Of a stretch of DNA of 64,000 bases, positions 1 through 64,000 are shown one piece after another. The number at the start of each line of letters is the position of its first letter. Positions within the stretch are counted from its first letter, which is position 1. The stretch is from Theionarchaea archaeon. Lineage in GTDB: Archaea > Methanobacteriota_B > Thermococci > Methanofastidiosales > SZ-28-30. The notes below the pieces were generated by a model. It did no database searches and had not been told where the DNA came from. It saw nothing but the letters and a program-made list of their open reading frames with translations. A program made the position numbers and the translations under genes. Location of the stretch: contig JACVGT010000021.1 in the NCBI GenBank assembly GCA_018992685.1, positions 64,001 through 128,000 on the forward strand, read 5' to 3'.

Positions 1-1
1 G

Positions 2-1417
2 GGAAAGGTTGAAGAAGGCATTCCTGAAGATGATCCCCGGAACCCTGCGGTCATTGCTGACAATGTGGGGGACAATGTTGGGGATGTAGCAGGCATGGGT
101 GCAGACCTGTTTGAGTCCTACGTTGACTCCATCATTGCTGCCATGGCCATTGGTGCTGTGATGGCGGCTACACTCAAGGTAGTCCTTCCCCTGCAAATTG
201 CTGCCATCGGAATCCTCGCGTCAGTTGTGGGAACTTTCTTCGTGTCGGCCTCGGGAGAAAACCTGCACGCCGCACTCAATAGAGGTATTTTTGCTGCAGC
301 CATCCTTATGGCGCTGGGCACGTTTGGATTGATCTATGCCACAGGCAATGACATGGGGATCTTTGGGGCTACCGTGGCCGGCTTAGTTGCCGGTATTGTC
401 ATCGGGTTAATTACTGAATACTATACTGCAGACAACCGCCCCCCTGCCAGGGCAGTGGCCTCTGCCTCAGAGACAGGTCCTGCCACCAACATCATTGCAG
501 GCCTTTCTCTGGGCATGCAAAGCACCGTCATACCGGTCCTTGCAGTATGTGCCGCCATTCTGGCCGCATACTACTTTGCTGATCTGTATGGGATTGCCAT
601 TGCAGCTGTAGGCATGCTTTCCACCCTCGGGATTACACTGGCCACTGACACATATGGCCCGGTGGCCGATAATGCGGCAGGAATTGCAGAAATGGCCAAA
701 ATGGGAAAGGAAGTGAGAGAGCGAGCAGAATCACTGGATGCAGTGGGTAACACCACAGCCGCCATTGGAAAAGGATTTGCCATCGGCTCTGCTGCTCTGA
801 CAGCTCTTGCCCTGTTCAGTGCATACGGAACAAAGGTGTCCCAGTTATCAGGCGCACCCTTTGGCATTGACATTACCCAGCCTTCCACTGTGGTGGGGCT
901 GTTCATCGGTGGATTGCTGCCCTTTGTGTTCTGTTCCTTCTCCATATCTGCTGTGGGAAGAGCTGCGTTTGACATGGTCAAGGAAGTGAGGAGGCAGTTC
1001 AAGGAAATTCCAGGCCTCATGGAGGGTACTGCAAAGCCAGATTACAGCAGGTGTGTTTCCATTTCAACAGGTGCTGCCCTGCGTGAAATGCGCATCCCCG
1101 GATTTCTGGCTGTGGCGTCTCCTGTGGTAGTGGGATTATTACTGGGGACGGAAGCCCTGGGCGGACTGCTGGCGGGTTCTGTGGTCACAGGATTCCTGCT
1201 GGCTGTATTCATGGCTAATTCAGGTGGAGCCTGGGACAATGCAAAGAAATATATAGAAAAAGGCAATCTAGGAGGTAAGGGCTCAGATCCACACAAGGCT
1301 GCTGTCGTGGGAGACACAGTGGGAGACCCCTTCAAAGACACGTCAGGTCCCTCGCTGAACATCCTCATTAAGTTGATGTCCATTGTGGCCCTGGTCTTTG
1401 CCCCCTTATTTGTGTGA
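2..1417 (+). CDS. hppA: Membrane-bound Na+/H+-translocating pyrophosphatase, K+-dependent type (5'-truncated by window edge)
   Basis: Motifs [53 protein letters not shown] (Ala = K+-dependent), [23 protein letters not shown]; many TM segments; frame open to window start. Confidence 0.95.
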
Positions 1418-1421
1418 TTGT

Positions 1422-1973
1422 ATGTACAAGAAAGTGATACTACGAGATACGGTACGAGTGCCTCCTGCCAGGTTCGGCGAGAATCTGAAGGAGGCAATCA
1501 TTTCCATTTTGCGGGAAAGCTTTGCCGGTATCTGGAAGAAAGATCTGGGACTAGTCCTGGCCGTCATAGAGGTGCATGAGGTTGGGTCAGGCAAAGTAAT
1601 CCCTGGAGATGGGGCAGCATATTACGATGTGGAGTACGAAGTATTAGCATACGACCCGGTGATGCACGAAGTTGTTGAAGGAGAAATAGCAGAAATTCTG
1701 GAGTTTGGTGCGTTCATCAGGCTAGGTCCTGTGGATGGACTGGTTCATGTATCCCAGATAACCAATGACTTCATCAGCTTTGATTCCAAGCAGAGAACAC
1801 TGGCCGCAAAAGAAAGCGGAAGAATTCTCAAAGAAGGAGATAGAGTGCGGGCCAGAATCGTGACCATATCCAAGAAGAAGGATGGCACAAAGATTGGGTT
1901 GACATTAAGGCAACCAGGACTGGGCAAAATTCAGTGGATACAGGAAGACATGAAGAAAGAGGAGAGCGCATGA
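1422..1973 (+). CDS. rpoE1: DNA-directed RNA polymerase subunit E' (Rpo7)
   Basis: [22 protein letters not shown]1 domain [30 protein letters not shown]; ATG at 1422. Confidence 0.95.
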
Positions 1974-2146
1974 AAGTCTGTAGAGAGTGTCATAGACTGG
2001 TTGAGGGGAATGTGTGCCCAGTGTGCAAGACCTCTCATCTCACTGATGACTGGAGTGGACTGGTAATCATCTTCGATCTCGAATCGCAGATTGCCAAGAG
2101 TCTGAACATAACCCATCCTGGAAAGTACGCACTTCGGGTCAGATAA
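1970..2146 (+). CDS. spt4: Transcription elongation factor Spt4 (RpoE'')
   Basis: CRECH..CPVC zinc ribbon, WSGLVII, PGKYALRVR; ATGA overlap with rpoE1. Confidence 0.95.
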   Translation: MKVCRECHRLVEGNVCPVCKTSHLTDDWSGLVIIFDLESQIAKSLNITHPGKYALRVR

Positions 2147-2644
2147 ATGAAGATGACGCAAGAAGCATGGGAAAAGATGCAGGAACGTATTGGGCTCCTC
2201 ATCTCAGGAAAGATACCAGAACCGTACAGAATCTTGAAAGGCATGCTCACCGGTGAGAAAGTAATTGCTATTGGAGACGTTGTGGCCGAAAATATGCTGA
2301 AAGTGGGTATTGAACCTGAGATGATCATCGTAGACGGAAAGAGTATGAGAAAGGACCGTGTGGGTACCATGGAATGTGACATCACGGTGGAAAATCCGGC
2401 ATCTGAACTAACAAAGGAACTAATCGCAGCAGTAAAGAAGGGGTACAAGAGGATTTTTGTGGAGGGAGAAGAAGATCTGGCTGCACTCCCTGCAATCTTG
2501 TATGCTGATACCAATACAGTCATTGTGTATGGGGAACCCTCAGAAGGTATTATGGTGATTAGACCTACTGAAGAAAACAAGCAGAAGGTGAAGGAAGTTC
2601 TGGCTCTTTTTGAAAATGGTGATATGGCGCAACTTCTGGGTTGA
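2147..2644 (+). CDS. GTP-dependent dephospho-CoA kinase family (DUF359)
   Basis: IGDVV, IVDGKS, VENPA, VEGEEDLAALP, VYGEP motifs; usual position after spt4 in archaea. Confidence 0.85.
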   Translation: MKMTQEAWEKMQERIGLLISGKIPEPYRILKGMLTGEKVIAIGDVVAENMLKVGIEPEMIIVDGKSMRKDRVGTMECDITVENPASELTKELIAAVKKGYKRIFVEGEEDLAALPAILYADTNTVIVYGEPSEGIMVIRPTEENKQKVKEVLALFENGDMAQLLG

Positions 2645-2735
2645 TGGTCCGAACTTTTCTGCAGAGTCAGCAGAAAGGAGGGTTTTCACCTCCCGTCAGA
2701 AAATGACAACCTCCACAGTACACATGACTTGCCAT

Positions 2736-3167
2736 CTAGTATTTTCTTCTGCCTCCAAAGAAGAGACCTGCTAAAATATCTCTCCGGGATCCGAGTGAAA
2801 GGCTTCGTGTGAAGCTCCTACTCTCCTCATACGTGAGTTTTTCTTTGCTTTCCTGAATTCCTTCTCTCCAGATCTGAAGCCCTTCTTCAATCTCCACCGT
2901 GTAAACCGGAATCTCTTTCTTCTCGGCAAATTCCAGGACAGTCCACACGCTGACAGTGTACTTGCCTTCCAGAGCGATTCCCACCACTGCCTGACACGTA
3001 GTTATTTCCTTTTTCCAGTCTCGTATTCTTTCTGAACTGAGTCTGGAGGGAGACACAATCTGTACATCCGTCCCTAACTTGGACTTGATCATCTCTTTTA
3101 CTGATGCTTCGGTCCGGGAATTGTAGGTAATTGGAGGAAGTATTAGGTAAATTGTTCTCTGTTGCAT
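2736..3167 (-). CDS. Hypothetical protein, nucleoside deoxyribosyltransferase/TIR-like alpha/beta fold
   Basis: 143-aa ORF with ATG after AGGGGA; pattern GKYTVSVWTVLEFAEKKEIPVY resembles the NDT-like helix-strand. Confidence 0.55.
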   Translation of the reverse strand: MQQRTIYLILPPITYNSRTEASVKEMIKSKLGTDVQIVSPSRLSSERIRDWKKEITTCQAVVGIALEGKYTVSVWTVLEFAEKKEIPVYTVEIEEGLQIWREGIQESKEKLTYEESRSFTRSLSLGSRRDILAGLFFGGRRKY

Positions 3168-3895
3168 TACTTTCCCCTGGAGTCAGATGAATAAAAAGGT
3201 TTCGAATTCTGTTTTGACTTCGATTTCTTCAAGTGGTTCATACATCTTTTGGATTCGCAGGCAACAGCAAGGATCTCATGCACCCAGACTCTTCAACCTG
3301 TGTAAGCGATCATCTATGAGGACCTTTATCCCTTGGAATCTCGTGTATCAAAAGGAGGAAAACTTATCATTCGCCGATAAATGAGGAAAAGTTACTGTTC
3401 TTTATTGATTCTCTGTCAAACGAAAGCCTCTTACGAAAATTTCTGTCTAAAGTATGTTAATTTAATCATAATGAGCATGAAGTAGATAATTTTTATTATA
3501 ATAGATCATGCTTAGATTACAGTGGTAAAAAAAGGATCAAGAATGATTTATCTGTATTTGGTGCACCTTGAGCAAATATAAACAGGAATAAAATAGTAAT
3601 TATAATTTTCACAATCTCTAAAATTTGATTCTTGCAGGAATTTCAGTCAAAAGTAAGAATCAAGTCGTTCACTAGAAATCAGGGATATGTACATCAGAAA
3701 AATGCACTAATCTGCATTCTGAGAAATAAGAAAAATCGCAAAGAATTCTTCCAATGGCTGGCTGGAGTCATCTTTGTTCTGTAAATTGAGTCACTTCTGA
3801 TATCACAATTGATATGTTTTTAGATATTAAAAGGCATTTAATAAGTATAAAATGTAGAAAAAAGGTTCAAACAGGGTCATTGGTAATCAATACCC

Positions 3896-3910
3896 AAAAG
3901 TTTATATACC
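3896..3910 (+). promoter_or_regulatory. BRE-TATA promoter of the C25 peptidase gene
   Basis: AAAAG-TTTATATA about 40 nt upstream of SD GGAGGTGA (3941-3948). Confidence 0.7.
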
Positions 3911-3954
3911 CATATGATAACACAAGAACATCACTACAAAGGAGGTGACAAGAT

Positions 3955-5790
3955 ACGAAAGGTAGAATAGGTATTGCACTTGTTCTCATGATATTACTGA
4001 GCTTGAGTATGTCTGCGGTTTATTCTGAAAACGACAACTTCAGTGTGGAGTATCATTTCACTGTCGCCACTGCCACAGATCAGTGTGGTTCCTGGATGAT
4101 CGAGGGCACTATAACCCAAGAGATTGCAGGAGAACCCTTGGTCCCCTACTACCCGGCCACCATTCTTTTGCCACAGGATTCAGAGGTGAAGGACATCAAA
4201 GTGAAGACCAGCAACCCTGTGATCCAGAAGGGTGTAGATTTGCCGTGGGGTCAGCCCCCTTGCACATTCAGTGATGAACCTGTAGTGGTGGGCAAGAATG
4301 AAGCAATCTACGGCTCTGATAATCTGTACCCGGCAACAGACTTTGAGGTGGTGAGCATAGAATCCTGTAAAGGATTCCAGATACTTCTGGTCAACCTCTA
4401 CCCTCTCCAGTACCAGCCAAAATCTGGAACCATAAAGTTCTATGAGACCATGACAGTGGACGTGAAATTTGGCAAGGGCATGAAGAACAACCTGTACAGA
4501 GGACTGGGAGGAGACAAAGCAGAGATCGCTGGGTTCGTGGACAATCCTGAAATGATATCCACATATGAAGAGGGTGCTGTCCCGCTGCAGACTTACCAGT
4601 ACGTCATCATCACCAACGATACCATGAGTTCCACTTTCCAGACACTGGCCAACCATAAGGCACATTACGTGACAGGAGCAGCGGTGTACACGGTATCATG
4701 GATTTCATCCAACTACACCGGAAGGGACAACCAGGAGAAAATCAGGAACTTCATCAAGGACTACTACACCAACCATGGAACACGGTATGTACTGCTGGGT
4801 GGTGATATTGCTGCTGTCCCCTACAGAGGATTCTACGTGTCAACTGGTGGATACACCGATTATGACATGTTGGCTGACATGTACTACGGCCATCTCGATG
4901 GCACGTGGAATACAGACAATGACAGACGCTGGGGAGAATCAGGCGAAGAAGACTGGTATGCTGAAGTCGCTGTGGGAAGAGCACCCGTTGAGACCACCTC
5001 AGAAGCATCAGCTTTTGTGAGCAAAGTCATCAGCTATGAACTGGCCACAAAACCACAAAGAGTCCTCTTGCACCAATCCCGGATTGCATCCAACAACGTC
5101 CCCGATTCACGATGTCTGGCATACAACTGCGACAACTGGATTCCTTCAGGGTACACCATTGATTACCTCTTCGAGGAGAATGGTACTGTTTCCAAATCAG
5201 TGTGGATTTCCCACTGGGCCCAGAACCCCGTGGCAGTAGCCCACATTGGACACGGTAACACAACTGTCTACTACATCAACTACCAGAATGGTGGTACAGT
5301 AAGCTGGTACAATTCAGATGTTGCCAGCATGACCAACACGTTCTGGCCCTGGACCACCAGCGTCGCCTGCATCTGTGGACAGATTGAAGCCAATGACTGC
5401 CTGGCAGAAGCCTACGTCAAGGACTCCAACAATGGAGCTATTGCTGCCATCTACAATGACAACTACGGGTGGTACTCCACAAGCAATGCGTGCAAGTACT
5501 CTGGAGAGTTCTGCGAGAAGGAGTTCAGAGCCTGCTGGAGTGATGGAAAGCAGAAGCTGGGTGATATGCTGAACAAGGCACGGAGCTACTTGGTATCCTC
5601 TGCAAAAATCAACACCACCTACAGATGGTGCTTCTACGAGAGGAACTTGGTAGGAGATCCTGAATCCCCCTCTCTCACCAAGAGAGCAAGCTACAGCGTT
5701 TCAGTAAGGCAGTTCCATTCCTTTGGGGCTTATGGGCTGTTTTCATACAGTACGACATTTCTCGCTCCTATAAGGTATGGACTTCAATAA
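3955..5790 (+). CDS. Secreted gingipain-like cysteine peptidase (family C25) with propeptide; probable ACG start
   Basis: Propeptide GEPLVP; catalytic domain YVLLGGD, ADMYY, VAVGRAP, IGHG, SVAC, NLVGDP; signal peptide (T/M)KGRIGIALVLMILLSLSMSA begins at ACG 3955, after in-frame TGA at 3946. Confidence 0.88.
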   Translation, partial: TKGRIGIALVLMILLSLSMSAVYSENDNFSVEYHFTVATATDQCGSWMIEGTITQEIAGEPLVPYYPATILLPQDSEVKDIKVKTSNPVIQKGVDLPWGQPPCTFSDEPVVVGKNEAIYGSDNLYPATDFEVVSIESCKGFQILLVNLYPLQYQPKSGTIKFYETMTVDVKFGKGMKNNLYRGLGGDKAEIAGFVDNPEMISTYEEGAVPLQTYQYVIITNDTMSSTFQTLANHKAHYVTGAAVYTVSWISSNYTGRDNQEKIRNFIKDYYTNHGTRYVLLGGDIAAVPYRGFYVSTGGYTDYDMLADMYYGHLDGTWNTDNDRRWGESGEEDWYAEVAVGRAPVETTSEASAFVSKVISYELATKPQRVLLHQSRIASNNVPDSRCLAYNCDNWIPSGYTIDYLFEENGTVSKSVWISHWAQNPVAVAHIGHGNTTVYYINYQNGGTVSWYNSDVASMTNTFWPWTTSVACICGQIEANDCLAEAYVKDSNNGAIAAIYNDNYGWYSTSNACKYSGEFCEKEFRACWSDGKQKLGDMLNKARSYLVSSAKINTTYRWCFYERNLVGDPESPSLTKRASYSVSVRQFHSFGAYGLFSYSTTFLAPIRYGLQ

Positions 5791-5791
5791 C

Positions 5792-5860
5792 TTCTTTGAT
5801 TTCTTTATTTTGTTTTTTTATTTTTTTATTCCTGTTTTCTGGTCGTTTTGTTGTTATTTC
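5792..5860 (+). terminator. Oligo-T archaeal terminator tract
   Basis: Long T-rich run (ttctttgatttctttattttgtttttta tttttttatt...) right after the peptidase stop. Confidence 0.65.
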
Positions 5861-6039
5861 AGAATTATCATCCTTGCTGGTCAGTGATCCTGTCATATAA
5901 GATGAACATCTGCGAGATGAAACGAATGGAACTTGAATGAGAAGAGAAGATTATCTCTCGTCACAGTATGTCATCACATACTTCTTTGGCGTGACACCCA
6001 TATCTTTTAATACCTTCTTTCATAAAGATTCTTGATACT

Positions 6040-6321
6040 ATGGCATGTAAGATGAACTGCACTTTGAAAGGGAATGACCCTAAAGAAACCATGGAAACCC
6101 TCATCAAGATGGTTGAAGGTCAAGGGTTTGTCTTCAAAGGAACCTCCACCAAAGGGACATTCAAGTATGAGAAAACACTGAAAGCAAGCGGTGAATACTC
6201 CAGGTCAAAAAAGAAGGTTACCTTGACTGTAACCAAATATCCCTTCTTTGTCACTTGCGGAATGATCATATCAGAACTGAACAAAAGGCTGGGTGACTAC
6301 CTTTCATGTGAAGAAGATTAG
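6040..6321 (+). CDS. Small hypothetical protein (93 aa)
   Basis: TATA-like TTTTAATA about 30 nt upstream; plausible globular composition with MAC...PFFVTC pattern. Confidence 0.7.
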   Translation: MACKMNCTLKGNDPKETMETLIKMVEGQGFVFKGTSTKGTFKYEKTLKASGEYSRSKKKVTLTVTKYPFFVTCGMIISELNKRLGDYLSCEED

Positions 6322-6415
6322 AGTATCACTCGCCGGCATTGTAGGTTCGGGATAGTGACACGCCTGGCAAGCAATCAAAAATAAATGTGAGAAACCTTCC
6401 ATAAGGTGAACCGAG

Positions 6416-7645
6416 ATGACCAAAAGTATTGCGACATCGGGCTTTGTTAAGCCAGGATTTGAGGCTGTGCGGGAAGCTTTCATCGAGAACTTCGAGCGCC
6501 GCAGTGAGCTTGGAGCTGCCTGTTGTATCTACTACCGTGGGGAAAAAGTAGTGGACTTATGGGGCGGAATCCGGAACAAAGCAACGGGCGAACCCTGGCA
6601 GGAGAATACGATGGCCCTTGTCGCCTCGACCACAAAGGGACTTGCCGGTCTATCCATGGCACTCGCTCATTCTCGAGGGTTGTTTGATTACGATGAGCGT
6701 GTCTCGAAGTATTGGCCGGAATTTGCACAGCAAGGGAAGGAATTGACTACAGTTAGGCAACTCCTTTCGCACCAGGCCGGATTGCATGTGTTGGATATGC
6801 CGCCAGAAAAGAACCTGATCGCTGACCTCGACCAGCTCGCAATTGTACTCGCGGGGCAAAAGCCGGAGTGGGAGCCCGGCACGAGACAGGCTTACCATGC
6901 CATCACACTCGGGTTCTATGAAAGCGAGTTGCTTCGCCGGGTAGATCCTAAACACCGCTCTTTAGGGCAGTTCTTCCAAGAGGAAATGGCCATTCCACTG
7001 GGCCTTGATTTCTATATTGGGCTACCTGAAGAGATTCCCAACGCCAGACTTGCAACACTTCACAGGGTTAATTTGGCGAGTGCCTTTTTCACCATGCCCA
7101 TCCAGTTAGCACTCTCAGCTATGAACCCGCGCTCACGGTTTCGCCGATCGTTACTAGGATCGTTGCCAGAAGAGAGAGAGCACATCTATGCCCGGAATCT
7201 AGAGGTACCGGCAGGAGGGGGAGTGGGAACGGCTCGAGCCATTGCTCGAGCGTATGGCGAGTTCGCGACCGGGGGCCGTAACCTCGGATTGCGGGAGGAA
7301 ACACTTCAACAGCTAATGGCGCCCGCAGTCCCCCCACTTCATGGATTCCATGATGAATGCCTCAAAATGGAGATTGTTTTCTCACTTGGTTTCATGAAGC
7401 CAAGTCCTGAGAACGCATTCGCTCATCCGAGCTCCTTCGGAGCCCCGGGAACAGGGGGATCCTTCGGTTTTGCTGATCCTCATGCCGGGATTGGTTACGC
7501 GTACATCCCGAATTTGGTTAAGTTCTACTTGACGGATCCAAGGGAAGAAGCGCTTCGTACAGCAATGTATCGCTCGATTGGCAAGACAGACCCGTACCTC
7601 GAGCACAGAGAGCAATCCAGCACGTGCGGTCAGGGGGATTCGTGA
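6416..7645 (+). CDS. Serine hydrolase, beta-lactamase class C / EstB-like esterase
   Basis: SxxK motif ASTTKG, LLSHQAGL, PGTRQAYH, FGAPGTGGSFGFADP; SD AGGTGA. Confidence 0.9.
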   Translation: MTKSIATSGFVKPGFEAVREAFIENFERRSELGAACCIYYRGEKVVDLWGGIRNKATGEPWQENTMALVASTTKGLAGLSMALAHSRGLFDYDERVSKYWPEFAQQGKELTTVRQLLSHQAGLHVLDMPPEKNLIADLDQLAIVLAGQKPEWEPGTRQAYHAITLGFYESELLRRVDPKHRSLGQFFQEEMAIPLGLDFYIGLPEEIPNARLATLHRVNLASAFFTMPIQLALSAMNPRSRFRRSLLGSLPEEREHIYARNLEVPAGGGVGTARAIARAYGEFATGGRNLGLREETLQQLMAPAVPPLHGFHDECLKMEIVFSLGFMKPSPENAFAHPSSFGAPGTGGSFGFADPHAGIGYAYIPNLVKFYLTDPREEALRTAMYRSIGKTDPYLEHREQSSTCGQGDS

Positions 7646-8277
7646 TGGTAGAAACTGCAAGGATATTGCGATTCTTCCTCGTCTGTGGGATTCTCTCTTC
7701 GCTATTGTATGTCAGCACTGATATACTCGCAGGCATGCTGTGGGAAGGCTATGACTTTGCCTCCCAGTCCGCCAGTGAACTGAGCGCTTTAGGTGCTTCC
7801 ACGAGACCCTTCGTGCTTCCGCTTGAACTCACGGCTGACGTTCTTTTGATCGCTTTCGCGCTGGGAGTATGGGTATCAGCCGGTCGGAATCGCGCTCTGC
7901 GAGTGACTGGAGGCCTGCTGGCTGCAAACGCGGTCACGGCCCTGGTGGCAGTTGCATTCTTTCCGGTGCACCCCGGCGAGGCCATGACAGCGTCTGCCAA
8001 TACCATGAACGTAGTTCTCATGGGTCTGAGCGTACTCTTCCTTCTAGTAGCCATGGGATTCGGAGCTGCTGCATGCCAAAATTGGTTCCGCTTCTACTCG
8101 ATCGGGACATTTCTGGTATTCCTTGTAGAAGACATTTTGGCAACAATGGGCGCTCCGCGAGCCATTAGAGGACAATCGGGGCCGTTGGTGGGGATACAGG
8201 AGCGCACTATGATCTATGGTTGTCTGTTGTGGATCGTGGTGCTGGCAATTGTCCTCTTACGCGCGGAAAAGAAATAA
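7645..8277 (+). CDS. DUF998-like membrane protein
   Basis: Five to six hydrophobic segments; YDFASQSASELSALGA and GIQER motifs. Confidence 0.7.
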   Translation: MVETARILRFFLVCGILSSLLYVSTDILAGMLWEGYDFASQSASELSALGASTRPFVLPLELTADVLLIAFALGVWVSAGRNRALRVTGGLLAANAVTALVAVAFFPVHPGEAMTASANTMNVVLMGLSVLFLLVAMGFGAAACQNWFRFYSIGTFLVFLVEDILATMGAPRAIRGQSGPLVGIQERTMIYGCLLWIVVLAIVLLRAEKK

Positions 8278-8398
8278 TTAATTCCGTTTATTCGTGAATG
8301 AAGTAAGAAAGTGTCTCGTGAAGCTGGGACGAATAAAAAGTACCAAATCTAAAAACAAAGAAAGAATATAGTACTATAGATTCAAACAAGTCATTTTA

Positions 8399-8470
8399 TG
8401 CCCCTGTCGGGATTCGAACCCGAGTCACAGGCTCCGCAGGCCCGTATTATATCCACTAAACTACAGGGGC
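8399..8470 (-). tRNA. tRNA-Arg(GCG)
   Basis: GCCCCTG/CAGGGGC acceptor stem, CGGGC-CTGCGGA-GCCTG anticodon arm, TCGGG-TTCGAAT-CCCGA T arm; no intron, CCA not encoded. Confidence 0.95.
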
Positions 8471-8724
8471 TACTACTCATTGTGAGAGTGTGAATAAAAG
8501 GTTTCCCCCTGCACTCTTCTTTTCTCCATCCAAGTCCTCCAACCTTTCTCATACAATGAGGTCCAAGGAGTCTTTCCACCGCCAAGAATGATCCCCACAT
8601 GGCTTTCCGTTGGAACCCCCGAACTAGGCAACCTTCTGCTTGGCTTTGGATAACAACAGGGGCACATTGAAATGTTGAGCCAGCCCACAAAAAGACTTAA
8701 GTATCGAGAGGAGGTGGACAATTC

Positions 8725-8934
8725 ATGCTAGAAAACCTCAGCAAGAATGGAGGAGGGAAAAGGGTGCTGAGAGTGACATATGTCATTCTCTTGTTGGCTC
8801 CTGTGGGAATTCCCTATCTTTTCAAAGAACAACTTCCCGGATCATGGTACAATTGGACAATTTTCGGGATGTGTCTTGCGATTCTGGCTTTCACTTTCGC
8901 CCAGATGGCCTACATTATTGTCCGGAACCCATAG
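8725..8934 (+). CDS. Small two-TM membrane protein
   Basis: SD GGAGGTGG, upstream CTTAAGTA TATA-like box, two hydrophobic helices. Confidence 0.6.
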   Translation: MLENLSKNGGGKRVLRVTYVILLLAPVGIPYLFKEQLPGSWYNWTIFGMCLAILAFTFAQMAYIIVRNP

Positions 8935-8956
8935 TCATTTGCTACTTTTTCCTTGC

Positions 8957-9466
8957 TCATTCCCCACTTGCTTTTTCCCTCTTGCGACATCCGGTCATTT
9001 GCGATTTTCTCTGGATACTCCTTCTTCGGATCACCCGATTTCCACAGAAGGGACATTCCGTGAGAGCGTGCCCGAATTTCCGTCCACATCCTACACACAC
9101 AAACTCCCACCGGAATATCTCCTCAATCCCCTTAACTCCTGCAGACTCGTATGGTACATCAAGAACTTCGCACACGTTTTGTATCCCATAGTCCCCGCTG
9201 ACCACACATCCATCCAGATCCAGTGCCAGTGCCACTACCTTCACATCTGTAGCACTCAAGGTGTCTTTCGTTTTCCCAACTGCACATTCAACCTCACTGA
9301 CTGCCTCTTCTGATGGCTCCTCAATCTGCAGTTTCCCTGATGCAATCAGTGATTCCATGGTAAATTCTGATGAATAATCTCTGATCTCCTGGATGACTTC
9401 AGGAACAGTATACCCATTATCCACAAATCCCGAGATGATGGCTGATGCATCCAGAATGTATTTCAT
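8957..9466 (-). CDS. nob1: NOB1-family endoribonuclease (PIN + zinc ribbon)
   Basis: MKYILDASA, LSATDVKVVALA, DYGIQNV, C-terminal CVGC..CPFCG; overlaps the NAD kinase stop. Confidence 0.9.
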   Translation of the reverse strand: MKYILDASAIISGFVDNGYTVPEVIQEIRDYSSEFTMESLIASGKLQIEEPSEEAVSEVECAVGKTKDTLSATDVKVVALALDLDGCVVSGDYGIQNVCEVLDVPYESAGVKGIEEIFRWEFVCVGCGRKFGHALTECPFCGNRVIRRRSIQRKSQMTGCRKREKASGE

Positions 9467-10194
9467 AATTTCTTTTTCCTCCAGAATATGGCACAATTGC
9501 TCGATTTTCTTACTGTGATCTGGTCCCCCACGGAAAGAGAAGATAATGCAAATCCATCCAATGTCATGTGACACGGCTTGTCCACAGCCGTAATCACAAC
9601 CTCCCAATCATGAGGAATGACCCGGGGGATAAAGGACAAGTCCAGAGGACAGATTGGAGTAATACACAGGACAGGACAGCCCTCTTCAATCCGAGGACCC
9701 CCTGCAGCAAGAGAGTAGGCTGTGGATCCCGTGGGTGTTGTGACAATAATCCCATCACCCAGGATTTCGTCAACGTGGTTCCCATACGCAACTCTGAATC
9801 GAGCCACCTTGTCCGGAATCTTGGCCCTCACTACCACTTCATTTAGAGCCTCCCCTGCTCCAGGAACTTCAATCTTCATCAGCCGGCTGACTTCATGGCT
9901 CTTCAATATATCCTGCATGCATGATACTTCGTCAGGAGAAATCTCACAGAGATGGCCATGTCTACCCACCTTTACTGCCAGAATGGGGAATGAATATTTC
10001 CTTACAGTCCGTAGAATGGTGCCGTCCCCCCCAATAACCATGAGAACGTCCACTTCCCGAATGGGATCGCCCTTGAAGAAAGGGAGTAAATCTGAATCAT
10101 AGAACAGATCATGGTGAGAGAATCGATCTGTAATCTCCTTTGCCAATTGGATAGCTTCTTCTCTATCTGTCCTTGAAACCAGGCCAATTCTCAT
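9463..10194 (-). CDS. nadK: NAD(+) kinase
   Basis: GGDGTILR, ALNE, GDGIIVTTPTGSTAYSLAAGGP. Confidence 0.92.
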   Translation of the reverse strand: MRIGLVSRTDREEAIQLAKEITDRFSHHDLFYDSDLLPFFKGDPIREVDVLMVIGGDGTILRTVRKYSFPILAVKVGRHGHLCEISPDEVSCMQDILKSHEVSRLMKIEVPGAGEALNEVVVRAKIPDKVARFRVAYGNHVDEILGDGIIVTTPTGSTAYSLAAGGPRIEEGCPVLCITPICPLDLSFIPRVIPHDWEVVITAVDKPCHMTLDGFALSSLSVGDQITVRKSSNCAIFWRKKKL

Positions 10195-10322
10195 GCAAAA
10201 CTCTGGAAATTTTCATATATAAGGTTTTGGAATTGTCACCAGTGCTGCGAAACGCACATTTTCTGGGAGAGGATTCCGTGATGAACGGAAACCTTTATCA
10301 ACCCCACGGTCTTTCATACTGC

Positions 10323-11102
10323 ATGATCGAGATCGAGTCGCATGACGATGTTCACCGCATTAGTATGAGTATTTCTTTTTTTGGGAAACAGATTTTCCCC
10401 ATAAATGCATACATCATCAACGATTTGCTCATTGATACGGGTGCTGCCAATCTGTCAAAAGATTTCCTTGACACCATCAAGGAATTCACCATACAGGACG
10501 TGGTCAATACCCATGCTCATCCCGATCATACTGGATCGAATTCGGCCTTTCCCTTTGTTTATGTGCATCCTGAAGGTGCTGACCGGCTGAGATGTCCTCA
10601 GCTAGAAATGCAAATTCAGAAGTTCTTGTATGGACTTCCTGAGCCCTCCAATCCCAAGGAGGTTCCTCCTGTCCTCAAGACGGGTGAGTACACCTTTGAC
10701 GTACTCCACACGCCAGGACATTCCCCGGATCACATTTCACTGTATGAATCCCACAAGAAGTGGGCATTCACAGGGGATCTCCTCCTGTGGGGTCCCACTA
10801 GGGAAGTATTCGTCGATGTGAAAATTTATGATGCCATTGAGTCTCTGGAACGCCTTGCCGATCTAGATATCGACATTTTGTTCCCTGGTCACGGCCCCCC
10901 TTTTGGGCATCCCAAGGAAGCCCTTTCAAAGCAGGTGAGAACTCTGAAGGACTTTGGGGTGCAGGTGAAAGAACTTCACGAGAGAGGATGGAATGCAGAG
11001 GAAATTCGTAATCATCTGTTTGGAAGAGAGCGGATGTATGTGTATTTGTGTGGAGGCAAATTCTCTGCTCTAAACCTGATTAGAAGCTATCTTGAAGGGT
11101 AA
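10323..11102 (+). CDS. MBL-fold metallo-hydrolase
   Basis: LIDTG, THAHPDHTG, HTPGHSPDH, FTGD, PGHG. Confidence 0.9.
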   Translation: MIEIESHDDVHRISMSISFFGKQIFPINAYIINDLLIDTGAANLSKDFLDTIKEFTIQDVVNTHAHPDHTGSNSAFPFVYVHPEGADRLRCPQLEMQIQKFLYGLPEPSNPKEVPPVLKTGEYTFDVLHTPGHSPDHISLYESHKKWAFTGDLLLWGPTREVFVDVKIYDAIESLERLADLDIDILFPGHGPPFGHPKEALSKQVRTLKDFGVQVKELHERGWNAEEIRNHLFGRERMYVYLCGGKFSALNLIRSYLEG

Positions 11103-11156
11103 TTTCACCCCAGGATTCTTCCATTAGAATACGTTGAATCGTCGGCTCGCGGACCT

Positions 11157-12347
11157 TTACTGAACAATCTGCAGAGGAATGGGAATGACTGTCAGGACAA
11201 AGACGGTCAGTGCTGCAAGGGCCAGAACCTTGTTGGATCCACTGATTGGCTGCAATTCATTCATGGCCCCACCGGAGCCTGCCCGCATAATCACAAAATA
11301 CAGGAGCAAAGCCCAGACAAACCACCCTTCCCACACGAACAGAGGATTGTAGTAGGGGAATCCCAAGACCACCATGACGCCGATTAACATGTGCGATACT
11401 ATTCTATGCACCTTCTCTCCCAAGATTGCACGCGCAATGTGACCTCCGTCCAGCTGTCCAATAGGGATCAAATTCACCGAGGTTACCAAGAGGGCAGCCC
11501 AGGCTGCAATCCCCACGGGATGCAGAACCACCCCATAGCCTTCTGGAATGTTCAACAACAGAGTTGCCAGAAAGTCAGTCAGCAATGATTGACCGAAGTA
11601 TATCATCACTCCTCCTTCGACTGAAGGCTCCAGATGTGGCACCACATACGACAGCTTCAGCCCAAGAATGAAGAGAGGAACTGCCACCAGAAACCCACAC
11701 AACGGGCCTGATGCTCCAAGCTGAATCATTGAATCACTGTTTGGCATGGGTGACCTGGATTTTATGACAGCCCCCATGGTCCCGATTATGAAGAAAGGCA
11801 TGGGGATGAAATATGGCCAGGTGGCATCCACTCCATTCCTGCTGGACGCATACTTGTGTCCCATCTCATGGGTTCCCAGGATAAACATGATGGCCGCGGA
11901 AAAACTCACTGCTCCCATCCACACATTGCTCATCAATCCCTCCCGTACCATGCTCTGGGAAAGAGAGTACCCTGCAAAGAGCGTAGAAGCAATGGTAGCC
12001 ACAAGGAGCACAATATTCCACATGACGTTAGGAGAGCCCTGCTTCACTTTTTCTGCAAGAATGAGGAAGTCCTGGTCACCTTTCTTCCTCAAGAAAGGAT
12101 AGTACCCCTGGGACTCAAATTCCCTCTGTATCGTCCCAAAATCATATGCAGAGGGCTGCACCTTAAATATTATCACAGAGTCCTCTACTTTGTACTCTGC
12201 ATAGGTAAAGTACGTTGAAACCAGCCTTTCGATTTTTTCCATATTTATCCCTTTGAATAACAGGGGTGATCTGCACCTGGGGCACTCCCATAATTCATCT
12301 TCCGTCACCTGGGAAAACCCACATTGGGGACACTTGTAAATTCGCAT
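11157..12347 (-). CDS. Site-2 protease (M50) with N-terminal zinc ribbon
   Basis: HEMGH, ASGP, NLIPIGQLDGGH; N-terminal CPQC...CPRC. Confidence 0.9.
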   Translation of the reverse strand: MRIYKCPQCGFSQVTEDELWECPRCRSPLLFKGINMEKIERLVSTYFTYAEYKVEDSVIIFKVQPSAYDFGTIQREFESQGYYPFLRKKGDQDFLILAEKVKQGSPNVMWNIVLLVATIASTLFAGYSLSQSMVREGLMSNVWMGAVSFSAAIMFILGTHEMGHKYASSRNGVDATWPYFIPMPFFIIGTMGAVIKSRSPMPNSDSMIQLGASGPLCGFLVAVPLFILGLKLSYVVPHLEPSVEGGVMIYFGQSLLTDFLATLLLNIPEGYGVVLHPVGIAAWAALLVTSVNLIPIGQLDGGHIARAILGEKVHRIVSHMLIGVMVVLGFPYYNPLFVWEGWFVWALLLYFVIMRAGSGGAMNELQPISGSNKVLALAALTVFVLTVIPIPLQIVQ

Positions 12348-12467
12348 GTCGGTTGTTTGAAAGGGAGCCTTTTAAAGATTGGCAAGAAGGAAGGAAAACA
12401 ATATTCCGCAGTCACTCCTCCTGAAGTTGATGCAATACCTTTTTAGTACACGTTCTCAGATTACAGT

Positions 12468-14393
12468 ATGAACCACTGCTTCCCATACCCGGAGATGCGC
12501 CTGCACCAGGAAGAACTGATTCATCTCATGCTGGAACATGTATCACTGGGCAGAAATGTGTTATTTGAGGCAGCCACGGGGTTTGGGAAGACGATTTGTG
12601 TCCTGTCGTCTCTGCTTCCTGTAGCTGATGCAGCCGGGAAGAAGATTGTGTATTGCTGTCGGACTCACAAGCAAATGGACAGAGTCATCGATGAATTGAA
12701 TGCTATTTCCCCGAATCATCCCGCATCTGGCATCTCACTGAGGGGAAGGCGGGACATGTGCCTGCATCCCACCGTGAAGAACCATGCGATGGATACAGCA
12801 TCTGCTCTCTATCTGTGCAAACTGCTGAGAAGCCTTGAGCGATGCGAGTACCATCTGAAATTCAAAGAGAAGCAGGAACAGGTTTACGAAATGGAAATAG
12901 CCCTTTCAAGGCGACCTTCGTACTCTTCTGAGATTCTGGATATCTGTATGGAAGCAGGAATTTGTCCCTATGACTTCATAAAAGAGGTGGCAAAGAATGT
13001 AGACGTGGTGGCCTGTTCCTACATGTACCTGTTTCACCCCCCCATACGCGAGAATTTTCTGGAGATTGTAGGGTGCCACCTCGAGGACATGATTGTGGTT
13101 CTGGATGAAGCGCATAACCTTCCTGATCTGTCTATACGGCTGGGATCGGACATACTGAGTACCATCTCCTTACAAGCAGCGCAGAAAGAGGCTGAAGAGT
13201 ATGAGGAACCAGATATTCTTTTCATTCTGCAAATCGTGGAACAGGTCATTGAACAGTTGGCTCAGAAATATGAACTGAACCAGGAAGATGAGGTCATTCT
13301 GAGTTATGTGGAACTGATGAATAGACTTCCGGGAGGAGAACACAAACTCCTGGAACTGTTCCGGTACATGAGAAAAGTGGGGGAAGAGGTCCAGAAAGAC
13401 AGGCTCAAGAAGGGCAGACCTCCCCGTTCCTACATTCACGGATGTGCCTTCTTTTTGATTAACTGGCTCAATGTCAAAGAAAGGGAAGACTACTGCTATT
13501 TGATCAAGCGGTTCTATACCCGCAGAGGGCATCCTGCATTCAGGCTGGAAATTGTCGATTTAGACCCCCGGAATATCTGCACTCAAGTCCTGAGCAATGT
13601 ACATGCATCTGTTTCTATGTCAGGTACTCTCACTCCCTTACATGCTTTTGCAGAGGTGGTAGGGTTAACCAATTATGAATCCAGGACATTCCCCACTCCC
13701 TTTCATCCTTCCAATATATTCGTGGCAGCTGTCCGGGGAGTAACAACCAAGGGCAACTTTCGCAGTCAGGAAATGTATCGAAAGCTGACAGTGGCCGCCA
13801 GTGAGGTCATTGATAACACGCCGAAGAATGTGGGAATCTTTGCTGCATCATACGAGGTTTTGAATGGGCTTCTCTCTGCAGGATTGAAATTGATATCCTC
13901 GAAACCATTGTTTATCGAGCGGAGAGAGTATACCTCCGGGCAGAATGATGAGCTTGTTGAATCCTTCAAGGAATGTTCTCACGAACATGGTGCTGTCTTG
14001 CTGGGGGTCATGGGGGGGAGAAATGCAGAGGGAGAAGACTTCCCTGGAGATCAGATGAATGCAGTGGTATTGGTAGGCGTCCCCTATGCGCAGCCCACGC
14101 CCCGTGTTGAGGCTCAGATACGGTACTACACCCAGGTCTTCCCCAACAAAGGGAAGTATTATGGATATTTCTTGCCCGCCCACCGGAAACTGAGCCAGGG
14201 AGCGGGGAGAGCACTTCGAATGGTCACTGATCGGGCAGCCATCGTGTTCCTGGACGAAAGGGTTATCCAGCCCTTTGTGAGAAAAGACATTGCCCAGTGG
14301 ATGCGGAGTGAAATGAAGATGCTTGAAGGCAACGAAGACCTCCTGGGAAGAATGATTGACCGATTCTTCAGGGGGACTGATGAGTCCCTGTGA
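12468..14393 (+). CDS. xpd: XPD/Rad3-family Fe-S DNA helicase
   Basis: Walker A ATGFGKT, Fe-S cysteines (RRDMC..C..C..CPY), DEAHN, SGTL, EGEDF, QGAGRALR. Confidence 0.92.
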   Translation: MNHCFPYPEMRLHQEELIHLMLEHVSLGRNVLFEAATGFGKTICVLSSLLPVADAAGKKIVYCCRTHKQMDRVIDELNAISPNHPASGISLRGRRDMCLHPTVKNHAMDTASALYLCKLLRSLERCEYHLKFKEKQEQVYEMEIALSRRPSYSSEILDICMEAGICPYDFIKEVAKNVDVVACSYMYLFHPPIRENFLEIVGCHLEDMIVVLDEAHNLPDLSIRLGSDILSTISLQAAQKEAEEYEEPDILFILQIVEQVIEQLAQKYELNQEDEVILSYVELMNRLPGGEHKLLELFRYMRKVGEEVQKDRLKKGRPPRSYIHGCAFFLINWLNVKEREDYCYLIKRFYTRRGHPAFRLEIVDLDPRNICTQVLSNVHASVSMSGTLTPLHAFAEVVGLTNYESRTFPTPFHPSNIFVAAVRGVTTKGNFRSQEMYRKLTVAASEVIDNTPKNVGIFAASYEVLNGLLSAGLKLISSKPLFIERREYTSGQNDELVESFKECSHEHGAVLLGVMGGRNAEGEDFPGDQMNAVVLVGVPYAQPTPRVEAQIRYYTQVFPNKGKYYGYFLPAHRKLSQGAGRALRMVTDRAAIVFLDERVIQPFVRKDIAQWMRSEMKMLEGNEDLLGRMIDRFFRGTDESL

Positions 14394-14407
14394 GAGTACC
14401 CAGAGGA

Positions 14408-15793
14408 CTAGTACTGGAGTGAGAAGGCCCCGGGGTTCAATATGCACCGTGGATCAAGCGCTTTTTTTATCCTCTCCAGTGTATCCCTGAATTGGGGAGT
14501 CATGTCCAGGTACGGATACCAGGCAATTCCCGTCCAGTAGGGAACTCCCCCGTACTCCCAGATATCCTTCTTCTTTTCGTCCCACATGTTCCGTATGAGT
14601 TCTAGGGACTTCTGGTCATTTTCCTTCCCGTAAACATGGCCCACGAAAGAGACACAGTTATTCAGAGCAGGCATGGCACATATCAACCCAAATAACCCTT
14701 TTTTCTCGATTTCGTATTTCTTGAAAGTGGCTTTCAATTCCTCCACAATTTCAGGGATTCGGTACGTTTCCAGACAGTGGCAGGTGGCATTCCACATGCC
14801 ATATTTAAAGAGCGGGGTAATCATCTCAAATTTAGAATTCCAGTACACCTTGGGAAACATGTCCCCCAAATCCTTTCCGTTGTGTTTTTGAGCTATATTC
14901 TGGCACAGTGCCTGCTTGGCTGCTGAAATATCTGCCGAAGGCTCTTCCAGGATAACCACAAACAGTGCTTCAATGTCAGGGAATAAATCTGCCATTTCCT
15001 CAATGACTCCTCTGATGGATGCTTTATCACATACCATCGTCATGTCCTCGGCAATCATCAATTTTTGGATGTCATAGAAGGCGCCTGTGGCATCCTCAAT
15101 GTTCGAGAACCCGAATGCACAATATGCAATACTTTCAGGGTACGGATAGATTCGCACGGTAATGTCATATTTCACCCCCAACAGGGAATGATCACCACAG
15201 AATAGCCCTGTTAAATCTGCGGTACAGGTAAACCTATTGAAGGGACGGGCATGAGGGTTGATTCGAGACCCCGTTTCCAGGATGTCTCCTTCGGGCAAGA
15301 CCACCGTGATGCTGGTCACTCCCTGGGGAGCCTGACCCCATTTGGCTGACGCCAGCCCAATAGAATTTGACGATACAGACCCTCCGATGGTTGCTGAATG
15401 ACCGGAGTAAGGTCCTCTGAATCCTGGTTTGAACCCTTTCTGTTTCAGCTCATAGAGAAGGTTTCCCCAGGTACATCCTGCACCTACAGTGGCCGTCATG
15501 TTATCGGGAGTTATAACTACCTGGTTAATTCCCGTCATGTCCAGCATGATTCCTCCCCTTTGGGGAAGACATGCACCTCCCATGCCACAACGGCCCCCTG
15601 CAGCAATGACAGGGGTTCCTGTCTGATTGGCAAGCTTGAGAATATCTGCTATGTGCTGGGCAGTTAGGGGTCTCACCACGAAATCAGGTTTGAGCGTCTG
15701 TATGAGAGACGCATCCCTAGAGTAAGAGAGTAACACAGTATCCCTATCAGTAGCATTGGATTCTCCCACAATGTTCTGGAGTCTGGAAAGCAT
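14408..15793 (-). CDS. FAD-binding oxidoreductase (VAO/GlcD-Dld superfamily)
   Basis: PDFVVRP, ATVGAG, ATIGG, DLTGLFCGDHSLLGV, C-terminal IKKALDPRCILNPG. Confidence 0.85.
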   Translation of the reverse strand: MLSRLQNIVGESNATDRDTVLLSYSRDASLIQTLKPDFVVRPLTAQHIADILKLANQTGTPVIAAGGRCGMGGACLPQRGGIMLDMTGINQVVITPDNMTATVGAGCTWGNLLYELKQKGFKPGFRGPYSGHSATIGGSVSSNSIGLASAKWGQAPQGVTSITVVLPEGDILETGSRINPHARPFNRFTCTADLTGLFCGDHSLLGVKYDITVRIYPYPESIAYCAFGFSNIEDATGAFYDIQKLMIAEDMTMVCDKASIRGVIEEMADLFPDIEALFVVILEEPSADISAAKQALCQNIAQKHNGKDLGDMFPKVYWNSKFEMITPLFKYGMWNATCHCLETYRIPEIVEELKATFKKYEIEKKGLFGLICAMPALNNCVSFVGHVYGKENDQKSLELIRNMWDEKKKDIWEYGGVPYWTGIAWYPYLDMTPQFRDTLERIKKALDPRCILNPGAFSLQY

Positions 15794-16067
15794 ACTATGC
15801 GGGTGGTATGACGTTATAAATAACTTTTCATTTCACATGCGTTGAGCCCTGCCAGGCGGCAAGGTTCAATCGTCTCGGTCTCAGAAGCCCGCTGATGAGA
15901 ATACCCCACAGGAATATGGGTAAGAAATGAACCTTGCACTTTGAGAACCCGTATGATCCCTGATTCCTCTTTTCTCACTCTCAGGCTTCAATTATCCACC
16001 GAGTTCAGAATATGGTAGCTTTTCAAAGAAGAGGGCCCAGGCAGCCACATTTCCCATATCCTGCATA

Positions 16068-17663
16068 TTATGTCAAATGTAACGTTCTAACGCTGTTGTT
16101 TCTCCGAGAGGTTTTTCTCCACCAGATTCCCATGATACGTTTCGATCTCCACAGACTATGTAGTTCTGAAATGATGAGTACCCGGTCAAAAATATCCACA
16201 ACATTAAACGAATTGCCAAAAAGACTCCTCACATACTGACCAGAAACGGCATTCGCATTGGAAATTACCGTATTGTCAACTCTGGATGCATAGGGATAGG
16301 AAGAATGGCCTGTAAGCACCAAATCTACCTGGAGGTCGCACAGTGTTTTCAAGACGTCTCCTGCATCTTCCAGTAGCCCCTTCTCTCTGATATGGGGCAA
16401 AGGAATGACGTTGTGGTGCAGGAACACGATGCTCATGTCCTGTTCCTGCTCTCTGATACCCCTTTCCAGTTTGGCCAGCTCGAATCGCCCTACAGCCCCC
16501 ACATCTGAATCATACTGAGAAGAGTTCACTGCATGCACATGAACCAGTGGGTTCTCAAAGTCCTGGTCCCATCCGCCTGCTAATCGGGGAAAGAGTTCAT
16601 ATCCAATATAGTTGATGTCTCGGGGCCCGGGCGTATATACTACGGGAGAACTGATCTGGCTCAAATACGTTTCTGCCAGATCGTAGTGGAGAGGAATTCC
16701 CGCCTCCACAATATCGCCGCAGTGGACCACAAGATCTGGTGAGAGAGCATTAATCTTTCTCACAGCATTTTCAAACTTTTTCCTCTCAAACATTTTTCGA
16801 TCCGAAAAAAAGGTACCTGCAATGTGAATTATTCGGGCCAGCTTCTTACCTTCTGAAATGAAGATCTCACTTGAGACACGGGGGTACTCATGTGGCTGAT
16901 ATTCCTGGAAGTGTTGTGGCCGAGACGGAGCGGTGTCACCAGCACTCCCATAGCACTGGGATCGTTCATTCCCTACTCTCCTGATGGTGATGGTGATCTT
17001 CTGAGGTGAAATGTCCACCTGGTTATAACTGCATGCATCTCCCGCTCTCACCTTCCTGCAGGACATGCAGCCCGCATTGCTGATGATCATGTCATCCACA
17101 TCGACCACATTCGGGTAGTGACGGTGGCCGGATAAAACGAGGTTTACATTATACTTTTGGAGTAAATCCATCAAATCTCCTGCATTGAACAGGACGTTTC
17201 TCTCTGTACCTGCCTTTGGAACAGGGACCAGGTGGTGATGGACTGCCACTATTTTTATCTTCTTTGAACTGTACTTCATCAGCTGAGTTTTCAACCAATT
17301 GAACTTGCTGCTTCCCACTCTGCCCTCATTGCGATCGGGAATGGAACTGTCCACGTAAAGGAGTACATAATCATCACCCTCTTTCACACCATTGAATTCC
17401 CCGTAGTACTCATTGAAAAGTTCGTATCCAACGTTACGTGAATCATGGTTTCCCGGGATAATCACAAGTGGCTTTTTTATCGTGTCGATGAAAGCCTTGG
17501 AATGTTCATACGCTTCCCTCAGTCCAGAGTCAGTCACGTCGCCTGTGTGAACCACCAGATCAAAAGGAAGGCGGTTAACCTCTTCCACGATCTGCGAAAA
17601 GGGTTCCTTCTTGAATTCTCCTCCAGGAGTGATGTGAGAATCCGAGATATGAGCAATTCTCAT
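16068..17663 (-). CDS. Tandem calcineurin-like metallophosphoesterase (second domain degenerate)
   Basis: Domain 1: HISDSH, GD, GNHD, HHH, GHRH; domain 2: HIAGTF, GD, GPRD, HHN, GHSS. Confidence 0.88.
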   Translation of the reverse strand: MRIAHISDSHITPGGEFKKEPFSQIVEEVNRLPFDLVVHTGDVTDSGLREAYEHSKAFIDTIKKPLVIIPGNHDSRNVGYELFNEYYGEFNGVKEGDDYVLLYVDSSIPDRNEGRVGSSKFNWLKTQLMKYSSKKIKIVAVHHHLVPVPKAGTERNVLFNAGDLMDLLQKYNVNLVLSGHRHYPNVVDVDDMIISNAGCMSCRKVRAGDACSYNQVDISPQKITITIRRVGNERSQCYGSAGDTAPSRPQHFQEYQPHEYPRVSSEIFISEGKKLARIIHIAGTFFSDRKMFERKKFENAVRKINALSPDLVVHCGDIVEAGIPLHYDLAETYLSQISSPVVYTPGPRDINYIGYELFPRLAGGWDQDFENPLVHVHAVNSSQYDSDVGAVGRFELAKLERGIREQEQDMSIVFLHHNVIPLPHIREKGLLEDAGDVLKTLCDLQVDLVLTGHSSYPYASRVDNTVISNANAVSGQYVRSLFGNSFNVVDIFDRVLIISELHSLWRSKRIMGIWWRKTSRRNNSVRTLHLT

Positions 17664-17682
17664 GTTTATCCTGCATTCACGC

Positions 17683-18099
17683 CTATTCGCTGGAGATCAC
17701 TGTCTCCAAGAGCTGTCTTTCCGGATCTACAAGATCTTTTAAGGAAAATAGCCCTGTGATCTGTCCTCGTTCTGTGATGAGAACATGACGTATCTGGTGT
17801 TGTTGCATTAATTCAAGCACTTTAGATACGGGAGAGTCAATGTCAGTTGTGATGAGGTCCCTGGTCATGATGCTGGAAATGGGTTTAGCATAGGACAGTC
17901 CTTTAGCCACCACCCGCTCGATAACGTCCCCCTGGGTTAGGAATCCCACGACTCCTTCATTACACACTACCAGAGAACCTACCTTGAATTCCACCATTTT
18001 TCGACAGGCTTCCTGAATAGTTTCATGTTCAGATATGCCCACCAGTTTTCGTGTGGTGTACTGTCTGATGGGAACTGAAAGGTTATTAATATCATTCAT
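17683..18099 (-). CDS. CBS-pair domain protein
   Basis: Two CBS repeats (KVGSLVV...GFLTQGD; IRHVLI...GLFSLKD); overlaps the pgk2 stop. Confidence 0.88.
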   Translation of the reverse strand: MNDINNLSVPIRQYTTRKLVGISEHETIQEACRKMVEFKVGSLVVCNEGVVGFLTQGDVIERVVAKGLSYAKPISSIMTRDLITTDIDSPVSKVLELMQQHQIRHVLITERGQITGLFSLKDLVDPERQLLETVISSE

Positions 18100-18973
18100 C
18101 CGTTGCAGCCTCCTTTTGAAGTTGATCATACATTCTATTTAAGATTTGAGTGACTGTCTCCTCTAACGCTATATTTTCCAGAACCGGAACCCTCTCTCTA
18201 TTAGCCCTCCCTACGATGTGGTCTTGTATCTGCCTGATCTTGTCAATATTCTCAAGGTAGTGTTCTGGAGGTCTTCTGCTGTCCTTTGCTCGAGCATAGA
18301 ACCTGTTCACGTGTTCCTCTCTGTCACTGAGGGTAAGAACGAAATGAAATATCGTCCGATCCTGACGTTCAACATACCCAGGGACAAGATGAATTCCTTC
18401 CATTACAAGACTGAACCCCTCGGTCAGTGCTCTGTTGATTATGGCATTAATCCCCACAGCAACATGAGATACCTGAAGCTCAAAAGCATAGATCACTGCA
18501 CTCAAAAATGAAGAAGGAGCCTGAATTTCTTTCCATGCGGAAAATGAGGACGTGTGAAGAGTGGGGAGTAGATCCCGTGAGACCATTTTCCGCATGACCT
18601 CACGCACGACGTCTGTCCCAATAATGGAATGAATCCCCAGTCGATAGCTGATTTCAAAGGCTACCGTAGATTTCCCGATGCCTGTGGCACCTCCCAGAAG
18701 AACAACAAGTGACTGTTTTTTCTTTCTCAGTGAATGCCACATCTGGTAGAACGAGGCGATACGTGGGTACCCGTCATCTATCAGGATGTGGTAAGTCATG
18801 TCAGTGAGATCTTGTTCAGAGATCCGGGAGATTCCTGAGGTCACCATTCTCTGCCCAATTTCCTCTGCCATTTTGTAGGCCCTGTTCACATCCAGCCCTG
18901 CTTTCAACAAAGATCCGGCCAGGACACCCTTTGAAAATGGAGTTACATACTTCTTGCCTACTACTTCTATCGT
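18092..18973 (-). CDS. pgk2: 2-phosphoglycerate kinase (ATP-cone + P-loop); probable ACG start
   Basis: N-terminal PFSKGVLAGSL ATP-cone motif lies upstream of the first TTG; GGATGIGKS, GTDVVREVMR, EGIHLVPG; ACG at 18973 after SD GGAGGGGATC. Confidence 0.9.
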   Translation of the reverse strand, partial: TIEVVGKKYVTPFSKGVLAGSLLKAGLDVNRAYKMAEEIGQRMVTSGISRISEQDLTDMTYHILIDDGYPRIASFYQMWHSLRKKKQSLVVLLGGATGIGKSTVAFEISYRLGIHSIIGTDVVREVMRKMVSRDLLPTLHTSSFSAWKEIQAPSSFLSAVIYAFELQVSHVAVGINAIINRALTEGFSLVMEGIHLVPGYVERQDRTIFHFVLTLSDREEHVNRFYARAKDSRRPPEHYLENIDKIRQIQDHIVGRANRERVPVLENIALEETVTQILNRMYDQLQKEAATDE

Positions 18974-20313
18974 GTGATCCCCTCCTCAGCCTTTCTTGCC
19001 AGCTGGACAATGGCATCCTCCAAGCTGGTGACAGTTCCTCCTCGAAGGCGGGGAACGTTATCCATGAACACGACATTGCGGTCGAATTTCAAAGCCTCTC
19101 GCGTGGCCACATCAATGGCAGAGGCCTTTATTTCAGTAAGGAGAGTATCTGCCTGGGGAAGGAATTGGTTCAGGTCTTTCTTTAATCTCGGTCGATTAGA
19201 AAGATGGGGAGAAGCCTTTACTATTTCACAACTGAAGGTTTGTTCGAGGTAGGGTACCAGAGTAGATTCCAGGACTGAGGGGGGCGCCGTGGTAGCCAGG
19301 AATACTTTTCTACCTGAAATGTCTTTCAGGGGTACCGGCCTGAACACGCAGTGTGCCTGGGGGAGTTCGGGCTTGATTTCACTAATTGCTTTTTGCATCT
19401 CTGCCACTTTTTGCGGCGAAGCCATGGGTTCTTCACACATCATGAGGATGAGCAGATCGGCCATGAGAATTCTAAAGGGACCGAAGTACTCGTTGATGAA
19501 TTCCAATGGTTGATGCGCTCCTGCAATCACGATGCAGCAATCTGTATTCACAGGAGGGAAGGTGGTGCCTGACCCCTCTAGTATTACGAAGGTTGCTTCC
19601 AGTGTATTTGCCAGTTGGGCTCCTTTTTCCATATTAGATGAAAAAGGAACTCCAGCCATTCCACCACCACATCGCCTGCATCCGACTGTTGCTACGCGGG
19701 AAATAAGAGCATTCTCCCAGTGGTCTGACGCAGCGTGCTTTCCCTGATTTGCCTGTTTCAGTAGATACGAAGGAGTGAGTTCGATGGTGTCACCTCTGAT
19801 GATTTCGGGCTGAGCTGGACCTCCCCTTCCCATCGTCACAATCCAGGGAATATAACCTGAAGCCTTGAGTGTTCGGGCTATGTATCCCGAGACAGCAGTT
19901 TTTCCCACCCTCTTTGTTGTCCCCACCACGGAAAAACTGGGACGTTTCAGAATCTTTGGGTATCTTGGAGGTGTAAACAGGAAGTCTGATCCCTTGTATT
20001 GGACTCCTTCTTTCATGAGCGCACAGGCGAGATGTAACCTGCTGACGTAGTCCATAATCGGCTCGTCTGAAAGATCCACAACTTGCTCAATCTCATGAGC
20101 CGAGCAAGCTGTCACAATAACGTCGTGAATATCTCTTGACTGGTTTCCTCTGTAGATAGGAATATCAAGATGTGCTGTCAATTCCTCAATGCTACCGACT
20201 TTTTCCGTTCCTCCCAAGAAAACAGCAGCTCTCACGTCACCTTCAATAGTTGCCAACGCATCTTTCGTTACTGGTGGATAATGTTCGCCGTCTATGAGGG
20301 CAAGAATATTCAT
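18967..20313 (-). CDS. cpgS: Cyclic 2,3-diphosphoglycerate synthetase
   Basis: LIDGEHYPPV, GGTEK, DLSDEP, KRVGKTAVS, MGRGGP, HAASDH, GCRRCGGG, EGSG. Confidence 0.93.
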   Translation of the reverse strand: MNILALIDGEHYPPVTKDALATIEGDVRAAVFLGGTEKVGSIEELTAHLDIPIYRGNQSRDIHDVIVTACSAHEIEQVVDLSDEPIMDYVSRLHLACALMKEGVQYKGSDFLFTPPRYPKILKRPSFSVVGTTKRVGKTAVSGYIARTLKASGYIPWIVTMGRGGPAQPEIIRGDTIELTPSYLLKQANQGKHAASDHWENALISRVATVGCRRCGGGMAGVPFSSNMEKGAQLANTLEATFVILEGSGTTFPPVNTDCCIVIAGAHQPLEFINEYFGPFRILMADLLILMMCEEPMASPQKVAEMQKAISEIKPELPQAHCVFRPVPLKDISGRKVFLATTAPPSVLESTLVPYLEQTFSCEIVKASPHLSNRPRLKKDLNQFLPQADTLLTEIKASAIDVATREALKFDRNVVFMDNVPRLRGGTVTSLEDAIVQLARKAEEGITR

Positions 20314-20373
20314 CAAATGAACTTGTTTAGTATGTATTTAAGGGTTCGCTTGAGAAAGAAGGGACTTCTCATA

Positions 20374-20763
20374 CCTTTTCCCGTGGAACGAACCACGGGC
20401 TTGAGTTCTTATATTACTAGTTATTTGCGGACGAGGGGGCTTGGTTGATTCTGCTAGTTGAGATGGGGTGTGACGAGGACCGTAAAATAGGAGTGAAGTA
20501 ATTCGTTAGGAACGGGAAGGTGATTATTGAGTCTCGGAGAGGTCTTGATTGATTGTTTTTTGAGTGGCTGCCCTACCCCTTTATTTCCTGTGGAAGTGGG
20601 GAAGAGGAAATGGTCGCTTATGTAGTGATAGAAGAATGAAATGGTTACTTGGTTAAAAAAGATTGTACGCTTATAAAGATTCCTAACGAAAATTACTGCG
20701 CACCTAGCCGCGAAGTTACTTATCTTCTTATAACCCGTCATATTCCAGTGGAAATGAAGGGGG
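20374..20763. other. Replication origin (oriC) with ORB elements
   Basis: ORB TTCCAGTGGAAATGAAGGGGG (+, 20743-20763); inverted ORB TTCCACAGGAAATAAAGGGGT (-, 20575-20595); mini-ORB GTTCCACGGGAAAAGG (-, 20374-20389); non-coding region directly upstream of cdc6. Confidence 0.85.
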
Positions 20764-20812
20764 CGGAGGAAGGCTTAAATAGGTTTATCATGAAGGTGAC
20801 AACGGTGATACA

Positions 20813-22102
20813 TTGGAGGGTCAGAGATCATTGGACCAGCTCTTTGATGAGCTCTTGATTCAAAGGAAGATTTTCAAAAACAAGGAAGTGCTTCGCGACC
20901 ACTATACTCCCTCACTGCTTCCTCATAGAGATCTGCAAATTGATGAACTTGCTACTATACTTGTATCTGTAATGAAGGGTGAGACCCCTTCTAATATCTT
21001 TATTTATGGTAAAACGGGAACGGGCAAGACAGCTGTTACCATTCATGTAGGAGAAGCGTTGGTAAGAAAAGTAGGTGGATGTTGCTATATCCGTCCATAT
21101 GGAACAAAACTGGAGATAAAAAAGCCGGAAATGCGCATTCCTGTTTGGCTCATCTACACGAATTGTGAAATTGTAGATACTCAGTATCGGCTGCTAGCAA
21201 AGCTTGCAGAGTACATGGGGCAGTCAGTACCTTTGACTGGGTGGCCCACAGACAAAGTGTATGAAAGCTTTGTCCGCGCCCTGGACAAAGAGGAACGATT
21301 GGTGATTGTGGTCTTGGATGAGATCGATCGACTGCTCAAGAAAGGAAGCGATAGTGTCCTTTACAATTTGACACGCATCAACTCAGATCTGAAACGAGCC
21401 AAAGTGAGTATTATTGGAATTAGCAATGACCTGAACTTCGTGGAGTTTCTGGATCCCAGAGTGAGGAGTTCTCTGGGAGAAGAAGAATTGGTGTTTCCTC
21501 CGTATTATGCCCAGCAATTAGTTGACATTCTTTCCCATCGGGCAGAAGAGGCTTTTTTCGACAATGCACTGGATCTTGGGGTTATCCCACTGTGCGCTGC
21601 ATTTGCAGCTCAGGAACATGGTGATGCACGTCGCGCTCTAGACTTCTTGAGGATAGCAGGAGAAATTGCTGAAAGAGACAGAGCCTCTCGCGTGACTGAG
21701 AAACATGTGCGTATTGCCAAGAACCGCATTGAACAGGACAGGGTGACGGAAGTCATCAAGACCTTTCCCACCCAATCAAAGTTTGTACTGTTTGCCATAC
21801 TGCTTCTGGAGAAGTACAATGCTTCAGCCATTACCACGGGAGAAACGTACAACGTGTACAAGGAACTGTGCAGACAATCAAAGATGGACATTCTCACTCA
21901 GAGGAGGGTATCTGATATTATCAGCGAAATGGACATGATGGGGATAGTGAATGCAACGGTGGTCAGCAAAGGGCGATATGGAAGAACCAAGGAAATTCGG
22001 CTGGGAGTTCCAATGAGCCAGGTAAAGAATGTTCTGGAGAAGCACCACAAGATAGAACGAATTTCTAACTTTGTACCCCCTATTCAACGAAAACTTGTCT
22101 AG
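20813..22102 (+). CDS. cdc6: Orc1/Cdc6 replication initiator
   Basis: YGKTGTGKT, VLDEID, ISND, GDARRALD, winged-helix SKGRYGRT; TTG start after GGTGA. Confidence 0.96.
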   Translation: MEGQRSLDQLFDELLIQRKIFKNKEVLRDHYTPSLLPHRDLQIDELATILVSVMKGETPSNIFIYGKTGTGKTAVTIHVGEALVRKVGGCCYIRPYGTKLEIKKPEMRIPVWLIYTNCEIVDTQYRLLAKLAEYMGQSVPLTGWPTDKVYESFVRALDKEERLVIVVLDEIDRLLKKGSDSVLYNLTRINSDLKRAKVSIIGISNDLNFVEFLDPRVRSSLGEEELVFPPYYAQQLVDILSHRAEEAFFDNALDLGVIPLCAAFAAQEHGDARRALDFLRIAGEIAERDRASRVTEKHVRIAKNRIEQDRVTEVIKTFPTQSKFVLFAILLLEKYNASAITTGETYNVYKELCRQSKMDILTQRRVSDIISEMDMMGIVNATVVSKGRYGRTKEIRLGVPMSQVKNVLEKHHKIERISNFVPPIQRKLV

Positions 22103-22291
22103 GTTCACTCTACTTTTCCATTGATTTGACGATTCAGTTTTCTCATTTTCTTTTCTTTGGGTTCATGACACCGGATAGGGTAACCCTTCTTGTATGACAG
22201 GGACCATCTTCCCCTCTTTCACAGACTCTCACATGGCTGAGGTTCAGAAGCATTTTTTTTCCTAGGCTATAGGCTACTACCATAACCGTAA

Positions 22292-22321
22292 CATTTATAT
22301 AATAGACTAACTTCAAGTTAA
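22292..22321 (+). promoter_or_regulatory. TATA box with downstream HSR1/Phr-type heat-shock operator
   Basis: TTTATATA (22294-22301) followed by palindrome CTAAC-TTCAA-GTTAA (22307-22321), one mismatch from the CTAAC-N5-GTTAG motif described for Archaeoglobus HSR1. Confidence 0.7.
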
Positions 22322-22329
22322 GATAAGTG

Positions 22330-22998
22330 ATGCTTATGATTTCATCAGAACAACTTCTGGACGTACTGGGAAACGAAACACGGAGGATGATACTGGAACT
22401 GCTGGCAGAAAAGCCACGATATACTACAGAAATTGCCAGTTTGTTGAATATCGGTCAAAAGGCCATCAATGATCATCTCAAAATTATGTCTGACTTCGGC
22501 ATAATTGAGACGTACGTCCAAAAGCAGCAGAGAGGTTCTCCTCGAAAGTATTTCCAGGTCAATGAACGGTTCAAACTTGAATTTACATTGACTCCTGGAT
22601 TGTTCCGGATTTATGTGTTGGAACCTAGAAGTGATTGGAAATTCATCCTTGAGGAGTTTCCTGAGTTTAAAGAGCTGCAAAAAGAAGTGGAGCAAATACA
22701 GAAACTGAGGCAGATCGAGCAACATCGAAAGGTGTGCAGAGATCTGGTTCAAGAACTGGATCGACTGACACAGGCAAAAATGTATATTGAAAACCTGCTG
22801 GCAAGGACAAGAAAGCGGTGTATGATGATCATAGATTCTCTGGATCTGCCGCCTGTAGAGAGCAGGGTACTCTTTGAGGTGGTAACTGGAAAAGAAGGTC
22901 TCACTGTGGAGGGTATTGCTGAAAAGTGCAAAATTTCTACAGAAGAAACTGTACAGGCCCTGCAGAACCTGGAACAGAAAGGTGTGGTGAGATTATGA
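22330..22998 (+). CDS. ArsR-like wHTH heat-shock repressor (HSR1/Phr-like)
   Basis: LLDVLGNETRRMILELL, GQKAINDHLKIM, RGSPRKYF; coiled coil and second C-terminal HTH; first gene of a chaperone operon; exact start uncertain. Confidence 0.8.
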   Translation: MLMISSEQLLDVLGNETRRMILELLAEKPRYTTEIASLLNIGQKAINDHLKIMSDFGIIETYVQKQQRGSPRKYFQVNERFKLEFTLTPGLFRIYVLEPRSDWKFILEEFPEFKELQKEVEQIQKLRQIEQHRKVCRDLVQELDRLTQAKMYIENLLARTRKRCMMIIDSLDLPPVESRVLFEVVTGKEGLTVEGIAEKCKISTEETVQALQNLEQKGVVRL

Positions 22999-23531
22999 GT
23001 GTTATGTTCTGCGTGTATTGTGGGAATTATCTCTCGCAGACATGGCGGTACTGTCCATATTGTGGGAGGAAAATCTCAGGTGAATCAGAGTTGTTCGATG
23101 CTTTGTTCAGGAATGAGGTCAGGGGGATCAGCATTCAAATTATTTCAGGAGGCTTCAGAAGACAGGAGACGCGAAACAAGGCGGAACGATGGAGGATCCC
23201 TATTGAAGAATCCCAGGACAGGAATGAAGAGCATACCTTGAAGGTAAAGGACAGAAAGGGTGAACGCATCGGGGCTGAATCCCTCGTTGTGCCCAGGCGA
23301 GTTGAGGAGCCCGAAGGCAGGATTCACAGAATTGGGCAGCACTGGATAATCAGGGTTACTTTGCCTGGAGTCAGGAAAGAGAATATTGATGTACGAAAGC
23401 TGGAGACATCAATTGAAGTGAAGGCACACAAAAATGGTGAAGCATATTTTAGACAATTCGAAGTGCCAGAATCTGCACGAATCATCTCACAGCACATGGA
23501 AGGGGATGAACTCGTTGTAGAAGTGGGGTGA
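22995..23531 (+). CDS. Hsp20/alpha-crystallin-like protein with N-terminal zinc ribbon
   Basis: CVYCG...CPYCG; C-terminal EEPE..LPGVRKENIDV..IEVKA..LVVEV alpha-crystallin pattern; ATGA overlap. Confidence 0.75.
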   Translation: MSVMFCVYCGNYLSQTWRYCPYCGRKISGESELFDALFRNEVRGISIQIISGGFRRQETRNKAERWRIPIEESQDRNEEHTLKVKDRKGERIGAESLVVPRRVEEPEGRIHRIGQHWIIRVTLPGVRKENIDVRKLETSIEVKAHKNGEAYFRQFEVPESARIISQHMEGDELVVEVG

Positions 23532-23532
23532 C

Positions 23533-24111
23533 ATGATGGATAAAAAAGAGCGCAGTGGCATGCAGCCTGAAACGAATGCCCAGCCTGCAGATGACGAGGG
23601 AGAACCCGTATCTGAATCCATTGAGGTCCCACCTCAATGTCAGGAAGAGATCGATGCATTATGCAGAGAGATTGAGGAACAGGATCGTACGGTGAAGGAG
23701 TATCTTTCCACCCTCCAGAGGTTGCAGGCTGAATTCGAAAATTACAAGAAAAGGGTGGAACGAGAGCGAATTGAGTATACAGAGCAGGCAAATACAGCCT
23801 TGCTTGAGAAATTACTTCCCGTTCTGGATAATTTCGAGCGAGCATTGAATGCAGAGAGTTCTGACATCCACTCATTGAGGAAGGGCCTCGAGATGATCTT
23901 CTCGCAGTTCAGAAAGATACTGGAGGGAGAGGGACTTTCATCCATCGATGCTCTAGGAGAAGAATTTGATCCTTACTATCATGAGGCCGTCTTGGTAGCA
24001 TGCGGCGATTATGAAGACGACACTGTTATTGAGGTGCTGGAGAAGGGATATATGTTTAAGCATCGCTGTCTCCGGCCTTCAAAAGTTAAGGTGGGAAAGA
24101 GAGGTGATTAA
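23533..24111 (+). CDS. grpE: Nucleotide exchange factor GrpE
   Basis: RLQAEFENYKKR, LLPVLDNFERAL, FDPYYHEAV, KGY..LRPSKV. Confidence 0.96.
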   Translation: MMDKKERSGMQPETNAQPADDEGEPVSESIEVPPQCQEEIDALCREIEEQDRTVKEYLSTLQRLQAEFENYKKRVERERIEYTEQANTALLEKLLPVLDNFERALNAESSDIHSLRKGLEMIFSQFRKILEGEGLSSIDALGEEFDPYYHEAVLVACGDYEDDTVIEVLEKGYMFKHRCLRPSKVKVGKRGD

Positions 24112-27158
<3,047 letters not shown>

Positions 27159-27354
27159 TTCTGGAATCCTTGCTGAGTTAGAGATCTGCACGTTACTCAC
27201 AGGGTTCCAAGAGGACTACTATCACGTTCCTGTATGCGGACATGAAACGTCATGTGAAAGATGCAAGTCCCTTCTTTTAACGCTCGGTCAGAGTACCTTT
27301 ACTTTTCCAATGCTCTCGGACAAGTCACTTAAAAAGACCAATCCAGGTCTTCTC

Positions 27355-27588
27355 ATGCACTATGAACTGGTAGCTCAATGTAATGCAGTAGAAAGACACC
27401 ACGTGATTCAGAAAATAGAGATGACTGGAGGACGAATCAAGGATATCCTGGAAGATGAACACGGGCTGCTGCTATTCATTGAATATGATGAACCACCAAT
27501 CCCTCGAAAAGGGCGCCTGATGGAGGTTTTGAGCGGCATTCTCTCGCAGATTGGGGATGGCGTTGCATTCCCCACTCCCTCAGCATAA
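27355..27588 (+). CDS. Small hypothetical protein (77 aa)
   Basis: TATA-like CTTAAAAA about 25 nt upstream of ATG 27355; fills the gap before dph5. Confidence 0.5.
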   Translation: MHYELVAQCNAVERHHVIQKIEMTGGRIKDILEDEHGLLLFIEYDEPPIPRKGRLMEVLSGILSQIGDGVAFPTPSA

Positions 27589-27620
27589 ACCCTTATATTG
27601 TTTCCGGATTCTCTTTTCTC

Positions 27621-28361
27621 ATGCTCTACTTAATTGGACTGGGTTTGAATGGTGATCTCACACAGGAGGGAGTTGCAGCTGCAAGAAGGTGCCGTGTCTA
27701 TGTTGAGAAATATACCAGCCTTCTCACAAGTTCGATTGAAGAGATCGAGAGGGTTCTGCAACGGACCACGGGCACCCTGTCCAGAAGAGACATTGAGGAG
27801 ACTGACAGGTTGCTCAGAGAAGCCGAAACAACTGATGTCGCACTTCTGGTGGTGGGGGATCCAATGGTAGCCACAACTCATTCTGAAATTATTATTGAAG
27901 CAAGAAAACGGAATATACCCACGAAAATTATTCATAATGCTTCTATTTACTCTGCAATAGGTGAAACGGGCCTTCAGATTTATAAGTTTGGCCGGACAGC
28001 AACGATTCCCTTTCCACAAGAAGGGTTCAATCCCACCAGTTTCTATGACATCATTGAAAAGAATAGGAGCATAGGAGCACATACGCTTGTCCTTCTGGAT
28101 ATTCAGGAAGACAAAAGAAGGTACATGAACCCTACGGAAGCGATGGAGATTCTGGACCAGTTACGATTTTCTGGTAATCTGATTTGCATTTCTCGTCTCG
28201 GTTCCGACAGCCAGCAGATTCTCTATGGTGACATCTCCACCCTCCTTTCCATTGAGAAGGATCACTGGGGACAACCTCCTCACTGCCTCGTAATTCCATC
28301 TTCTCTTCACTTCAAGGAAGAAGAGTCTCTGGAAGCCTTTAGTATAGAGGTGAGCACATGA
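27621..28361 (+). CDS. dph5: Diphthine synthase
   Basis: MLYLIGLGL, EKYTS, GDPMVATTH, GLQIYKFGRT, HTLVLLDI, PPHCLVIP..LHFKE. Confidence 0.95.
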   Translation: MLYLIGLGLNGDLTQEGVAAARRCRVYVEKYTSLLTSSIEEIERVLQRTTGTLSRRDIEETDRLLREAETTDVALLVVGDPMVATTHSEIIIEARKRNIPTKIIHNASIYSAIGETGLQIYKFGRTATIPFPQEGFNPTSFYDIIEKNRSIGAHTLVLLDIQEDKRRYMNPTEAMEILDQLRFSGNLICISRLGSDSQQILYGDISTLLSIEKDHWGQPPHCLVIPSSLHFKEEESLEAFSIEVST

Positions 28362-28651
28362 AAGAGGTTACAGAGGAAAAAATCACCACCTACCTCGCCA
28401 TCACAGAGAAGGCTCTATCAGTGCTGAAGGTCCTGCCTCCAGAAGGTTCCACACTGCGGAAAGTTGCCGAAGATATCCTCATGATGGCAACGTCATACTT
28501 CAATGACGCTCGCTACTACAAAGAGAAAGCCGACTATGTGACTGCCTTTGCCTGCGTCAATTATGCACATGGATACATAGACTCGGGGGTTAGAATGGGA
28601 CTGTTCATGGGAGATGGCAGCGGACTCTTTGCATTTGAACCCGCAGATTGA
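28358..28651 (+). CDS. DUF357 family protein
   Basis: MATSYFNDARYY..AFACVNYAHGYIDSGVRMG; usual neighbour of dph5. Confidence 0.88.
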   Translation: MKEVTEEKITTYLAITEKALSVLKVLPPEGSTLRKVAEDILMMATSYFNDARYYKEKADYVTAFACVNYAHGYIDSGVRMGLFMGDGSGLFAFEPAD

Positions 28652-28694
28652 ATCTTGACGTTCAAGGAATGCAGTAGCCTGAACCGGCGGATCA

Positions 28695-30824
28695 TCACAA
28701 GTCACTGTCAACTAAAACAACCTGACCGAAGCTCGTTCCACCGTCTCCTGGAGGCACTTCACAGTGAAGGTACAGGTTGGTTCCTCTGCGGTGCATTTCC
28801 TTTCTCAGAACAGTGGTGATGATTTCATTGTATGCCACTCCTCCGGAGAATCCAACTGGCATGTGCAGATCTTCATAATGAGATACTACTTCACTGTATG
28901 CCCTGCCCAGAGCAGCGTGTGCTGTTCGGGCAATATCCTTCTTAGACGCATTAATTTCAGAAATCTTCTTCACAAAGTCCCTCACCATGATTGCATCCCC
29001 TTCTACTTCCATTTCCAGACCAAGATCACATCCTCCCATGGCAAGAGATTCCGCTTTCATGGCAGGCTCTCCTTCATACGTTCTCTCGTAACAGATTCCG
29101 GTTAGAACAGCCACACTATCCAGGAAGCGTCCAGTTGAAGAAGTGAGAACCTTTTCCTTCTTCAGCCGCGATAAAAGGATTCTCTGTTCTTCTGGGGAAT
29201 AGCGGTAACCGGGAATTTCATGTTCCAAATAGCTGAGCAGCATCCTTTCTGGATATTTTGTAGCCAGATCTCCTCCAGGCATGGGCACATATTCCAGGTG
29301 GCCAAGTCTCTCTGACGCTGTAAGTATTTCACCCCCCCACACATTTCCGTCCAGCCCGTATCCCGCACCATCAGCTGTGATTACCACCATCTCCTGATTA
29401 TGCTCGGCCATCAGCCCACGTGCGTGCGCGAAATGGTGCTGTACCTTCTTCAAAGGAATCCCGTGCGTTTCACAGAATTCCTCAGCCTGCCGCCCTGTGG
29501 AGTACTGGGGATGCAGATCAGATACGATTAGCTCAACAGCAGACCAATCAATTCCCAGCAATCGCATCATATGGGAAATGGCTTCCTTCTGGAATAAGAG
29601 AGTGTCATAGTGTGACGTATCCCCTATGTGCTGGGAAAGAAAGGCTTTTCTTCCTTTGGTGATGCAGAATGTGTTGTTCAGCTCCCCACCTACTGCCAGG
29701 ACGACTTTTTCGTGTGTCACCGGAATTCCCCGGGGCACAAATCCTCGGGACCTTCTGATGAACATCCCATTCCTGATAACAGAATCATCGCACCGGTTGA
29801 CAATTCTGAGATCGTGAGCAAGAAAGGCATCTGCAACGGGTAGCTCCTGTCGCGCAGCAGCATTGTCGACTATCATAGGGTTGCCTGGGAAATTGGCTGA
29901 GGTCATGACAAACACGTCACTGTGACTGAAGTGAAACAGTATGTGATGAACAGGTGCATAGGGCAGCATGATCCCTATGGTGTGGAGTCCTGGAGCTACA
30001 GCTTCCAATGGAATCTTCTTGGGCAAAACGACAATGGGTCGCATCCAGGATTCCATGAGGTTTTCCTCCCCCCGGAAGTGAGCCAGGGCTCTGACTGCTT
30101 CTATGTTGCGAGCCATCAGAGCAAAGGGCTGTTGCGGACGATTGAGCGCTTTTCTCAACGTTGTGACCACTTCATTATCTATTCTACACGCAATATGATA
30201 TCCGCCCAACCCCTTTATGGCCACAATGTTATCTGCGTCCAGAAGACGTGCGGCCTTCTCTATGGACATGTCATACTTGGGGCCCTCTTGTGGACAGCAC
30301 ACGGGCTCTGCATGGTATCGTCTATCTGTAATGGTCGTATACTGTTCTTGACAGAATTCACACAGGGGAAAGGCCTTCATAGATGTCTTTTCTCGGTCAT
30401 ATGGAATTTCTTCAATGATAGTAAATCGCGGACCACAATTTGTGCAATTTATAAATGGATACATATACCTTCTATCTGACGGTGAGAAGAGCTCTTCCAG
30501 GCAGTCATCACAGACTGCAATGTCTGGAGGGATTATTGATTCACCACCTTCCCTCTTCCGGCTTTTCACAACTTCAAACGTCTTGAAGTTCTGATCAGGA
30601 AGCTCTTCTTTCTCAATTCTGTCAATTTCTGATATGGGCGGCTTCTCGTTCTGTAGATCGTTTAAGAAATGCTCAATATCTTCTGCGGATCCCTCTACGG
30701 AAATCTCAACGTGATCTCCCACGTTGGCTATATACCCTCTGAGGTTATTCTCCAGCGCAATGCGGTGAATGAAAGGGCGGAACCCCACTGCCTGGACGAT
30801 ACCGTGCACCTGAAGTTTGAGCAT
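28695..30824 (-). CDS. hypF: Carbamoyltransferase HypF
   Basis: Acylphosphatase GIVQAVGFRPF, zinc fingers CDDC/CTNCGPR, KGLGGYH, DLHP, QHHFAH, GDGG. Confidence 0.95.
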   Translation of the reverse strand: MLKLQVHGIVQAVGFRPFIHRIALENNLRGYIANVGDHVEISVEGSAEDIEHFLNDLQNEKPPISEIDRIEKEELPDQNFKTFEVVKSRKREGGESIIPPDIAVCDDCLEELFSPSDRRYMYPFINCTNCGPRFTIIEEIPYDREKTSMKAFPLCEFCQEQYTTITDRRYHAEPVCCPQEGPKYDMSIEKAARLLDADNIVAIKGLGGYHIACRIDNEVVTTLRKALNRPQQPFALMARNIEAVRALAHFRGEENLMESWMRPIVVLPKKIPLEAVAPGLHTIGIMLPYAPVHHILFHFSHSDVFVMTSANFPGNPMIVDNAAARQELPVADAFLAHDLRIVNRCDDSVIRNGMFIRRSRGFVPRGIPVTHEKVVLAVGGELNNTFCITKGRKAFLSQHIGDTSHYDTLLFQKEAISHMMRLLGIDWSAVELIVSDLHPQYSTGRQAEEFCETHGIPLKKVQHHFAHARGLMAEHNQEMVVITADGAGYGLDGNVWGGEILTASERLGHLEYVPMPGGDLATKYPERMLLSYLEHEIPGYRYSPEEQRILLSRLKKEKVLTSSTGRFLDSVAVLTGICYERTYEGEPAMKAESLAMGGCDLGLEMEVEGDAIMVRDFVKKISEINASKKDIARTAHAALGRAYSEVVSHYEDLHMPVGFSGGVAYNEIITTVLRKEMHRRGTNLYLHCEVPPGDGGTSFGQVVLVDSDL

Positions 30825-31059
30825 AATCCTCCCACTTGATGGACTTTTAAATCCCTTTTGGTTTGACAGACGCACGAACCGTGTTCGTGGCAGACCAGCG
30901 CTGCCGTATTAGTGAGTGACTGCTATCACTGGTTCTATGACACCTGTGCTTGCCCTCGCTTGATATGTCTGCCTTTCGTTGCACCGGCCTGCAATGTGAC
31001 GTCTTTTCTGTACCTGACGCATAGAAAATTCTTAAGAAGCCAGCCCGTCATGATGCAAT

Positions 31060-31779
31060 ATGAACCCTGCACATTTGTTGTGTGATCCTGACAAGGTCGC
31101 AAGGTCTGTACTTCTCCCCGGAGATCCCAGAAGATCTGAGTGGATAGCAGATTTCTTTGATAATACAGAAAAAGTTGCACACAACAGAGAATTCCTCCTG
31201 TTCACTGGTGAGTACAAAGGTGTTCCAGTTTCTGTATGCTCCACAGGAATTGGCTCTCCTTCAGCAGTCATAGCTCTCGAAGAGCTCATCATGTGTGGTG
31301 CAAAGACTTTCATCAGAGTGGGCACGTGCGGTGCCCTCCAGGAGAACATTGATATCGGGGATTTAGTCATACCTCTGGCCAGCTGCAGAGGAGAAGGAAC
31401 ATCCTCACGGTACGCCCCTCCTGAATTCCCTGCAGTTGCTGACCCTGATGTTGTCGGGAGCTTAAGAAAGGCAGCTCCCGCAGCACATGTGGGTATTGTG
31501 TGGACTGATGATTCTTTCTATTGCTCGGGTGCGCAGTGCTGGCATTCTCTGGGGATTCTAGCAGTGGAAATGGAATGTGCGTCTTTGTTCACCGTGTCTT
31601 TGCTTAAGAAAGTGCAGACGGGAGCAATACTGGCTGTGGATGGGAACATCCTTTTGGGAACGTGTAAGAGTGATAGAAAGGCTACTGATCACACAGAAGT
31701 TTCTCAGGAAACACGGGAAGGTATTGAAAGAGAGATCGAGGCAGCTCTGGAAGCAGTGGTGTACTTGAGCCGGGAATAG
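31060..31779 (+). CDS. Nucleoside (uridine/purine) phosphorylase, PNP_UDP_1 family
   Basis: LLPGDPRR, STGIGSPS, RVGTCG, VEME. Confidence 0.9.
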   Translation: MNPAHLLCDPDKVARSVLLPGDPRRSEWIADFFDNTEKVAHNREFLLFTGEYKGVPVSVCSTGIGSPSAVIALEELIMCGAKTFIRVGTCGALQENIDIGDLVIPLASCRGEGTSSRYAPPEFPAVADPDVVGSLRKAAPAAHVGIVWTDDSFYCSGAQCWHSLGILAVEMECASLFTVSLLKKVQTGAILAVDGNILLGTCKSDRKATDHTEVSQETREGIEREIEAALEAVVYLSRE

Positions 31780-32062
31780 CCCATATCATCACACATGCAG
31801 TGATCCAAGGTCGCTTTCGCGTGCTTTTTCTCATTCCCCTTCCTGGACACTAGAAAGAGGTAACACAATCAAGGAGGAAAAGTTTGCCCTTAACGTGTAA
31901 CTCCGCGTACAGAACACATATATTTACATTGGTCAAATTGATCAAGGTAAACTTGTCATAGGTAAAATCTGGGAATCATCCAGCATCAATTACCTCTTTA
32001 CACAGAGTCCACGCCTTTTCCAGCGAAACGCTTATAAATGAACTGCCCTTTACCATTTCAAG

Positions 32063-32395
32063 GTGACAGACGTGACATTGGAAGTACTCAGAGAAATCAG
32101 AGAAACAGAAGAGAAAGCAGAGAATATCATAGAAAGGGCGCGCATTGAAGCACAGGGTATAATTCGCGACGCCAGACAAGAGGCAGACAGATTATTTCAA
32201 AAGGAACAGGATGAAGCCCAGAAAAGTGGGGAAAAAAAGAAGAAGAGGATCATAGAGGACGCCAAAAAAGAGGCAGAAGATATCAGGAAGGAAGCAGAAC
32301 GGCAGATTCAGGAAATTGCCACTATTCCAGAAAAGAAGGTCGATGAAGCAGTAACAGAAATTGTCAATAGAGTGAGAAAAGATGCCAGTACCTAA
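32063..32395 (+). CDS. atpH: A/V-type ATP synthase subunit H(G)
   Basis: Highly charged helical protein; first gene of the operon; GTG start at 32063 or 32072. Confidence 0.8.
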   Translation: MTDVTLEVLREIRETEEKAENIIERARIEAQGIIRDARQEADRLFQKEQDEAQKSGEKKKKRIIEDAKKEAEDIRKEAERQIQEIATIPEKKVDEAVTEIVNRVRKDAST

Positions 32396-34358
32396 GATGC
32401 TCAAGGTGCACATAGTTGCCCATGCTGACTATAAGGACAAAGTCATAGAAAAGCTCCATGATGCAGGTCTCGTTGAGGTGGAAAGCTTCATTGAGATACC
32501 TGAAGGGTTGCACACAGAAGATGTGGATACAGGCGATCTTGAACGCAGATTGGCCGATCTGACCTTCGGCATTGAGTTCTTGTATAGATTCAGTGAGAAA
32601 CCCAACCTTCTAGAGAGTTTCTTTCTTCCCCGTTACAAGATAGAAAGAAAGGATTACGACTCTGCTGTCAAGGAATTCGATTTTTCAATCATAGAGGAGG
32701 CGAAAGAACTCGACCAGACTCTTTCTGAACTGAAAAACGAAGAGACCCGGCTCAAATCTATTATTCAGCAGTTGCAGCCGTGGGAAAACCTGGGCATTGC
32801 TGTCCGTGACTTTGAGACAGTGAGAACTGTCACTGAGGTAGGAATCATTCCTACCGAGGCTGTGAGCGAAATCTCACAGGTGGACCATGTTCATGTGGAG
32901 ATTCCACTCTCCACTGAGAGGAAAACATGGATATCTGTCACCTATTTGAAAGATTACAGCGATGATATGGAGACAATCTTCCGGAAGCTGGATTTCCAGA
33001 AAGTGTCACTTCCTGGAGGGAGCGAGGGGACTCCAGCAGAAACTATTGAAGAAGCAAGACACCAGATTCAGGAGCTTCAGAAGGAGAGGGAGAAAGCGGA
33101 AGAACGGGGTGCGGCTCTTGCTGAAAAACGAATGCATTTGATGATTGTATACGACCATTACGCGGACATTAAGAAAAAACATGATGTCAGAAAGAATTTT
33201 GCCAGTACGGAAAAATCCTTCATTCTACAAGGGTGGATCAAAAAGGAGGATCTTCCCGTACTAGAAAAGGAACTCTCTTTCATTGATGAAGTGGAGATTT
33301 CCAGTTATGAGCCATCTGACATAGATGATGTTCCGGTGGAGATAGAAAACAAAAGAGCATTCAAGCCCTTTGAGGTCATCACCCGGATCTACGGCCTCCC
33401 CCTGTACAAGGAGATCGATCCCACCCTGCTGCTTTTTCCCTTTTTCATTGTATTTTTTGGATTATGTCTTTCCGATTTTGTGTATGGGGCAGTTCTCATC
33501 CTGCTCTCTGTGTTTGCCCTGAAGAAAATAAAGATCGGGCCTGATGCCGTACTCTTGTTCAAGGTGTTGATTGTGGGTGGAGCAGTCACCATGGTGCTCG
33601 GCCTTTTGACAGGTGGATGGGCAGGCGATCTCACCATGTATTTACCCCAACAGCTTTCATTTCTGGAAAATGTCAGAGAGTCTCTTACGGTGATTAATTT
33701 GTTGGAAAACCCCATTCTTATGTTGGAAATAGCCCTGATCTTGGGATTGATCCAGGTATGGGTGGGGATCTTAATTCGTGGATACATGAATGTGCGAGAC
33801 GGGTATTATCTTGACGCCATCTTTGACCAGGGATTGTGGTTGTTGTTGCTTCCCGTGGGTACACTTACCCTGGTAAATAAGATGTTTGGTGTTGATGTGC
33901 CTGCAGCAGACCTCATGTTCAATCTCTCGCTGGGTGCTCTGGCAGGGTTGGTTCTGACGCAGGGACGCTATCAGAAAGCAAAGAACCCTGTAGTGGCCTT
34001 AGGGAAGAAAGCAATGGTGGGAGTGCTCAGTATCTACAATATTTTCGGGTATCTTGGAGATGTGCTCAGTTATTCACGTATTCTGGCCTTGGGATTGGCC
34101 ACAGCAGCTCTGGCATCTGCTTTTAACATGGTGGCTGTACAGTTTTCAGGAGCGAAGATACTGGGACCAGTTATCATGGTGGTATTCCTCATTTTGCTGC
34201 ACCTTTTGAATATTATCATTTCTTCTCTGAGTGCTTTCGTGCACTCAGGAAGGCTCCAGTTTGTTGAATACTTTACTAAATTCTTGGAAGGAGGCGGACG
34301 CACATTCAAACCATTTGGATCTCGTCCAAAATATGTAAAAATCAAAGAGGAGGACTAG
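32382..34358 (+). CDS. atpI: A/V-type ATP synthase subunit I (a)
   Basis: YGLPLYKEIDPT, DVLSYSRILALGLA, HSGRLQFVEYF. Confidence 0.96.
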   Translation: MPVPKMLKVHIVAHADYKDKVIEKLHDAGLVEVESFIEIPEGLHTEDVDTGDLERRLADLTFGIEFLYRFSEKPNLLESFFLPRYKIERKDYDSAVKEFDFSIIEEAKELDQTLSELKNEETRLKSIIQQLQPWENLGIAVRDFETVRTVTEVGIIPTEAVSEISQVDHVHVEIPLSTERKTWISVTYLKDYSDDMETIFRKLDFQKVSLPGGSEGTPAETIEEARHQIQELQKEREKAEERGAALAEKRMHLMIVYDHYADIKKKHDVRKNFASTEKSFILQGWIKKEDLPVLEKELSFIDEVEISSYEPSDIDDVPVEIENKRAFKPFEVITRIYGLPLYKEIDPTLLLFPFFIVFFGLCLSDFVYGAVLILLSVFALKKIKIGPDAVLLFKVLIVGGAVTMVLGLLTGGWAGDLTMYLPQQLSFLENVRESLTVINLLENPILMLEIALILGLIQVWVGILIRGYMNVRDGYYLDAIFDQGLWLLLLPVGTLTLVNKMFGVDVPAADLMFNLSLGALAGLVLTQGRYQKAKNPVVALGKKAMVGVLSIYNIFGYLGDVLSYSRILALGLATAALASAFNMVAVQFSGAKILGPVIMVVFLILLHLLNIIISSLSAFVHSGRLQFVEYFTKFLEGGGRTFKPFGSRPKYVKIKEED

Positions 34359-34850
<492 letters not shown>

Positions 34851-34854
34851 TGCT

Positions 34855-35439
34855 ATGGGAGTAGAAGATATCAAGAGGAAGATAATTACCGATGCGGAAA
34901 AGGAAAAGGAGAAGATCCTAGAGGAAGCCAGGGAGAAAGCAGCCCACATCATGGACGAAAAGAGGAAATCTGCCCAGAAAAGGAAAGAAGAAATCCTTTC
35001 TAGAGCAGAAAAGGATGGCGAAATGGAGAAGAGCAGGATCTTGACTATCGAAAAGCTCGAATCCAGGAAAAATCTGCTGGCAGCAAAGCAGACTGTCATA
35101 CAGCGCGTATTTGATGCCGCCCTGGAGCACCTATCTGCCTCAGATGAATATGAAGGAATTCTGGCAGAACGCATTACACACGTGGCTCATGGAGGGGAGG
35201 AAATCATTCTCTCTCCCAGAGATAGAAAGCACCTGGGCAAGGCTTTTTTTGACAGGGTGAACTCCACATTGAGCCAGCCTCTGACTCCGTCCACTGAAAC
35301 CAGGAACATTGCAGGAGGATTCATATTGAAGAGGGGCGACATTGAGATCAATGAAAGCTTCGACATGCAGATGCGTGAACTGCGGGATGACATGGAACGT
35401 GAGGTAGCACACATTCTCTTTTCAGGTGATAGCAGGTGA
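34855..35439 (+). CDS. atpE: A/V-type ATP synthase subunit E
   Basis: Charged N-terminal helix, IAGGFIL, operon position. Confidence 0.9.
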   Translation: MGVEDIKRKIITDAEKEKEKILEEAREKAAHIMDEKRKSAQKRKEEILSRAEKDGEMEKSRILTIEKLESRKNLLAAKQTVIQRVFDAALEHLSASDEYEGILAERITHVAHGGEEIILSPRDRKHLGKAFFDRVNSTLSQPLTPSTETRNIAGGFILKRGDIEINESFDMQMRELRDDMEREVAHILFSGDSR

Positions 35440-36410
35440 CGGGCTCCAAGTATGCCTATGCATTCGGAAGGATAAAGGCCCTTGAAGTGGGATTGATCGA
35501 TGCATCCCAGCTCAAGAGGATGATCGATGCCCGCACAGCTCAGGACGCAGTGAAGATTGTGGCAGAAACATCATATGGAACCTATCTTTCTGAGAGTCCA
35601 GACATACCAGAAATTGAGCGTGCTATCCTTCAAGAAGTGGAAAGGACCTACCAGGTTGTGGGGAAGATATCGCCCGAGAAGGCTGTTACTGATCTTCTTC
35701 AGCTCAAGTATGATATACACAATATCAAGATCTTACTCAAGTCGCAGATAACAGGAAAGGACCTGTCTCATCTGCTGGTGCCCCTGGGGAGAGAAGGTTC
35801 TGGCGCATTGAAGGCAGCATGCGATGGAGATCTGAAGGCAGTATCCCCTGAGGTAGCACAGATCATTCAGAAAGCACTCTCGCTGTATGAAGAGAGCGGG
35901 GATTTTCAGAAAGTCCAGTTCTTTCTGGACAGGGAGCATTCCCTTTTGCTCAGTGAGGGTTTCAGTGAAATCCCTTTCCTGCGGCAGTACAATGCCCTTG
36001 CAGTTGATCTAGAGAATATTCGCAACTTCATCAGAGCAGAAAAGATGGAAATCGGGTTTGAGGAGGTCTTCTTGTCAGGAGGGACACTGGTGCTGGCTTT
36101 TTTTTCTGAGGTAAAGGATCAACCCGCTGACTACTTTATGGAATCCACCAGGAATCGTGATTTTGCAGGTGTGGTTCATGAGGGGTTGACTGCCTATCAG
36201 GAGACAGGCTCACTCTCTCGTTACGAGACGCTGGTAGACAACTTCCTCATGGAGTACATGAAGAAAGCAAAGACATACTCCCTTTCTCTTGAGCCGGTAG
36301 TTGGATACCTCTTTGCCAAAGAACGGGAGGCAAAAGTGGTGAGACAGATACTTATTTCAAAAATGAAAGGGATCGATATCACAGGAAGGGTGAGTGACGT
36401 TTATGAATAA
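35436..36410 (+). CDS. atpC: A/V-type ATP synthase subunit C
   Basis: YAFGRIKALE, YDIHNIK, DLENIR, YLFAKERE; GTGA overlap. Confidence 0.9.
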   Translation: MTGSKYAYAFGRIKALEVGLIDASQLKRMIDARTAQDAVKIVAETSYGTYLSESPDIPEIERAILQEVERTYQVVGKISPEKAVTDLLQLKYDIHNIKILLKSQITGKDLSHLLVPLGREGSGALKAACDGDLKAVSPEVAQIIQKALSLYEESGDFQKVQFFLDREHSLLLSEGFSEIPFLRQYNALAVDLENIRNFIRAEKMEIGFEEVFLSGGTLVLAFFSEVKDQPADYFMESTRNRDFAGVVHEGLTAYQETGSLSRYETLVDNFLMEYMKKAKTYSLSLEPVVGYLFAKEREAKVVRQILISKMKGIDITGRVSDVYE

Positions 36411-36720
36411 GATAGCAATGATATCAGATAGAGAGACAGGATTGATCTTTAAGAACATGGGAATCGATAGTCTGGAGGCTGAAACTCCCGACATGGCCTC
36501 TGCACTCCTGAGAGAACACGCCAAGGAGTATGGAATCATCTTCATCACGGAAGACCTGGCAGTACAGATTGCAGGTACTATTGAGGAATATGCATCTTCA
36601 AGTCTTCCTGCAGTCATTGAAATACCTTCATTTGAGGGGCCAAAAGGCCTGGGCAAAATGAAGATGAGACGCATCTGCGAAAAAGCTGCAGGTGCTGATA
36701 TTCTGTTTAAGGAGGAATGA
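36403..36720 (+). CDS. atpF: A/V-type ATP synthase subunit F
   Basis: [31 protein letters not shown]. Confidence 0.92.
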
Positions 36721-38465
36721 TTATGGGTACAATTATCAAGGTGTCTGGACCCGTGGTGGTGGCAGAGAAGATGGAAAATGCCCGAATGTACGATGTGTGC
36801 AGGGTGGCAGACGAGCGGCTGATTGGTGAAATCATTGAGCTGCGAGGCGATAAAGCCACCATTCAAGTATATGAAGAGACAGCAGGATTAGGCCCGGGCG
36901 ATCCCGTTGAATCCACAGGGAAACCATTGAGTGTGGAACTGGGTCCGGGAATGATTGAGTCAATTTATGATGGAATACAGAGACCTCTGGATGTGATCAG
37001 GGATAGAATTGGACCCCACATCAAGAGAGGAATTGAGCAACCTGGTATTGACAGGAAAAAGAAGTGGGAGTTCCAGCCCTTGCTGAAAAAAGGGCAGAAA
37101 GTCGTGAGTGGAGATATCCTGGGCGTTGTGCAGGAAGGCCCCCTGGTGAGCCACCGGATTCTGATTCCCATAGGCTCAGAGGGAGAGATCGAAGAGATCT
37201 TTTCTGGAACCTTTACGGTGGAGGAAACTGTTGCCACCCTTGATGGCACGGATATTTCTATGCTTCAGAAATGGCCTGTTCGAAAGGGGAGACCATACAA
37301 GGAGAAGCTGCCACCGTCCAGCCCACTGGTGACGGGGCAGCGCATTGTGGATACCTTCTTTCCCATGGCCAAGGGCGGGACTGCGTGCTGTCCGGGACCG
37401 TTTGGATCGGGAAAGACCGTGACACAGCACCAACTGGCGAAATGGGCAGAGGCAGATATCATATTCTTTGTAGGATGCGGAGAACGCGGTAATGAAATGG
37501 CAGAAGTGCTACGGGAATTCCCCGGGCTGCAGGATCCCAAGAGTGGGGAACCGCTGATGAAGAGAACTGTCTTGGTGGCCAATACTTCAGACATGCCCGT
37601 GGCAGCACGGGAAGCTTCCATTTACACGGGAATTACACTGGCAGAGTATTTCAGAGATATGGGGTATTCAGTGGCCTTGATGGCAGATTCCACATCCAGG
37701 TGGGCTGAAGCACTGCGAGAGATATCAGGGCGGCTGGAAGAAATGCCAGGTGAAGAGGGGTACCCCGCATATCTGGCGTCCCGGCTGGCTGAATTCTATG
37801 AACGTGCAGGCAAGGTGGTTACCTTGGGGTCTGAGTACAGGGAAGGGTCATTGTCTGTAATTGGAGCAGTTTCTCCTCCCGGTGGGGACTTTTCAGAGCC
37901 TGTGACCCAGGCCACTCTGAGAATCACCAAGGTGTTCTGGGGCCTGGATGCACGACTGGCCTTTGCCAGACACTTCCCGGCCATCGACTGGCTACAGAGT
38001 TATTCACTGTATCTGGACGATGTGAAAGACTGGTGGACTGAAAATGTTTCCGGGAACTGGAGAAGCTACCGGGATGAAGCCATGCGTATCCTGCAGGAAG
38101 AAGCGGAATTGGAAGAGATTGTACGGCTGGTAGGAGTTGAAGCCCTGTCCAACAGAGACCGATTGTTGTTGGAGACTGCAAAATCTCTGCGAGAAGATTT
38201 CCTTCACCAGAATGCGTACCATGAGATTGATACGTATACGTCTTCTGAAAAGCAGTTCACCATGCTGGAACTCATCCTTGATCTCCATCACTGGGGCCTG
38301 GATGCACTGGGCAGGGGTGCACCCATTAAGCCGATACTGGAATTGAAAGAAAGGGAAGATATCGCCAAACTCAAGTTCGTTTCAGAAGAGGAATTTCCCA
38401 AGGCACTGGAGGGGTTGAGGGAGCGAATACGAACTGCAGTGCAGTCCATGAAGGGAGGAGATTGA
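36717..38465 (+). CDS. atpA: A/V-type ATP synthase subunit A
   Basis: [38 protein letters not shown]; no intein. Confidence 0.98.
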
Positions 38466-39878
38466 ATGCCCAAAGAATACAGGACCATTTCTGAGATAGC
38501 AGGCCCCCTGATGGTAGTAGAAAAGATCGAAGGAGTGAAATACGGAGAACTTGTGGAAATCGAGCTTGCTTCTGGAGAAAAGAGAAGAGGCCGTGTCTTG
38601 GAAGTGGAAGTAGGCAAGGCTCTGGTGCAGATTTTTGAAGGTTCTTCAGAGCTTGATGTGAATCAGACCAAGGTGCGTTTCCTGGGCAAGGGAATTGAAC
38701 TGGCTGTATCCCAGGACATGCTGGGTCGAGTGTTTTCGGGATTGGGTGAACCAATAGATAAGGGTCCCAGAATTATCCCTGAAGATCGTCTGGACATTTC
38801 AGGAAGCCCGATCAACCCATATGCTCGCGATTATCCTATAGACTTTATTCAAACTGGTATATCTGCTATTGATGGAATGAATTCTCTGGTGCGGGGACAG
38901 AAGCTTCCCATTTTCTCCGGATCAGGACTGCCCCATGCTGCCATTGCTGCACAGATTGCCAGGCAATCCAGAGTGCTCAAGACAGAAGAAGAATTCGCTG
39001 TGGTCTTTGGAGCAATGGGAGTCACCTTTGAAGAAGCCAATTACTTCATTTCCGACTTCAGACAGACGGGAGCCATTGAACGGTCGGTAGTGTTCATTAA
39101 TCTGGCAGATGACCCGGCTGTGGAGAGAATATCGACTCCCCGGATGGCTTTAACTGCAGCAGAATACCTGGCATTTACCCTGGACATGCACGTTCTGGTC
39201 ATTCTGACTGACATGACCAACTACTGTGAGGCACTGCGGGAGATCTCTGCTGCCAGGATGGAAGTCCCGGGAAGAAGAGGGTATCCCGGGTACATGTACA
39301 CTGATCTGGCCACCATCTATGAGAGAGCGGGTAGGATAAAGGGCAAGAAGGGTTCAATAACGTCATTTCCTATTCTGTCCATGCCCGAAGACGACATAAC
39401 TCACCCCATACCAGATCTTACGGGGTACATAACAGAAGGGCAGATTTTCCTCAGCAGGGAACTGCACAGGAAAGGTATCTACCCCCCTATTGACGTGCTT
39501 CCTTCATTATCTCGTCTGAAAGACCTGGGTATCGGTGTTGTCAAGGAAACAGGGGAACTAAGAACAAGAGAAGATCACCCGGATGTTTTGAACCAGTTGT
39601 ATGCTGCCTATGCCAGAGGAAAGGAAGCACGAGAACTGGCAGTCATCTTGGGTGAAGCAGCCCTGACTGACGTTGACAAGAAGTTCCTGGGATTCGCAGA
39701 CCAATTTGAGCAGAAGTTTGTGGCCCAGGGCGACCATGAGAACAGGACTATCGAACAGACCCTGGACATCGGCTGGGATCTCCTGACCACCCTCCCAGAA
39801 GGGGAACTGAAACGTATCAGGCCAGAATACATTGAGAAATATCTGAGACCACGGAAGACATCCGGAGAAGGAGCATAA
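38466..39878 (+). CDS. atpB: A/V-type ATP synthase subunit B
   Basis: [47 protein letters not shown]. Confidence 0.98.
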
Positions 39879-39880
39879 CC

Positions 39881-40498
39881 ATGGCAAAGGTCAATGCAAC
39901 TCGAATGGAACTACTGAAACTGAAAAAACGGGTCAAACTGGCTAAGAGAGGACATAAATTGCTGAAAGATAAACGAGATGAGCTCATGAAGCAATTCCTC
40001 TCTCTTATTCACAGGAACCGGGAACTGCGAGAGGAGATTGAACGGGAAATCGCAGTAGTGTACCGCACCTTTATGTCGGCTCGCTCACTGATGTCCCCCG
40101 AAATGCTGGAAGAGGCTCTCATGCTTCCTAAGGCGCGCCTGCACGTGGATGTTGGAACCAGATTGATCATGAGTGTCCAGGTTCCCCAGATCGTGGTATC
40201 ACAGAAAGGGGAAGGCATCCTCTCTTATGGCCTGTACAATGTCCCCTCCGAGCTCGATGAGTCGCTGGAGGCACTCCAAGACCTAATGCCCAAGTTGATC
40301 CAGCTGGCCGAGATGGAAAAATCGCTGGAGCTTCTGGCAGCAGAAATCGAGAAGACCAGGAGACGGGTGAATGCACTTGAATATGTGTTGATCCCCGAGC
40401 TGGAAAGTACTGCCAGATTCATTGAGATGAAACTCGACGAGATGGAACGTTCAGCTCTGACGACCCTCATGAGTATCACGGGAAAACTGAGAGAGTGA
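39881..40498 (+). CDS. atpD: A/V-type ATP synthase subunit D
   Basis: TRMEL, RGHKLLKDKRDEL, KTRRRVNALE. Confidence 0.97.
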   Translation: MAKVNATRMELLKLKKRVKLAKRGHKLLKDKRDELMKQFLSLIHRNRELREEIEREIAVVYRTFMSARSLMSPEMLEEALMLPKARLHVDVGTRLIMSVQVPQIVVSQKGEGILSYGLYNVPSELDESLEALQDLMPKLIQLAEMEKSLELLAAEIEKTRRRVNALEYVLIPELESTARFIEMKLDEMERSALTTLMSITGKLRE

Positions 40499-40572
40499 GG
40501 GAGGATTGTAGATGAGTTCTCTTTCTCGCACATGACACGAACACTTTTATTCTTGTGCTTCCCTTGAAGTGC

Positions 40573-41529
40573 ATGGAGATCCGCAAGCTGCAGTGCACTG
40601 GAGGCGGCACCTACATTCTGTCATTGCCCAAGAAGTGGATAGAGAAGTATTCTTTACAGAAAGGGGACAGTTTCGGCTTATTTGAACAGGAAAACGGATT
40701 ATTCATAACTCCAAAATTTGAAGAAAGAAAGGAGAAGCAGGTGGAGATCACCGCGGACGAATTTGTAGCCAGAAAAATTATGACGTCCTACACGTATGGG
40801 TATTCCTCCCTTTCCATTACTGGTAACCTGACCAATGAAGTCAGGTCTCAGATTCGAAAGACGGTGGATACCTTGCTGGGATATGAGATAATTGATGAGA
40901 AAGAGAACGCCATATTCGTCCAGGACTTGCTGAACCCCTCAGAACTTACCACTGAGAAAGCTCTCAAGAGAGAGTATTTTCTGGCTTCCAGCATGCATAA
41001 AGACCTCAACAGAGCCATATCTTCTCAGAGGTTTGGAATGGCAAATGATATCATCACCCGGGATTCCGAAGTGGACAAGCTATATTTTCTGATTGTGAGG
41101 CAGCTGAGGTCAGCTCTCCAGAATACAGGGTTTGCAGAGAAGGTGGGTGTCTCCCCCTTGGAATGCCTGGATGTCCGCATTGTTGCCAAGAACGTGGAGG
41201 AGATAGGGGATTCGGCTGAGACTGCATCCCGCAACCTCCTTGAAATTGACTCAATGCCAGAAGACATTGCAGAGGATATGGTCAGCTTCAGTGAGCTTGC
41301 CTTCTTGATGCACGAGACAGCATTTAGGGCCTTCCTGGATGCAGACAGGGCAAAGGCGAACCTCGTCATTGAGAAACTTGACGAAGCGGTGTCACGGAAA
41401 GAGGAACTCGATGAGAGAATTCTGAAGGCTGAACAGGCAGTGCTTCTGGGAAATATTGTAGAGAATATCGAGATTATCTGCGAAAAGGGAAGTGATGTGG
41501 CAGACCTGGTGTTCACTCCAGAGGACTGA
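40573..41529 (+). CDS. AbrB-domain/PhoU-repeat phosphate uptake regulator-like protein
   Basis: MEIRKLQCTGGGTYILSLPKKW AbrB-like N-terminus; DSEVDKLY and EEIGD PhoU motifs. Confidence 0.85.
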   Translation: MEIRKLQCTGGGTYILSLPKKWIEKYSLQKGDSFGLFEQENGLFITPKFEERKEKQVEITADEFVARKIMTSYTYGYSSLSITGNLTNEVRSQIRKTVDTLLGYEIIDEKENAIFVQDLLNPSELTTEKALKREYFLASSMHKDLNRAISSQRFGMANDIITRDSEVDKLYFLIVRQLRSALQNTGFAEKVGVSPLECLDVRIVAKNVEEIGDSAETASRNLLEIDSMPEDIAEDMVSFSELAFLMHETAFRAFLDADRAKANLVIEKLDEAVSRKEELDERILKAEQAVLLGNIVENIEIICEKGSDVADLVFTPED

Positions 41530-41559
41530 CTCATAAGATATAAAGAAAAGAGAAGAATA

Positions 41560-43209
41560 TTACAAGATATCCAGTGCGCGAGACAATACGTGACTTCCTC
41601 TGTAATCAGGAAGCAGCATGGGTGCTCTCCTGTCTGTCTCTACTCCGGCATTCTGCAAAGCTTCTTCGTATTTCCGTACATGATCCAAACTCAATTTGCC
41701 TAGTGCCACTTTCTTCACATATTCTGCTGCATTGATGCCAGCTCGTCTCCCGAAGACATTGTAGTCCAGAAGCGAATTGCCCATCAGCCTGTTCTTTCCA
41801 TGGACTCCACCTTCAACCTCTCCGCCTGCGAACAACCCAGGGACAGACGTTTCCGCCTTATCGGTTATCTCCACACCGCCGTTCTGATAGTGAAGCGTGG
41901 GAAAGACCAGGATGGGGTCCTGGGTCATATCAATGCCAAACCGTTCAAACATCCGCACCATGGCCGCTAGGTTCTTTCTGATAGTACCCTCCCCCTTTAG
42001 ATCATCGATCATGGGAGAATCCAGCCACACACCTTTCATTCCCGTGGGAGTGGTAAGCCCATTGTCCCTCCCATAGCATTCTCGAATGAAGTTTGCAGAT
42101 TCTACATCTCTGGGCTCCAGCGGGTACACAAAGAGTTCACCATCCTTGTTCACCGGTTGGGCACCCAACCCCCTTACCTTCTCTGTCACCAGTAGTCCCA
42201 CAATTTGCTCAGGGTACGCGGCTCCCGTGGGATGATACTGCACAGAGTCGAGGTCAATGAGATTGGCACCTACATGATAGGCCATAACAAGCCCGTCCGC
42301 CGTCGCTCCATAGTGGTTGGTGGTGGCAAATCCCTGGATGTGTAACCGCCCAAATCCACCGGTGGCCAGAATCACAGCCTTTGCCCTTACCACGTAGTAC
42401 TGATCTGTCTCCATGTTGAAAAGAACAGCTCCTGCAATCCTGCCCTGATCATCCTTTAACAACTCCACAGCAGGAGAGAATTCCAGTACAGGGACTCCAA
42501 TGTTCCGGGCTTCATCCCTGACTGTCCGCATGATCTCCATCCCCGTATAGTCCCTGGCAGAGTGCATCCTCTTTCTAGAGGTCCCCCCTCCGCTGAGCTC
42601 CATCATCACTCCTTTGTCATCTTTATCATACATGACTCCCAGTTCCTCATGCCACTTTATGATTCTGGGCGCATCCATGGTCAACGCTCTTACCAGTTCG
42701 GGCTTGTTGGTGAAATGCCCTCCTCCAATAGCATCCAGATAATGGCGAGGAGGACTATCTTCCGGTCGATCTGCAGCCTGAATTCCACCCTGGGCCATCA
42801 TGGAGTTGGAGTCACCATGTCGCAGTTTGGTGGTTATGAGCATCCTGTCCACAGGTATCCCTGCATAGTGGGCCCAGAGAGCAGCAACAGTGCCTGCACC
42901 TCCACCACCGATGATGAGAATGTCACAATCATGATCGACCTTGGACAGATCAACATCATCAGGATCTATCAGCGGGTGGGCTTCAAGCAAATCTGCCACC
43001 TCATGAGGCAGGCGCTGCCCCTTGCTTGGTCCAATCTTCAGGTCTCGCTTCGCTTCCGGCTTGTAATCCGGGTGGTATTCGTTGAGAATCTGTTCCCTCT
43101 CCTCCAGGGTCATGGCCTTAAATGTGGCTTTCAGTCTCTGAGGGCGGGTTTTCTCCACTTTTTCTATTGATTCTCGCATGTAGTCTGGATAACCTCTGAT
43201 TATTTCCAT
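41560..43209 (-). CDS. Fumarate reductase/succinate dehydrogenase-family flavoprotein (TfrA-like, non-covalent FAD)
   Basis: GGGGAG, SMMAQGGI, LATGG, QYHPTG, TEKVRG, EPRD, HYQNGG, GKNRLMGNSL. Confidence 0.88.
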   Translation of the reverse strand: MEIIRGYPDYMRESIEKVEKTRPQRLKATFKAMTLEEREQILNEYHPDYKPEAKRDLKIGPSKGQRLPHEVADLLEAHPLIDPDDVDLSKVDHDCDILIIGGGGAGTVAALWAHYAGIPVDRMLITTKLRHGDSNSMMAQGGIQAADRPEDSPPRHYLDAIGGGHFTNKPELVRALTMDAPRIIKWHEELGVMYDKDDKGVMMELSGGGTSRKRMHSARDYTGMEIMRTVRDEARNIGVPVLEFSPAVELLKDDQGRIAGAVLFNMETDQYYVVRAKAVILATGGFGRLHIQGFATTNHYGATADGLVMAYHVGANLIDLDSVQYHPTGAAYPEQIVGLLVTEKVRGLGAQPVNKDGELFVYPLEPRDVESANFIRECYGRDNGLTTPTGMKGVWLDSPMIDDLKGEGTIRKNLAAMVRMFERFGIDMTQDPILVFPTLHYQNGGVEITDKAETSVPGLFAGGEVEGGVHGKNRLMGNSLLDYNVFGRRAGINAAEYVKKVALGKLSLDHVRKYEEALQNAGVETDRRAPMLLPDYRGSHVLSRALDIL

Positions 43210-43218
43210 GAATATCCC

Positions 43219-43908
43219 TCACTTCTCAATATCCCTCTCTATGTATGATTTCTTCAACTGGTCCAGGTCCATGGTGGTAAGGTTCTCCATTTCCTGATCG
43301 AACACTCCAGCTTCGATTTCGTCATTCCGCTCCTTCAGATGCAGTGACTTGGGCAGGATGAACTTCCCGTACAATCGCCGGGCCAGCTGACCCACGTGAT
43401 AATGGACAATATCTGCCGGACATCGTGCTGCACACAGCCCACACTGCAGACAGTCAAATGACAGTTCAGCTGCCTGTTCAATATCTCCTCGTAATGATGC
43501 CTGGATGTAGTCCATGACCTGCAAATCCTGTGGACACGCTTTAGTACAGGTATTGCAGCTGACACATCGTGCAATTTCGGGGTACAACGATACAATGATG
43601 TTGGGTCCAGAAGCAAGTTCTTCAAGTTCATATTCTGCCTTGTTGGCAGGAACAAAAGGCAGTTCTGTCAAATACATGCCGTCCTCTGCAGGAGTCTGGC
43701 AGGCTAAAGCCGTCTTGAATTTGTATTCATCTTTTTTTCGGAATATTGTTCCACAAGCCCCACAGAACCCAGCTCTACATCCTGCTCCTCTGATGAACCG
43801 GTATCCTGCGTATTCCATGGCCTTCATGATGGTCAGTCCTTCAGGAACGTCATATTCCTTACCCATGATGTAGACTTTGATCATTCTGGTCTTGATAGTA
43901 TCTGTCAT
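43219..43908 (-). CDS. Iron-sulfur subunit (2Fe-2S + 2x4Fe-4S), FrdB/TfrB N-terminal-like
   Basis: GCRAGFCGAC..LAC; CVSCNTCTKACP; CLQCGLCAARCP. Confidence 0.88.
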   Translation of the reverse strand: MTDTIKTRMIKVYIMGKEYDVPEGLTIMKAMEYAGYRFIRGAGCRAGFCGACGTIFRKKDEYKFKTALACQTPAEDGMYLTELPFVPANKAEYELEELASGPNIIVSLYPEIARCVSCNTCTKACPQDLQVMDYIQASLRGDIEQAAELSFDCLQCGLCAARCPADIVHYHVGQLARRLYGKFILPKSLHLKERNDEIEAGVFDQEMENLTTMDLDQLKKSYIERDIEK

Positions 43909-43912
43909 ACAA

Positions 43913-44770
43913 TCACCTTAACAGTCCTTTCTCTTTCAATAACGGTTTGGGATCAACATAGTGTTGATCAAATTCGAGGGCATCGAAGAGCCCCAATGAT
44001 ATAGCCAGTAACTGGGAGAAATACAGAATTGGCATGGGTGCCAGTTCCTGTTCCAGGTCTTTCTGCCTGAAGTCTAGATTGAATTCACACAGAGGACAGG
44101 ATAGAACCACAGCTTCTGCACCTCTCTTGCGGGCAGAACTGAGAATGTGGTATGTTTTCTCGCATACAACCTCTTTATGATTTACCGTGTGATAACTTCC
44201 ACAGCATTCAAGCTTATACGGATAGTCCACAACAGTAGCCCCCAGGGAGGTAAGAAGTTCTGCCATCACCGTAGGTCTTTCCGGGTTGTCGATGGAGATC
44301 TCCTCAGGTCGCAGCAATAAGCAGCCATAATAGGGTACAACAGTCAATCCTTTGAGGGGGTTCTTTACGGGGAGAGAATCGAATCCCATCTCCTTCAATA
44401 CTGTCAAATAATGAACCACCGTCACTCCGCCTGTGTAGTCTTCCTCCTGGTCCATGAACGAGTTCATCTTTTCAAGCTTCTCAGGGTCACTCTTCACCAG
44501 TTGATTTGCCTGCTCCAGGGTATTGTAGCACATGGAGCACAGTGTCGTCACTCTGTCATACCCCATGTCCTGGACTCTGATCAAGTTTCGTATCGGTGCC
44601 AACTGGTGCATGAGATCATCACTGGCCAGTGAATAGACTGTGCCACAGCAGTTCCAGCGGGGCATCTCGATGAGTTCAATACCCACTGCTTCTGAAACTG
44701 CCTTTGTGGTGTCCTCGAAAGGTTTGGCCGTTGTTTTCAAGGTACACCCTGGATAATACGGAATCTTCAC
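43913..44770 (-). CDS. hdrB: Heterodisulfide reductase subunit B-like (two CCG domains)
   Basis: YYPGC, WNCCG, CSMC, YYGC, ECCG, CPLC. Confidence 0.92.
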   Translation of the reverse strand: MKIPYYPGCTLKTTAKPFEDTTKAVSEAVGIELIEMPRWNCCGTVYSLASDDLMHQLAPIRNLIRVQDMGYDRVTTLCSMCYNTLEQANQLVKSDPEKLEKMNSFMDQEEDYTGGVTVVHYLTVLKEMGFDSLPVKNPLKGLTVVPYYGCLLLRPEEISIDNPERPTVMAELLTSLGATVVDYPYKLECCGSYHTVNHKEVVCEKTYHILSSARKRGAEAVVLSCPLCEFNLDFRQKDLEQELAPMPILYFSQLLAISLGLFDALEFDQHYVDPKPLLKEKGLLR

Positions 44771-44774
44771 GAAA

Positions 44775-45179
44775 TCACCCTGTATACTTTCTGAAGTTTG
44801 ACACCAAAGCTACCGGAGGAAGTTCCTTCAGATCTTCCTTGGAAATCTCAGATATTCTGATGTGATCAACGTTCTCTCGAAGAACAAGCAAGCGTAGTGC
44901 TTCCATGACTCTTGTCAAGTCCACATCCTTGGGACACCTGGTGGCACACTGGAAACATGATGCACACAACCAGATGGTCTTGGACTCCAACACGTTCCAG
45001 TCGTTGGCCTGGACCAACTCGATGACTTGATGAGGGCGAACATCCATAAGAGTTCCTACAGGGCATCCTGCGGAGCACTTACCACATTTATGACAAGAAA
45101 AGATCTTCTCTCCACTCAATTCCTCTGCTTTTTCAAGGAGAGTCGTTTCCTTGGATATTTTCGGGATCATATGACTCAT
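44775..45179 (-). CDS. hdrC: Heterodisulfide reductase subunit C-like
   Basis: CHKCGKCSAGCP, IWLCASCFQCATRCP. Confidence 0.9.
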   Translation of the reverse strand: MSHMIPKISKETTLLEKAEELSGEKIFSCHKCGKCSAGCPVGTLMDVRPHQVIELVQANDWNVLESKTIWLCASCFQCATRCPKDVDLTRVMEALRLLVLRENVDHIRISEISKEDLKELPPVALVSNFRKYTG

Positions 45180-45442
45180 CTCGGCTGTGATGAAGCCTCT
45201 TTACTTATGTATATAAGGTTTTCTATATGAGTTTAAAAAGTTTCTGCTGTATAAACCTTAATAAGTAGAGGCAAAGGAATCGGAAAAATCCCGGAGTAAC
45301 TATCTTTCTGGCTGGTCTCAATCCCCCGCTTCAACTAGTGGCACCTGTCACTCGTCTTCTAACGTTCATCCAGTGCCCAGTCTATCCTACTCTTTAACTC
45401 CTGGGTTTCATCCGGCACCTGGCCGCATCTCTGGATACGTGT

Positions 45443-46570
45443 CTACCCGATTACCAGTGAGTCCAATGTCTTGGGGCACGTGGTCAGCGCATTGCCACCC
45501 GTCTTTGTTACCAAGACAGTATCAGAATGCCTGAATCCGCCAAAGCCAGGTATATACACACCAGGCTCATTGCTGATTACCATGTTCTCCTGCAGAACTG
45601 TTGTGTCACCTTCTTCAATCCACGGAGGTTCATGACCTTGTAGTCCAATGCCGTGGCCCATTCTATGTCTGAGATAGCGTTCATATCCTCGTTCTCTGAT
45701 CACTTGAAGGCATTGCTCATTGACATCAGAACATTTCACACCGGCCCTCACCGCTTCTCCACCCTTTTTTTGGGCCTCATACATGACTTCAAACGCTTCT
45801 TTTTGTTCTGGTGCAGGGCTCCCCACAAATCCTGTGCGTTCACTTTCTGCTTGATATCCACCAACAGCGGCTCCGAAGCTCAGAATGATAGACTCACCTT
45901 TTTCCACCTTCTTGCTGGAAGGTAACCCGTGAGGGAGTGCACCATTCTTCCCGGAGCCCACCAGTCCTCCGCACATGCCGCCCTGAACAGGCACAATTTC
46001 CTCCAGTTCTTCAAGCATCCGTTCAGAAACATCCATCCTGGTCCTCTCATTGATTTCGAATTCAGTGACTCCCGGACGTGTATGGTGGACAGCCCGCTCC
46101 ACTGCATAGTCTGCATATTCGGCCGCTTTGGAAATTAGGACAACTTCCTCAGGGGTTTTCACCAATCTCATTTGTGAGATTATGCTGGAAGAACGAATTT
46201 TCAAATCAGAGAGTATTTTATGGGATGATATAGCAAGACTGTCCTCAATGCCCACATTGACCAAGGCCCGCTTCTTTAAGTGTGATTTGATCCATTCGAT
46301 GCGATTGATCTCCCCCGGATAGTCAAAATATGTTTCTACCTCTGTATGTTCGGGGACATGATCCACCTCCAAGAGGGGAATCAACAAGAGGGGTACACCT
46401 TCTCGGGGAATTACTGCTGCCAGAGGTCTTTCTGTCCTCAAGTGAAAGAACCCTGTTGCATAGGCGATATTGGCTGGCTCAAAAAGGAGGAGAGCATCCA
46501 GAGACTGCGTGTCCAGAGTGTCTTGGATTTTGTGGCAGATCTTTTGATAGAATTCGCTGCTCAGCTTCAT
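45443..46570 (-). CDS. Xaa-Pro aminopeptidase/creatinase family (M24)
   Basis: Creatinase N-domain, ALPHG, GHGIGLQGHEPP, SNEPGVY, FRHSDT; start at ATG 46570. Confidence 0.88.
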   Translation of the reverse strand: MKLSSEFYQKICHKIQDTLDTQSLDALLLFEPANIAYATGFFHLRTERPLAAVIPREGVPLLLIPLLEVDHVPEHTEVETYFDYPGEINRIEWIKSHLKKRALVNVGIEDSLAISSHKILSDLKIRSSSIISQMRLVKTPEEVVLISKAAEYADYAVERAVHHTRPGVTEFEINERTRMDVSERMLEELEEIVPVQGGMCGGLVGSGKNGALPHGLPSSKKVEKGESIILSFGAAVGGYQAESERTGFVGSPAPEQKEAFEVMYEAQKKGGEAVRAGVKCSDVNEQCLQVIRERGYERYLRHRMGHGIGLQGHEPPWIEEGDTTVLQENMVISNEPGVYIPGFGGFRHSDTVLVTKTGGNALTTCPKTLDSLVIG

Positions 46571-46710
46571 AAGTTCTCTTTTCCCAATCGTGATATATAG
46601 GTTGCGGTGGAAGCAGTAACAACCTCTTTGAAGCTGCTTCCGTGACTGCCAGGGAATTCTTACCTGTTCTGCTGCCAAAGTTTATAAAGTTAGGTTTCTA
46701 CCCCTCAATG

Positions 46711-46781
46711 GCGGCTGTAGTCTAGTGGTAGGACTCAAGCCCCCCAAGCTTGCGACGCGGGTTCGAATCCCGCCAGCCGCA
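46711..46781 (+). tRNA. tRNA-Gly(CCC) with C at position 33
   Basis: GCGGCTG/CAGCCGC acceptor, CAAGC-CCCCCAA-GCTTG anticodon arm, GCGGG-TTCGAAT-CCCGC T arm; TATA TTTATAAA at 46681. Confidence 0.92.
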
Positions 46782-46885
46782 TTCCATGTATGTGTTCCTG
46801 GGGAATTGAAGGTAGAGCCTGTGCCTGTCCCAGGTTCGAGGACTCTGGACCGCAAACCTATTTATAAGCACCTCAAAAGAGCATC

Positions 46886-48523
46886 ATGAAGCAAGCATTT
46901 GACAGGCTCCAGAAAGAATTCATGGAAGTGTGCTTCTGCAGGCGTCCTCAGGAAGCGAGTTATCTTGGATTCACTGAGTATGATGCAAAAATGCCCTTGG
47001 GGAGTCTTGATCATCGTGTAAGAGAAATAAAGCAGGATAGAGAATTCCTGCAACGGTTTTGTGATATTAATGAAGAAAACCTGGACTTTGATCGAAGGCT
47101 TTCCCTGAAATTGGCTATTCATAAGCTGAAGATATGGTTATTTGTGGACGAGACTCTTCAGCATTATTTAATGGATCCCAATGCGTCAAATGAAATTTCC
47201 TCAGCCCTGAACAGTCTGTTCATACGGGAAGGGCCTGAGAAGTTCTATCCAATCCTGAAGAGACTAGAGCAGACTCCCCAGTACATTGAAGACTTCAAGA
47301 GCCGAATAGTTCACCCCACACGACTGTGGACAGAAATGGCTATAGAAGCTGCCGACGGGTTGCTTGAATTTCTGCCTCTGATCGTGGCTGCAGCCAGAGA
47401 TGAAGCACCGCACATTGCGGAGTCAATAGAAGATGCCGGAAAGACGGTGGAGAAGTCACTGCTGAGCTACATATCCTTCTTGCGTGGGATTCTCCCCCAG
47501 GCTGTCACTCCCTGGGTCATGGGAAAGGAGAATTTTGAGACACTCCTGAGACTCAGGAAAATACCTTATACAGGGGCCCAAATCCTGGATATGGGAAAAA
47601 AGTGGCTTAAAGATGAGACAGAGATTCTGACGGAACTTGCACGCACAATTGACGGTAAAAAATCTGTGGATGAAGTTGCTCGGGCAGTGAAATCGCAGCA
47701 CCCCCCCACCTTTGACGAGGTCCTGGAGTTGTACCGTACCTACATAGAAAAATCTAGGGGTTTCATCATTGCTAATGATATTGTAACCGTCCCTGAGAAT
47801 GAGGTCCTTGTAGTTCAGGAGACTCCATCCTACATCAGGTATCAGTTGCCTTTTGCTGCTTATATGGCGGCCCCCGCGGTAGGGAATCGGATTGGTCACT
47901 ACTGGGTTACTCCTCCCGAAGACGCGCAGGGGCTGGATGAGCACTCTGAACCTGCAATAGCCAACACCTCGGTCCATGAGGCATATCCAGGACATCATAT
48001 TCAGATTTTCTGTAGCAACAGCCATCCTCACCCATTGCGCTGGGCCTTCACTCCGTCTGACGTCTATGCCAAATACGTGTCCGAAGGCCCTGAATTGATT
48101 GAAGGATGGGCTCACTACTGTGAAGAATATATGCTGCAGAAAGGATTCAGTGCGACCCGTGAACACAGATTCATCAAGGCTCTGTGGGGAAGATTCAGGG
48201 CAATCCGAATAGTCGCAGATGTGCAGCTTTCAACAGGAGATATGACATTTGATGAAGCTGTCGCCTTCTTGCAGACAGAAGGGGGACTCCCTCTGTACGC
48301 AGCGAAAGCAGAAGTCAAGAGGTATACTCTTGGTCCTTCCTACCCCCTGTCCTACCTCCTGGGAAAGCACATGGTAGTAGACCTCAAGGCCAGGGTACAG
48401 CAGATGATGGGATCACAGTTCACAGACAAATTCTTTCATGATACCCTTGTCTATGAAGGGACCATGCCACTGGCTCTCATGGAGGAAGCATTTGTCCACA
48501 GATCACAAGAACACTCTCTCTAG
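46886..48523 (+). CDS. DUF885 family putative metallopeptidase
   Basis: HEAYPGHH, EGWAHYCE, RIVAD, EVKRY..P..LSYLLG. Confidence 0.88.
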   Translation: MKQAFDRLQKEFMEVCFCRRPQEASYLGFTEYDAKMPLGSLDHRVREIKQDREFLQRFCDINEENLDFDRRLSLKLAIHKLKIWLFVDETLQHYLMDPNASNEISSALNSLFIREGPEKFYPILKRLEQTPQYIEDFKSRIVHPTRLWTEMAIEAADGLLEFLPLIVAAARDEAPHIAESIEDAGKTVEKSLLSYISFLRGILPQAVTPWVMGKENFETLLRLRKIPYTGAQILDMGKKWLKDETEILTELARTIDGKKSVDEVARAVKSQHPPTFDEVLELYRTYIEKSRGFIIANDIVTVPENEVLVVQETPSYIRYQLPFAAYMAAPAVGNRIGHYWVTPPEDAQGLDEHSEPAIANTSVHEAYPGHHIQIFCSNSHPHPLRWAFTPSDVYAKYVSEGPELIEGWAHYCEEYMLQKGFSATREHRFIKALWGRFRAIRIVADVQLSTGDMTFDEAVAFLQTEGGLPLYAAKAEVKRYTLGPSYPLSYLLGKHMVVDLKARVQQMMGSQFTDKFFHDTLVYEGTMPLALMEEAFVHRSQEHSL

Positions 48524-48601
48524 TACAATACTACGGTGAAATGAATACCTCTTCCATCAAGGACTACCGACAGCTTTACTCAAAAAAGAAGTGATAAAGA
48601 A

Positions 48602-49102
48602 CTACAGACTATCATAGACTGCTCTGAAAATGCTGTAACTCTCTTCTGAATACAGGACGAAGACCACGTCGAGAGGTTTAGGGTACGTGAGAACCTCCTC
48701 CAACATGACCTGTGCACATCGGTTCAGGGGAAAGCCTCCCACACCTGTGCCCAGTGCAGGAAAGGCTACTCTTTTGACTCCAAGGCTTTCTGCAAGCTTC
48801 AGAGCGTTTCTGGTTGCCTTTCGTATTACCTGTTCATTTGTTCTGAGATCCTGTCCCATCACTGCTGCATGAATCACGTAGCGTGCAGGCAGTGTGCCAG
48901 CACCTGTCTCCACAACATCTCCCACAGATATCGGTCCTTTTCTCACAGCTTCGTCCTCAATGTCCTGTCCCCCTCTCCTCTTCAGAGCTCCCGCAACTCC
49001 GGTCCCCATCCACAGGTGGTTATTTGCTGCATTAACCACAGCATCCACCTCAATACTGGAGATGTCTCCTTTTACGAGTCGGATCCTGTCTTTAATAGTC
49101 AT
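48602..49102 (-). CDS. Macro domain protein (ADP-ribose binding/hydrolase)
   Basis: [30 protein letters not shown]. Confidence 0.92.
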
Positions 49103-49931
49103 AGAATCCTTTTCCCGTTTTCCTCCCCAGGTACCCGGCTTCAACCATTTTCACCAGTAAAGGACATGGTCGGTACTTACTGTCCTTGTATCCTTCGTAC
49201 AGAACATTCATTACCGCCAGCACCACGTCCAGTCCGATGAGGTCAGCCAGCGTCAGAGGCCCCATAGGGTGGTTCATACCCAGTTTCATCACCGTATCGA
49301 TGGCCTCCCTGGATCCAATTCCCTCGTACAAACAGAAAATCGCCTCGTTAATCATGGGACATAATATTCTGTTGGAAATAAATCCTGGGAAATCGTTCGC
49401 TTCTACAGGGGTCTTTCCCAACTGTTGGGCCAGTTCGACAGTCCTTCTGGTAGTCTCATCAGAGGTGGGCAGTGCCCTGATGATCTCCACCAGCTTCATC
49501 AAGGGAACGGGGTTCATGAAGTGCATACCAATGACTTTATCCGGCCTGGAGGTTGTAGCGGCCAGCTCCGTAACTGGCAAGCTGGACGTGTTGGTGGCCA
49601 GAATACTATCGGGGGAGACAATGGCATCCAGTTCCCTGAATATATCCTTCTTGAGGTTTAAATTCTCTGTGGCAGCTTCAATGACAAATTCTGCCCCTTT
49701 GATATCCTGTAGGTCCAGAGTACCCCGTATCCTGGACAGAATATCTTTCATGTCTGTATCCGAGATCTTCTCTTTTTCGACGAATTTAGAGAGGCTCTTC
49801 TGAATGATAGAGAGTCCTCTGTCAATAAACTGCTGTTCAATATCACGCATAACAACATCATGTCCTGCCGTGGCACACACTTGGGTAATCCCATTCCCCA
49901 TGGTGCCAGCACCAATAACAGCGATCTTCAT
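49092..49931 (-). CDS. hbd: 3-hydroxybutyryl-CoA dehydrogenase
   Basis: [44 protein letters not shown]. Confidence 0.95.
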
Positions 49932-50267
49932 GTACTCACCTGACCTCTCTTTTTCCATTGCCTTAAAAGGGTTTACCATCTTTCTATTACATATCACATA
50001 TCTTGCATGGACTGTATATTCCCGGTCAAAAAACAGAATGTAGATCAGTATTAGTATTTTCATCTTTTTCATATTCACTATACCGATACACATTTTCGAC
50101 TCATTTTTCCTTTTTTCTCTCAATTCTCGTAATCTTTTACATATTTGTCATGAATTTCATTATTTGCTTAAAGAATTGCGATTTCATCGAAAACCAACTT
50201 GAGATGTCACGATTTTCCCAAAAAATCTATCGCAAAGCTTAAGTATGTGTAATGATATTACGGGTAT

Positions 50268-51419
50268 ATGGGAAGAATTATGGGAACCCTGACAAGAGAT
50301 ATTGGCATGCTCTGCTGGATGGCATGGAGCACGACCTGCCCATCACTCAGATTTTCGGTGTCTTCTTCACTTGCCCATATCGCCCATGTTGCATGCAGGA
50401 CCCGACTGGAAACCCTTCCTGCGCATTGCCTTCCCTATCACGAACTTCTGGGAGAATCCTACTTGAAAGAAAAGCACTGGGTGTATGCCATCCTCATGGC
50501 TGTCATGGAATCCCTCCCCGTACTGTACGGGAGACGCACACAGGATGAGATTCTTCATTCTGTCCTGGGGAAGACCTACCTGGGAGCAAGCTCAAAACTG
50601 CTGGATAACCTCAACGACGAGATCCACACTGTCGATCAGGCTCTCAGTTCACTGCAGAACTACCTTGCAGCCCTGACGTGTGGACACTATCAGGTGAACG
50701 AAGATTCCAAAGTCTCAAGAGCTGAATCTTCTGCATGCGAAATGGCTTCCTGGATATATACCACCTTGAATGATGATTCCCCTGCATTCACCTGGTATGT
50801 TGAAGATTGTAGGAAGTTGGTGAATGGTCAGGTAGCCTCACTGAACCACAAGAGGACAACATGGCCATCACTTGCTGAGTATGTCGGTGCCATTGCAGAA
50901 AAGAGCATTGGGGATGTATGGATTGATATTGATCTGTGTCAGGTAGACGAGGTGGATTCAGATACACACCTTCTCAAGAAGAGCAATGAGTACATTTTCA
51001 AGTCCAGTCTTCTCTATGATGATGTTCAGGATCTCACAGACGATATTGAGACCACTTCCATAAATTCCGTGCTGCTCTTGGCTCTGGAGAGAAAAATAAT
51101 CTCAGAAGCAGATCTTGAGAACCTGCAACCGGCTCAGCTGAAGGTGTTGCTTCAGGAAGCTGGCATCGTAGACGATATTATTCACCTGGCTGACGCCTTC
51201 TTTTTGAAAGGCATTTATGCCTTCCAGGACATAGAGACCACAGAGGTAGACAAGAAAGGGTTGCTCTACAGCTTCCAGCTCGTGCGGCTTTTCAATTTTA
51301 GAAAGCTGCTTTTAGCACAGAGGGATAGAAAGACACTCAAAAAGGTCATGGCATCCTTCTCAGATCTCCAATCACTGCGAGACACCATACCTGAAGAAAT
51401 TGGGGCTCTCGTCTGGTGA
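50268..51419 (+). CDS. Class I isoprenoid synthase-fold protein (atypical polyprenyl/terpene synthase-like)
   Basis: Ordered motifs LLDNLNDE (FARM-like), GQVAS, EY..IAEKS, YDDVQDLTDD (SARM-like); largely helical. Confidence 0.6.
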   Translation: MGRIMGTLTRDIGMLCWMAWSTTCPSLRFSVSSSLAHIAHVACRTRLETLPAHCLPYHELLGESYLKEKHWVYAILMAVMESLPVLYGRRTQDEILHSVLGKTYLGASSKLLDNLNDEIHTVDQALSSLQNYLAALTCGHYQVNEDSKVSRAESSACEMASWIYTTLNDDSPAFTWYVEDCRKLVNGQVASLNHKRTTWPSLAEYVGAIAEKSIGDVWIDIDLCQVDEVDSDTHLLKKSNEYIFKSSLLYDDVQDLTDDIETTSINSVLLLALERKIISEADLENLQPAQLKVLLQEAGIVDDIIHLADAFFLKGIYAFQDIETTEVDKKGLLYSFQLVRLFNFRKLLLAQRDRKTLKKVMASFSDLQSLRDTIPEEIGALVW

Positions 51420-51423
51420 TAGA

Positions 51424-52317
51424 ATGGTTAACCCATGGGTGAGAGCAATCCGGCTGCAATACTACCCCACGACGGGGCTGATCCTGCTGGTGGCCCTATC
51501 TGTATCCGCTTTTGAAGGCATTGTCTTCATGACCGGCATTGTGTGGATAGTGGCAGGGAATGTACTCCTCCATTGTGCATGCAGTCTGATCAATGAATAC
51601 CGGGATTTCAAAACTGGGGCAGACCTCGTGGAGTATCCTCAGAGCGGGTGGTCAGCAACAGGAGGGAGTGGTGTCCTAAAGGAGCAACTACTTCTGCCCA
51701 GGCAGGCTCTGCGTGTATCTGCCATCCTGTTCTTGGCATCCTGGGCTATCTGGCTGGTCCTGGGTTACAAGACCGATTACTGGGTTGTCTTCTTGATGAG
51801 TGGAGCCCTCTTGATGACATACTTGTATTCGGCAGCTGTATCTGTGGGAGGATTTTACTACTACAGAGATGTTGCAATGAGCCTGGGGAGCGTCCCTCTG
51901 GTAGTGGTATCAGTGGTGAAGGTCTTGACTGCAGGGTACTCTCTGGTTGCTCTTGCTACAGGAATTATTATGGGAATACTGATTCTTATTTACCTCCTAT
52001 ACCATGGGATTGTGGATCTAAATGCAGATTCTATGAGTGGAAAACTGCGGATCAGCAGGGTACTGGGACCGGAAAAGACACGTATGGTCGCGAAGGTGCT
52101 TTTCTTTTCCACGGTTCTGGGAGTCACGGGATTGGCGTACAAGGGGGTTCTCCCTCAATTCAGTATGTTGATAGTTACGCTACTCCCTCCTGCCATTGTC
52201 GTCATGTGGAACGAGAAGAGGCAGCCCCCCATGAAGACCTACAACCAGGTTATCTTACTGCTAGGAGCAGCTGCAGTATTTCTCTGCAGTGGGTTCTGGG
52301 TGCATCTTGTATTGTAG
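51424..52317 (+). CDS. UbiA/MenA-family membrane prenyltransferase
   Basis: WVRAIR, LINEYRDFKTGAD, GGSGVL, VDLNADSMSGK; about 9 TM segments. Confidence 0.8.
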   Translation: MVNPWVRAIRLQYYPTTGLILLVALSVSAFEGIVFMTGIVWIVAGNVLLHCACSLINEYRDFKTGADLVEYPQSGWSATGGSGVLKEQLLLPRQALRVSAILFLASWAIWLVLGYKTDYWVVFLMSGALLMTYLYSAAVSVGGFYYYRDVAMSLGSVPLVVVSVVKVLTAGYSLVALATGIIMGILILIYLLYHGIVDLNADSMSGKLRISRVLGPEKTRMVAKVLFFSTVLGVTGLAYKGVLPQFSMLIVTLLPPAIVVMWNEKRQPPMKTYNQVILLLGAAAVFLCSGFWVHLVL

Positions 52318-52372
52318 AAGAGGGTGATACTCCCACAGGCAGGTTTATAAGATGTGATTTGCCAGTTCTTTT

Positions 52373-53209
52373 ATGAAACGCCGGATCAACTGGATGCGGG
52401 TCATAAGTATTACTGGATTGGCCCTGGCTTTCCTGGGCATCCAGATCATTTTCACAAGCTATACACTGTTTGATACGAATTTTGATCATGTGATCTCCAT
52501 GCTCATAAGGAGAGGCGCCATTGAAACTGTGGTGGCCCTGCTGTTGTTTGTGGTAGTTGCCAAGAATACGACCCTGCATGACATCAAAGTTATCCTGCAC
52601 AGTCTGAGAGTATATGTTGTACTGGCAAGTCTATTTCTGTTGCTTGGATTCGTTGCGGGTATTTTCCTGCAGGAGGCTTTCAAGGGACTTGCCCAAACTA
52701 TTTTTGAAGAATTGGCCAGGGAAGCTGAAAAAATCCAATCCATTCCATCCCACTATCAGGTTCTTGTAATTTTTGGAAACAATTCCCGTGTTACAGCACT
52801 CTCTGGTATCGTTTCTGGAATTATAGCCCCTTTTTTCCTTGTTGGAGTCCTGGTCCCGCCAGTGGTCATGGGGATGAACGGATTCATACTGGGGTTTGCC
52901 CCCGGTCTTGTGGGGATGAGCTGGTCTGATTTTATGATAGCCATTGCCCCCCACGGGATATTTGAAATTCCTGCCCTGGTTCTGTCTGCGGCTGTCGGAT
53001 TGAAGTTTGCCATCTCAGTACTCCAAGCCTGCATTGGGTATCTGTTTCCTCCACCAGGTGTCAAGGCGATGGAGGCCTTCCTAGACAGGATCAGACCTGG
53101 ATGGTATTCACTGAAGCTCTTTGCCTTGATCATTCCCCTTCTCGTGGTGGCTGCATTCGTCGAAGCTTACGTCACCCCGCAGATCATGGAGCTTTTTGGC
53201 ATCTTGTAA
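52373..53209 (+). CDS. SpoIIM-like (DUF95) membrane protein
   Basis: IFGNN, MNGFILG, APHGIFEIPA, AAFVEAYVTP. Confidence 0.85.
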   Translation: MKRRINWMRVISITGLALAFLGIQIIFTSYTLFDTNFDHVISMLIRRGAIETVVALLLFVVVAKNTTLHDIKVILHSLRVYVVLASLFLLLGFVAGIFLQEAFKGLAQTIFEELAREAEKIQSIPSHYQVLVIFGNNSRVTALSGIVSGIIAPFFLVGVLVPPVVMGMNGFILGFAPGLVGMSWSDFMIAIAPHGIFEIPALVLSAAVGLKFAISVLQACIGYLFPPPGVKAMEAFLDRIRPGWYSLKLFALIIPLLVVAAFVEAYVTPQIMELFGIL

Positions 53210-53305
53210 TCGAGGGTACACCTGAACTGAGTAATGGCTGAAAAGGGTACGTGGGAATCCTGAAAATCCTAAACCCTTATAACTTCTGGTGCTGTGCTGT
53301 AGACA

Positions 53306-54724
53306 ATGCAGAAGAAACGCAGTGATGGCAACTTAGCAATTCTGACCTCCATTATCGTCCCAACAGCCATCATGATATACCGGAATGACAGCATGAGCCT
53401 TTTTGAATTCCGCGTTCTAATGGGGGGGTTTTTGATCCCTATTTTTGGAGAATTCCTTCTCTTCCAGAAAAAGAAAAGTTCTGCCTTGAAGTGGATCTTG
53501 TTTTCCCACACGTCTCTGTTCATTCTTGCAGTAATTGCTCTCTCCTTTCACAAGAAGGAGCACCTGTTCTTTGGACTGTTCTCTGCAGGGATACTGATCA
53601 TTCTCCTCTCCAATGCAGTAATAGATAATCTCTCTTTCACTGCCCGGGTCATGAGGCTATTTACGGGAGGCATTGCGTTCTGGGTTGTAGTTTCATATTT
53701 TCCTCTAAACATTGTGCTTTCAGTGATATTTGGAGCCGTAGCATTCTTTCTGTGTTACATTTTCTTTGAGATTCCTGTGAAGATCACTCCCACGCAACCT
53801 CCCAAGTCAGTCGAACAGAGTGTACCACCTCGCGAGCTTGTGCTCATGTCCCCAGCGGCGCAATTTTTCCGTAAGCGGGATTTTTCCCGGCTGACAAGCG
53901 AAGTTAATACACTCATTGAGGTGACGGATTGCTCACCATATGCAGAGCGGACTATCAGAGAAGAAGCTCTCACCTATATTCTCCAGCTCTATTCGCGAAA
54001 AGCAGAGTCTTTTGAGCAGTGTGTTGCGCAGCCTGACCTGCAGGAATTTCATGATAAAGTTGATCACTGCAGGAGGCTTCTGGCAAAGATGCAGCAGGCA
54101 GAGACGGGGTGGAACAACCTCAGGGCAGACCTGTCCTTTCTGAAGAAACATGTCAAGGAAGCCACTTCGCAGCAGATCCAAGAGATTCTTTCTCAAATCT
54201 CTAACTTCAAAGAGGAATATGGCAATCATGTGCCTGAAAAAGATATGGCTGCTCTTTCCAAAGAGGTTGCTGCTACTTCGCAGTATATTGCACACTACGA
54301 TGTCATTAGAGAAGAATGGGGCAACTTGGCAAAGGAGGTATCTCGGCTCATGAGACGACTTGAAGTTGCTCAACCGTCTGAATGCCAGACATTGAGGGAC
54401 CGGTTCACGGAGAATGTGGGCCTCTTTCAAAGATGCATTCCTCTGGAGAAGATTGAGGAAATGCGCCAGAAGATTACGTACTGTCACTCTCTTTCACAAC
54501 TGATGGAAGAATGGAAAACCCTCAAGGCATCCCTGAATAGTGTCTTGAGTGCAACCCAGGATTCCGGACAGGAAATTGCGGAGCTTGAACGGCTTTTCCT
54601 TTCTAAAACGGATGAATTTGCATCTATAGTGCCCCCTGATGAAATATCATGGATGAAAGTTCGACTTAGGCTGGCACGTCTCAGCCATGAGAGATCTGGA
54701 CAGAAAGGTCAAGACGCGGGCTGA
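53306..54724 (+). CDS. Hypothetical membrane protein with long helical soluble domain
   Basis: About six N-terminal TM segments, then repeated amphipathic helices; TATA CTTATAA upstream. Confidence 0.7.
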   Translation: MQKKRSDGNLAILTSIIVPTAIMIYRNDSMSLFEFRVLMGGFLIPIFGEFLLFQKKKSSALKWILFSHTSLFILAVIALSFHKKEHLFFGLFSAGILIILLSNAVIDNLSFTARVMRLFTGGIAFWVVVSYFPLNIVLSVIFGAVAFFLCYIFFEIPVKITPTQPPKSVEQSVPPRELVLMSPAAQFFRKRDFSRLTSEVNTLIEVTDCSPYAERTIREEALTYILQLYSRKAESFEQCVAQPDLQEFHDKVDHCRRLLAKMQQAETGWNNLRADLSFLKKHVKEATSQQIQEILSQISNFKEEYGNHVPEKDMAALSKEVAATSQYIAHYDVIREEWGNLAKEVSRLMRRLEVAQPSECQTLRDRFTENVGLFQRCIPLEKIEEMRQKITYCHSLSQLMEEWKTLKASLNSVLSATQDSGQEIAELERLFLSKTDEFASIVPPDEISWMKVRLRLARLSHERSGQKGQDAG

Positions 54725-54745
54725 TTGAACAAATGGAGAGTAAGC

Positions 54746-55432
54746 ATGAAGGTTTCACTGGTATTTCCGACCCGAAATGAAAAACTTACCATAGGAGGCT
54801 GCATAAATAAGGCCAGGGAGGCTCTCCGTCAGAATTCATTCGATGTAGAGGTTATCGTCTGTGATAGTTCTGTGGACGCTACTCCACAGATTGCTCTGGA
54901 TCTGGGAGCCGATGTCATTTCTTGCACCACACTGGGGTACGGTCGTGCGTGTCGAACAGGACTTCACCATTCCTCAGGGAATGTTATCGTGATATGTGAT
55001 GCAGATGGGACTTATCCCTTGGAAATACTAGAAGAATTCATCGAACCAGCGATTTCGGGTGAAGCAGATCTCGTGATTGGGAATCGATTTACCAGCATCA
55101 TGGAAAAGGGTGCCATGCCATGGCACCACAAATATGTGGGTAATCCCTTTCTCACCGGTGTACTGAATCTCCTTTTTGGGATGGATATTAAAGATGCACA
55201 CTGCGGGATGAGGGCAGTAACCCGGAAAGCGTATCAGAACATGCATATGAAGTGCGATGGCATGGAATTCGCATCAGAAATGCTTGTTGAAGCCAAGAGG
55301 TGTGGCCTCACCATCAGACAAGTTCCCATACCCTACTTTTCAAGGAGATCTCCTTCTCATCTTAATTCATTTTCAGACGGATGGAGGCATTTTTGGTTCC
55401 TGGTTTCACGCTGGATCAGATCTCATCTGTAG
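54746..55432 (+). CDS. GT2 glycosyltransferase (dolichol-phosphate glycosyltransferase-like)
   Basis: PTRNE, GYGRA, DADGTY, GNRF, DAHCGMR, MEFASEM. Confidence 0.9.
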   Translation: MKVSLVFPTRNEKLTIGGCINKAREALRQNSFDVEVIVCDSSVDATPQIALDLGADVISCTTLGYGRACRTGLHHSSGNVIVICDADGTYPLEILEEFIEPAISGEADLVIGNRFTSIMEKGAMPWHHKYVGNPFLTGVLNLLFGMDIKDAHCGMRAVTRKAYQNMHMKCDGMEFASEMLVEAKRCGLTIRQVPIPYFSRRSPSHLNSFSDGWRHFWFLVSRWIRSHL

Positions 55433-55550
55433 CTGTTTCAGAGAATGCCCGGGGAATGCGAGGGTTTATATAGAACGATTCGATGAGTACGTATAGATCG
55501 GAAACCATTTCCGGAAAAAGAAATGAGAAAACAGCTGAGGAGAGTTCAGT

Positions 55551-56432
55551 ATGGAAACGCTCTCTATAATTATCCCGACACTGGATGAAGAGGAAGCCAT
55601 TGGACTGGTTCTGGACGAATGCCTGTCAGTACTGGAGACTCTGCCCTTTGAATCAGAGGTAATTGTGGTGGATGGGAATTCTTGTGATAAGACAGCAGAA
55701 ATTGCCAGAGAAAGGGGAGCCAGAGTGATAACGGAAAAGCGAAGAGGGAAGGGCACTGCCATAATGACTGCATTCAGAAGAACAAGTTCCGAGTATGTAA
55801 TTATGATGGATGGGGATTTCTCCTATGATCCACGGGATATACCCAGAATGCTGGCCCCATTACGTAACAATGAAGCCGACTGCGTACTGGGGAAGAGAAA
55901 TCCTGCAGAAGGCTCCATGGCCAGGGTCAACAATGTGGGTAACCGGATCATCAGTGGACTCGTCCGGATGTTGTACAACATTCCTGTTTGTGATGTGTGC
56001 ACAGGGTTTTGGGCACTCAAGAAAGATGTGGTGGCGATTTTGAAGAATAGTGATGCAGGGGGATTTGACCTGGAGGCCACCATGTTGATAAGAACGTTCC
56101 ACGGAGGATACCACGTTGCAGAAGTACCTGTGGGGTACAGGCAGAGGAAAGGGACTGCAAAGTTGCGTCCTCTGCGAAGTGGGATTACTATTGTAGCTAC
56201 TGTAGTAAGGATGTTGCGAGACTACAATCCACTCCTTCTGTTCGGGGGAATCAGCTTGCTGAGCTTTCTTATTGGGGGGTTTCTAGGGGTTAATGTGATA
56301 TCCATGTTTCAGAAATATGGAGAAATCATGATCGGAAGGGCTTTGTTGACAGTGCTTTTCATTCTGATCGGTGTCCAGAGTTTGTTTTTCGGGCTACTCT
56401 CTGATATGATTCTGAGAAGGGATATGAGATGA
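55551..56432 (+). CDS. GT2 glycosyltransferase with C-terminal TM pair (DPM/AglJ-like)
   Basis: IIPTLDEE, VVDGNS, GKG, MDGD, DVCTGF. Confidence 0.9.
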   Translation: METLSIIIPTLDEEEAIGLVLDECLSVLETLPFESEVIVVDGNSCDKTAEIARERGARVITEKRRGKGTAIMTAFRRTSSEYVIMMDGDFSYDPRDIPRMLAPLRNNEADCVLGKRNPAEGSMARVNNVGNRIISGLVRMLYNIPVCDVCTGFWALKKDVVAILKNSDAGGFDLEATMLIRTFHGGYHVAEVPVGYRQRKGTAKLRPLRSGITIVATVVRMLRDYNPLLLFGGISLLSFLIGGFLGVNVISMFQKYGEIMIGRALLTVLFILIGVQSLFFGLLSDMILRRDMR

Positions 56433-57616
56433 TACACATATTGCTGATTTTGAGCGGTATTTCTCTCTTGTTGTTCTACTCTTCATACTATTGCCTAGTT
56501 CTGCTTGAATCCAGAAAGAATAAAACAAAAAGGCCATTTGAAACGAGTGTATCCATTATTATCCCAACGTATAATGAGGAAAAAACTATAGAGCAAAAGC
56601 TCCAGAATGTAGGAAGTCAAGACTACACCGGCAAGATGGAAATTCTCGTTGTCGACAGTTCTACAGACGGGACGCTGGAGACAGTCAAGCACTGCGCAGG
56701 AACGGATCCGTGCATACGCGTCCTACATGAAGAAACCAGAAGAGGAAAAGCATTTGCGCTTAATCAGGCATTCCCCGTCTGTTCTGGCGAAATCATTGTT
56801 ATAACTGATGCAGATGCGATCTGGGCACGTGATACTTTGAAGGAGGCCATTATGAATTTCTCAGATCCGGAAGTGGGGGCAGTCACAGGGAGGCAGATCC
56901 TTTTGAATCCAACACAAACGCGTGCAACAGAAACTGAGCGTGTCTACAGAAAATTCTATGAGATTCTGAGGATTGCGGAGAGCAACATAGATTCAACTCC
57001 CATATTCCATGGCGAACTGGCTTGCTATAGGAGGGATCTCCTGGAAAAAGTCACTGAAAATAGCATGGCAGACGATTCAGAGCTGGCTCTATCTGTTCGG
57101 AAAAAAGGAGCTAGAAGTATCTATGATCCAAAATCAGTGTTCTTTGAGTACGCACCTCCCACATGGAGGTCTAGATACATTCAAAAAGTCAGAAGGGGTC
57201 AGGGGTTACAGCAGCTCTTCTGTCGGAACTGGAGAATCCTTTTCAATTCCACCTACGGTAGGTTCGGCCTCGTGGTGTATCCAGCGGAGTTTTTTATGCA
57301 TGTTGTGTCTCCTAATCTAGTGTTGCTTTTTGTGATAACACTATTATGGACAGCGATCAAGAATTTCCTGGGCTATTTTCTGGTTCTTGCACTTGGTCTT
57401 ACCCTCCTGTACTTGATAAGTGGAAAAACTCTTGAGACTTTTGCCACTTTTTTTCAATCACAATTCATCCTTATAATTTCTCTGATTCGTTTGATCTCAG
57501 GACATTCTCAGCATGTGTGGCCCCAAGTGGAGGAGATTAGAGACCTGTGGGAAATCGAGATGTTCGAATCGAATGGCACTCATGAAGAACAAGGGGTCAA
57601 TAGGCATCATGAATAA
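56429..57616 (+). CDS. GT2 glycosyltransferase, processive/cellulose synthase-like, membrane-bound
   Basis: IIPTYNEE, GKA, TDAD, ADD, QKVRR (QxxRW-like); flanking TM segments. Confidence 0.88.
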   Translation: MIHILLILSGISLLLFYSSYYCLVLLESRKNKTKRPFETSVSIIIPTYNEEKTIEQKLQNVGSQDYTGKMEILVVDSSTDGTLETVKHCAGTDPCIRVLHEETRRGKAFALNQAFPVCSGEIIVITDADAIWARDTLKEAIMNFSDPEVGAVTGRQILLNPTQTRATETERVYRKFYEILRIAESNIDSTPIFHGELACYRRDLLEKVTENSMADDSELALSVRKKGARSIYDPKSVFFEYAPPTWRSRYIQKVRRGQGLQQLFCRNWRILFNSTYGRFGLVVYPAEFFMHVVSPNLVLLFVITLLWTAIKNFLGYFLVLALGLTLLYLISGKTLETFATFFQSQFILIISLIRLISGHSQHVWPQVEEIRDLWEIEMFESNGTHEEQGVNRHHE

Positions 57617-57661
57617 TAAATCCTATAAGTGAAAACTGCGTGTAGGAGGCGGAGAGTCTGA

Positions 57662-58582
57662 ATGGAAAAGATATTGGTGACAGGTGGGGCTGGCTTCATT
57701 GGCAGCCACCTCGTTGATCATTTGGTGAGCTGTGGAGAGGTTGTGGTCATTGACAACTTCGAAACAGGGAAAATATCCAACTTGAAACAGGTTAGAGACA
57801 GAATACGTCTGGTGAAGGGTGACATCAGAGATAGTAATCTCTTAAAAAGGGTTATTGTAGATATTGATACTGTATTTCATTTTGCAGCTAGTGCGTCTGT
57901 GCCCCTTTCTTTTCATGATCCACGAATTGATCTAGAAACAAATGCGCTTGGCACTCTCAACCTGTTGCAGGCTGCAGCCGAATCTGATGTTGAAAGGATT
58001 ATTTATGCTTCCTCTGCAGCAGTCTATGGCGAGCCTCAATATCTTCCTGTGGATGAGGATCATCCAGTCTCTCCGATTTCACCGTACGGCATGACGAAGT
58101 ATCTGGGTGAGCGATACGGCATGATATTCAGAGAACGTTATGGAATTTCCTTTTCATCTGCACGCATCTTCAATGTTTACGGACCGCGGCAGGCCAATAA
58201 CGTAGTGCACGATTTGCTGTCAAAGCTCAGTAAGAATCCTCGAACTCTCGAGGTTTTGGGAACGGGTGAGCAAGTAAGAGATTTCTCTCATATAGCAGAT
58301 ATAATTGACGCACTTCTTCTCATCGCGAAAAGAGGGGATGGGACATACAATGTTGCAAGTGGAAATGCAATTACTGTTAGAGAACTGGCACAAATGCTTG
58401 TTGGGCTAATATTTCCATCTGTAGATATATCGTATACAGGATCATCATGGGAAGGAGATGTTAGTCGTTTGTCGGCAGACATTGCACGATTGTCAGAGCT
58501 TGGATTCATTCCTCGAGTCCCTCTGGAAGAGGGCCTTAGCCACACAGTGCAGTGGTTCTTCACAAGGAGAAGAGAGGTATGA
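57662..58582 (+). CDS. NAD-dependent nucleotide-sugar epimerase/dehydratase
   Basis: TGGAGFIG, SSAAVYG, YGMTK, FNVYGP. Confidence 0.92.
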   Translation: MEKILVTGGAGFIGSHLVDHLVSCGEVVVIDNFETGKISNLKQVRDRIRLVKGDIRDSNLLKRVIVDIDTVFHFAASASVPLSFHDPRIDLETNALGTLNLLQAAAESDVERIIYASSAAVYGEPQYLPVDEDHPVSPISPYGMTKYLGERYGMIFRERYGISFSSARIFNVYGPRQANNVVHDLLSKLSKNPRTLEVLGTGEQVRDFSHIADIIDALLLIAKRGDGTYNVASGNAITVRELAQMLVGLIFPSVDISYTGSSWEGDVSRLSADIARLSELGFIPRVPLEEGLSHTVQWFFTRRREV

Positions 58583-59634
58583 GAATAATTCAGATAACTC
58601 CCAGGTACCTGCCATTCTATGGCGGAGTCGAAATTCATGTAAAATACATTTCAGAGTGGCTTGCAAGGATGCATGAAGTGGTAGTTCTTACCTGTGACCC
58701 TGTGGGTGGTCTTCCAAGGGAGGAAATCATCAATGGCGTTTTCGTCAGAAGATTTCGGGGATTTGCTCCAGGGGAGGCGTACTATTTCTCTCCGGAAATG
58801 GCACTAGAAATAAAACGAGCACATCCTGATATTCTTCACGCTCACAACTATCATGCGTTTCCTTTCTTCGCCTCAGCATTGGGAACCTCAAAACTTGTAG
58901 TCACGCCTCACTATCACGGAAGGGGTCACACTTGGCTGCGGAATATTCTGCTGGGCGGATTTCGTCCAATAGGAAAAGTAGTTTTTGGAAAGGCAGACAA
59001 GATATTATATCTGTCGTCGCACGAAAGGAGGCTACTCAAGGAGCATTTTGGAATAGGTGATAGTAAATTGTATTTTCTTCCGAATGGAGTAGACCCCAGT
59101 GAATTGAGGAATCCGAAAACGAAAACAAGAAAGCAGAATCAGAAAACCATTCTTTGCGTGAGTAGACTCCAGAAATATAAGGGAATCCATTATGCTATAC
59201 ATGCACTTTCCCATTTGGATTCCAGGTTTGAACTTGAAATAGTGGGAACCGGTCCATACAAGAAAGATCTGATCCGACTGGTTAAGGAAACCGGACTTGA
59301 AGAAAGAGTCACCTTCTATGAGAATTTGCCGCGAAAGCTCCTTCTCGAAAGATATGGTGAGGCGGATGTTTTCGTTCTTCTCTCTTCAGCAGAAAGTTAT
59401 GGAATATCTGTTGGAGAAGCCCTTGCGTCAGGAATACCATGTATAGTGGCAAATACTTCTGCCCTATCAGCGTGGGCTGACGGGAAGACCTGTTTTGGGA
59501 TTGATATTCCTCCGAATATTGAAAGGCTTGCAGGCTTGATAAGGGAGGTTTCAACTGCAATTTCTGAACCAGTTGAGTTGCCGACATGGCCAGAGATAGG
59601 CCAGAGATTGAATCAGATCTATCAGATGGAGTAA
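58579..59634 (+). CDS. GT4 glycosyltransferase
   Basis: GGVE, PNGVD, SRLQKYKG, ESYGISVGEALASG. Confidence 0.92.
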   Translation: MRIIQITPRYLPFYGGVEIHVKYISEWLARMHEVVVLTCDPVGGLPREEIINGVFVRRFRGFAPGEAYYFSPEMALEIKRAHPDILHAHNYHAFPFFASALGTSKLVVTPHYHGRGHTWLRNILLGGFRPIGKVVFGKADKILYLSSHERRLLKEHFGIGDSKLYFLPNGVDPSELRNPKTKTRKQNQKTILCVSRLQKYKGIHYAIHALSHLDSRFELEIVGTGPYKKDLIRLVKETGLEERVTFYENLPRKLLLERYGEADVFVLLSSAESYGISVGEALASGIPCIVANTSALSAWADGKTCFGIDIPPNIERLAGLIREVSTAISEPVELPTWPEIGQRLNQIYQME

Positions 59635-59739
59635 TCCCTTTTTCTGGCCTTCGGGCGGAATCCTTGGATTTGGTGTTCGCCAGAACATCAAAGCAAGACT
59701 AGGTTAAACTTTATATGACTGATTATCTAACATTGACGG

Positions 59740-61533
59740 GTGTCCCCTTTGACAAGAAAGAGACTCTGCATTCTGATCTCCGCAGTTCTTGGAGAGGTTG
59801 GTCTTTTCTGGTTGGTGCTGGAAATATGGAATGGGGAATCATCCCTGGGGGCCTACATTCTGGGCTCAATCATCGTTTCAATGTCAATTTGCTATTTGAC
59901 TCTTGAATCTGAAGACTATAGAATTCCCACTTTTCTCGTCTTTATGGCATGTCTATACCTTACAAGTGCCTATTTTATGTATGTTGCCTTTGGTTCGCTC
60001 CCGCCTGGAGATGAAATGATTGAGTATGCAGCAATTGATATGTTTTCGGCTGAAAATCACCTTTTTGCCGTCAAATCATCGCCGGACACTCCGTGGTATT
60101 TTTCCTCCCCTGCCAACAGGCTCGCGTGGTACACATCATGGCCAGGAATCTATAGTTGCTCTGTTTCTCTGGTTGAGGTATCGGGAATCGATCCATACTA
60201 TGTGCCAATGATTCTACCTTTGTTCTTTACCATTGTGAAATTCATGATTGTGTATTCCCTTGCTGTCCACATAGGTAATGATTTGTCTTTGCATAAGAAT
60301 TTTATTCCCATTTTTGTTCTTATCTTTGCATTTTTGCCTGAATCCATCTATTTTAATTTCAAGTTTGTCAGGCAGAATATGGCCATTGTCTTATTCTTTT
60401 TCATCATATACTTGTCCTATAGAATTGCTACTTCTCGGACCAAATTGAGTCCTCTATCCTGGCTTTTCTGGCTTTTCTCGATAGTCCTTGTTATCACCCA
60501 TCATCTAACATCATTCATTTACATATCTTACTTGTTTTTTATTATTTTTTTCTCTGTGGTTTTCAAATACAAATACAGAATCGATTTGAAAATTAGGACG
60601 ATAATCCTGCCAATTTTCGCTATAATGTCTGTGGTGATTGTGGGTTTCTGGACGAACTTTTCTAGTCTGATTATGGGATCAATAGAGGCAGCACTCAATA
60701 ACATTCATTCATTTTCATTGTCTTTCATTACAAGCCATTGCTTCCCTCAGGTGCTCACACCGTTTTGGTCAATCATCCTCTTGAATATGAGAGACTTTCT
60801 TCTTTTGATTGGATGTTTAGCCGGATATGCTCTCCTCATTGTTTTTTTCCTCAGAATGGATAAAACTGGCAAAAAGGTACCAATTGTATCCTTTTTAGTG
60901 TTGTCAATTTCCTCCTTTGGGATTATTTTTCTCCTTCTTGTTCTTCTTAGAAGGGAACCCTTTCGGATGATAGCGATTTGCACACCCTTCCTCTCTCTGA
61001 CCTTTTCTTTCTTCATGCTCAAATTGAATGAGAGAAGAACATTCTCATTCGTTCTCATTTTCTTAATAGTTTTCTCGTCCTTCTTGGGATTTTGGGGGCA
61101 CCAATATGTGCCGCTACACATGTATTCAAGTCAAGTTCAGAAAGAAGAGGTCGAGGGCTTTATTATGTTCGATACGTCTAGAGTTGAAGCATTGAAGGGA
61201 TTTTTCGATCAGGATTACAGAATTTCAACAGAAGCTCAGATTCTCTCTGATGGAAGACAAATCTTTTTTGTCCTCGCCCCGCGCCATTATTCGAATGTAT
61301 ATAGTACGACTGCATTCACGCCATATTACACGTATGAACAGGCGTTCACTGAAAGCGAAAACATTATTATCGTCTGTTTCAATACGGCATTCTACTCCCA
61401 CTTCAACCCACATTGCGGAGCAGGAGATTTATACATTTCGTGGGAGAGAATATTCACTAGAGGGGAGGAGGGAGATAAGATATACGATAGTGGAATCCAG
61501 GTGTATGTGAACTCATCTGATCCAGAGATGTGA
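59740..61533 (+). CDS. Polytopic membrane protein, possible GT-C glycosyltransferase or polymerase
   Basis: About 12-13 TM segments, acidic GDE loop, YTSWP, ITHHLTS; very T-rich; lies within the glycosylation cluster; start uncertain (GTG 59740 or TTG 59749). Confidence 0.65.
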   Translation: MSPLTRKRLCILISAVLGEVGLFWLVLEIWNGESSLGAYILGSIIVSMSICYLTLESEDYRIPTFLVFMACLYLTSAYFMYVAFGSLPPGDEMIEYAAIDMFSAENHLFAVKSSPDTPWYFSSPANRLAWYTSWPGIYSCSVSLVEVSGIDPYYVPMILPLFFTIVKFMIVYSLAVHIGNDLSLHKNFIPIFVLIFAFLPESIYFNFKFVRQNMAIVLFFFIIYLSYRIATSRTKLSPLSWLFWLFSIVLVITHHLTSFIYISYLFFIIFFSVVFKYKYRIDLKIRTIILPIFAIMSVVIVGFWTNFSSLIMGSIEAALNNIHSFSLSFITSHCFPQVLTPFWSIILLNMRDFLLLIGCLAGYALLIVFFLRMDKTGKKVPIVSFLVLSISSFGIIFLLLVLLRREPFRMIAICTPFLSLTFSFFMLKLNERRTFSFVLIFLIVFSSFLGFWGHQYVPLHMYSSQVQKEEVEGFIMFDTSRVEALKGFFDQDYRISTEAQILSDGRQIFFVLAPRHYSNVYSTTAFTPYYTYEQAFTESENIIIVCFNTAFYSHFNPHCGAGDLYISWERIFTRGEEGDKIYDSGIQVYVNSSDPEM

Positions 61534-61537
61534 TTCT

Positions 61538-63103
61538 ATGACAAGATCCAAGAATGTAAACAACCGCCACAGAGTCATCATCGTGGGACTTGATGGAGCT
61601 TCCTGGGAGGCATTGAATCCCCTTATTCAAGAAGGTCTGGTTCCCACCATAGAGATGCTTTGCAGAGAAGGATGCAGTGGAGTCCTGCAAAGTACCATTC
61701 CTCCCATAACTCCTCCCGCCTGGACCTCTCTGGTTACGGGGGTGAATCCAGGAAAACATGGCATTTTTGACATGACAATCGTTGACACAGACTATCATCA
61801 GAAGCTTCCGAGTTCTTTTGACATTCAGGCTGACACTCTGTGGGACCTAATTGAAAATTCTGTAGTAATCGATTTCCCCGTATCATATCCCCCTAATGCG
61901 ATTTCTGGAGTTATGATTTCAGGAATGTTTACTCCGCACAGAGGCAAGGAATTCACTCATCCAAAGGCGCTGCGAGATGAAATCCTTCACACGATGCCAC
62001 ACTACAAGTTTGACCTACATTGGGAAAGATATCGGGGCAGAAAAGAACAGCTCCTGACCAACCTATATGGGATGACTGAAGATAGGGAGTATTTGCTTTT
62101 CAGGTTCCTAAACACGGCGTGGAATCTGTTTTTCATCGTATTTACAGGAACAGACAGATTGCAGCACGTAGCATGGAATGAACAGGAACTGAAGGATTAT
62201 TACTGTTATCTGGATCAGATTCTAGAGAAAGTTCTCCAGAAAATAGAGAACACAGAAACTATTCTCCTCATGGTCTCAGATCATGGATTCGATGCAGTTA
62301 GCAACGTAGTCAATATTAACACATTCTTATATGAGGAAGGATACTTGAACTTGAAGAAGCGTGTATCGCCATTACGCCGTCTGGGGGTGACAGAAGAGCG
62401 CATATTTAGATTACTGAATAAGTTTCAGCTAATCGATACTCGACTAGCCTTACAATATCCTGCAGTAACTAGATTTACAAGAAAGCTTCTTCCGAGAAGC
62501 AGCAGCTTTGATCTTGAGAATGATGTCGAGTGGAGTAAAACAGAAGCTTTTTTCAGTGGATATGGGATATATATAAATGACACGAGATTCAGAAAAGGCA
62601 TAGTCACAGATGATGTTGTAGTCAGAGAGGGCATAATTGAGAAACTGAAATCCATTAGAGATCCCGCAAGTGGAAAAAGGGTCATAGAGAATATTTATAC
62701 AAGAGAGGATATCTATGTTGGTTCTAACTCAGGATCGGCGCCTGATTTGGTAATTATTCCCAAAAGAGGCTATTCTCTTGGCGAGGCCATCTCTAGTGTG
62801 ATTGAACCAACAGATTTCATGAAAGCAGATCATCGTCCGGAAGGGGTTTGTATAGTATTCGGACCAGGTATTAAGAAAGGAAAGACCCTCGGGAATGTCT
62901 CTATTTGTGACATTGCCCCCACAACCCTTCACATTTTAGGATTCATGCAGCCCGGGTACATGGATGGGACTGCGCGTCAAGAAATATTTCAGCAGGACTC
63001 AGACTTGGCAGCATCGACTGAACTGAAAATCATTAGCGAGAGGTTAAGGATTAAAAAGAACGTTAGAGATCTGAAAAAATCTGGGAAACTTGGCCTCATA
63101 TGA
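61538..63103 (+). CDS. Alkaline phosphatase superfamily (type I phosphodiesterase/nucleotide pyrophosphatase-like) protein
   Basis: GLDGA, STIPPITPPAWTS..TGVNPGKHG, DRLQH, SDHG, DHRPEG. Confidence 0.88.
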   Translation: MTRSKNVNNRHRVIIVGLDGASWEALNPLIQEGLVPTIEMLCREGCSGVLQSTIPPITPPAWTSLVTGVNPGKHGIFDMTIVDTDYHQKLPSSFDIQADTLWDLIENSVVIDFPVSYPPNAISGVMISGMFTPHRGKEFTHPKALRDEILHTMPHYKFDLHWERYRGRKEQLLTNLYGMTEDREYLLFRFLNTAWNLFFIVFTGTDRLQHVAWNEQELKDYYCYLDQILEKVLQKIENTETILLMVSDHGFDAVSNVVNINTFLYEEGYLNLKKRVSPLRRLGVTEERIFRLLNKFQLIDTRLALQYPAVTRFTRKLLPRSSSFDLENDVEWSKTEAFFSGYGIYINDTRFRKGIVTDDVVVREGIIEKLKSIRDPASGKRVIENIYTREDIYVGSNSGSAPDLVIIPKRGYSLGEAISSVIEPTDFMKADHRPEGVCIVFGPGIKKGKTLGNVSICDIAPTTLHILGFMQPGYMDGTARQEIFQQDSDLAASTELKIISERLRIKKNVRDLKKSGKLGLI

Positions 63104-64000
63104 GTTTTCCTCCAGCTTCTTCAATAGGAAAGCGAAAATCATACATATTTCGAATCCAGAAAGAACTGCCCCTCGATCTGACCTCGTGCATTCTGGGTTC
63201 TTCCCACAGTGGAGCCAAAACACTGCGCAATTCGGTGTCTCTACTAATGAATGCATTTGGCAAGACAATGTCAGGCATGTGAAATCCTGATAAAATACTT
63301 ACAGCCAGTAGGTATTGTTCATTATAGAAGCGATTTCTCAGTCGTGTGTCGTAATCATAGGGAAGAAAAACGTCATGGAATTCCACAAATATATTTGCCT
63401 TCAATCTCGGTAATATGTCGAGGAAGATGACAGTTACATCAGAGTTCATGAAACATTGATGGGAACCATCTATGAAAAGAATATCACCCTCCTGCAGCTC
63501 ATTAAAAAGAGCTAGATCAGTATCCTGAAGATATGTCCGGACAGGGCGATCGCAAAGCTCATCGATCTGTTCTCTGGGGGCAGGATCGAATGAAGTGATT
63601 TCTGTCTGTAGCCCATAATCTGCAATTGTTTTTCTGGCAAACTTTGTGGACCATCCTGAGCCGATTTCATAATAATTTCGAGGATTGTTCAGGAGGAGAA
63701 ATGAGCAAAGAGCAACGGAATCCAATCCAGAAAACCACTTATTGTTCCAGCTTGGCTCATAGGAGTTCGAATTATTTAGACCGATCGAGAAAAAGTATTC
63801 TTTGAAGCTCAGGAATTGTTCAAGAGTTTTTCTGTATACAGCTCTTTTCTGATTGATGATCTTGTAGAGAACGGGGTGAGGTTGTGCGAGGTCGTATCGC
63901 GGAATGGGTGTACCCTTATAGTCTATAGGAGCAAGTGGGTGACCACCCAGCATGGCAGCAATTCTGTAAGCCAATGAATTTTGTTCGATCAATCCTACTA
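63096..64000 (-). CDS. Class I SAM-dependent methyltransferase (Methyltransf_24-like), possibly 5'-truncated
   Basis: EIGSGWST, FIDGSH, NSDV, FHDVFLP, YNEQY; frame stays open to window end. Confidence 0.85.
   Translation of the reverse strand, partial: VGLIEQNSLAYRIAAMLGGHPLAPIDYKGTPIPRYDLAQPHPVLYKIINQKRAVYRKTLEQFLSFKEYFFSIGLNNSNSYEPSWNNKWFSGLDSVALCSFLLLNNPRNYYEIGSGWSTKFARKTIADYGLQTEITSFDPAPREQIDELCDRPVRTYLQDTDLALFNELQEGDILFIDGSHQCFMNSDVTVIFLDILPRLKANIFVEFHDVFLPYDYDTRLRNRFYNEQYLLAVSILSGFHMPDIVLPNAFISRDTELRSVLAPLWEEPRMHEVRSRGSSFWIRNMYDFRFPIEEAGGKLI

Follow-up and report, generated by a model that had tools for sequence, protein, structure and literature searches.

A conserved ACG codon behind a long Shine-Dalgarno sequence as the putative start of an archaeal C25 peptidase gene

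Introduction

Translation of the Escherichia coli genes infC and pcnB starts at AUU, and infC uses low output for regulation. At such non-canonical starts in bacteria, a 30S subunit positioned by the Shine-Dalgarno (SD) sequence accepts, together with the initiator tRNA, a codon with one mismatch, and the output is low. The natural bacterial cases involve AUU, AUA, or CUG rather than ACG; to our knowledge, NCBI table 11 does not include ACG as a start codon. Initiation at ACG was reportedly observed in mammalian cells by Peabody in 1987 and is said to occur on the P/C mRNA of Sendai virus. In these eukaryotic and viral systems the codon is read by the initiator Met-tRNA and often yields a low-abundance isoform or one that is N-terminally extended and differently targeted; such initiation needs scanning and a Kozak context, involves no SD, and usually takes place alongside a downstream AUG isoform.

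When all 64 codons were measured as starts in E. coli, ACG-started GFP gave detectable protein with an N-terminal Met, and ACG falls into the class with 0.1-1% of the AUG level (10.1101/063800). For yeast CYC7, the accessible text of a review gives about 0.4-0.5% for ACG, and the archaeal starts named there are AUG, GUG, and UUG only (PMC4705826). In all measurements so far, ACG has initiated translation poorly, which counts against the reading that we propose below. Ribosome profiling of Haloferax volcanii found about 30% of the putative alternative initiation sites to be near-cognate (PMC7261190). In land-plant chloroplasts, a genomic ACG occupies the conserved start of rpl2, psbL, and ndhD, within a translation system that is SD-type and prokaryote-like (PMC9845219).

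Here we analyze a C25 (gingipain-family) peptidase gene from an uncultured Theionarchaea/Methanofastidiosia archaeon of sediment, for which an ACG is the best-supported candidate start. The locus resembles the bacterial cases in its proposed use of an SD-positioned 30S subunit and a one-mismatch codon, but its machinery is archaeal (aIF1, aIF1A, aIF2) and IF3 fidelity control is inapplicable. It would share the codon and the initiator Met-tRNA with the eukaryotic and viral cases, whereas the ACG would here be the sole productive start. Like the chloroplast genes it has a genomic ACG at a conserved start; the chloroplast case, however, requires a dedicated editing machinery not known in Archaea. 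The H. volcanii sites are likewise archaeal, but the authors excluded them as a guard against false positives, most of them are alternative sites, and none was presented as the conserved sole start of a gene (PMC7261190). A literature search of titles and abstracts found no paper on an archaeal ACG start codon, and no paper linking Theionarchaea with gingipain was found either.

Results

The gene lies on the forward strand, as do all features given below, in a window of 64 kb, by which we mean the whole stretch of DNA that was analyzed. Its reading frame is open from 3949 to a TAA at 5788-5790 (613 codons), and the proposed full coding sequence, 3955..5790, comprises 611 codons plus the TAA and encodes a propeptide-like domain followed by a catalytic domain. 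If only ATG, GTG, and TTG are allowed as starts, the ORF is reduced to 3988..5790 (600 aa), and the database version of the protein, P0002 (593 aa), begins still further in, at ATG 4009. The C25 family domain PF01364 was detected at residues 218-572 of P0001 (E = 7.4e-44; 150.9 bits for a cut-off of 23), along with the N-terminal propeptide domain PF08126 (24.2 bits for a cut-off of 22; E = 2.1e-5).

We take the GHG and AC motifs to hold the catalytic dyad of C25 peptidases. They contain H435 (codon 5251-5253) and C474 (codon 5368-5370), respectively, both of which are invariant in 22 aligned homologs. Searching the PDB with the single sequence gave no matches and a profile search was needed; it matched the Lys-gingipain propeptide entry 5mun_A (E = 3.7e-4) and aligned H435 and C474 with the GHG and AC motifs of gingipain R2 (4ief_B). 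An N-terminal propeptide-like domain and the catalytic His/Cys dyad are thus common to this protein and gingipain R of Porphyromonas gingivalis (PDB 4ief, 1cvr), but the similarity is distant (profile E = 9.6e-6) and the host here is archaeal. The clade of short proteins to which the window protein belongs is also devoid of the C-terminal Ig-like domains and of the hydrophobic/basic tail that the long paralogs have.

The upstream region begins with a conserved promoter block of 36 nt (3877..3912) that is identical to the ortholog L002 (invariant alignment columns 98-133). It holds an A-rich BRE-like stretch and a TATA box, TTTATATA (3901-3908), with an inverted repeat, GGTA-N5-TACC, upstream of both; the BRE and TATA labels follow what we take to be the general features of archaeal promoters. 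The SD, AGGAGGTGA (3940..3948), is complementary over 9 nt to the 3' end of archaeal 16S rRNA, scored with what we presume to be the anti-SD sequence, the window itself having no 16S gene. Its last three bases form an in-frame stop, TGA (3946-3948), which closes the ORF upstream, and are followed by a 6-nt spacer, CAAGAT (3949..3954), and by the proposed initiation codon, ACG (3955..3957). Three codons, CAA, GAT, and ACG, separate the TGA from the Lys-Gly-Arg N-region, and only ACG is one mismatch from ATG; the first in-frame ATG, GTG, or TTG after the TGA is the ATG at 3988..3990. A first-pass annotation of this DNA had located the TATA box, the SD, the TGA, ACG 3955, and the first ATG at 3988, and all of them were found at these places, although the SD that it gave as GGAGGTGA (3941-3948) is longer by one nucleotide. 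An out-of-frame mini-ORF, GTG ACA AGA TAC GAA AGG TAG (3945..3965), begins inside the SD and is of interest solely for the +1 frameshift alternative considered below.

An Rfam scan of the whole window returned two tRNAs only, neither of them near the start site, and the predicted folding of 3930-4020 shows no structure beyond that of shuffled sequences (z = 0.71; 153 of 200 shuffles fold as well), which leaves a structural switch or a hairpin-assisted start unsupported. An upstream start combined with read-through of TGA 3946 was rejected because there is no in-frame ATG, GTG, or TTG back to the TATA box, and the sole ATG nearby, at 3914, was rejected as an upstream start because it is out of frame, lies 5' of the likely transcription start, and opens a short ORF that is not kept in L002.

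No anti-SD match in the window is longer than this 9-nt SD. An SD of at least 5 nt stands ahead of the canonical start in 26 of the 55 window ORFs, with a spacing of 4-6 nt in 23 of these 26; the 6 nt that separate the SD from the ACG fall within this norm and, as the first-pass annotation had remarked, equal the spacing of the gene at 6416 (AAGGTGA, then ACCGAG, then ATG). The SD match does not exceed 3 nt before ATG 3988, ATG 4009, ATA 3967, and GTG 3945, and is 4 nt before ATT 3973, and only 59 of 1150 internal in-frame ATG, GTG, and TTG codons are preceded by an SD of at least 5 nt. To look for wider use of ACG, we also scanned the window and five loci for an SD of at least 7 nt with, at a spacing of 3-8 nt, a long ORF that opens near its upstream stop and has no canonical start. 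The sole matches of that kind were the C25 gene and its ortholog, the others being inside genes or part of a hairpin at 2676-2694. Because a well-spaced random in-frame codon is estimated to be one mismatch from ATG in about 1 of 9 cases, the ACG alone is not improbable.

The ortholog L002 comes from the assembly of another species, is syntenic, and is collinear with positions 1175-5120 of the window. The two sequences are identical over a run of 34 nt (3938..3971) covering the SD, the spacer, the ACG, and the next five codons. This is the longest perfect run from 60 nt 5' of the ACG through 388 codons (81.4% nucleotide identity overall), and the chance of such identity at a pre-specified site is 0.814^34, or about 0.0009. 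Over the same comparison, 50 of 388 residues differ (dS 1.10, dN 0.076, omega 0.069), and the ACG is identical in this ortholog, which is under strong purifying selection. The same context in L002 at this dS and omega indicates that the gene has long been functional with an ACG and an in-frame upstream TGA, which excludes the recent T-to-C mutation that had been offered as an explanation. The DNA carrying the ACG amounts to these two sequences, and since they are identical around the codon, they hold no substitution information at the ACG itself. In L002 the codon at 3988 is also ACG; its first canonical codon is a TTG at the equivalent of 4003, and its first in-frame ATG, at the equivalent of 4009, stands 6 codons before the mature-domain motif. 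Between the TATA box and the SD, the two sequences differ by 8 mismatches and 1 indel.

The first-pass annotation had proposed a comparison of start codons among orthologs and paralogs; when aligned, the ACG of the window and of L002 shares its column with the ATG of L001, the GTG of L004, and the TTG of L005. In L001 and L004 the start codon follows AGGAGGTGA and 5 nt, in L005 it follows TGGAGGTGA and 5 nt, and in all three paralogs Lys/Arg codons come next. Among 120 homologs, gene callers read through the start position in 31, which carry M (7), L (18), V (3), or T (3) there. All three T cases (P0004, P0007, and P0011, seen as protein sequence) belong to the clade of the window protein, which comprises 8 short proteins with support of 98/99. 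A canonical start at the family position is absent in 7 of these 8 proteins, and one member, P0008, starts normally with Met-Lys-Gly-Lys. Each of the three Thr-containing proteins has another candidate start, either an ATG or GTG that lies in frame where the SD would be or, in P0011, an ATG four codons downstream; given these other possible starts, the Thr might be common to the clade because a sense codon was inherited from its ancestor. The spacer measures 6 nt in the window and in L002 and is deduced to be 5 nt in P0004, P0007, and P0011; tolerance of such an indel would fit a non-coding spacer upstream of the start. An N-terminus search for more clade members matched 11 of 37 near-length and 4 of 29 shorter candidates, none of which was added to the clade. 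N-terminal truncation of a similar kind is seen in six further homologs that do not belong to the clade.

Translation from the ACG would provide a signal-peptide-like presequence of 24 codons, TKGRIGIALVLMILLSLSMSAVYS (3955..4026), the first residue presumably being incorporated as Met. These codons differ between the window and L002 by 6 synonymous and 3 non-synonymous changes (P = 0.011 under neutrality), and the stretch from the ACG to the mature domain looks like coding sequence in the way it evolves. From the start to a conserved motif, 70 of 85 canonical paralogs have 26-28 residues; in the window protein this distance is 28 residues from the ACG, 17 from ATG 3988, and 10 from ATG 4009. 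Among these three starts, the ACG alone supplies Lys/Arg in the N-region. Judged by length, charge, hydropathy, and likeness to the paralogs, a secretion signal would be present only if translation begins at or near ACG 3955.

The best explanation, and a probable one, is SD-driven near-cognate initiation at ACG 3955, and the peptidase gene is most likely annotated too short. The claim of the first-pass annotation that the gene starts at ACG and not at ATG is, by comparison with the ortholog, the paralogs, and the family, the best-supported reading, and near-cognate initiation is the favored one among the mechanisms that it had listed.

The SD might instead only load ribosomes, with initiation at a later codon of the frame, be it ATG 3988 or one of the near-cognates ATA 3967 and ATT 3973, and with the Lys-Gly-Arg codons forming an untranslated leader. 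ATA 3967 is kept in L002 and aligned with a Met in P0011, and a start at ATA 3967 or ATT 3973 would retain the full hydrophobic core (maximal 8-residue hydropathy 3.54 and 3.45, respectively). In addition, the E. coli values are 1-2% of AUG for AUA and AUU versus 0.1-1% for ACG (10.1101/063800). This explanation is nevertheless unlikely, as the SD is 18, 24, and 39 nt away from ATA 3967, ATT 3973, and ATG 3988, compared with 4-6 nt in 23 of the 26 SD-led genes of the window. The presequence would be cut to 20, 18, or 13 residues, respectively, instead of the 26-28 of the family, and the Lys/Arg N-region seen directly after the start in 85 of 120 paralogs would be dropped. The five codons after the ACG are perfectly conserved in L002, third positions included. 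ATG 3988 is itself missing from L002 and, in agreement with the first-pass annotation, has no SD (2-nt match) and leaves a 13-residue presequence with no basic N-region.

It is improbable that translation starts as annotated, at ATG 4009 (4009..4011), which would make the product an intracellular peptidase and the upstream likeness to a signal peptide a relic. This ATG, 6 residues before the mature-domain motif, is kept in both sequences and is the given start of P0002 and of its ortholog P0003. It has no SD (3-nt match), however, and its use would leave the strongest SD of the window without a function. Moreover, the 18 codons 5' of it show 4 synonymous and 2 non-synonymous changes and neither a stop nor an indel at dS above 1 (P = 0.038), whereas decay comparable to that seen from the TATA box to the SD would be expected of a relic.

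A start at GTG 3945 followed by a +1 shift before TAG 3963-3965 (e.g. at GAA-AGG or AGG-TAG), giving a presequence that begins Met-Thr-Arg-Tyr-Glu, has very little probability. Classic contexts for +1 shifts, as in prfB and yeast Ty1, place a stop or AGG in the A site. The position of this GTG is occupied by an ATG or GTG in frame with the gene in P0004, P0007, and P0011, and the entire mini-ORF, TAG included, is inside the 34-nt conserved run; the AGG TAG at 3960-3965 is conserved in L002, but within a stretch wholly identical between both sequences and hence not discriminating. Against such a shift, GTG 3945 adjoins GGAG with no spacer and has a best SD match of 1 nt, which does not qualify it as an upstream start, and the leader of about 15 nt predicted from the TATA box would keep the GTG away from the 5' end, so that a leaderless start does not apply. 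The candidate shift sites also appear to offer no good re-pairing codon, and this GTG, in the paralogs, clearly belongs to the SD of a start codon 5 nt downstream.

We know of C-to-U editing in Archaea only at a tRNA position and not in mRNA, which counts against the conversion of the ACG into a normal AUG by editing of the mRNA at 3956, as at plant-organelle starts. Such editing is highly improbable for this gene: no cytidine-deaminase domain was found in the 54 window ORFs scanned (64 kb being a small sample of the genome), and folding predicts no stable RNA structure around the site (z = 0.71). In its favor, ACG to AUG is the exact change described for the starts of chloroplast rpl2, psbL, and ndhD (PMC9845219), and a recognition element for editing would likewise fit the strong nucleotide conservation there.

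That the ACG is an artefact, or the gene dead, hardly deserves consideration: no error is simpler than one wrong base in an ATG, and the DNA comes from a metagenome-assembled genome, but the same base and context in the independently assembled ortholog of another species exclude the assembly error at 3956 raised in the first-pass annotation and count against a sequencing error there, and a recent pseudogene is at odds with an omega of 0.069 over 388 codons at dS 1.10, an intact 613-codon frame, and the kept catalytic His and Cys.

Discussion

Our preferred reading, near-cognate initiation at ACG 3955, is built on the anatomy of the sequence, the conservation of the ACG context, the homology with paralog starts, the SD statistics, and the geometry of the signal peptide. 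We propose that a short-leader mRNA, its transcription probably driven by the TATA box at 3901-3908, has its 30S subunit placed by the unusually long SD, so that the start would be set 6 nt downstream, at the ACG. The likely decoder is the initiator Met-tRNA, one mismatch being tolerated at the middle codon position, and the product would be a 611-residue pre-pro-peptidase with a normal signal peptide. We infer that ribosomes start at the ACG with incorporation of Met and low output, and such a start would probably give low, throttled expression. The ACG may have arisen by a single T-to-C change of the family ATG in the ancestor of the small short-C25 clade and been kept since.

There is a slim chance that the ACG is specifically serviced, either by deamination of C3956 to U in the mRNA or by an initiation machinery that accepts ACG efficiently in this lineage. 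If so, a clade of secreted peptidases would be controlled at start-codon recognition, the 34-nt block being a recognition element, and deamination of C3956 would represent the first mRNA start-codon editing in Archaea.

Gene callers limited to ATG, GTG, and TTG trim this protein and its relatives to an internal Met (593-599 aa), and the trimmed versions have no signal peptide or half of one. As a result of this truncation, inventories of secreted peptidases in protein-degrading sediment archaea will miss such proteins. As a natural case from Archaea, a conserved sole ACG that follows a maximal SD would extend near-cognate initiation beyond GUG and UUG, and it would be a simple substrate for probing the stringency of start selection by aIF1 and aIF2 on SD-led mRNAs. 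It also raises the question of whether weak starts throttle a potentially self-damaging protease; the high share of Leu-coded, presumably TTG, starts in the family (at least 30 of 120 members) may point toward such throttling, too.

Identity of the peptidase gene and layout of its start region

The window is ordinary archaeal chromosomal DNA, with an operon for an A-type ATP synthase and genes for a membrane pyrophosphatase, Rpo7, archaeal dephospho-CoA kinase, Orc1/Cdc6, GrpE-DnaK-DnaJ and HypF. The domain scan covered 54 of the 56 picked ORFs plus two extra ORFs, 2147-2644(+) and 6040-6321(+); minus-strand ORFs 2038-2580 and 36360-36866, which overlap better ORFs, were omitted. The Orc1/Cdc6 gene (20813-22099) apparently starts at TTG with a 6-nt SD upstream, and the gap of ~500 nt before it (20317-20812) could hold a replication origin.

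The protein under study contains a Peptidase_C25 domain (Pfam, E 7.4e-44) and a C25 propeptide domain (24.2 bits; cut-off 22), and its GHG (His435) and AC (Cys474), invariant in a profile of 22 homologs, match gingipain R motifs. A database search retrieved 626 homologs among 6372 candidates; homolog counts rest on the 120 listed, whose named entries are all Theionarchaea or Methanofastidiosia archaeon.

On the plus strand, a TATA box (TTTATATA, 3901-3908) is followed by a 9-nt SD (AGGAGGTGA, 3940-3948) containing a TGA (3946-3948) in frame with the peptidase ORF, a 6-nt spacer (CAAGAT), and ACG 3955, then AAA GGT AGA ATA GGT ATT GCA CTT GTT CTC and the first in-frame ATG at 3988. The open frame spans 613 codons (3949 to TAA 5788-5790), and the ORF with ATG, GTG or TTG starts permitted is 3988..5790. 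The first-pass annotation had described this layout, and every element was found again where it had been placed; for the SD, the position and the in-frame TGA held, and the real match proved one base longer (from 3940). Its remark that the gene at 6416 has the same SD-to-start spacing also agrees with the sequence (AAGGTGA, six bases, ATG). The database copy of the protein (P0002, 593 aa) begins at ATG 4009, downstream of the ATG 3988 considered in that annotation.

Upstream of the gene lies an AT-rich stretch of ~550 nt (3385-3939; GC 0.295 vs 0.471 for the window) with stops in every frame and ORFs of at most 52 codons, alignable in part with the homologous locus L002 and without an Rfam match. 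Near the ACG itself we found no Rfam match, and no unusual RNA structure in the start region.

Ribosome-binding sites and signal-peptide geometry

SD matches were analyzed for 55 window ORFs (the picked set, with 2147-2641(+) replacing 2038-2580(-) and without 36360-36866(-)). Of these, 26 have a match of at least 5 nt ahead of a canonical start that lies no further in than codon 45, at spacings of 3 (1 gene), 4 (14), 5 (6), 6 (3), 7 (1) and 9 (1); such a match also precedes 59 of 1150 internal in-frame ATG/GTG/TTG codons. The 9-nt SD before ACG 3955 is the longest match of the window; the best matches of other potential starts are 4 nt (ATT 3973), 3 nt (ATG 4009), 2 nt (ATG 3988 and ATA 3967) and 1 nt (GTG 3945). 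In the window and the five homologous loci, no other long ORF was found that has an SD of at least 7 nt close to its upstream end but no canonical start, so the use of ACG would be specific to this gene rather than general across the sampled genome. A GC-rich inverted repeat (GGAGGG ... CCTCCC, 2676-2699) between convergent genes 2147-2644(+) and 2736-3167(-) gives a false SD match on both strands and looks like a bidirectional terminator hairpin.

Our judgement of the signal peptide rests on likeness to the C25 family. Of the 85 homologs that open with a start residue and then Lys or Arg, 70 have 26-28 residues between the start and the conserved mature-domain motif. ACG 3955 lies 28 residues from the motif, with two basic residues among the first five, whereas ATA 3967 (24 residues) and ATT 3973 (22) give no basic residue there, ATG 3988 (17) leaves a weak hydrophobic core, and ATG 4009 is only 10 residues away. 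Outside the window protein's clade, six C25 homologs (P0040, P0053, P0072, P0083, P0103 and P0114) start at a Met that falls within the hydrophobic core and 15-21 residues ahead of the motif, vs 26-28 in the family, and may represent further hidden non-canonical starts or frameshifts.

Conservation of the ACG in a diverged ortholog

A genome search retrieved five loci (L001-L005), all in one Theionarchaea MAG, among which L002 is collinear with window 1175-5120 and is thus the ortholog in a related species. The two proteins share 338 of 388 residues without gaps (dS 1.10, dN 0.076, omega 0.069; Nei-Gojobori). L002 matches window 3938-3971 (the SD, the spacer, the ACG and the five codons after it) at every base, and no longer perfect run occurs in the region compared, which extends from 60 nt before the ACG over 388 codons; with 81.4% identity overall, the chance of this at a site chosen beforehand is ~0.0009. 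The 31 nt from TATA box to SD, by contrast, show 8 mismatches and one indel. The presequence codons, counted from the ACG, differ by 6 synonymous and 3 non-synonymous changes (P = 0.011 vs the neutral synonymous-site share), and those upstream of 4009 alone by 4 and 2 (P = 0.038). Taken together, these comparisons rule out an error of assembly, a recent mutation and a decaying pseudogene, and indicate that the presequence is translated. Two ideas in the first-pass annotation, a recent T-to-C change and a wrongly assembled base at 3956, thereby fall away, given the identical context of the ACG in L002.

A start at a downstream near-cognate codon or ATG is unlikely: it conflicts with the SD spacing and the family N-region, and the codon equivalent to ATG 3988 is ACG in L002, so that the first in-frame ATG there is the equivalent of 4009. 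A start at ATG 4009 itself is more doubtful still, given the coding-type conservation upstream of it.

The 36 nt surrounding the TATA box (3877-3912; about 2892-2927 in L002) are also identical and contain an inverted repeat, GGTA-N5-TACC, directly upstream of BRE/TATA, which could be a candidate regulator binding site for the peptidase gene. In the same MAG, the C25 gene of L002 (3001-4130) is cut by a contig end and the C-terminal part of a further C25 gene opens at one (L003 1-985, with 77% identity to the window); C25 paralogs apparently break assemblies, so MAG copy numbers are probably underestimates.

Start codons of paralogs and close relatives

Three paralogs from the same MAG carry canonical starts: AGGAGGTGA, 5 nt and ATG in L001, AGGAGGTGA, 5 nt and GTG in L004, and TGGAGGTGA, 5 nt and TTG in L005, each followed by Lys/Arg-rich codons. 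When the five sequences are aligned, the window and L002 have their ACG in this start-codon column, and the paralog spacers carry a one-base gap. Some paralog proteins were over-extended by gene callers through the SD, read there as Glu-Val, which makes the residue at the start position visible. Among the 120 listed homologs this residue is Met in 65 (58 first, 7 internal), Leu in 30 (12 first, 18 internal), Val in 3 and Thr in 3, the Thr cases (P0004, P0007 and P0011) all being near kin of the window protein; no start could be assigned in 13, whose N-termini are truncated or mis-anchored, and 6 lack the anchor motif.

In a tree of 48 proteins (from P0002-P0061, minus 12 without the exact anchor motif used for trimming), P0002-P0008 and P0011 (593-614 aa) form one clade (support 98/99). 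Of its eight members only P0008, which begins Met-Lys-Gly-Lys, has a normal, canonical start at the family position. Among the other seven, two carry ACG in their DNA (with P0003 taken as the L002-type gene), three show Thr, and P0005 and P0006 have been shortened to internal Met codons. A 5-nt spacer, which places the SD's GTG (or ATG) in frame, is implied by the N-termini of P0004 and P0007 (Met-Thr-His/Asn-Thr-Lys-Gly) and of P0011 (Glu-Val-Thr-Asn-Thr-Lys); the spacer of 6 nt in the window and L002 brings the TGA into frame. An indel tolerated here, next to 600 downstream codons at omega 0.07, fits a non-coding spacer and a start downstream of it. The clade-level argument for ACG is suggestive rather than conclusive, since Thr was seen as a residue, its codon not read, and each of the three proteins has another possible start. 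A +1 frameshift from GTG 3945 is improbable, as this codon has no ribosome-binding site of its own.

Members of this clade (window 5650-5787; P0003-P0008, P0011) extend ~35 residues past the catalytic domain and end in a tail of Ser, aromatic and hydrophobic residues, without the Ig-like (PF17957) domains, hydrophobic segment and Lys/Arg tail of the ~780-aa paralogs, which suggests a different mode of anchoring or release.

Probable initiation at ACG

The claim of the first-pass annotation that the peptidase starts at ACG rather than ATG is favoured by the ortholog, paralog, SD and signal-peptide comparisons, and a start at ACG 3955 is probably the correct as well as the best-supported reading. 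SD-positioned initiation is the most economical account: the long SD would hold the 30S subunit and place the ACG in the P site, initiator tRNA would pair with it despite a mismatch at the middle base, and full-length pre-pro-peptidase would be made in small amounts. Editing of C3956 in the mRNA is very improbable; we know of no precedent for it in archaeal mRNA.

ACG-to-AUG editing is described for chloroplasts in PMC9845219, which also cites ACG initiation in mammalian and Sendai-virus cases. An E. coli study of all 64 codons places ACG in the class initiating at 0.1-1% of AUG and reports N-terminal Met by mass spectrometry (bioRxiv 10.1101/063800). Ribosome profiling of H. volcanii gives near-cognate codons as ~30% of putative alternative initiation sites, which its authors left out of further analysis (PMC7261190). 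The relevant part of a review names only AUG, GUG and UUG as archaeal starts (PMC4705826), and a term search of PMC5622118 gave no mention of ACG in the text covered. No archaeal gene with a natural ACG start came to light in the literature covered, which lacks most subscription journals, so this is not proof of absence. Near-cognate initiation is known; an archaeal, SD-led ACG start conserved across species is probably what is new here.

Weak starts are far more frequent in the C25 family than among the window's own genes: Leu occupies the start position in at least 30 of the 120 listed homologs, and the sole one seen as DNA, L005, has TTG. The frequency of Leu starts downstream of the same strong SD suggests that these proteases tolerate or favour weak starts, and ACG would be the extreme of this trend. 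In practice, the annotation of secreted peptidases is affected.

What the first reader, a model, noticed from the sequence alone, without database searches (positions are those of the whole stretch)
3955..46781. Three independent C-for-U sites at essential positions: candidate C-to-U RNA editing or ACG-initiation system
Seen: two of roughly 60 genes have ACG exactly where ATG is expected, both in an ACGA context behind strong SDs (3955+, 18973-), and tRNA-Gly has C33 in place of U33 (46742). The genes are otherwise intact. Established: C-to-U editing creates AUG from ACG and UGA from CGA in plant organelles, and Methanopyrus kandleri edits tRNA C8 to U8 with a cytidine deaminase; I know of no mRNA editing in archaea. 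Inference: this lineage may have a cytidine-deaminase editing system, possibly gating translation of specific genes, or it routinely uses SD-led ACG starts. No deaminase gene lies in this window, the tRNA site has a different context, and three events could be coincidental errors or SNPs.
Basis: inference. Interest (0 to 1): 0.8.

Follow-up and report, generated by a model that had tools for sequence, protein, structure and literature searches.

The report
ACG start codons and C33 tRNA-Gly
In this uncultured sediment archaeon a few intact, conserved genes really do have ACG (or ATA) where the start codon should be, most likely because a strong ribosome-binding site lets near-miss start codons work, while the odd C33 in one glycine tRNA is a separate inherited trait of its clade, so an RNA-editing system is not needed to explain either.

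Summary
ACG sits at the homolog-defined start of a C25 peptidase gene (3955+) and of 2-phosphoglycerate kinase (18973-). Both follow GGAGG-type Shine-Dalgarno (SD) sites at working spacing, with an in-frame stop just upstream and no usable canonical start. Other assemblies keep the C. The peptidase ACG is shared with a sister species at dS about 1.1 and omega 0.07, so it is not an error or a dead gene. Two more ACG starts (G000:C30:6934, C11:11013) and two ATA starts (C7:78432, C28:25851) lie elsewhere in the genome. ACG and ATA are the two non-canonical transition neighbours of ATG, and C-to-U editing cannot repair ATA. The CDA-family searches (PF00383, PF14437) found only two housekeeping deaminases and no CDA+THUMP fusion, and no tRNA has C8. 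C32-C33 in tRNA-Gly(CCC) is encoded in 9 of 133 genomes of the class, confined to two families, including species with ATG at these starts. Best reading: SD-assisted near-cognate initiation, plus an unrelated clade-specific tRNA variant. No RNA data were available, so editing is unlikely but not excluded.

The parts
3901..3908 (+). TTTATATA, an archaeal TATA-box-like element about 47 nt upstream of the ACG. It implies a short leadered mRNA that carries the SD.
   Evidence: Read from the sequence. The AAAAGTTTATA core is identical in G001 and G002. The TATA consensus is recalled, not tested.
3940..3948 (+). Shine-Dalgarno site AGGAGGTGA. It contains the in-frame TGA (3946-3948) that closes the frame upstream.
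   Evidence: GGAGGTGA is conserved in G001 and G002. The GGAGG-to-start spacer is 9 nt, within the 6-9 nt range calibrated.
3955..3957 (+). ACG at the start-codon position of the C25 peptidase gene.
   Evidence: G001 also has ACG and G002 has ATG. Paralogs start ATG or TTG followed by AAA GG. X4 contig 3942-4259 is identical.
3955..5790 (+). Secreted peptidase gene, family C25 (611 codons from the ACG), with an N-terminal signal-peptide-like segment. It is one of 8 paralogs in the genome.
   Evidence: Pfam Peptidase_C25 7.3e-44 and Propeptide_C25. Paralogs. omega 0.069 against G001 over 388 codons.
18979..18987 (-). Shine-Dalgarno site GAGGAGGGG inside the end of the upstream gene. The GGAGG-to-ACG spacer is 7 nt, the modal value.
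   Evidence: GGAGG is conserved in G001 and G002.
18971..18973 (-). ACG at the start-codon position of 2-phosphoglycerate kinase. It overlaps the end of the upstream gene (ACGATAG).
   Evidence: The aligned codon is ATG in G001, TTG in G002 and ATG in L060/L061. X4 contig 17237-19500 has 0 differences. X3 contig 17915-19500 has 2, and table 3 lists two X3 differences on this stretch, at 19026 and 19030.
18092..18973 (-). 2-phosphoglycerate kinase gene (293 codons from the ACG).
   Evidence: NCBIfam NF003259 1.3e-109, above cut-off, protein residues 2-290 on profile 6-297. ATP-cone from residue 8. omega 0.059 against G001.
18967..20316 (-). Cyclic 2,3-diphosphoglycerate synthetase, the upstream gene of the two-gene operon. 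Its stop codon TAG is at 18969-18967.
   Evidence: PDB 8ORU/8ORK chains, E 1.4e-138. ORF.
46711..46781 (+). tRNA-Gly(CCC) gene.
   Evidence: ARAGORN. Rfam tRNA 69.6 bits, full length. Cloverleaf kept with compensatory pairs across 12 genomes.
46741..46742 (+). C32 and C33 of the anticodon loop, where relatives in families f3 and f4 have U32 U33 and Thermococcaceae-like f5 has C32 U33.

Best explanation
Two unrelated things are present. (1) The ACG codons are genuine translation starts. In this Theionarchaea-type genus a small share of genes with strong SD sites carry a near-cognate codon in the start position, either ACG or ATA. I infer that the 30S subunit, placed by SD:anti-SD pairing at the usual 6-9 nt spacing, lets the ordinary initiator tRNA (anticodon CAU) pair with the codon despite one mismatch, probably at reduced efficiency. 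ACG and ATA are the two non-canonical codons reachable from ATG by one transition. The simplest history is therefore ordinary T>C or G>A mutation of a start codon, tolerated (perhaps used to lower expression) because the SD site carries initiation. For 2PGK, the 7-nt overlap with the upstream stop codon (ACGATAG) may add termination-reinitiation coupling. (2) C32-C33 in tRNA-Gly(CCC) is a genomically encoded trait inherited within two families of the order. It sits in a tRNA whose cloverleaf is maintained by compensatory changes. It has no demonstrated link to the start codons. Shown: codon positions, SD spacing, conservation, selection on the ORFs, and phylogenetic distribution. Inferred: that the ribosome initiates on ACG/AUA itself and with Met.
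For: Start position. Orthologs have ATG or TTG on the aligned codon at site 2 (G001, G002, L060/L061), and G002 has ATG at site 1. Six of 7 paralogs of the peptidase start ATG (3) or TTG (3) followed by AAA GG. No canonical start exists between the upstream in-frame stop and conserved protein sequence. Pfam/NCBIfam matches begin upstream of the first canonical start: ATP-cone from residue 8 against TTG at 22, and BtrH_N from residue 16 against 33.

Not an error. G001, about 79% identical in DNA, also has ACG at site 1 and lacks the ATG-3988 alternative. X4 contigs are identical over both sites, and X3, from another study, over site 2.

Genes alive. omega is 0.069 for site 1 (388 codons to the contig end, dS 1.10), 0.059 for site 2 and 0.073 for site 3. 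In the 26-codon signal-peptide stretch, G000 and G001 differ by 6 synonymous and 3 non-synonymous changes (read).

Recurrence. A third ACG start lies at G000:C30:6934, where G001 has ATG. A fourth lies at G000:C11:11013, with GGTGAT-N3-ACG in both G000 and G001. There G001 has an in-frame TGA 4 codons upstream, and Pfam dTDP_sugar_isom starts at that residue.

ATA starts. At C7:78432, G001 also has ATA, both ORFs are 294 codons, and Fer4_12 runs from residue 14 while the first canonical start is at residue 76. At C28:25851, Flavodoxin_5 runs from residue 6 while the first canonical start is at residue 27, and G001 has GTG.

Counts at working SD spacing in G000: ATG 226, GTG 33, TTG 13, ACG 4, ATA 6. 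Control spacers give ACG 0/1/1 and ATA 1/2/2. ACG is the rarest Thr codon (0.96%) yet the commonest ACN at working spacing: 4 against 1, 1 and 2. The same filter on 800,000 of 1,922,421 bases of a Thermococcaceae-like control genome gives 85 canonical starts and 0 ACG, ATA, ATC or ATT.

Precedent. About 30% of the putative alternative initiation sites found by ribosome profiling in Haloferax were near-cognate codons (passage read in PMC7261190).

tRNA. The C32-C33 pattern is found in 9 of 133 genomes of the class: f1 genus g1 3 of 3 including G000, f2 6 of 6, and 0 of 17 f3, 0 of 7 f4, 0 of 2 f6 and 0 of 97 f5. Other Gly isoacceptors in the same genomes keep U33. Nine of 22 predicted pairs show compensatory change.
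Against: There is no protein or RNA evidence, so initiation on ACG is inferred only. The genome-wide enrichment rests on 3-4 events and is statistically weak. One of the 4 ACG rows (C1:35444) and 3 of the 6 ATA rows (C1:281523, C14:26083, C3:195551) could not be validated. The 4 ATT rows have no Pfam match and look spurious. One ATA row (C11:11052) I first took as conserved was withdrawn, because G001 has an in-frame TGA 8 codons downstream of it.

At site 2, with G002 as outgroup, 19 amino-acid changes are unique to G000 against 7 unique to G001. This could mean relaxed constraint after ATG>ACG. At sites 2 and 3 the ACG is in G000 only, so recent loss of translation cannot be excluded there.

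At site 2 and at C11:11013 an ATA or ATT codon follows the ACG directly and could be the real start. An ACG-in-one-species, ATG-in-the-next pattern is also what conserved C-to-U editing sites look like in plant organelles (recalled). The single control genome differs in G+C (54.8% against 46.6%). An archaeal aIF1 was reported to discriminate against AUU in vitro (passage in PMC4705826).
Confidence: 0.65

Rival explanations
1. C-to-U RNA editing: a cytidine deaminase converts ACG to AUG in these mRNAs, and perhaps C33 to U33 in tRNA-Gly, after transcription.
For: Every validated ACG start needs exactly a C-to-U change to become AUG. Relatives carry genomic T at the same sites, which resembles the species pattern of organellar editing sites (recalled). 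C-to-U tRNA editing exists in one archaeon, Methanopyrus kandleri CDAT8 (recalled). No RNA data were available to exclude it.
Against: ATA starts, which C-to-U editing cannot repair, occur at comparable frequency in the same SD context. PF00383 finds only 2 deaminases, a ComEB-like dCMP deaminase and a tetrameric cytidine deaminase that passes NCBI's equivalog cut-off. PF14437 finds the same dCMP deaminase. The 3 THUMP loci are on other contigs or places, so there is no CDAT8-like fusion. All tRNAs have U8: 34 of 35 as parsed, and the 35th is a 1-nt parse offset. The flanking context is not shared: ACGA, ACGA, ACGG. C33 occurs in genomes that have ATG or TTG at these starts (G002) and across a second family, so the tRNA and mRNA sites do not co-vary. 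The genome is 91% complete, so a missing gene cannot be excluded. The DYW search was uninformative because its control rang nowhere.
Confidence: 0.05
2. The ACG (and ATA) codons are start-codon knock-outs. The genes are silent and decaying, or are translated only from downstream canonical codons as truncated proteins.
For: Sites 2 and 3 carry ACG in G000 only. 2PGK shows 19 against 7 lineage-specific amino-acid changes. The peptidase is one of 8 paralogs, so it is individually dispensable. An ATG 11 codons downstream exists at site 1 in G000.
Against: The site 1 and C11:11013 ACGs are shared by two species separated by dS about 1.1, with open frames and omega 0.07 at site 1. G001 lacks the downstream ATG at site 1. 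The stretch between the ACG and the first canonical start is conserved as protein and lies inside Pfam domains. The ACG is fixed in contigs from other samples and another study. Downstream starts would remove the signal peptide (site 1), part of the ATP-cone (site 2) and 17 residues of BtrH_N (site 3).
Confidence: 0.15
3. Sequencing, assembly or binning errors, or rare SNPs captured in one metagenome-assembled genome.
For: The genome is a 45-contig metagenome assembly. Contigs in other runs break at 3942, close to site 1.
Against: The same C is seen in an independent sister-species genome at site 1. It is also seen in contigs of another sample (X4, both sites) and another study (X3, site 2). 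C33 occurs in 9 genomes with differing stems.
Confidence: 0.02

Closest known systems
Near-cognate (non-AUG) initiation in eukaryotes, e.g. ACG starts of yeast ALA1 and AAV capsid VP2
   Same: ACG is decoded as a start by the normal initiator tRNA with a second-position mismatch, giving reduced output. Archaea share eIF1/eIF2-type factors (aIF1, aIF2). Yeast ALA1 uses ACG (abstract of PMC2909995 seen in the listing). AAV VP2 is recalled, though several AAV titles appear in the listing.
   Different: Here start-site choice would come from SD:anti-SD pairing on leadered or operon-internal prokaryote-type mRNAs, not from scanning and Kozak context. Nothing has been tested experimentally.
Rare bacterial/archaeal non-canonical starts (AUU, AUA, AUC, CUG in NCBI table 11; infC AUU)
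   Same: A near-cognate codon behind an SD site, tolerated or used to tune expression. ATA starts are found here too. Ribosome profiling in Haloferax volcanii saw about 30% near-cognate codons among putative alternative sites (PMC7261190 passage).
   Different: ACG is not among the table-11 start codons (tool description; the rest recalled). None of the 15 and 25 papers listed by my two searches concerned a natural ACG start in archaea. Here ACG is as frequent as, or more frequent than, ATA, and is conserved between species.
ACG-to-AUG start-codon creation by C-to-U editing in plant organelles (PPR-DYW editosome)
   Same: Genomic ACG at a homolog-defined start, with relatives encoding ATG at the same site. 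Several chloroplast and mitochondrial genome papers mention ACG start codons in the listing.
   Different: No DYW or other editing-type deaminase was found. ATA starts coexist. There is no RNA evidence, and mRNA editing is not known in archaea (recalled).
CDAT8 C8-to-U8 tRNA editing in Methanopyrus kandleri
   Same: An archaeal tRNA with a genomic C at a normally invariant U position.
   Different: There the C is at position 8 in most tRNAs, and the enzyme is a CDA-THUMP fusion (recalled). Here no tRNA has C8, there is no fusion, and a single tRNA has C at position 33.
Elongator or initiator tRNAs with encoded C33: Sulfolobales tRNA-Cys(GCA), eukaryotic initiator tRNA-Met
   Same: A genomically encoded C33 kept across a clade. 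[quoted passage not shown] Eukaryotic initiators carry C33 (PMC5041475 passage).
   Different: A different tRNA (Gly, anticodon CCC), a different archaeal lineage, and C32 changes together with C33, making an unbroken C31-C36 run. I found no description of it in the 15 papers listed.

Membership tests
SD-led near-cognate (non-AUG/GUG/UUG) translation start | A near-cognate codon occupies the homolog-defined start position | tested here: met
   Orthologs and paralogs align ATG or TTG to the ACG. G001 has GTG aligned to the C28 ATA.
SD-led near-cognate (non-AUG/GUG/UUG) translation start | An SD site at the same spacing as for canonical starts | tested here: met
   GGAGG-to-start spacers are 9, 7 and 7 nt for the three GGAGG-led ACG starts. 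The calibrated peak is 7 and the range 6-9.
SD-led near-cognate (non-AUG/GUG/UUG) translation start | No canonical start can give the conserved N-terminus | tested here: met
   In-frame stops lie 2-5 codons upstream. The first canonical start is 11-32 codons downstream, inside conserved sequence or a domain.
SD-led near-cognate (non-AUG/GUG/UUG) translation start | The gene is maintained by selection | tested here: met
   omega is 0.059-0.073 for the three ACG genes and 0.157 for the C7 ATA gene. Caveat: 19 against 7 lineage-specific changes in 2PGK.
SD-led near-cognate (non-AUG/GUG/UUG) translation start | The protein N-terminus or an initiating ribosome maps to the codon | not testable with these tools
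   No proteome or ribosome-profiling data for this uncultured organism.
C-to-U RNA editing of mRNA (organelle type) | RNA carries U where DNA carries C | not testable with these tools
   No usable RNA data.
C-to-U RNA editing of mRNA (organelle type) | A dedicated editing deaminase (DYW or other) | tested here: inconclusive
   PF14432 gave no match, but its control rang in 0 of 14 genomes. PF00383 and PF14437 find only two housekeeping deaminases. The genome is 91% complete.
CDAT8-type tRNA C-to-U editing | A cytidine deaminase domain fused to THUMP | tested here: not met
   The 2 CDA loci (C13, C4) and 3 THUMP loci (C1, C8, C1) are at different places.
CDAT8-type tRNA C-to-U editing | Genomic C at position 8 in many tRNAs | tested here: not met
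   No tRNA has C8. Thirty-four of 35 read T at position 8 as parsed, and the other is a 1-nt parse offset.
tRNA (Rfam RF00005), glycine isoacceptor CCC | Full cloverleaf scoring above the gathering threshold, with pairs kept by covariation | tested here: met
   69.6 bits against a threshold of 29, model positions 1-71 of 71. Nine of 22 pairs show compensatory change across 12 genomes.
tRNA (Rfam RF00005), glycine isoacceptor CCC | Invariant U33 of the anticodon loop | tested here: not met
   C33 in G000 and in 8 further genomes.

The most novel reading that the evidence does not exclude
This archaeal lineage has a post-transcriptional C-to-U editing activity that turns genomic ACG into AUG at selected starts, and possibly C33 into U33 in tRNA-Gly(CCC). 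That would be the first mRNA editing in Archaea. The species pattern (C in some species, T in sisters) fits, and no RNA data exclude it. A less radical but still new reading is that ACG is a selected, conserved fourth start codon in this genus, used with strong SD sites to set low expression.
Probability: 0.05. Interest if true: 0.9.

Novelty: new variant of a known kind. Interest (0 to 1): 0.4.

Why it matters
If ACG and AUA are real starts here, standard gene callers, which allow only ATG/GTG/TTG, will truncate or drop these genes in this lineage. Such genes will then look like broken or N-terminally short proteins. Conserved ACG starts behind strong SD sites would be a natural case for asking how far the archaeal initiation machinery (aIF1/aIF2 with a bacterial-type SD) tolerates a second-position mismatch. 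They would also let one ask whether weak start codons are used for expression tuning, as in bacteria and eukaryotes. The C32-C33 tRNA-Gly(CCC), kept across two families, is a natural exception to the near-universal U33 U-turn nucleotide in an elongator tRNA. It marks a clade within the Methanofastidiosa/Theionarchaea-type order.

Tried and rejected
1. RNA evidence: the look-up of sequencing runs listed no RNA holder, so DNA-versus-RNA comparison could not be done. I draw no conclusion on expression.

3. A codon-usage log-odds score, meant to separate coding from non-coding N-terminal extensions, discriminated too weakly to use.

4. A listing of all GGAGGTG sites (564; 164 with a canonical start at working spacing) was too noisy to interpret.

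5. ATA at G000:C11:11052 was first counted as a conserved ATA start. I rejected it after finding an in-frame TGA in G001 and a conserved GGTGAT-N3-ACG 13 codons downstream.

6. The four ATT rows and ATC/CTG/AAG/AGG rows of the SD filter were either without Pfam support or looked like non-coding frames, and were not counted as starts. ACG at C1:35444 and C7:120478 remain undetermined.

7. The DYW deaminase search was uninformative because its control rang nowhere.

8. X3 contig 3942-4837 has one difference whose position was not among the rows shown (190 rows hidden). X3 therefore does not settle site 1.

9. G003, the other genus of the family, gave no ortholog for either window site, and no tRNA-Gly(CCC) was recovered from it. 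It says nothing either way.

10. Supplementary Figure S8 of PMC7261190, which gives the codon identities of near-cognate sites in Haloferax, could not be seen.

Full report
WHAT THE WINDOW IS. The window is G000:C6:64001-128000 of a 3.03-Mb, 45-contig, 91%-complete archaeal metagenome-assembled genome. The nearest public loci for its 2-phosphoglycerate kinase are labelled 'Theionarchaea archaeon' (88% identity) and 'uncultured Thermococci archaeon'. Near-identical DNA occurs in marine, estuary and other sediment metagenomes from several studies.

CHECK OF THE OBSERVATION.
- Site 1. ACG is at 3955-3957 (+), behind AGGAGGTGA (3940-3948). The frame is closed by TGA at 3946-3948. The next canonical start is ATG 3988.
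- Site 2. ACG is at 18973-18971 (-), 7 nt behind GGAGG. The frame is closed by TGA at 18988-18986. The next canonical start is TTG 18910, 21 codons in.
- Site 3. tRNA-Gly(CCC) at 46711-46781 has the loop CCCCCAA, so C32 and C33 are at 46741 and 46742. It is the only one of 35 tRNAs found in the genome with C33. Two apparent others are intron-containing tRNAs that ARAGORN mis-parsed, and they have U33.

IS ACG REALLY AT THE START POSITION? Yes.
- The site 2 gene is 2-phosphoglycerate kinase (NCBIfam NF003259, 1.3e-109, above cut-off; ATP-cone from residue 8). In the same-genus genomes the aligned codon is ATG (G001) and TTG (G002). In two more distant homologs it is ATG.
- The site 2 gene overlaps by 7 nt (ACGATAG) the end of a cyclic 2,3-diphosphoglycerate synthetase gene (PDB 8ORU, E 1.4e-138).
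- The site 1 gene is a secreted C25-family peptidase with 7 paralogs in the genome. Three paralogs start ATG and three TTG, each followed by AAA GG. One is unclear.
- At site 1, G002 has ATG on the aligned codon, but G001 has ACG as well. In G001 the codon equivalent to ATG 3988 is also ACG.

ERRORS ARE EXCLUDED. G001 is a different species, about 79% identical in DNA here. Contigs assembled from other runs keep the sequence:
- X4 contig 3942-4259 has 0 differences.
- X4 contig 17237-19500 has 0 differences.
- X3 (another study) contig 17915-19500 has 2 differences; table 3 lists two X3 differences on this stretch, at 19026 and 19030.
- X3's contig over site 1 has one difference that I could not place, because 190 rows of the output were hidden.

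THE GENES ARE ALIVE.
- Site 1, G000 against G001: 388 codons open to the contig end, 87% amino-acid identity, dN 0.076, dS 1.10, omega 0.069.
- Within the 26-codon signal-peptide stretch, which a downstream start would skip, the two species differ by 6 synonymous and 3 non-synonymous changes (read).
- Site 2: omega 0.059.
- Against this reading: with G002 as outgroup, 2PGK has 19 amino-acid changes unique to G000 and 7 unique to G001. That may indicate some relaxation in the lineage that carries ACG.

GENOME-WIDE COUNT. I calibrated SD spacing first. The distance from the end of GGAGG to the first canonical start peaks at 7 nt, with a range of 6-9. I then listed every codon that met all of these conditions:
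- it lies at spacer 6-9 behind an SD word;
- it opens at least 150 codons;
- it has an in-frame stop within 12 codons upstream;
- it has no canonical start upstream in frame;
- if non-canonical, it has no canonical start within 6 nt in any frame or within the next 8 codons.

Results for G000:
- GGAGG only: ATG 104, GTG 11, TTG 4, and 43 non-canonical rows including ACG 3 and ATA 3. Three control spacer windows gave ACG 0, 0, 0 and ATA 1, 2, 2.
- Four SD words: ATG 226, GTG 33, TTG 13, and 88 non-canonical rows including ACG 4, ATA 6, ATT 4, ATC 2. Controls gave ACG 0, 1, 1.
- ACG is the rarest Thr codon in long ORFs (0.96%) but the commonest ACN at working spacing: 4 against 1, 1 and 2.

The same filter on other genomes:
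- 800,000 of 1,922,421 bases of a same-class control genome (G034): 85 canonical starts, 66 non-canonical rows, and 0 ACG, ATA, ATC or ATT.
- 491,340 bases of G001: 37 canonical starts, 10 non-canonical rows, 1 ACG and 1 ATC.

These numbers are small, and the control differs in G+C. I treat them as support, not proof.

VALIDATING THE ROWS.
- ACG at G000:C30:6934 (BtrH/DarH-like acyltransferase). Pfam BtrH_N begins at residue 16, while the first canonical start is at residue 33. G001 has ATG on the aligned codon. omega is 0.073.
- ACG at G000:C11:11013 (RmlC-like cupin). GGTGAT-N3-ACG is present in both G000 and G001. G001 has an in-frame TGA four codons upstream. Protein conservation with synonymous differences begins at the ACG. 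Pfam dTDP_sugar_isom starts at that residue. This replaces an ATA 13 codons upstream that I had first accepted.
- ATA at C7:78432 (radical-SAM activase-like). ATA is in both species, both ORFs are 294 codons, and Fer4_12 runs from residue 14 while the first canonical start is at residue 76. omega is 0.157.
- ATA at C28:25851 (flavodoxin). Flavodoxin_5 runs from residue 6 while the first canonical start is at residue 27. G001 has GTG.
- Undetermined: ACG at C1:35444 and C7:120478; ATA at C1:281523, C14:26083 and C3:195551; ATC at C5:168441.
- Probably spurious: the 4 ATT rows, none with a Pfam match.

In total I accept four ACG starts (two shared with G001) and two ATA starts.

MECHANISM. ACG and ATA are the two non-canonical codons one transition away from ATG; the third transition neighbour, GTG, is canonical. 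No transversion neighbour other than the canonical TTG was validated. The simplest account has two steps:
- Ordinary transition mutation hits start codons.
- The change is tolerated where a strong SD site positions the 30S subunit, so the initiator tRNA pairs with one mismatch.

The genome's initiator tRNA has a normal CAU anticodon and the usual three G:C pairs in its anticodon stem (read). For 2PGK the overlap with the upstream stop may add reinitiation coupling (inference). Lower output from such codons is expected from other systems (recalled) and might be useful or nearly neutral for these genes.

Near-cognate initiation has some experimental footing in archaea. Ribosome profiling in Haloferax found about 30% near-cognate codons among putative alternative sites (passage in PMC7261190). 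On the other hand, an archaeal aIF1 was reported to reject AUU in vitro (passage in PMC4705826).

EDITING. I could not test editing directly because no RNA run was available. The indirect evidence is against it:
- ATA starts coexist with the ACG starts.
- The CDA-family searches (PF00383, PF14437) found only a ComEB-like dCMP deaminase and a tetrameric cytidine deaminase.
- The three THUMP loci are elsewhere, so there is no CDAT8-like fusion.
- All tRNAs have U8.
- The flanking context differs among the ACG sites.
- The DYW search was uninformative.

The alternation of C and T at the same site among species is compatible with editing, so I keep it at about 5%.

THE tRNA. C32-C33 in tRNA-Gly(CCC) is encoded in G000, G001 and G002 and in all six genomes of family f2. 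A pattern search found it in 9 of 133 genomes of the class and in none of 17 f3, 7 f4, 2 f6 or 97 f5 genomes. Families f3 and f4 have U32 U33, and f5 has C32 U33. The other glycine isoacceptors in the same genomes keep U33.

The gene scores 69.6 bits as a tRNA, and its stems covary, with 9 of 22 pairs showing compensatory change. It is therefore a maintained, clade-specific variant and not an error. It occurs in G002, which has ATG and TTG at the two window starts, so it does not track the ACG starts.

An encoded C33 has precedent in Sulfolobales tRNA-Cys(GCA) (passage in PMC7668247) and in eukaryotic initiators (passage in PMC5041475). I found no mention of a Gly(CCC) case in the 15 papers listed. 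Its function is unknown. Because tRNA-Gly(UCC) is present and can in principle read GGG (recalled), constraint on this tRNA may be relaxed. The C31-C36 run might also affect decoding of G-rich runs (speculation).

COMPARISON AND NOVELTY. Near-cognate initiation is known in all domains. ACG starts are documented in eukaryotes and viruses, and as editing substrates in organelles (listing). In two literature searches, none of the 15 and 25 papers listed (of 15 and 146 that held the terms) concerned a natural ACG start in an archaeon. Those searches cover open-access text only, and I read only listings and the passages cited. I rate this a new variant of a known kind: conserved, SD-led ACG and AUA starts in an uncultured archaeal genus, plus a clade-specific C33 elongator tRNA.

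VERDICT. Interest is 0.4.

Noticed in passing
window 18092-20316 (-): A two-gene operon of cyclic 2,3-diphosphoglycerate synthetase (PDB 8ORU, E 1.4e-138) and 2-phosphoglycerate kinase. This is the pathway for the solute cDPG, known (recalled) from hyperthermophilic methanogens, here in a sediment Theionarchaea-type genome. It is conserved in G001 and G002.
   Followed up: partly
window 3955-5790 (+); G000 contigs C15, C35, C7 (x2), C26, C5, C11: An expanded family of 8 secreted C25 (gingipain-type) peptidase paralogs at 50-70% identity. They use weak start codons unusually often: TTG in 3, ACG in 1.
   Followed up: partly
G000:C7:78432 (-), G000:C28:25851 (+): ATA at the start position of a radical-SAM activase-like gene (ATA also in G001) and of a flavodoxin gene (GTG in G001). 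Pfam domains begin upstream of the first canonical start in both.
   Followed up: yes
G000:C30:6934 (-), G000:C11:11013 (-): Two further ACG start codons outside the window, in a BtrH/DarH-like acyltransferase (ATG in G001) and an RmlC-like cupin (ACG also in G001).
   Followed up: yes
G000:C15:145082-145173 (+): ARAGORN reports a 92-nt 'tRNA-???' with a four-base anticodon call (tcta), directly upstream of tRNA-Gln(CTG). It is probably an intron-containing tRNA that was mis-parsed. Not examined.
   Followed up: no
window 3913-3942 and 4240-5620: Contigs from other runs break at 3942, and high-depth contigs with many differences lie over 3913-3937 and parts of the peptidase gene. This fits paralogs or related strains in the same sediments.
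   Followed up: no
window 8399-8470 (-): tRNA-Arg(GCG) with a normal U33. In two runs, contigs show a 1-base indel near 8334 and an inserted T at 8616, and one joint skips 8471-9351. This suggests strain variation beside the tRNA gene.
   Followed up: no

Follow-up and report, generated by a model that had tools for sequence, protein, structure and literature searches.

The gene for 2-phosphoglycerate kinase (2PGK) in a Theionarchaea archaeon has no canonical start codon that preserves the conserved N-terminus of the protein, and comparison with related loci supports the view that its junction with the upstream gene cpgS is a 4-nt stop/start overlap struck by one transition. The junction lies in a stretch of 64,000 nucleotides, which was analysed as a whole and is called the window here. 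As the best explanation, we tentatively propose, with a confidence a little short of even, that the start-codon transition is real and that full-length 2PGK would still be produced, in smaller amounts, through initiation at a near-cognate codon. The features at the junction are:

[quoted passage not shown]
18092..18973, minus strand: 2PGK, conserved extent of 293 codons, with an ATP-cone and a P-loop kinase domain (NF003259, Pfam, and 87-88% identity to P0001/L001)
18986..18988, minus strand: TGA in the 2PGK frame, closing the frame on the upstream side (open reading frame)
18976..18985, minus strand: Shine-Dalgarno (SD) site GGAGGGGATC, within the 3' end of cpgS (consensus match)
18971..18973, minus strand: ACG at the conserved start position of 2PGK (orthologue alignment and the L001/L002 junctions)
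18967..18970, minus strand: ATAG, in which ATA (18970-18968) overlaps the new cpgS stop TAG (18969-18967) (read from the window)

The minus strand from 18990 to 18961 reads GCTGAGGAGGGGATCACACGATAGAAGTAG in the window. The cpgS frame ends with ACA, CGA and TAG, and the protein has the C-terminus ...EEGITR. The 2PGK frame opens at 18985, and the interval between the TGA and the ACG consists of four codons, GGA GGG GAT CAC (G G D H). The ATA codon directly adjoins the ACG and has two bases in common with the TAG, so that ATAG has the same stop/start geometry as ATGA; the ACG is 3 nt further upstream, within cpgS. Both starts are non-canonical, the overlapping one being neither ATG, GTG nor TTG. 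An earlier note on this DNA had claimed that a C-to-T change at 18972 (minus strand) gives 2PGK an ATG and cpgS a TGA at once, and the sequence bears this out.

Related genomes carry an intact overlap at this position. The scan of genome contigs returned no locus identical to the window. At the junction the closest locus (L001, 87% identity) reads ATGA, GCTGAGGAGGAGGTTGCATGATAGACGTAG, and the next closest (L002) reads TTGA, GGCAAGGGAGGTGTCTTCTTGATAGAAGTTG; compared with both, the C at 18972 is where the ancestral ATGA was altered. In L001 and L002 a TAG directly follows the TGA in the cpgS frame as a tandem stop, and cDPGS has 448 aa in the window versus 447 aa in the three closest proteins (C-termini of P0125-P0128 compared). 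A 4-nt stop/start overlap, in the variants ATGA, TTGA and GTGA, was present at 22 of the 42 evaluable cpgS-2PGK loci, L001 and L002 included, and at 18 of the 25 archaeal loci; none of the 42 was without an in-frame canonical start ahead of the PFS motif. The start codons of orthologues, which the earlier note had named as a check, are canonical in the relatives: among the 29 aligned 2PGK orthologues no non-canonical start was found, and the start falls in the ACG column in 28 and one residue earlier in the remaining one. The claim that 2PGK starts at ACG in a mutated ATGA is thus upheld for the mutated ATGA, which agrees with the ATGA of L001 and the TTGA of L002, and not for the start at ACG, which is not conserved in relatives and, to judge from these loci, is confined to one lineage. 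Since the ACG is absent from all relatives, there is no sign of selection maintaining it.

By family profile and domain order the window gene is a 2PGK, with its enzyme activity predicted. The stop-to-stop open reading frame matched NCBIfam NF003259 (2-phosphoglycerate kinase) with 367.4 bits, which passes the equivalog cut-off of 343, and the match (residues 5-294 against profile positions 5-297 of 306) begins at the ACG residue. Pfam placed an ATP-cone at residues 12-89 and an AAA_18 domain at residues 95-240 of the same frame. The AlphaFold2 model of 2PGK had a pLDDT of 90.8, and its kinase part was similar to nucleoside-monophosphate kinases (target-normalised TM-scores of 0.5-0.64); the fold search matched P-loop kinases of a generic kind and a ribonucleotide reductase with an ATP-cone, with no solved 2PGK among the matches. 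On the other side of the junction, Pfam and NCBIfam scans of cDPGS gave no match, and its domain PF27272.1 is an annotation precomputed by the database.

The N-terminal segment behind the ACG is intact. Residues K8, P12, F13, S14, G16 and S21 are invariant in all 30 sequences of alignment A1, window included, and sit in a hairpin and helix that are modelled with confidence. Omega between the window and L001 was 0.057 both for codons 2-28 and for codons 29-293, placing the N-terminal codons under the same constraint as the remainder of 2PGK, although these values span the whole path between two lineages (dS about 1.1-1.2), so that they cannot date the mutation and a very recent knockout would look identical. 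Residue changes unique to a lineage numbered 22 in the window, 9 in P0001 and 20 in P0003, counts that neither support nor exclude relaxed constraint, since the distances among the three sequences are nearly equal (near a three-way split). As a control, we took the 14 other open reading frames with at least 13 codons ahead of the first canonical start, 8 of which had a Pfam or NCBIfam match. None of the 14 had a family match clearly upstream of its first canonical start; a single GlcD-like match extends 2 residues ahead of the start, and we take this for an alignment edge.

The canonical starts considered further downstream in the 2PGK frame are:

18908..18910, minus strand: TTG, the first canonical in-frame start, codon 22 of 2PGK (open reading frame)
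18887..18889, minus strand: GTG, codon 29 of 2PGK, the start of the public 265-aa protein P0002 (database match)

The earlier note had stated that no ATG, GTG or TTG lies ahead of the conserved N-terminus and that the TTG, codon 22 from the ACG, is the first; this proved correct. A product of TTG22 would be without both strands of the ATP-cone hairpin (E3-5 and E10-12 of the model) and most of helix 1 (H15-25), and it would lose all six invariant residues. The sole SD-like stretch of TTG22 is a run of 4 located 16 nt upstream, and GTG29 has a weak SD with a run of 3.

The SD site GGAGGGGATC agrees with 9 of 10 positions of the consensus GGAGGTGATC, the highest score among the 19 window starts sampled. 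This consensus is a general one, not the host's own, and it agrees with the regions upstream of dnaK and DUF357; an Rfam scan over the window found only two tRNAs (Arg-GCG and Gly-CCC) and no rRNA, hence the host anti-SD is not readable there. The GGAGG core is separated from the ACG by 7 nt, the commonest spacing in the window (4 of the 14 starts with a run of at least 4). Two further statements of the earlier note hold as well: the SD spacing is the same as that of dnaK, in the same register, and ATGA overlaps are present at rpoE'/spt4 (1970), dnaK/dnaJ (26013) and dph5/DUF357 (28358).

The genes that follow 2PGK are:

17683..18099, minus strand: CBS-pair gene with ATG at 18099 (domain scan, synteny)
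16068..17663, minus strand: gene for a 531-aa protein containing two metallophosphoesterase stretches, with which the syntenic cluster ends (open reading frame, synteny)

The ATG of the CBS-pair gene is preceded by GGAGG and lies in an 8-nt overlap with the 2PGK stop; the gene has the same position in L001 and L002.

We propose that a T-to-C transition (coding strand) would have occurred at position two of an ancestral ATGA shared by the TGA of cpgS and the ATG of 2PGK. As can be read directly from the junction, cpgS reads CGA (Arg) and terminates one codon later at the pre-existing tandem TAG, and 2PGK is left without a canonical start retaining the conserved N-terminus. The intact SD inside cpgS may set the small subunit over the ACG at the usual spacing, and initiator tRNA at the near-cognate codon may support a lower yield of full-length 2PGK. 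Alternatively, ribosomes that end cpgS at TAG may restart on the overlapping ATA of ATAG, like the termination-reinitiation coupling of ATGA pairs; as the restart codon, ATA is at least as plausible as ACG. A stronger form of the proposal, which we consider possible and rather unlikely, is that coupling and the strong SD relax the need for a start codon, and that ribosomes terminating on cpgS restart on AUA or ACG to give working amounts of full-length 2PGK. If this is true, we would know of no earlier natural archaeal gene initiated at ACG or AUA, and a single mutation would have moved a stop and converted a start with neither gene killed.

The same data fit a weakened or recently inactivated 2PGK allele. 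A serious contender, though we would not call it probable, is that the mutation is real and 2PGK is lost or crippled: either the allele is newly null or strongly hypomorphic, or TTG22 or GTG29 gives only a truncated kinase, which would be without the ATP-cone hairpin and unregulated or unstable. No other lineage shows the start loss, near-cognate initiation is weak where it was measured, according to the accessible part of one study (bioRxiv 10.1101/063800), and the public 2PGK gene call is the 265-aa GTG form. The P-loop kinase families NF008995 and NF008996, which are free of an ATP-cone, match residues 91-285 only; since such related families exist, a truncated catalytic domain is conceivable. 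However, the poor SD of both downstream starts and the loss of the invariant residues and hairpin strands from the TTG22 product argue against truncation, and the rest of 2PGK, cpgS and the SD are undamaged. It seems improbable to us that the organism really has ATGA and that the C at 18972 is an artefact of assembly or consensus, or else a variant of a minority strain that the assembler chose. One base would explain everything, and the source is evidently a metagenome-assembled genome of an uncultured lineage, as are all the close matches. Against this, an identical 448-aa cDPGS (P0125), extra C-terminal Arg included, is listed in the protein database on 2 contigs, for which independence of the data is not established, and the truncated 2PGK call (P0002) is on a contig of 3,533 nt, shorter than the window. 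Because of the cDPGS ending in R on 2 contigs and the 265-aa call on that short contig, the allele was assembled more than once. Moreover, the protein search returned no 293-aa form of 2PGK closer than 88% identity.

Recoding is very unlikely in our judgement, whether by a -1 frameshift late in cpgS that yields a cDPGS-2PGK fusion or by C-to-U editing of the mRNA that yields AUG and UGA. In favour of recoding, the 2PGK frame is open for four codons ahead of the ACG, overlapping cpgS. However, no X XXY YYZ slippery heptamer occurs in the cpgS frame within 18988-18967, no stable RNA structure was found (fold z-score of +0.77, with 155 of 200 shuffles folding at least as well), and none of the four longer relatives is a cDPGS-2PGK fusion (three are phosphoglycerate mutase fusions and one is unrelated to cDPGS), which is a weak negative. 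The programmed -1 frameshift and fusion was rejected for want of a slippery site, an RNA structure and a fused homologue. The precedent for editing is in chloroplasts, where ACG start codons are edited to AUG and where, like in the window, a genomic ACG lies at the conserved start position. Unlike in chloroplasts, we know of no mRNA C-to-U editing machinery in archaea, and we give editing that restores both codons only the slightest chance.

E. coli infC has a natural AUU start. Like the infC AUU and the 64-codon cases, the ACG in the window is a one-base neighbour of AUG with a good SD at the start position of orthologues; unlike the known natural near-cognate starts, which are conserved and often regulatory, it is confined to one lineage. 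No archaeal gene started at ACG is known to us. The accessible part of a review describes none either, and reports that archaeal aIF1 disfavours AUU in vitro (PMC4705826). In favour of near-cognate initiation, ribosome profiling in H. volcanii placed about 30% of putative alternative initiation sites at near-cognate codons (PMC7261190), and bioRxiv 10.1101/063800 gives for E. coli an N-terminal Met on ACG-started GFP, with ACG in the class of 0.1-1% of AUG and AUA in that of 1-2%. The near-cognate yields in that study, 0.01-3% of AUG, and the aIF1 result count against it.

In both Haloferax volcanii and E. coli, termination-reinitiation couples the translation of overlapping gene pairs (Huber et al. 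2019, PMC6728339). Like the ATGA pairs described there, cpgS and 2PGK are co-directional and belong to one pathway, with the SD inside the upstream gene and the geometry kept by ATAG; unlike those pairs, the window's shared start is not ATG, GTG or TTG, and coupling here is a candidate. The available sections of PMC12136491 and PMC10690619 describe 2PGK and cDPG synthetase of Methanothermus fervidus, which convert 2PG to 2,3-DPG and then to cDPG. The same two-step cDPG pathway is predicted in the window from the 2PGK and cpgS genes, in a host that is a relative of Theionarchaea/Methanofastidiosia and, unlike M. fervidus, not a hyperthermophilic methanogen. Among the matches listed in our literature search, no paper paired Theionarchaea with 2-phosphoglycerate kinase.

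Gene callers cut 2PGK to 265 aa, and pathway reconstructions may therefore overlook the ATP-cone or rate the enzyme as aberrant. A dead or artefactual allele would be no more than an ordinary loss of a start codon in one metagenome-assembled genome. A real and expressed allele would provide a natural test of how much start-codon fidelity matters in archaeal termination-reinitiation, and of how a shared overlap is buffered by tandem stops and an SD when one base mutates.

[quoted passage not shown] One substitution here has extended cpgS by one codon to a pre-existing tandem stop and removed the canonical start of 2PGK, leaving the Shine-Dalgarno (SD) sequence intact. The two frames are as follows.

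cpgS ORF, 448 aa: ATG 20313 to TAG 18969-18967, minus strand; last codons ACA, CGA, TAG
2PGK frame, offset 1 base from cpgS: opens past TGA 18988-18986, stop 18094-18092, minus strand

From its opening, the 2PGK frame translates as G G D H T I E V V G K K Y V T P F S K G V L A G S. Its first canonical starts are TTG 18910 (codon 22 from ACG 18973-18971) and GTG 18889 (codon 29), and no ATG, GTG or TTG precedes TTG 18910 in the whole stop-to-stop ORF. Re-reading the minus strand confirmed every junction coordinate and codon of the earlier note, together with its claim that no such start lies between the SD and the conserved N-terminus.

By sequence, the downstream ORF is a 2-phosphoglycerate kinase: it scored 367.4 bits against the cut-off of 343 for NCBIfam equivalog NF003259, the match starting at the ACG residue, and its profile matches place an ATP-cone ahead of a P-loop kinase domain. 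The upstream ORF is cDPGS, judging from homologue names in the sources and the database-precomputed domain PF27272.1; it gave no match in our own Pfam and NCBIfam scans. The two enzymes form a two-step route from 2-phosphoglycerate to cDPG (PMC12136491). The closest relatives of both proteins come from metagenome-assembled Theionarchaea and Methanofastidiosia genomes (2PGK identity 88% and 84%), and the order cpgS, 2PGK, CBS-pair gene, 531-aa metallophosphoesterase is identical in the window, in L001 (the closest locus carrying the pair) and in L002 (the next). The 2PGK and CBS-pair genes overlap by 8 nt (ATGAATGA, 18092-18099, minus strand) with GGAGG 9 nt upstream; by coordinates, the overlap also occurs in L001 and L002. 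The cpgS ATG has no SD-like run ahead of it (best run 2; 20313-20345, minus strand), and A/T-rich TTAAATACATA about 20-30 nt upstream looks like a candidate TATA box for a leaderless or short-leader transcript with cpgS as the operon's first gene. A further ATGA overlap (22327-23528, plus strand) joins genes for a 223-aa two-HTH (ArsR/TrmB-like) regulator and a 178-aa zinc-ribbon protein.

Of the 80 loci that a scan of genome contigs yielded, none had the window's exact sequence. L001 (87% identity) has the junction GCTGAGGAGGAGGTTGCATGATAGACGTAG, an ATGA overlap directly followed by TAG in the cpgS frame, and L002 (73% identity) has GGCAAGGGAGGTGTCTTCTTGATAGAAGTTG, where the overlap is TTGA and the same TAG follows. 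Loci were evaluable (42 of 80) when cpgS preceded 2PGK on the same strand, the cpgS C-terminus was covered and the conserved 2PGK residues P12, F13 and S14 (PFS motif) were found; the 38 dropped comprised 14 with no cpgS match, 23 with no PFS motif in the first 130 residues and 1 with cpgS elsewhere.

Junction types at the evaluable cpgS-2PGK loci
4-nt overlap: 22/42 loci (17 ATGA, 3 GTGA, 2 TTGA)
1-nt overlap: 2/42 loci
Other short overlap or gap: 18/42 loci
No in-frame canonical start ahead of PFS: 0/42 loci

The 4-nt overlap was present in 18 of the 25 archaeal loci among the 42. Since L001, L002 and about half of the evaluable loci show a 4-nt overlap, the window is, on this comparison, a single transition at 18972 away from the ancestral arrangement, in agreement with the mutated ATGA overlap proposed in the earlier note. 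The two codons share this base, which is second in the start and first in the stop. At 447 aa, the three closest cDPGS proteins end 3 residues past the EE motif; the window's has 448 aa and ends 4 residues past it, the extra residue being Arg. In the cpgS frame (18967-18972, minus strand, in the window; 3014-3019 in both L001 and L002) the usual TGA stands directly before TAG because 2PGK begins M-I-E/D (ATG ATA GAx), and this built-in tandem stop is what confines read-through of cpgS to a single codon in the window. Most Thermococci loci have TGA then TAA as the tandem stop. In the Thermococcus loci L021, L027, L029, L030 and L032, cpgS ends in another frame relative to 2PGK, its stop coming 13 nt after the 2PGK ATG with an overlap of 17 nt, not 4 (8 nt if counted to the second in-frame start); remodelling of the junction has therefore happened more than once.

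The start column coincided exactly with the window's ACG in 28 of 29 aligned orthologues (stored first letters: 24 M, 1 V, 3 L) and lay one residue earlier in the other. The public entry for the window's 2PGK (P0002) exists only as a 265-aa form from the GTG of codon 29 (18887-18889, minus strand); it is without the first 28 conserved residues, and automated annotation has therefore hidden the start-codon problem. The controls were the window's 14 other stop-to-stop ORFs with at least 13 codons before the first canonical start. None of the 14 had a family match clearly upstream of that start, 6 being uninformative for want of a match in either library. The match began at the canonical start itself in dph5, V-ATPase subunit D and an HdrB-like protein, and 2 residues ahead of it in a GlcD-like protein, which we read as an alignment edge. 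From these controls, the start loss of 2PGK is singular within the window.

Several features favour continued use of the N-terminus. The SD GGAGGGGATC agreed with the consensus at 9 of 10 positions, the top value among 19 window starts sampled. The ACG lies 7 nt past the GGAGG core, the window's commonest spacing (4 of the 14 starts whose run is at least 4) and, as had been claimed, that of dnaK; the ATA lies 10 nt past the core, inside the observed range, and the SD-like runs at TTG22 and GTG29 are weak and badly placed. The six invariant residues K8, P12, F13, S14, G16 and S21 are all kept. Against L001, omega was 0.057 for codons 2-28 (13 synonymous, 4 non-synonymous differences) and 0.057 for codons 29-293, a test that at a dS of about 1.1-1.2 cannot separate recent knockout from continued use. 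In the AlphaFold2 model (pLDDT 90.8, pTM 0.83) the ATP-cone hairpin comprises residues 3-5 and 10-12 and the first helix residues 15-25, so a product from TTG22 or GTG29 would miss an integral part of the domain. A newly arisen null or hypomorphic allele, or a kinase made in truncated form, fits the same data and differs only in the amount of initiation surviving; we consider it a possible but somewhat doubtful reading.

An assembly artefact or minority variant at 18972 seems unlikely, given that 2 contigs are listed for precisely this 448-aa cDPGS with its terminal R (which may or may not be independent data; the longest 145,747 nt), that the exact truncated 2PGK entry is on a contig which, at 3,533 nt, is shorter than the window, and that no 293-aa 2PGK form closer than 88% identity was among the matches returned by the protein database search. 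These indirect signs point to a real allele. Frameshift fusion or mRNA editing is highly improbable: no slippery heptamer was read in the junction sequence, the junction RNA fold had a z-score of +0.77, and fusion to cDPGS occurred in 0 of 4 longer relatives. Three longer relatives, P0122, P0123 and P0124 (795-797 aa), have a 2PGK-like part joined to phosphoglycerate mutase domains (PF10143, PF01676); by their domains they fuse enzymes of consecutive steps (3PG to 2PG to 2,3-DPG). Homologues of cpgS and 2PGK, often adjacent, were also found in many Actinomycetota, Coriobacteriia and Trueperaceae genomes and in Hodarchaeota (including loci L036-L078); cDPG is said in one article to occur exclusively in hyperthermophilic methanogens (PMC10690619).

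The window's anatomy is like that of a textbook ATGA-coupled pair, differing by the mutated start codon. Compared with established non-AUG starts, its ACG lacks conservation and, judged in this way, fails to qualify as one. Keyword searches of the open-access literature surfaced neither a natural ACG- or AUA-initiated archaeal gene nor this locus, and the finding is modest unless expression is demonstrated. The cpgS stop now overlaps the ATA as ATAG, and because this shares the geometry of ATGA, a ribosome ending cpgS would sit at the usual restart place. Initiator tRNA may still pair, if poorly, with ACG or AUA, the mismatch falling at the middle position in the former and at the third in the latter. 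Work in H. volcanii and E. coli has demonstrated termination-reinitiation coupling for 14 such pairs, which depended on the SD to varying degrees (PMC6728339). Near-cognate codons accounted for about 30% of the putative alternative initiation sites seen by ribosome profiling in H. volcanii, but the authors excluded them so as to keep false positives down (PMC7261190). Initiation in E. coli was classed at 0.1-1% of AUG for ACG and at 1-2% for AUA, and GFP started at ACG bore an N-terminal Met (bioRxiv 10.1101/063800). According to a review, aIF1 rejects AUU in a Sulfolobus in-vitro system (PMC4705826). Because of this literature on near-cognate initiation, the 2PGK level in this archaeon is likely to be much reduced, at best.
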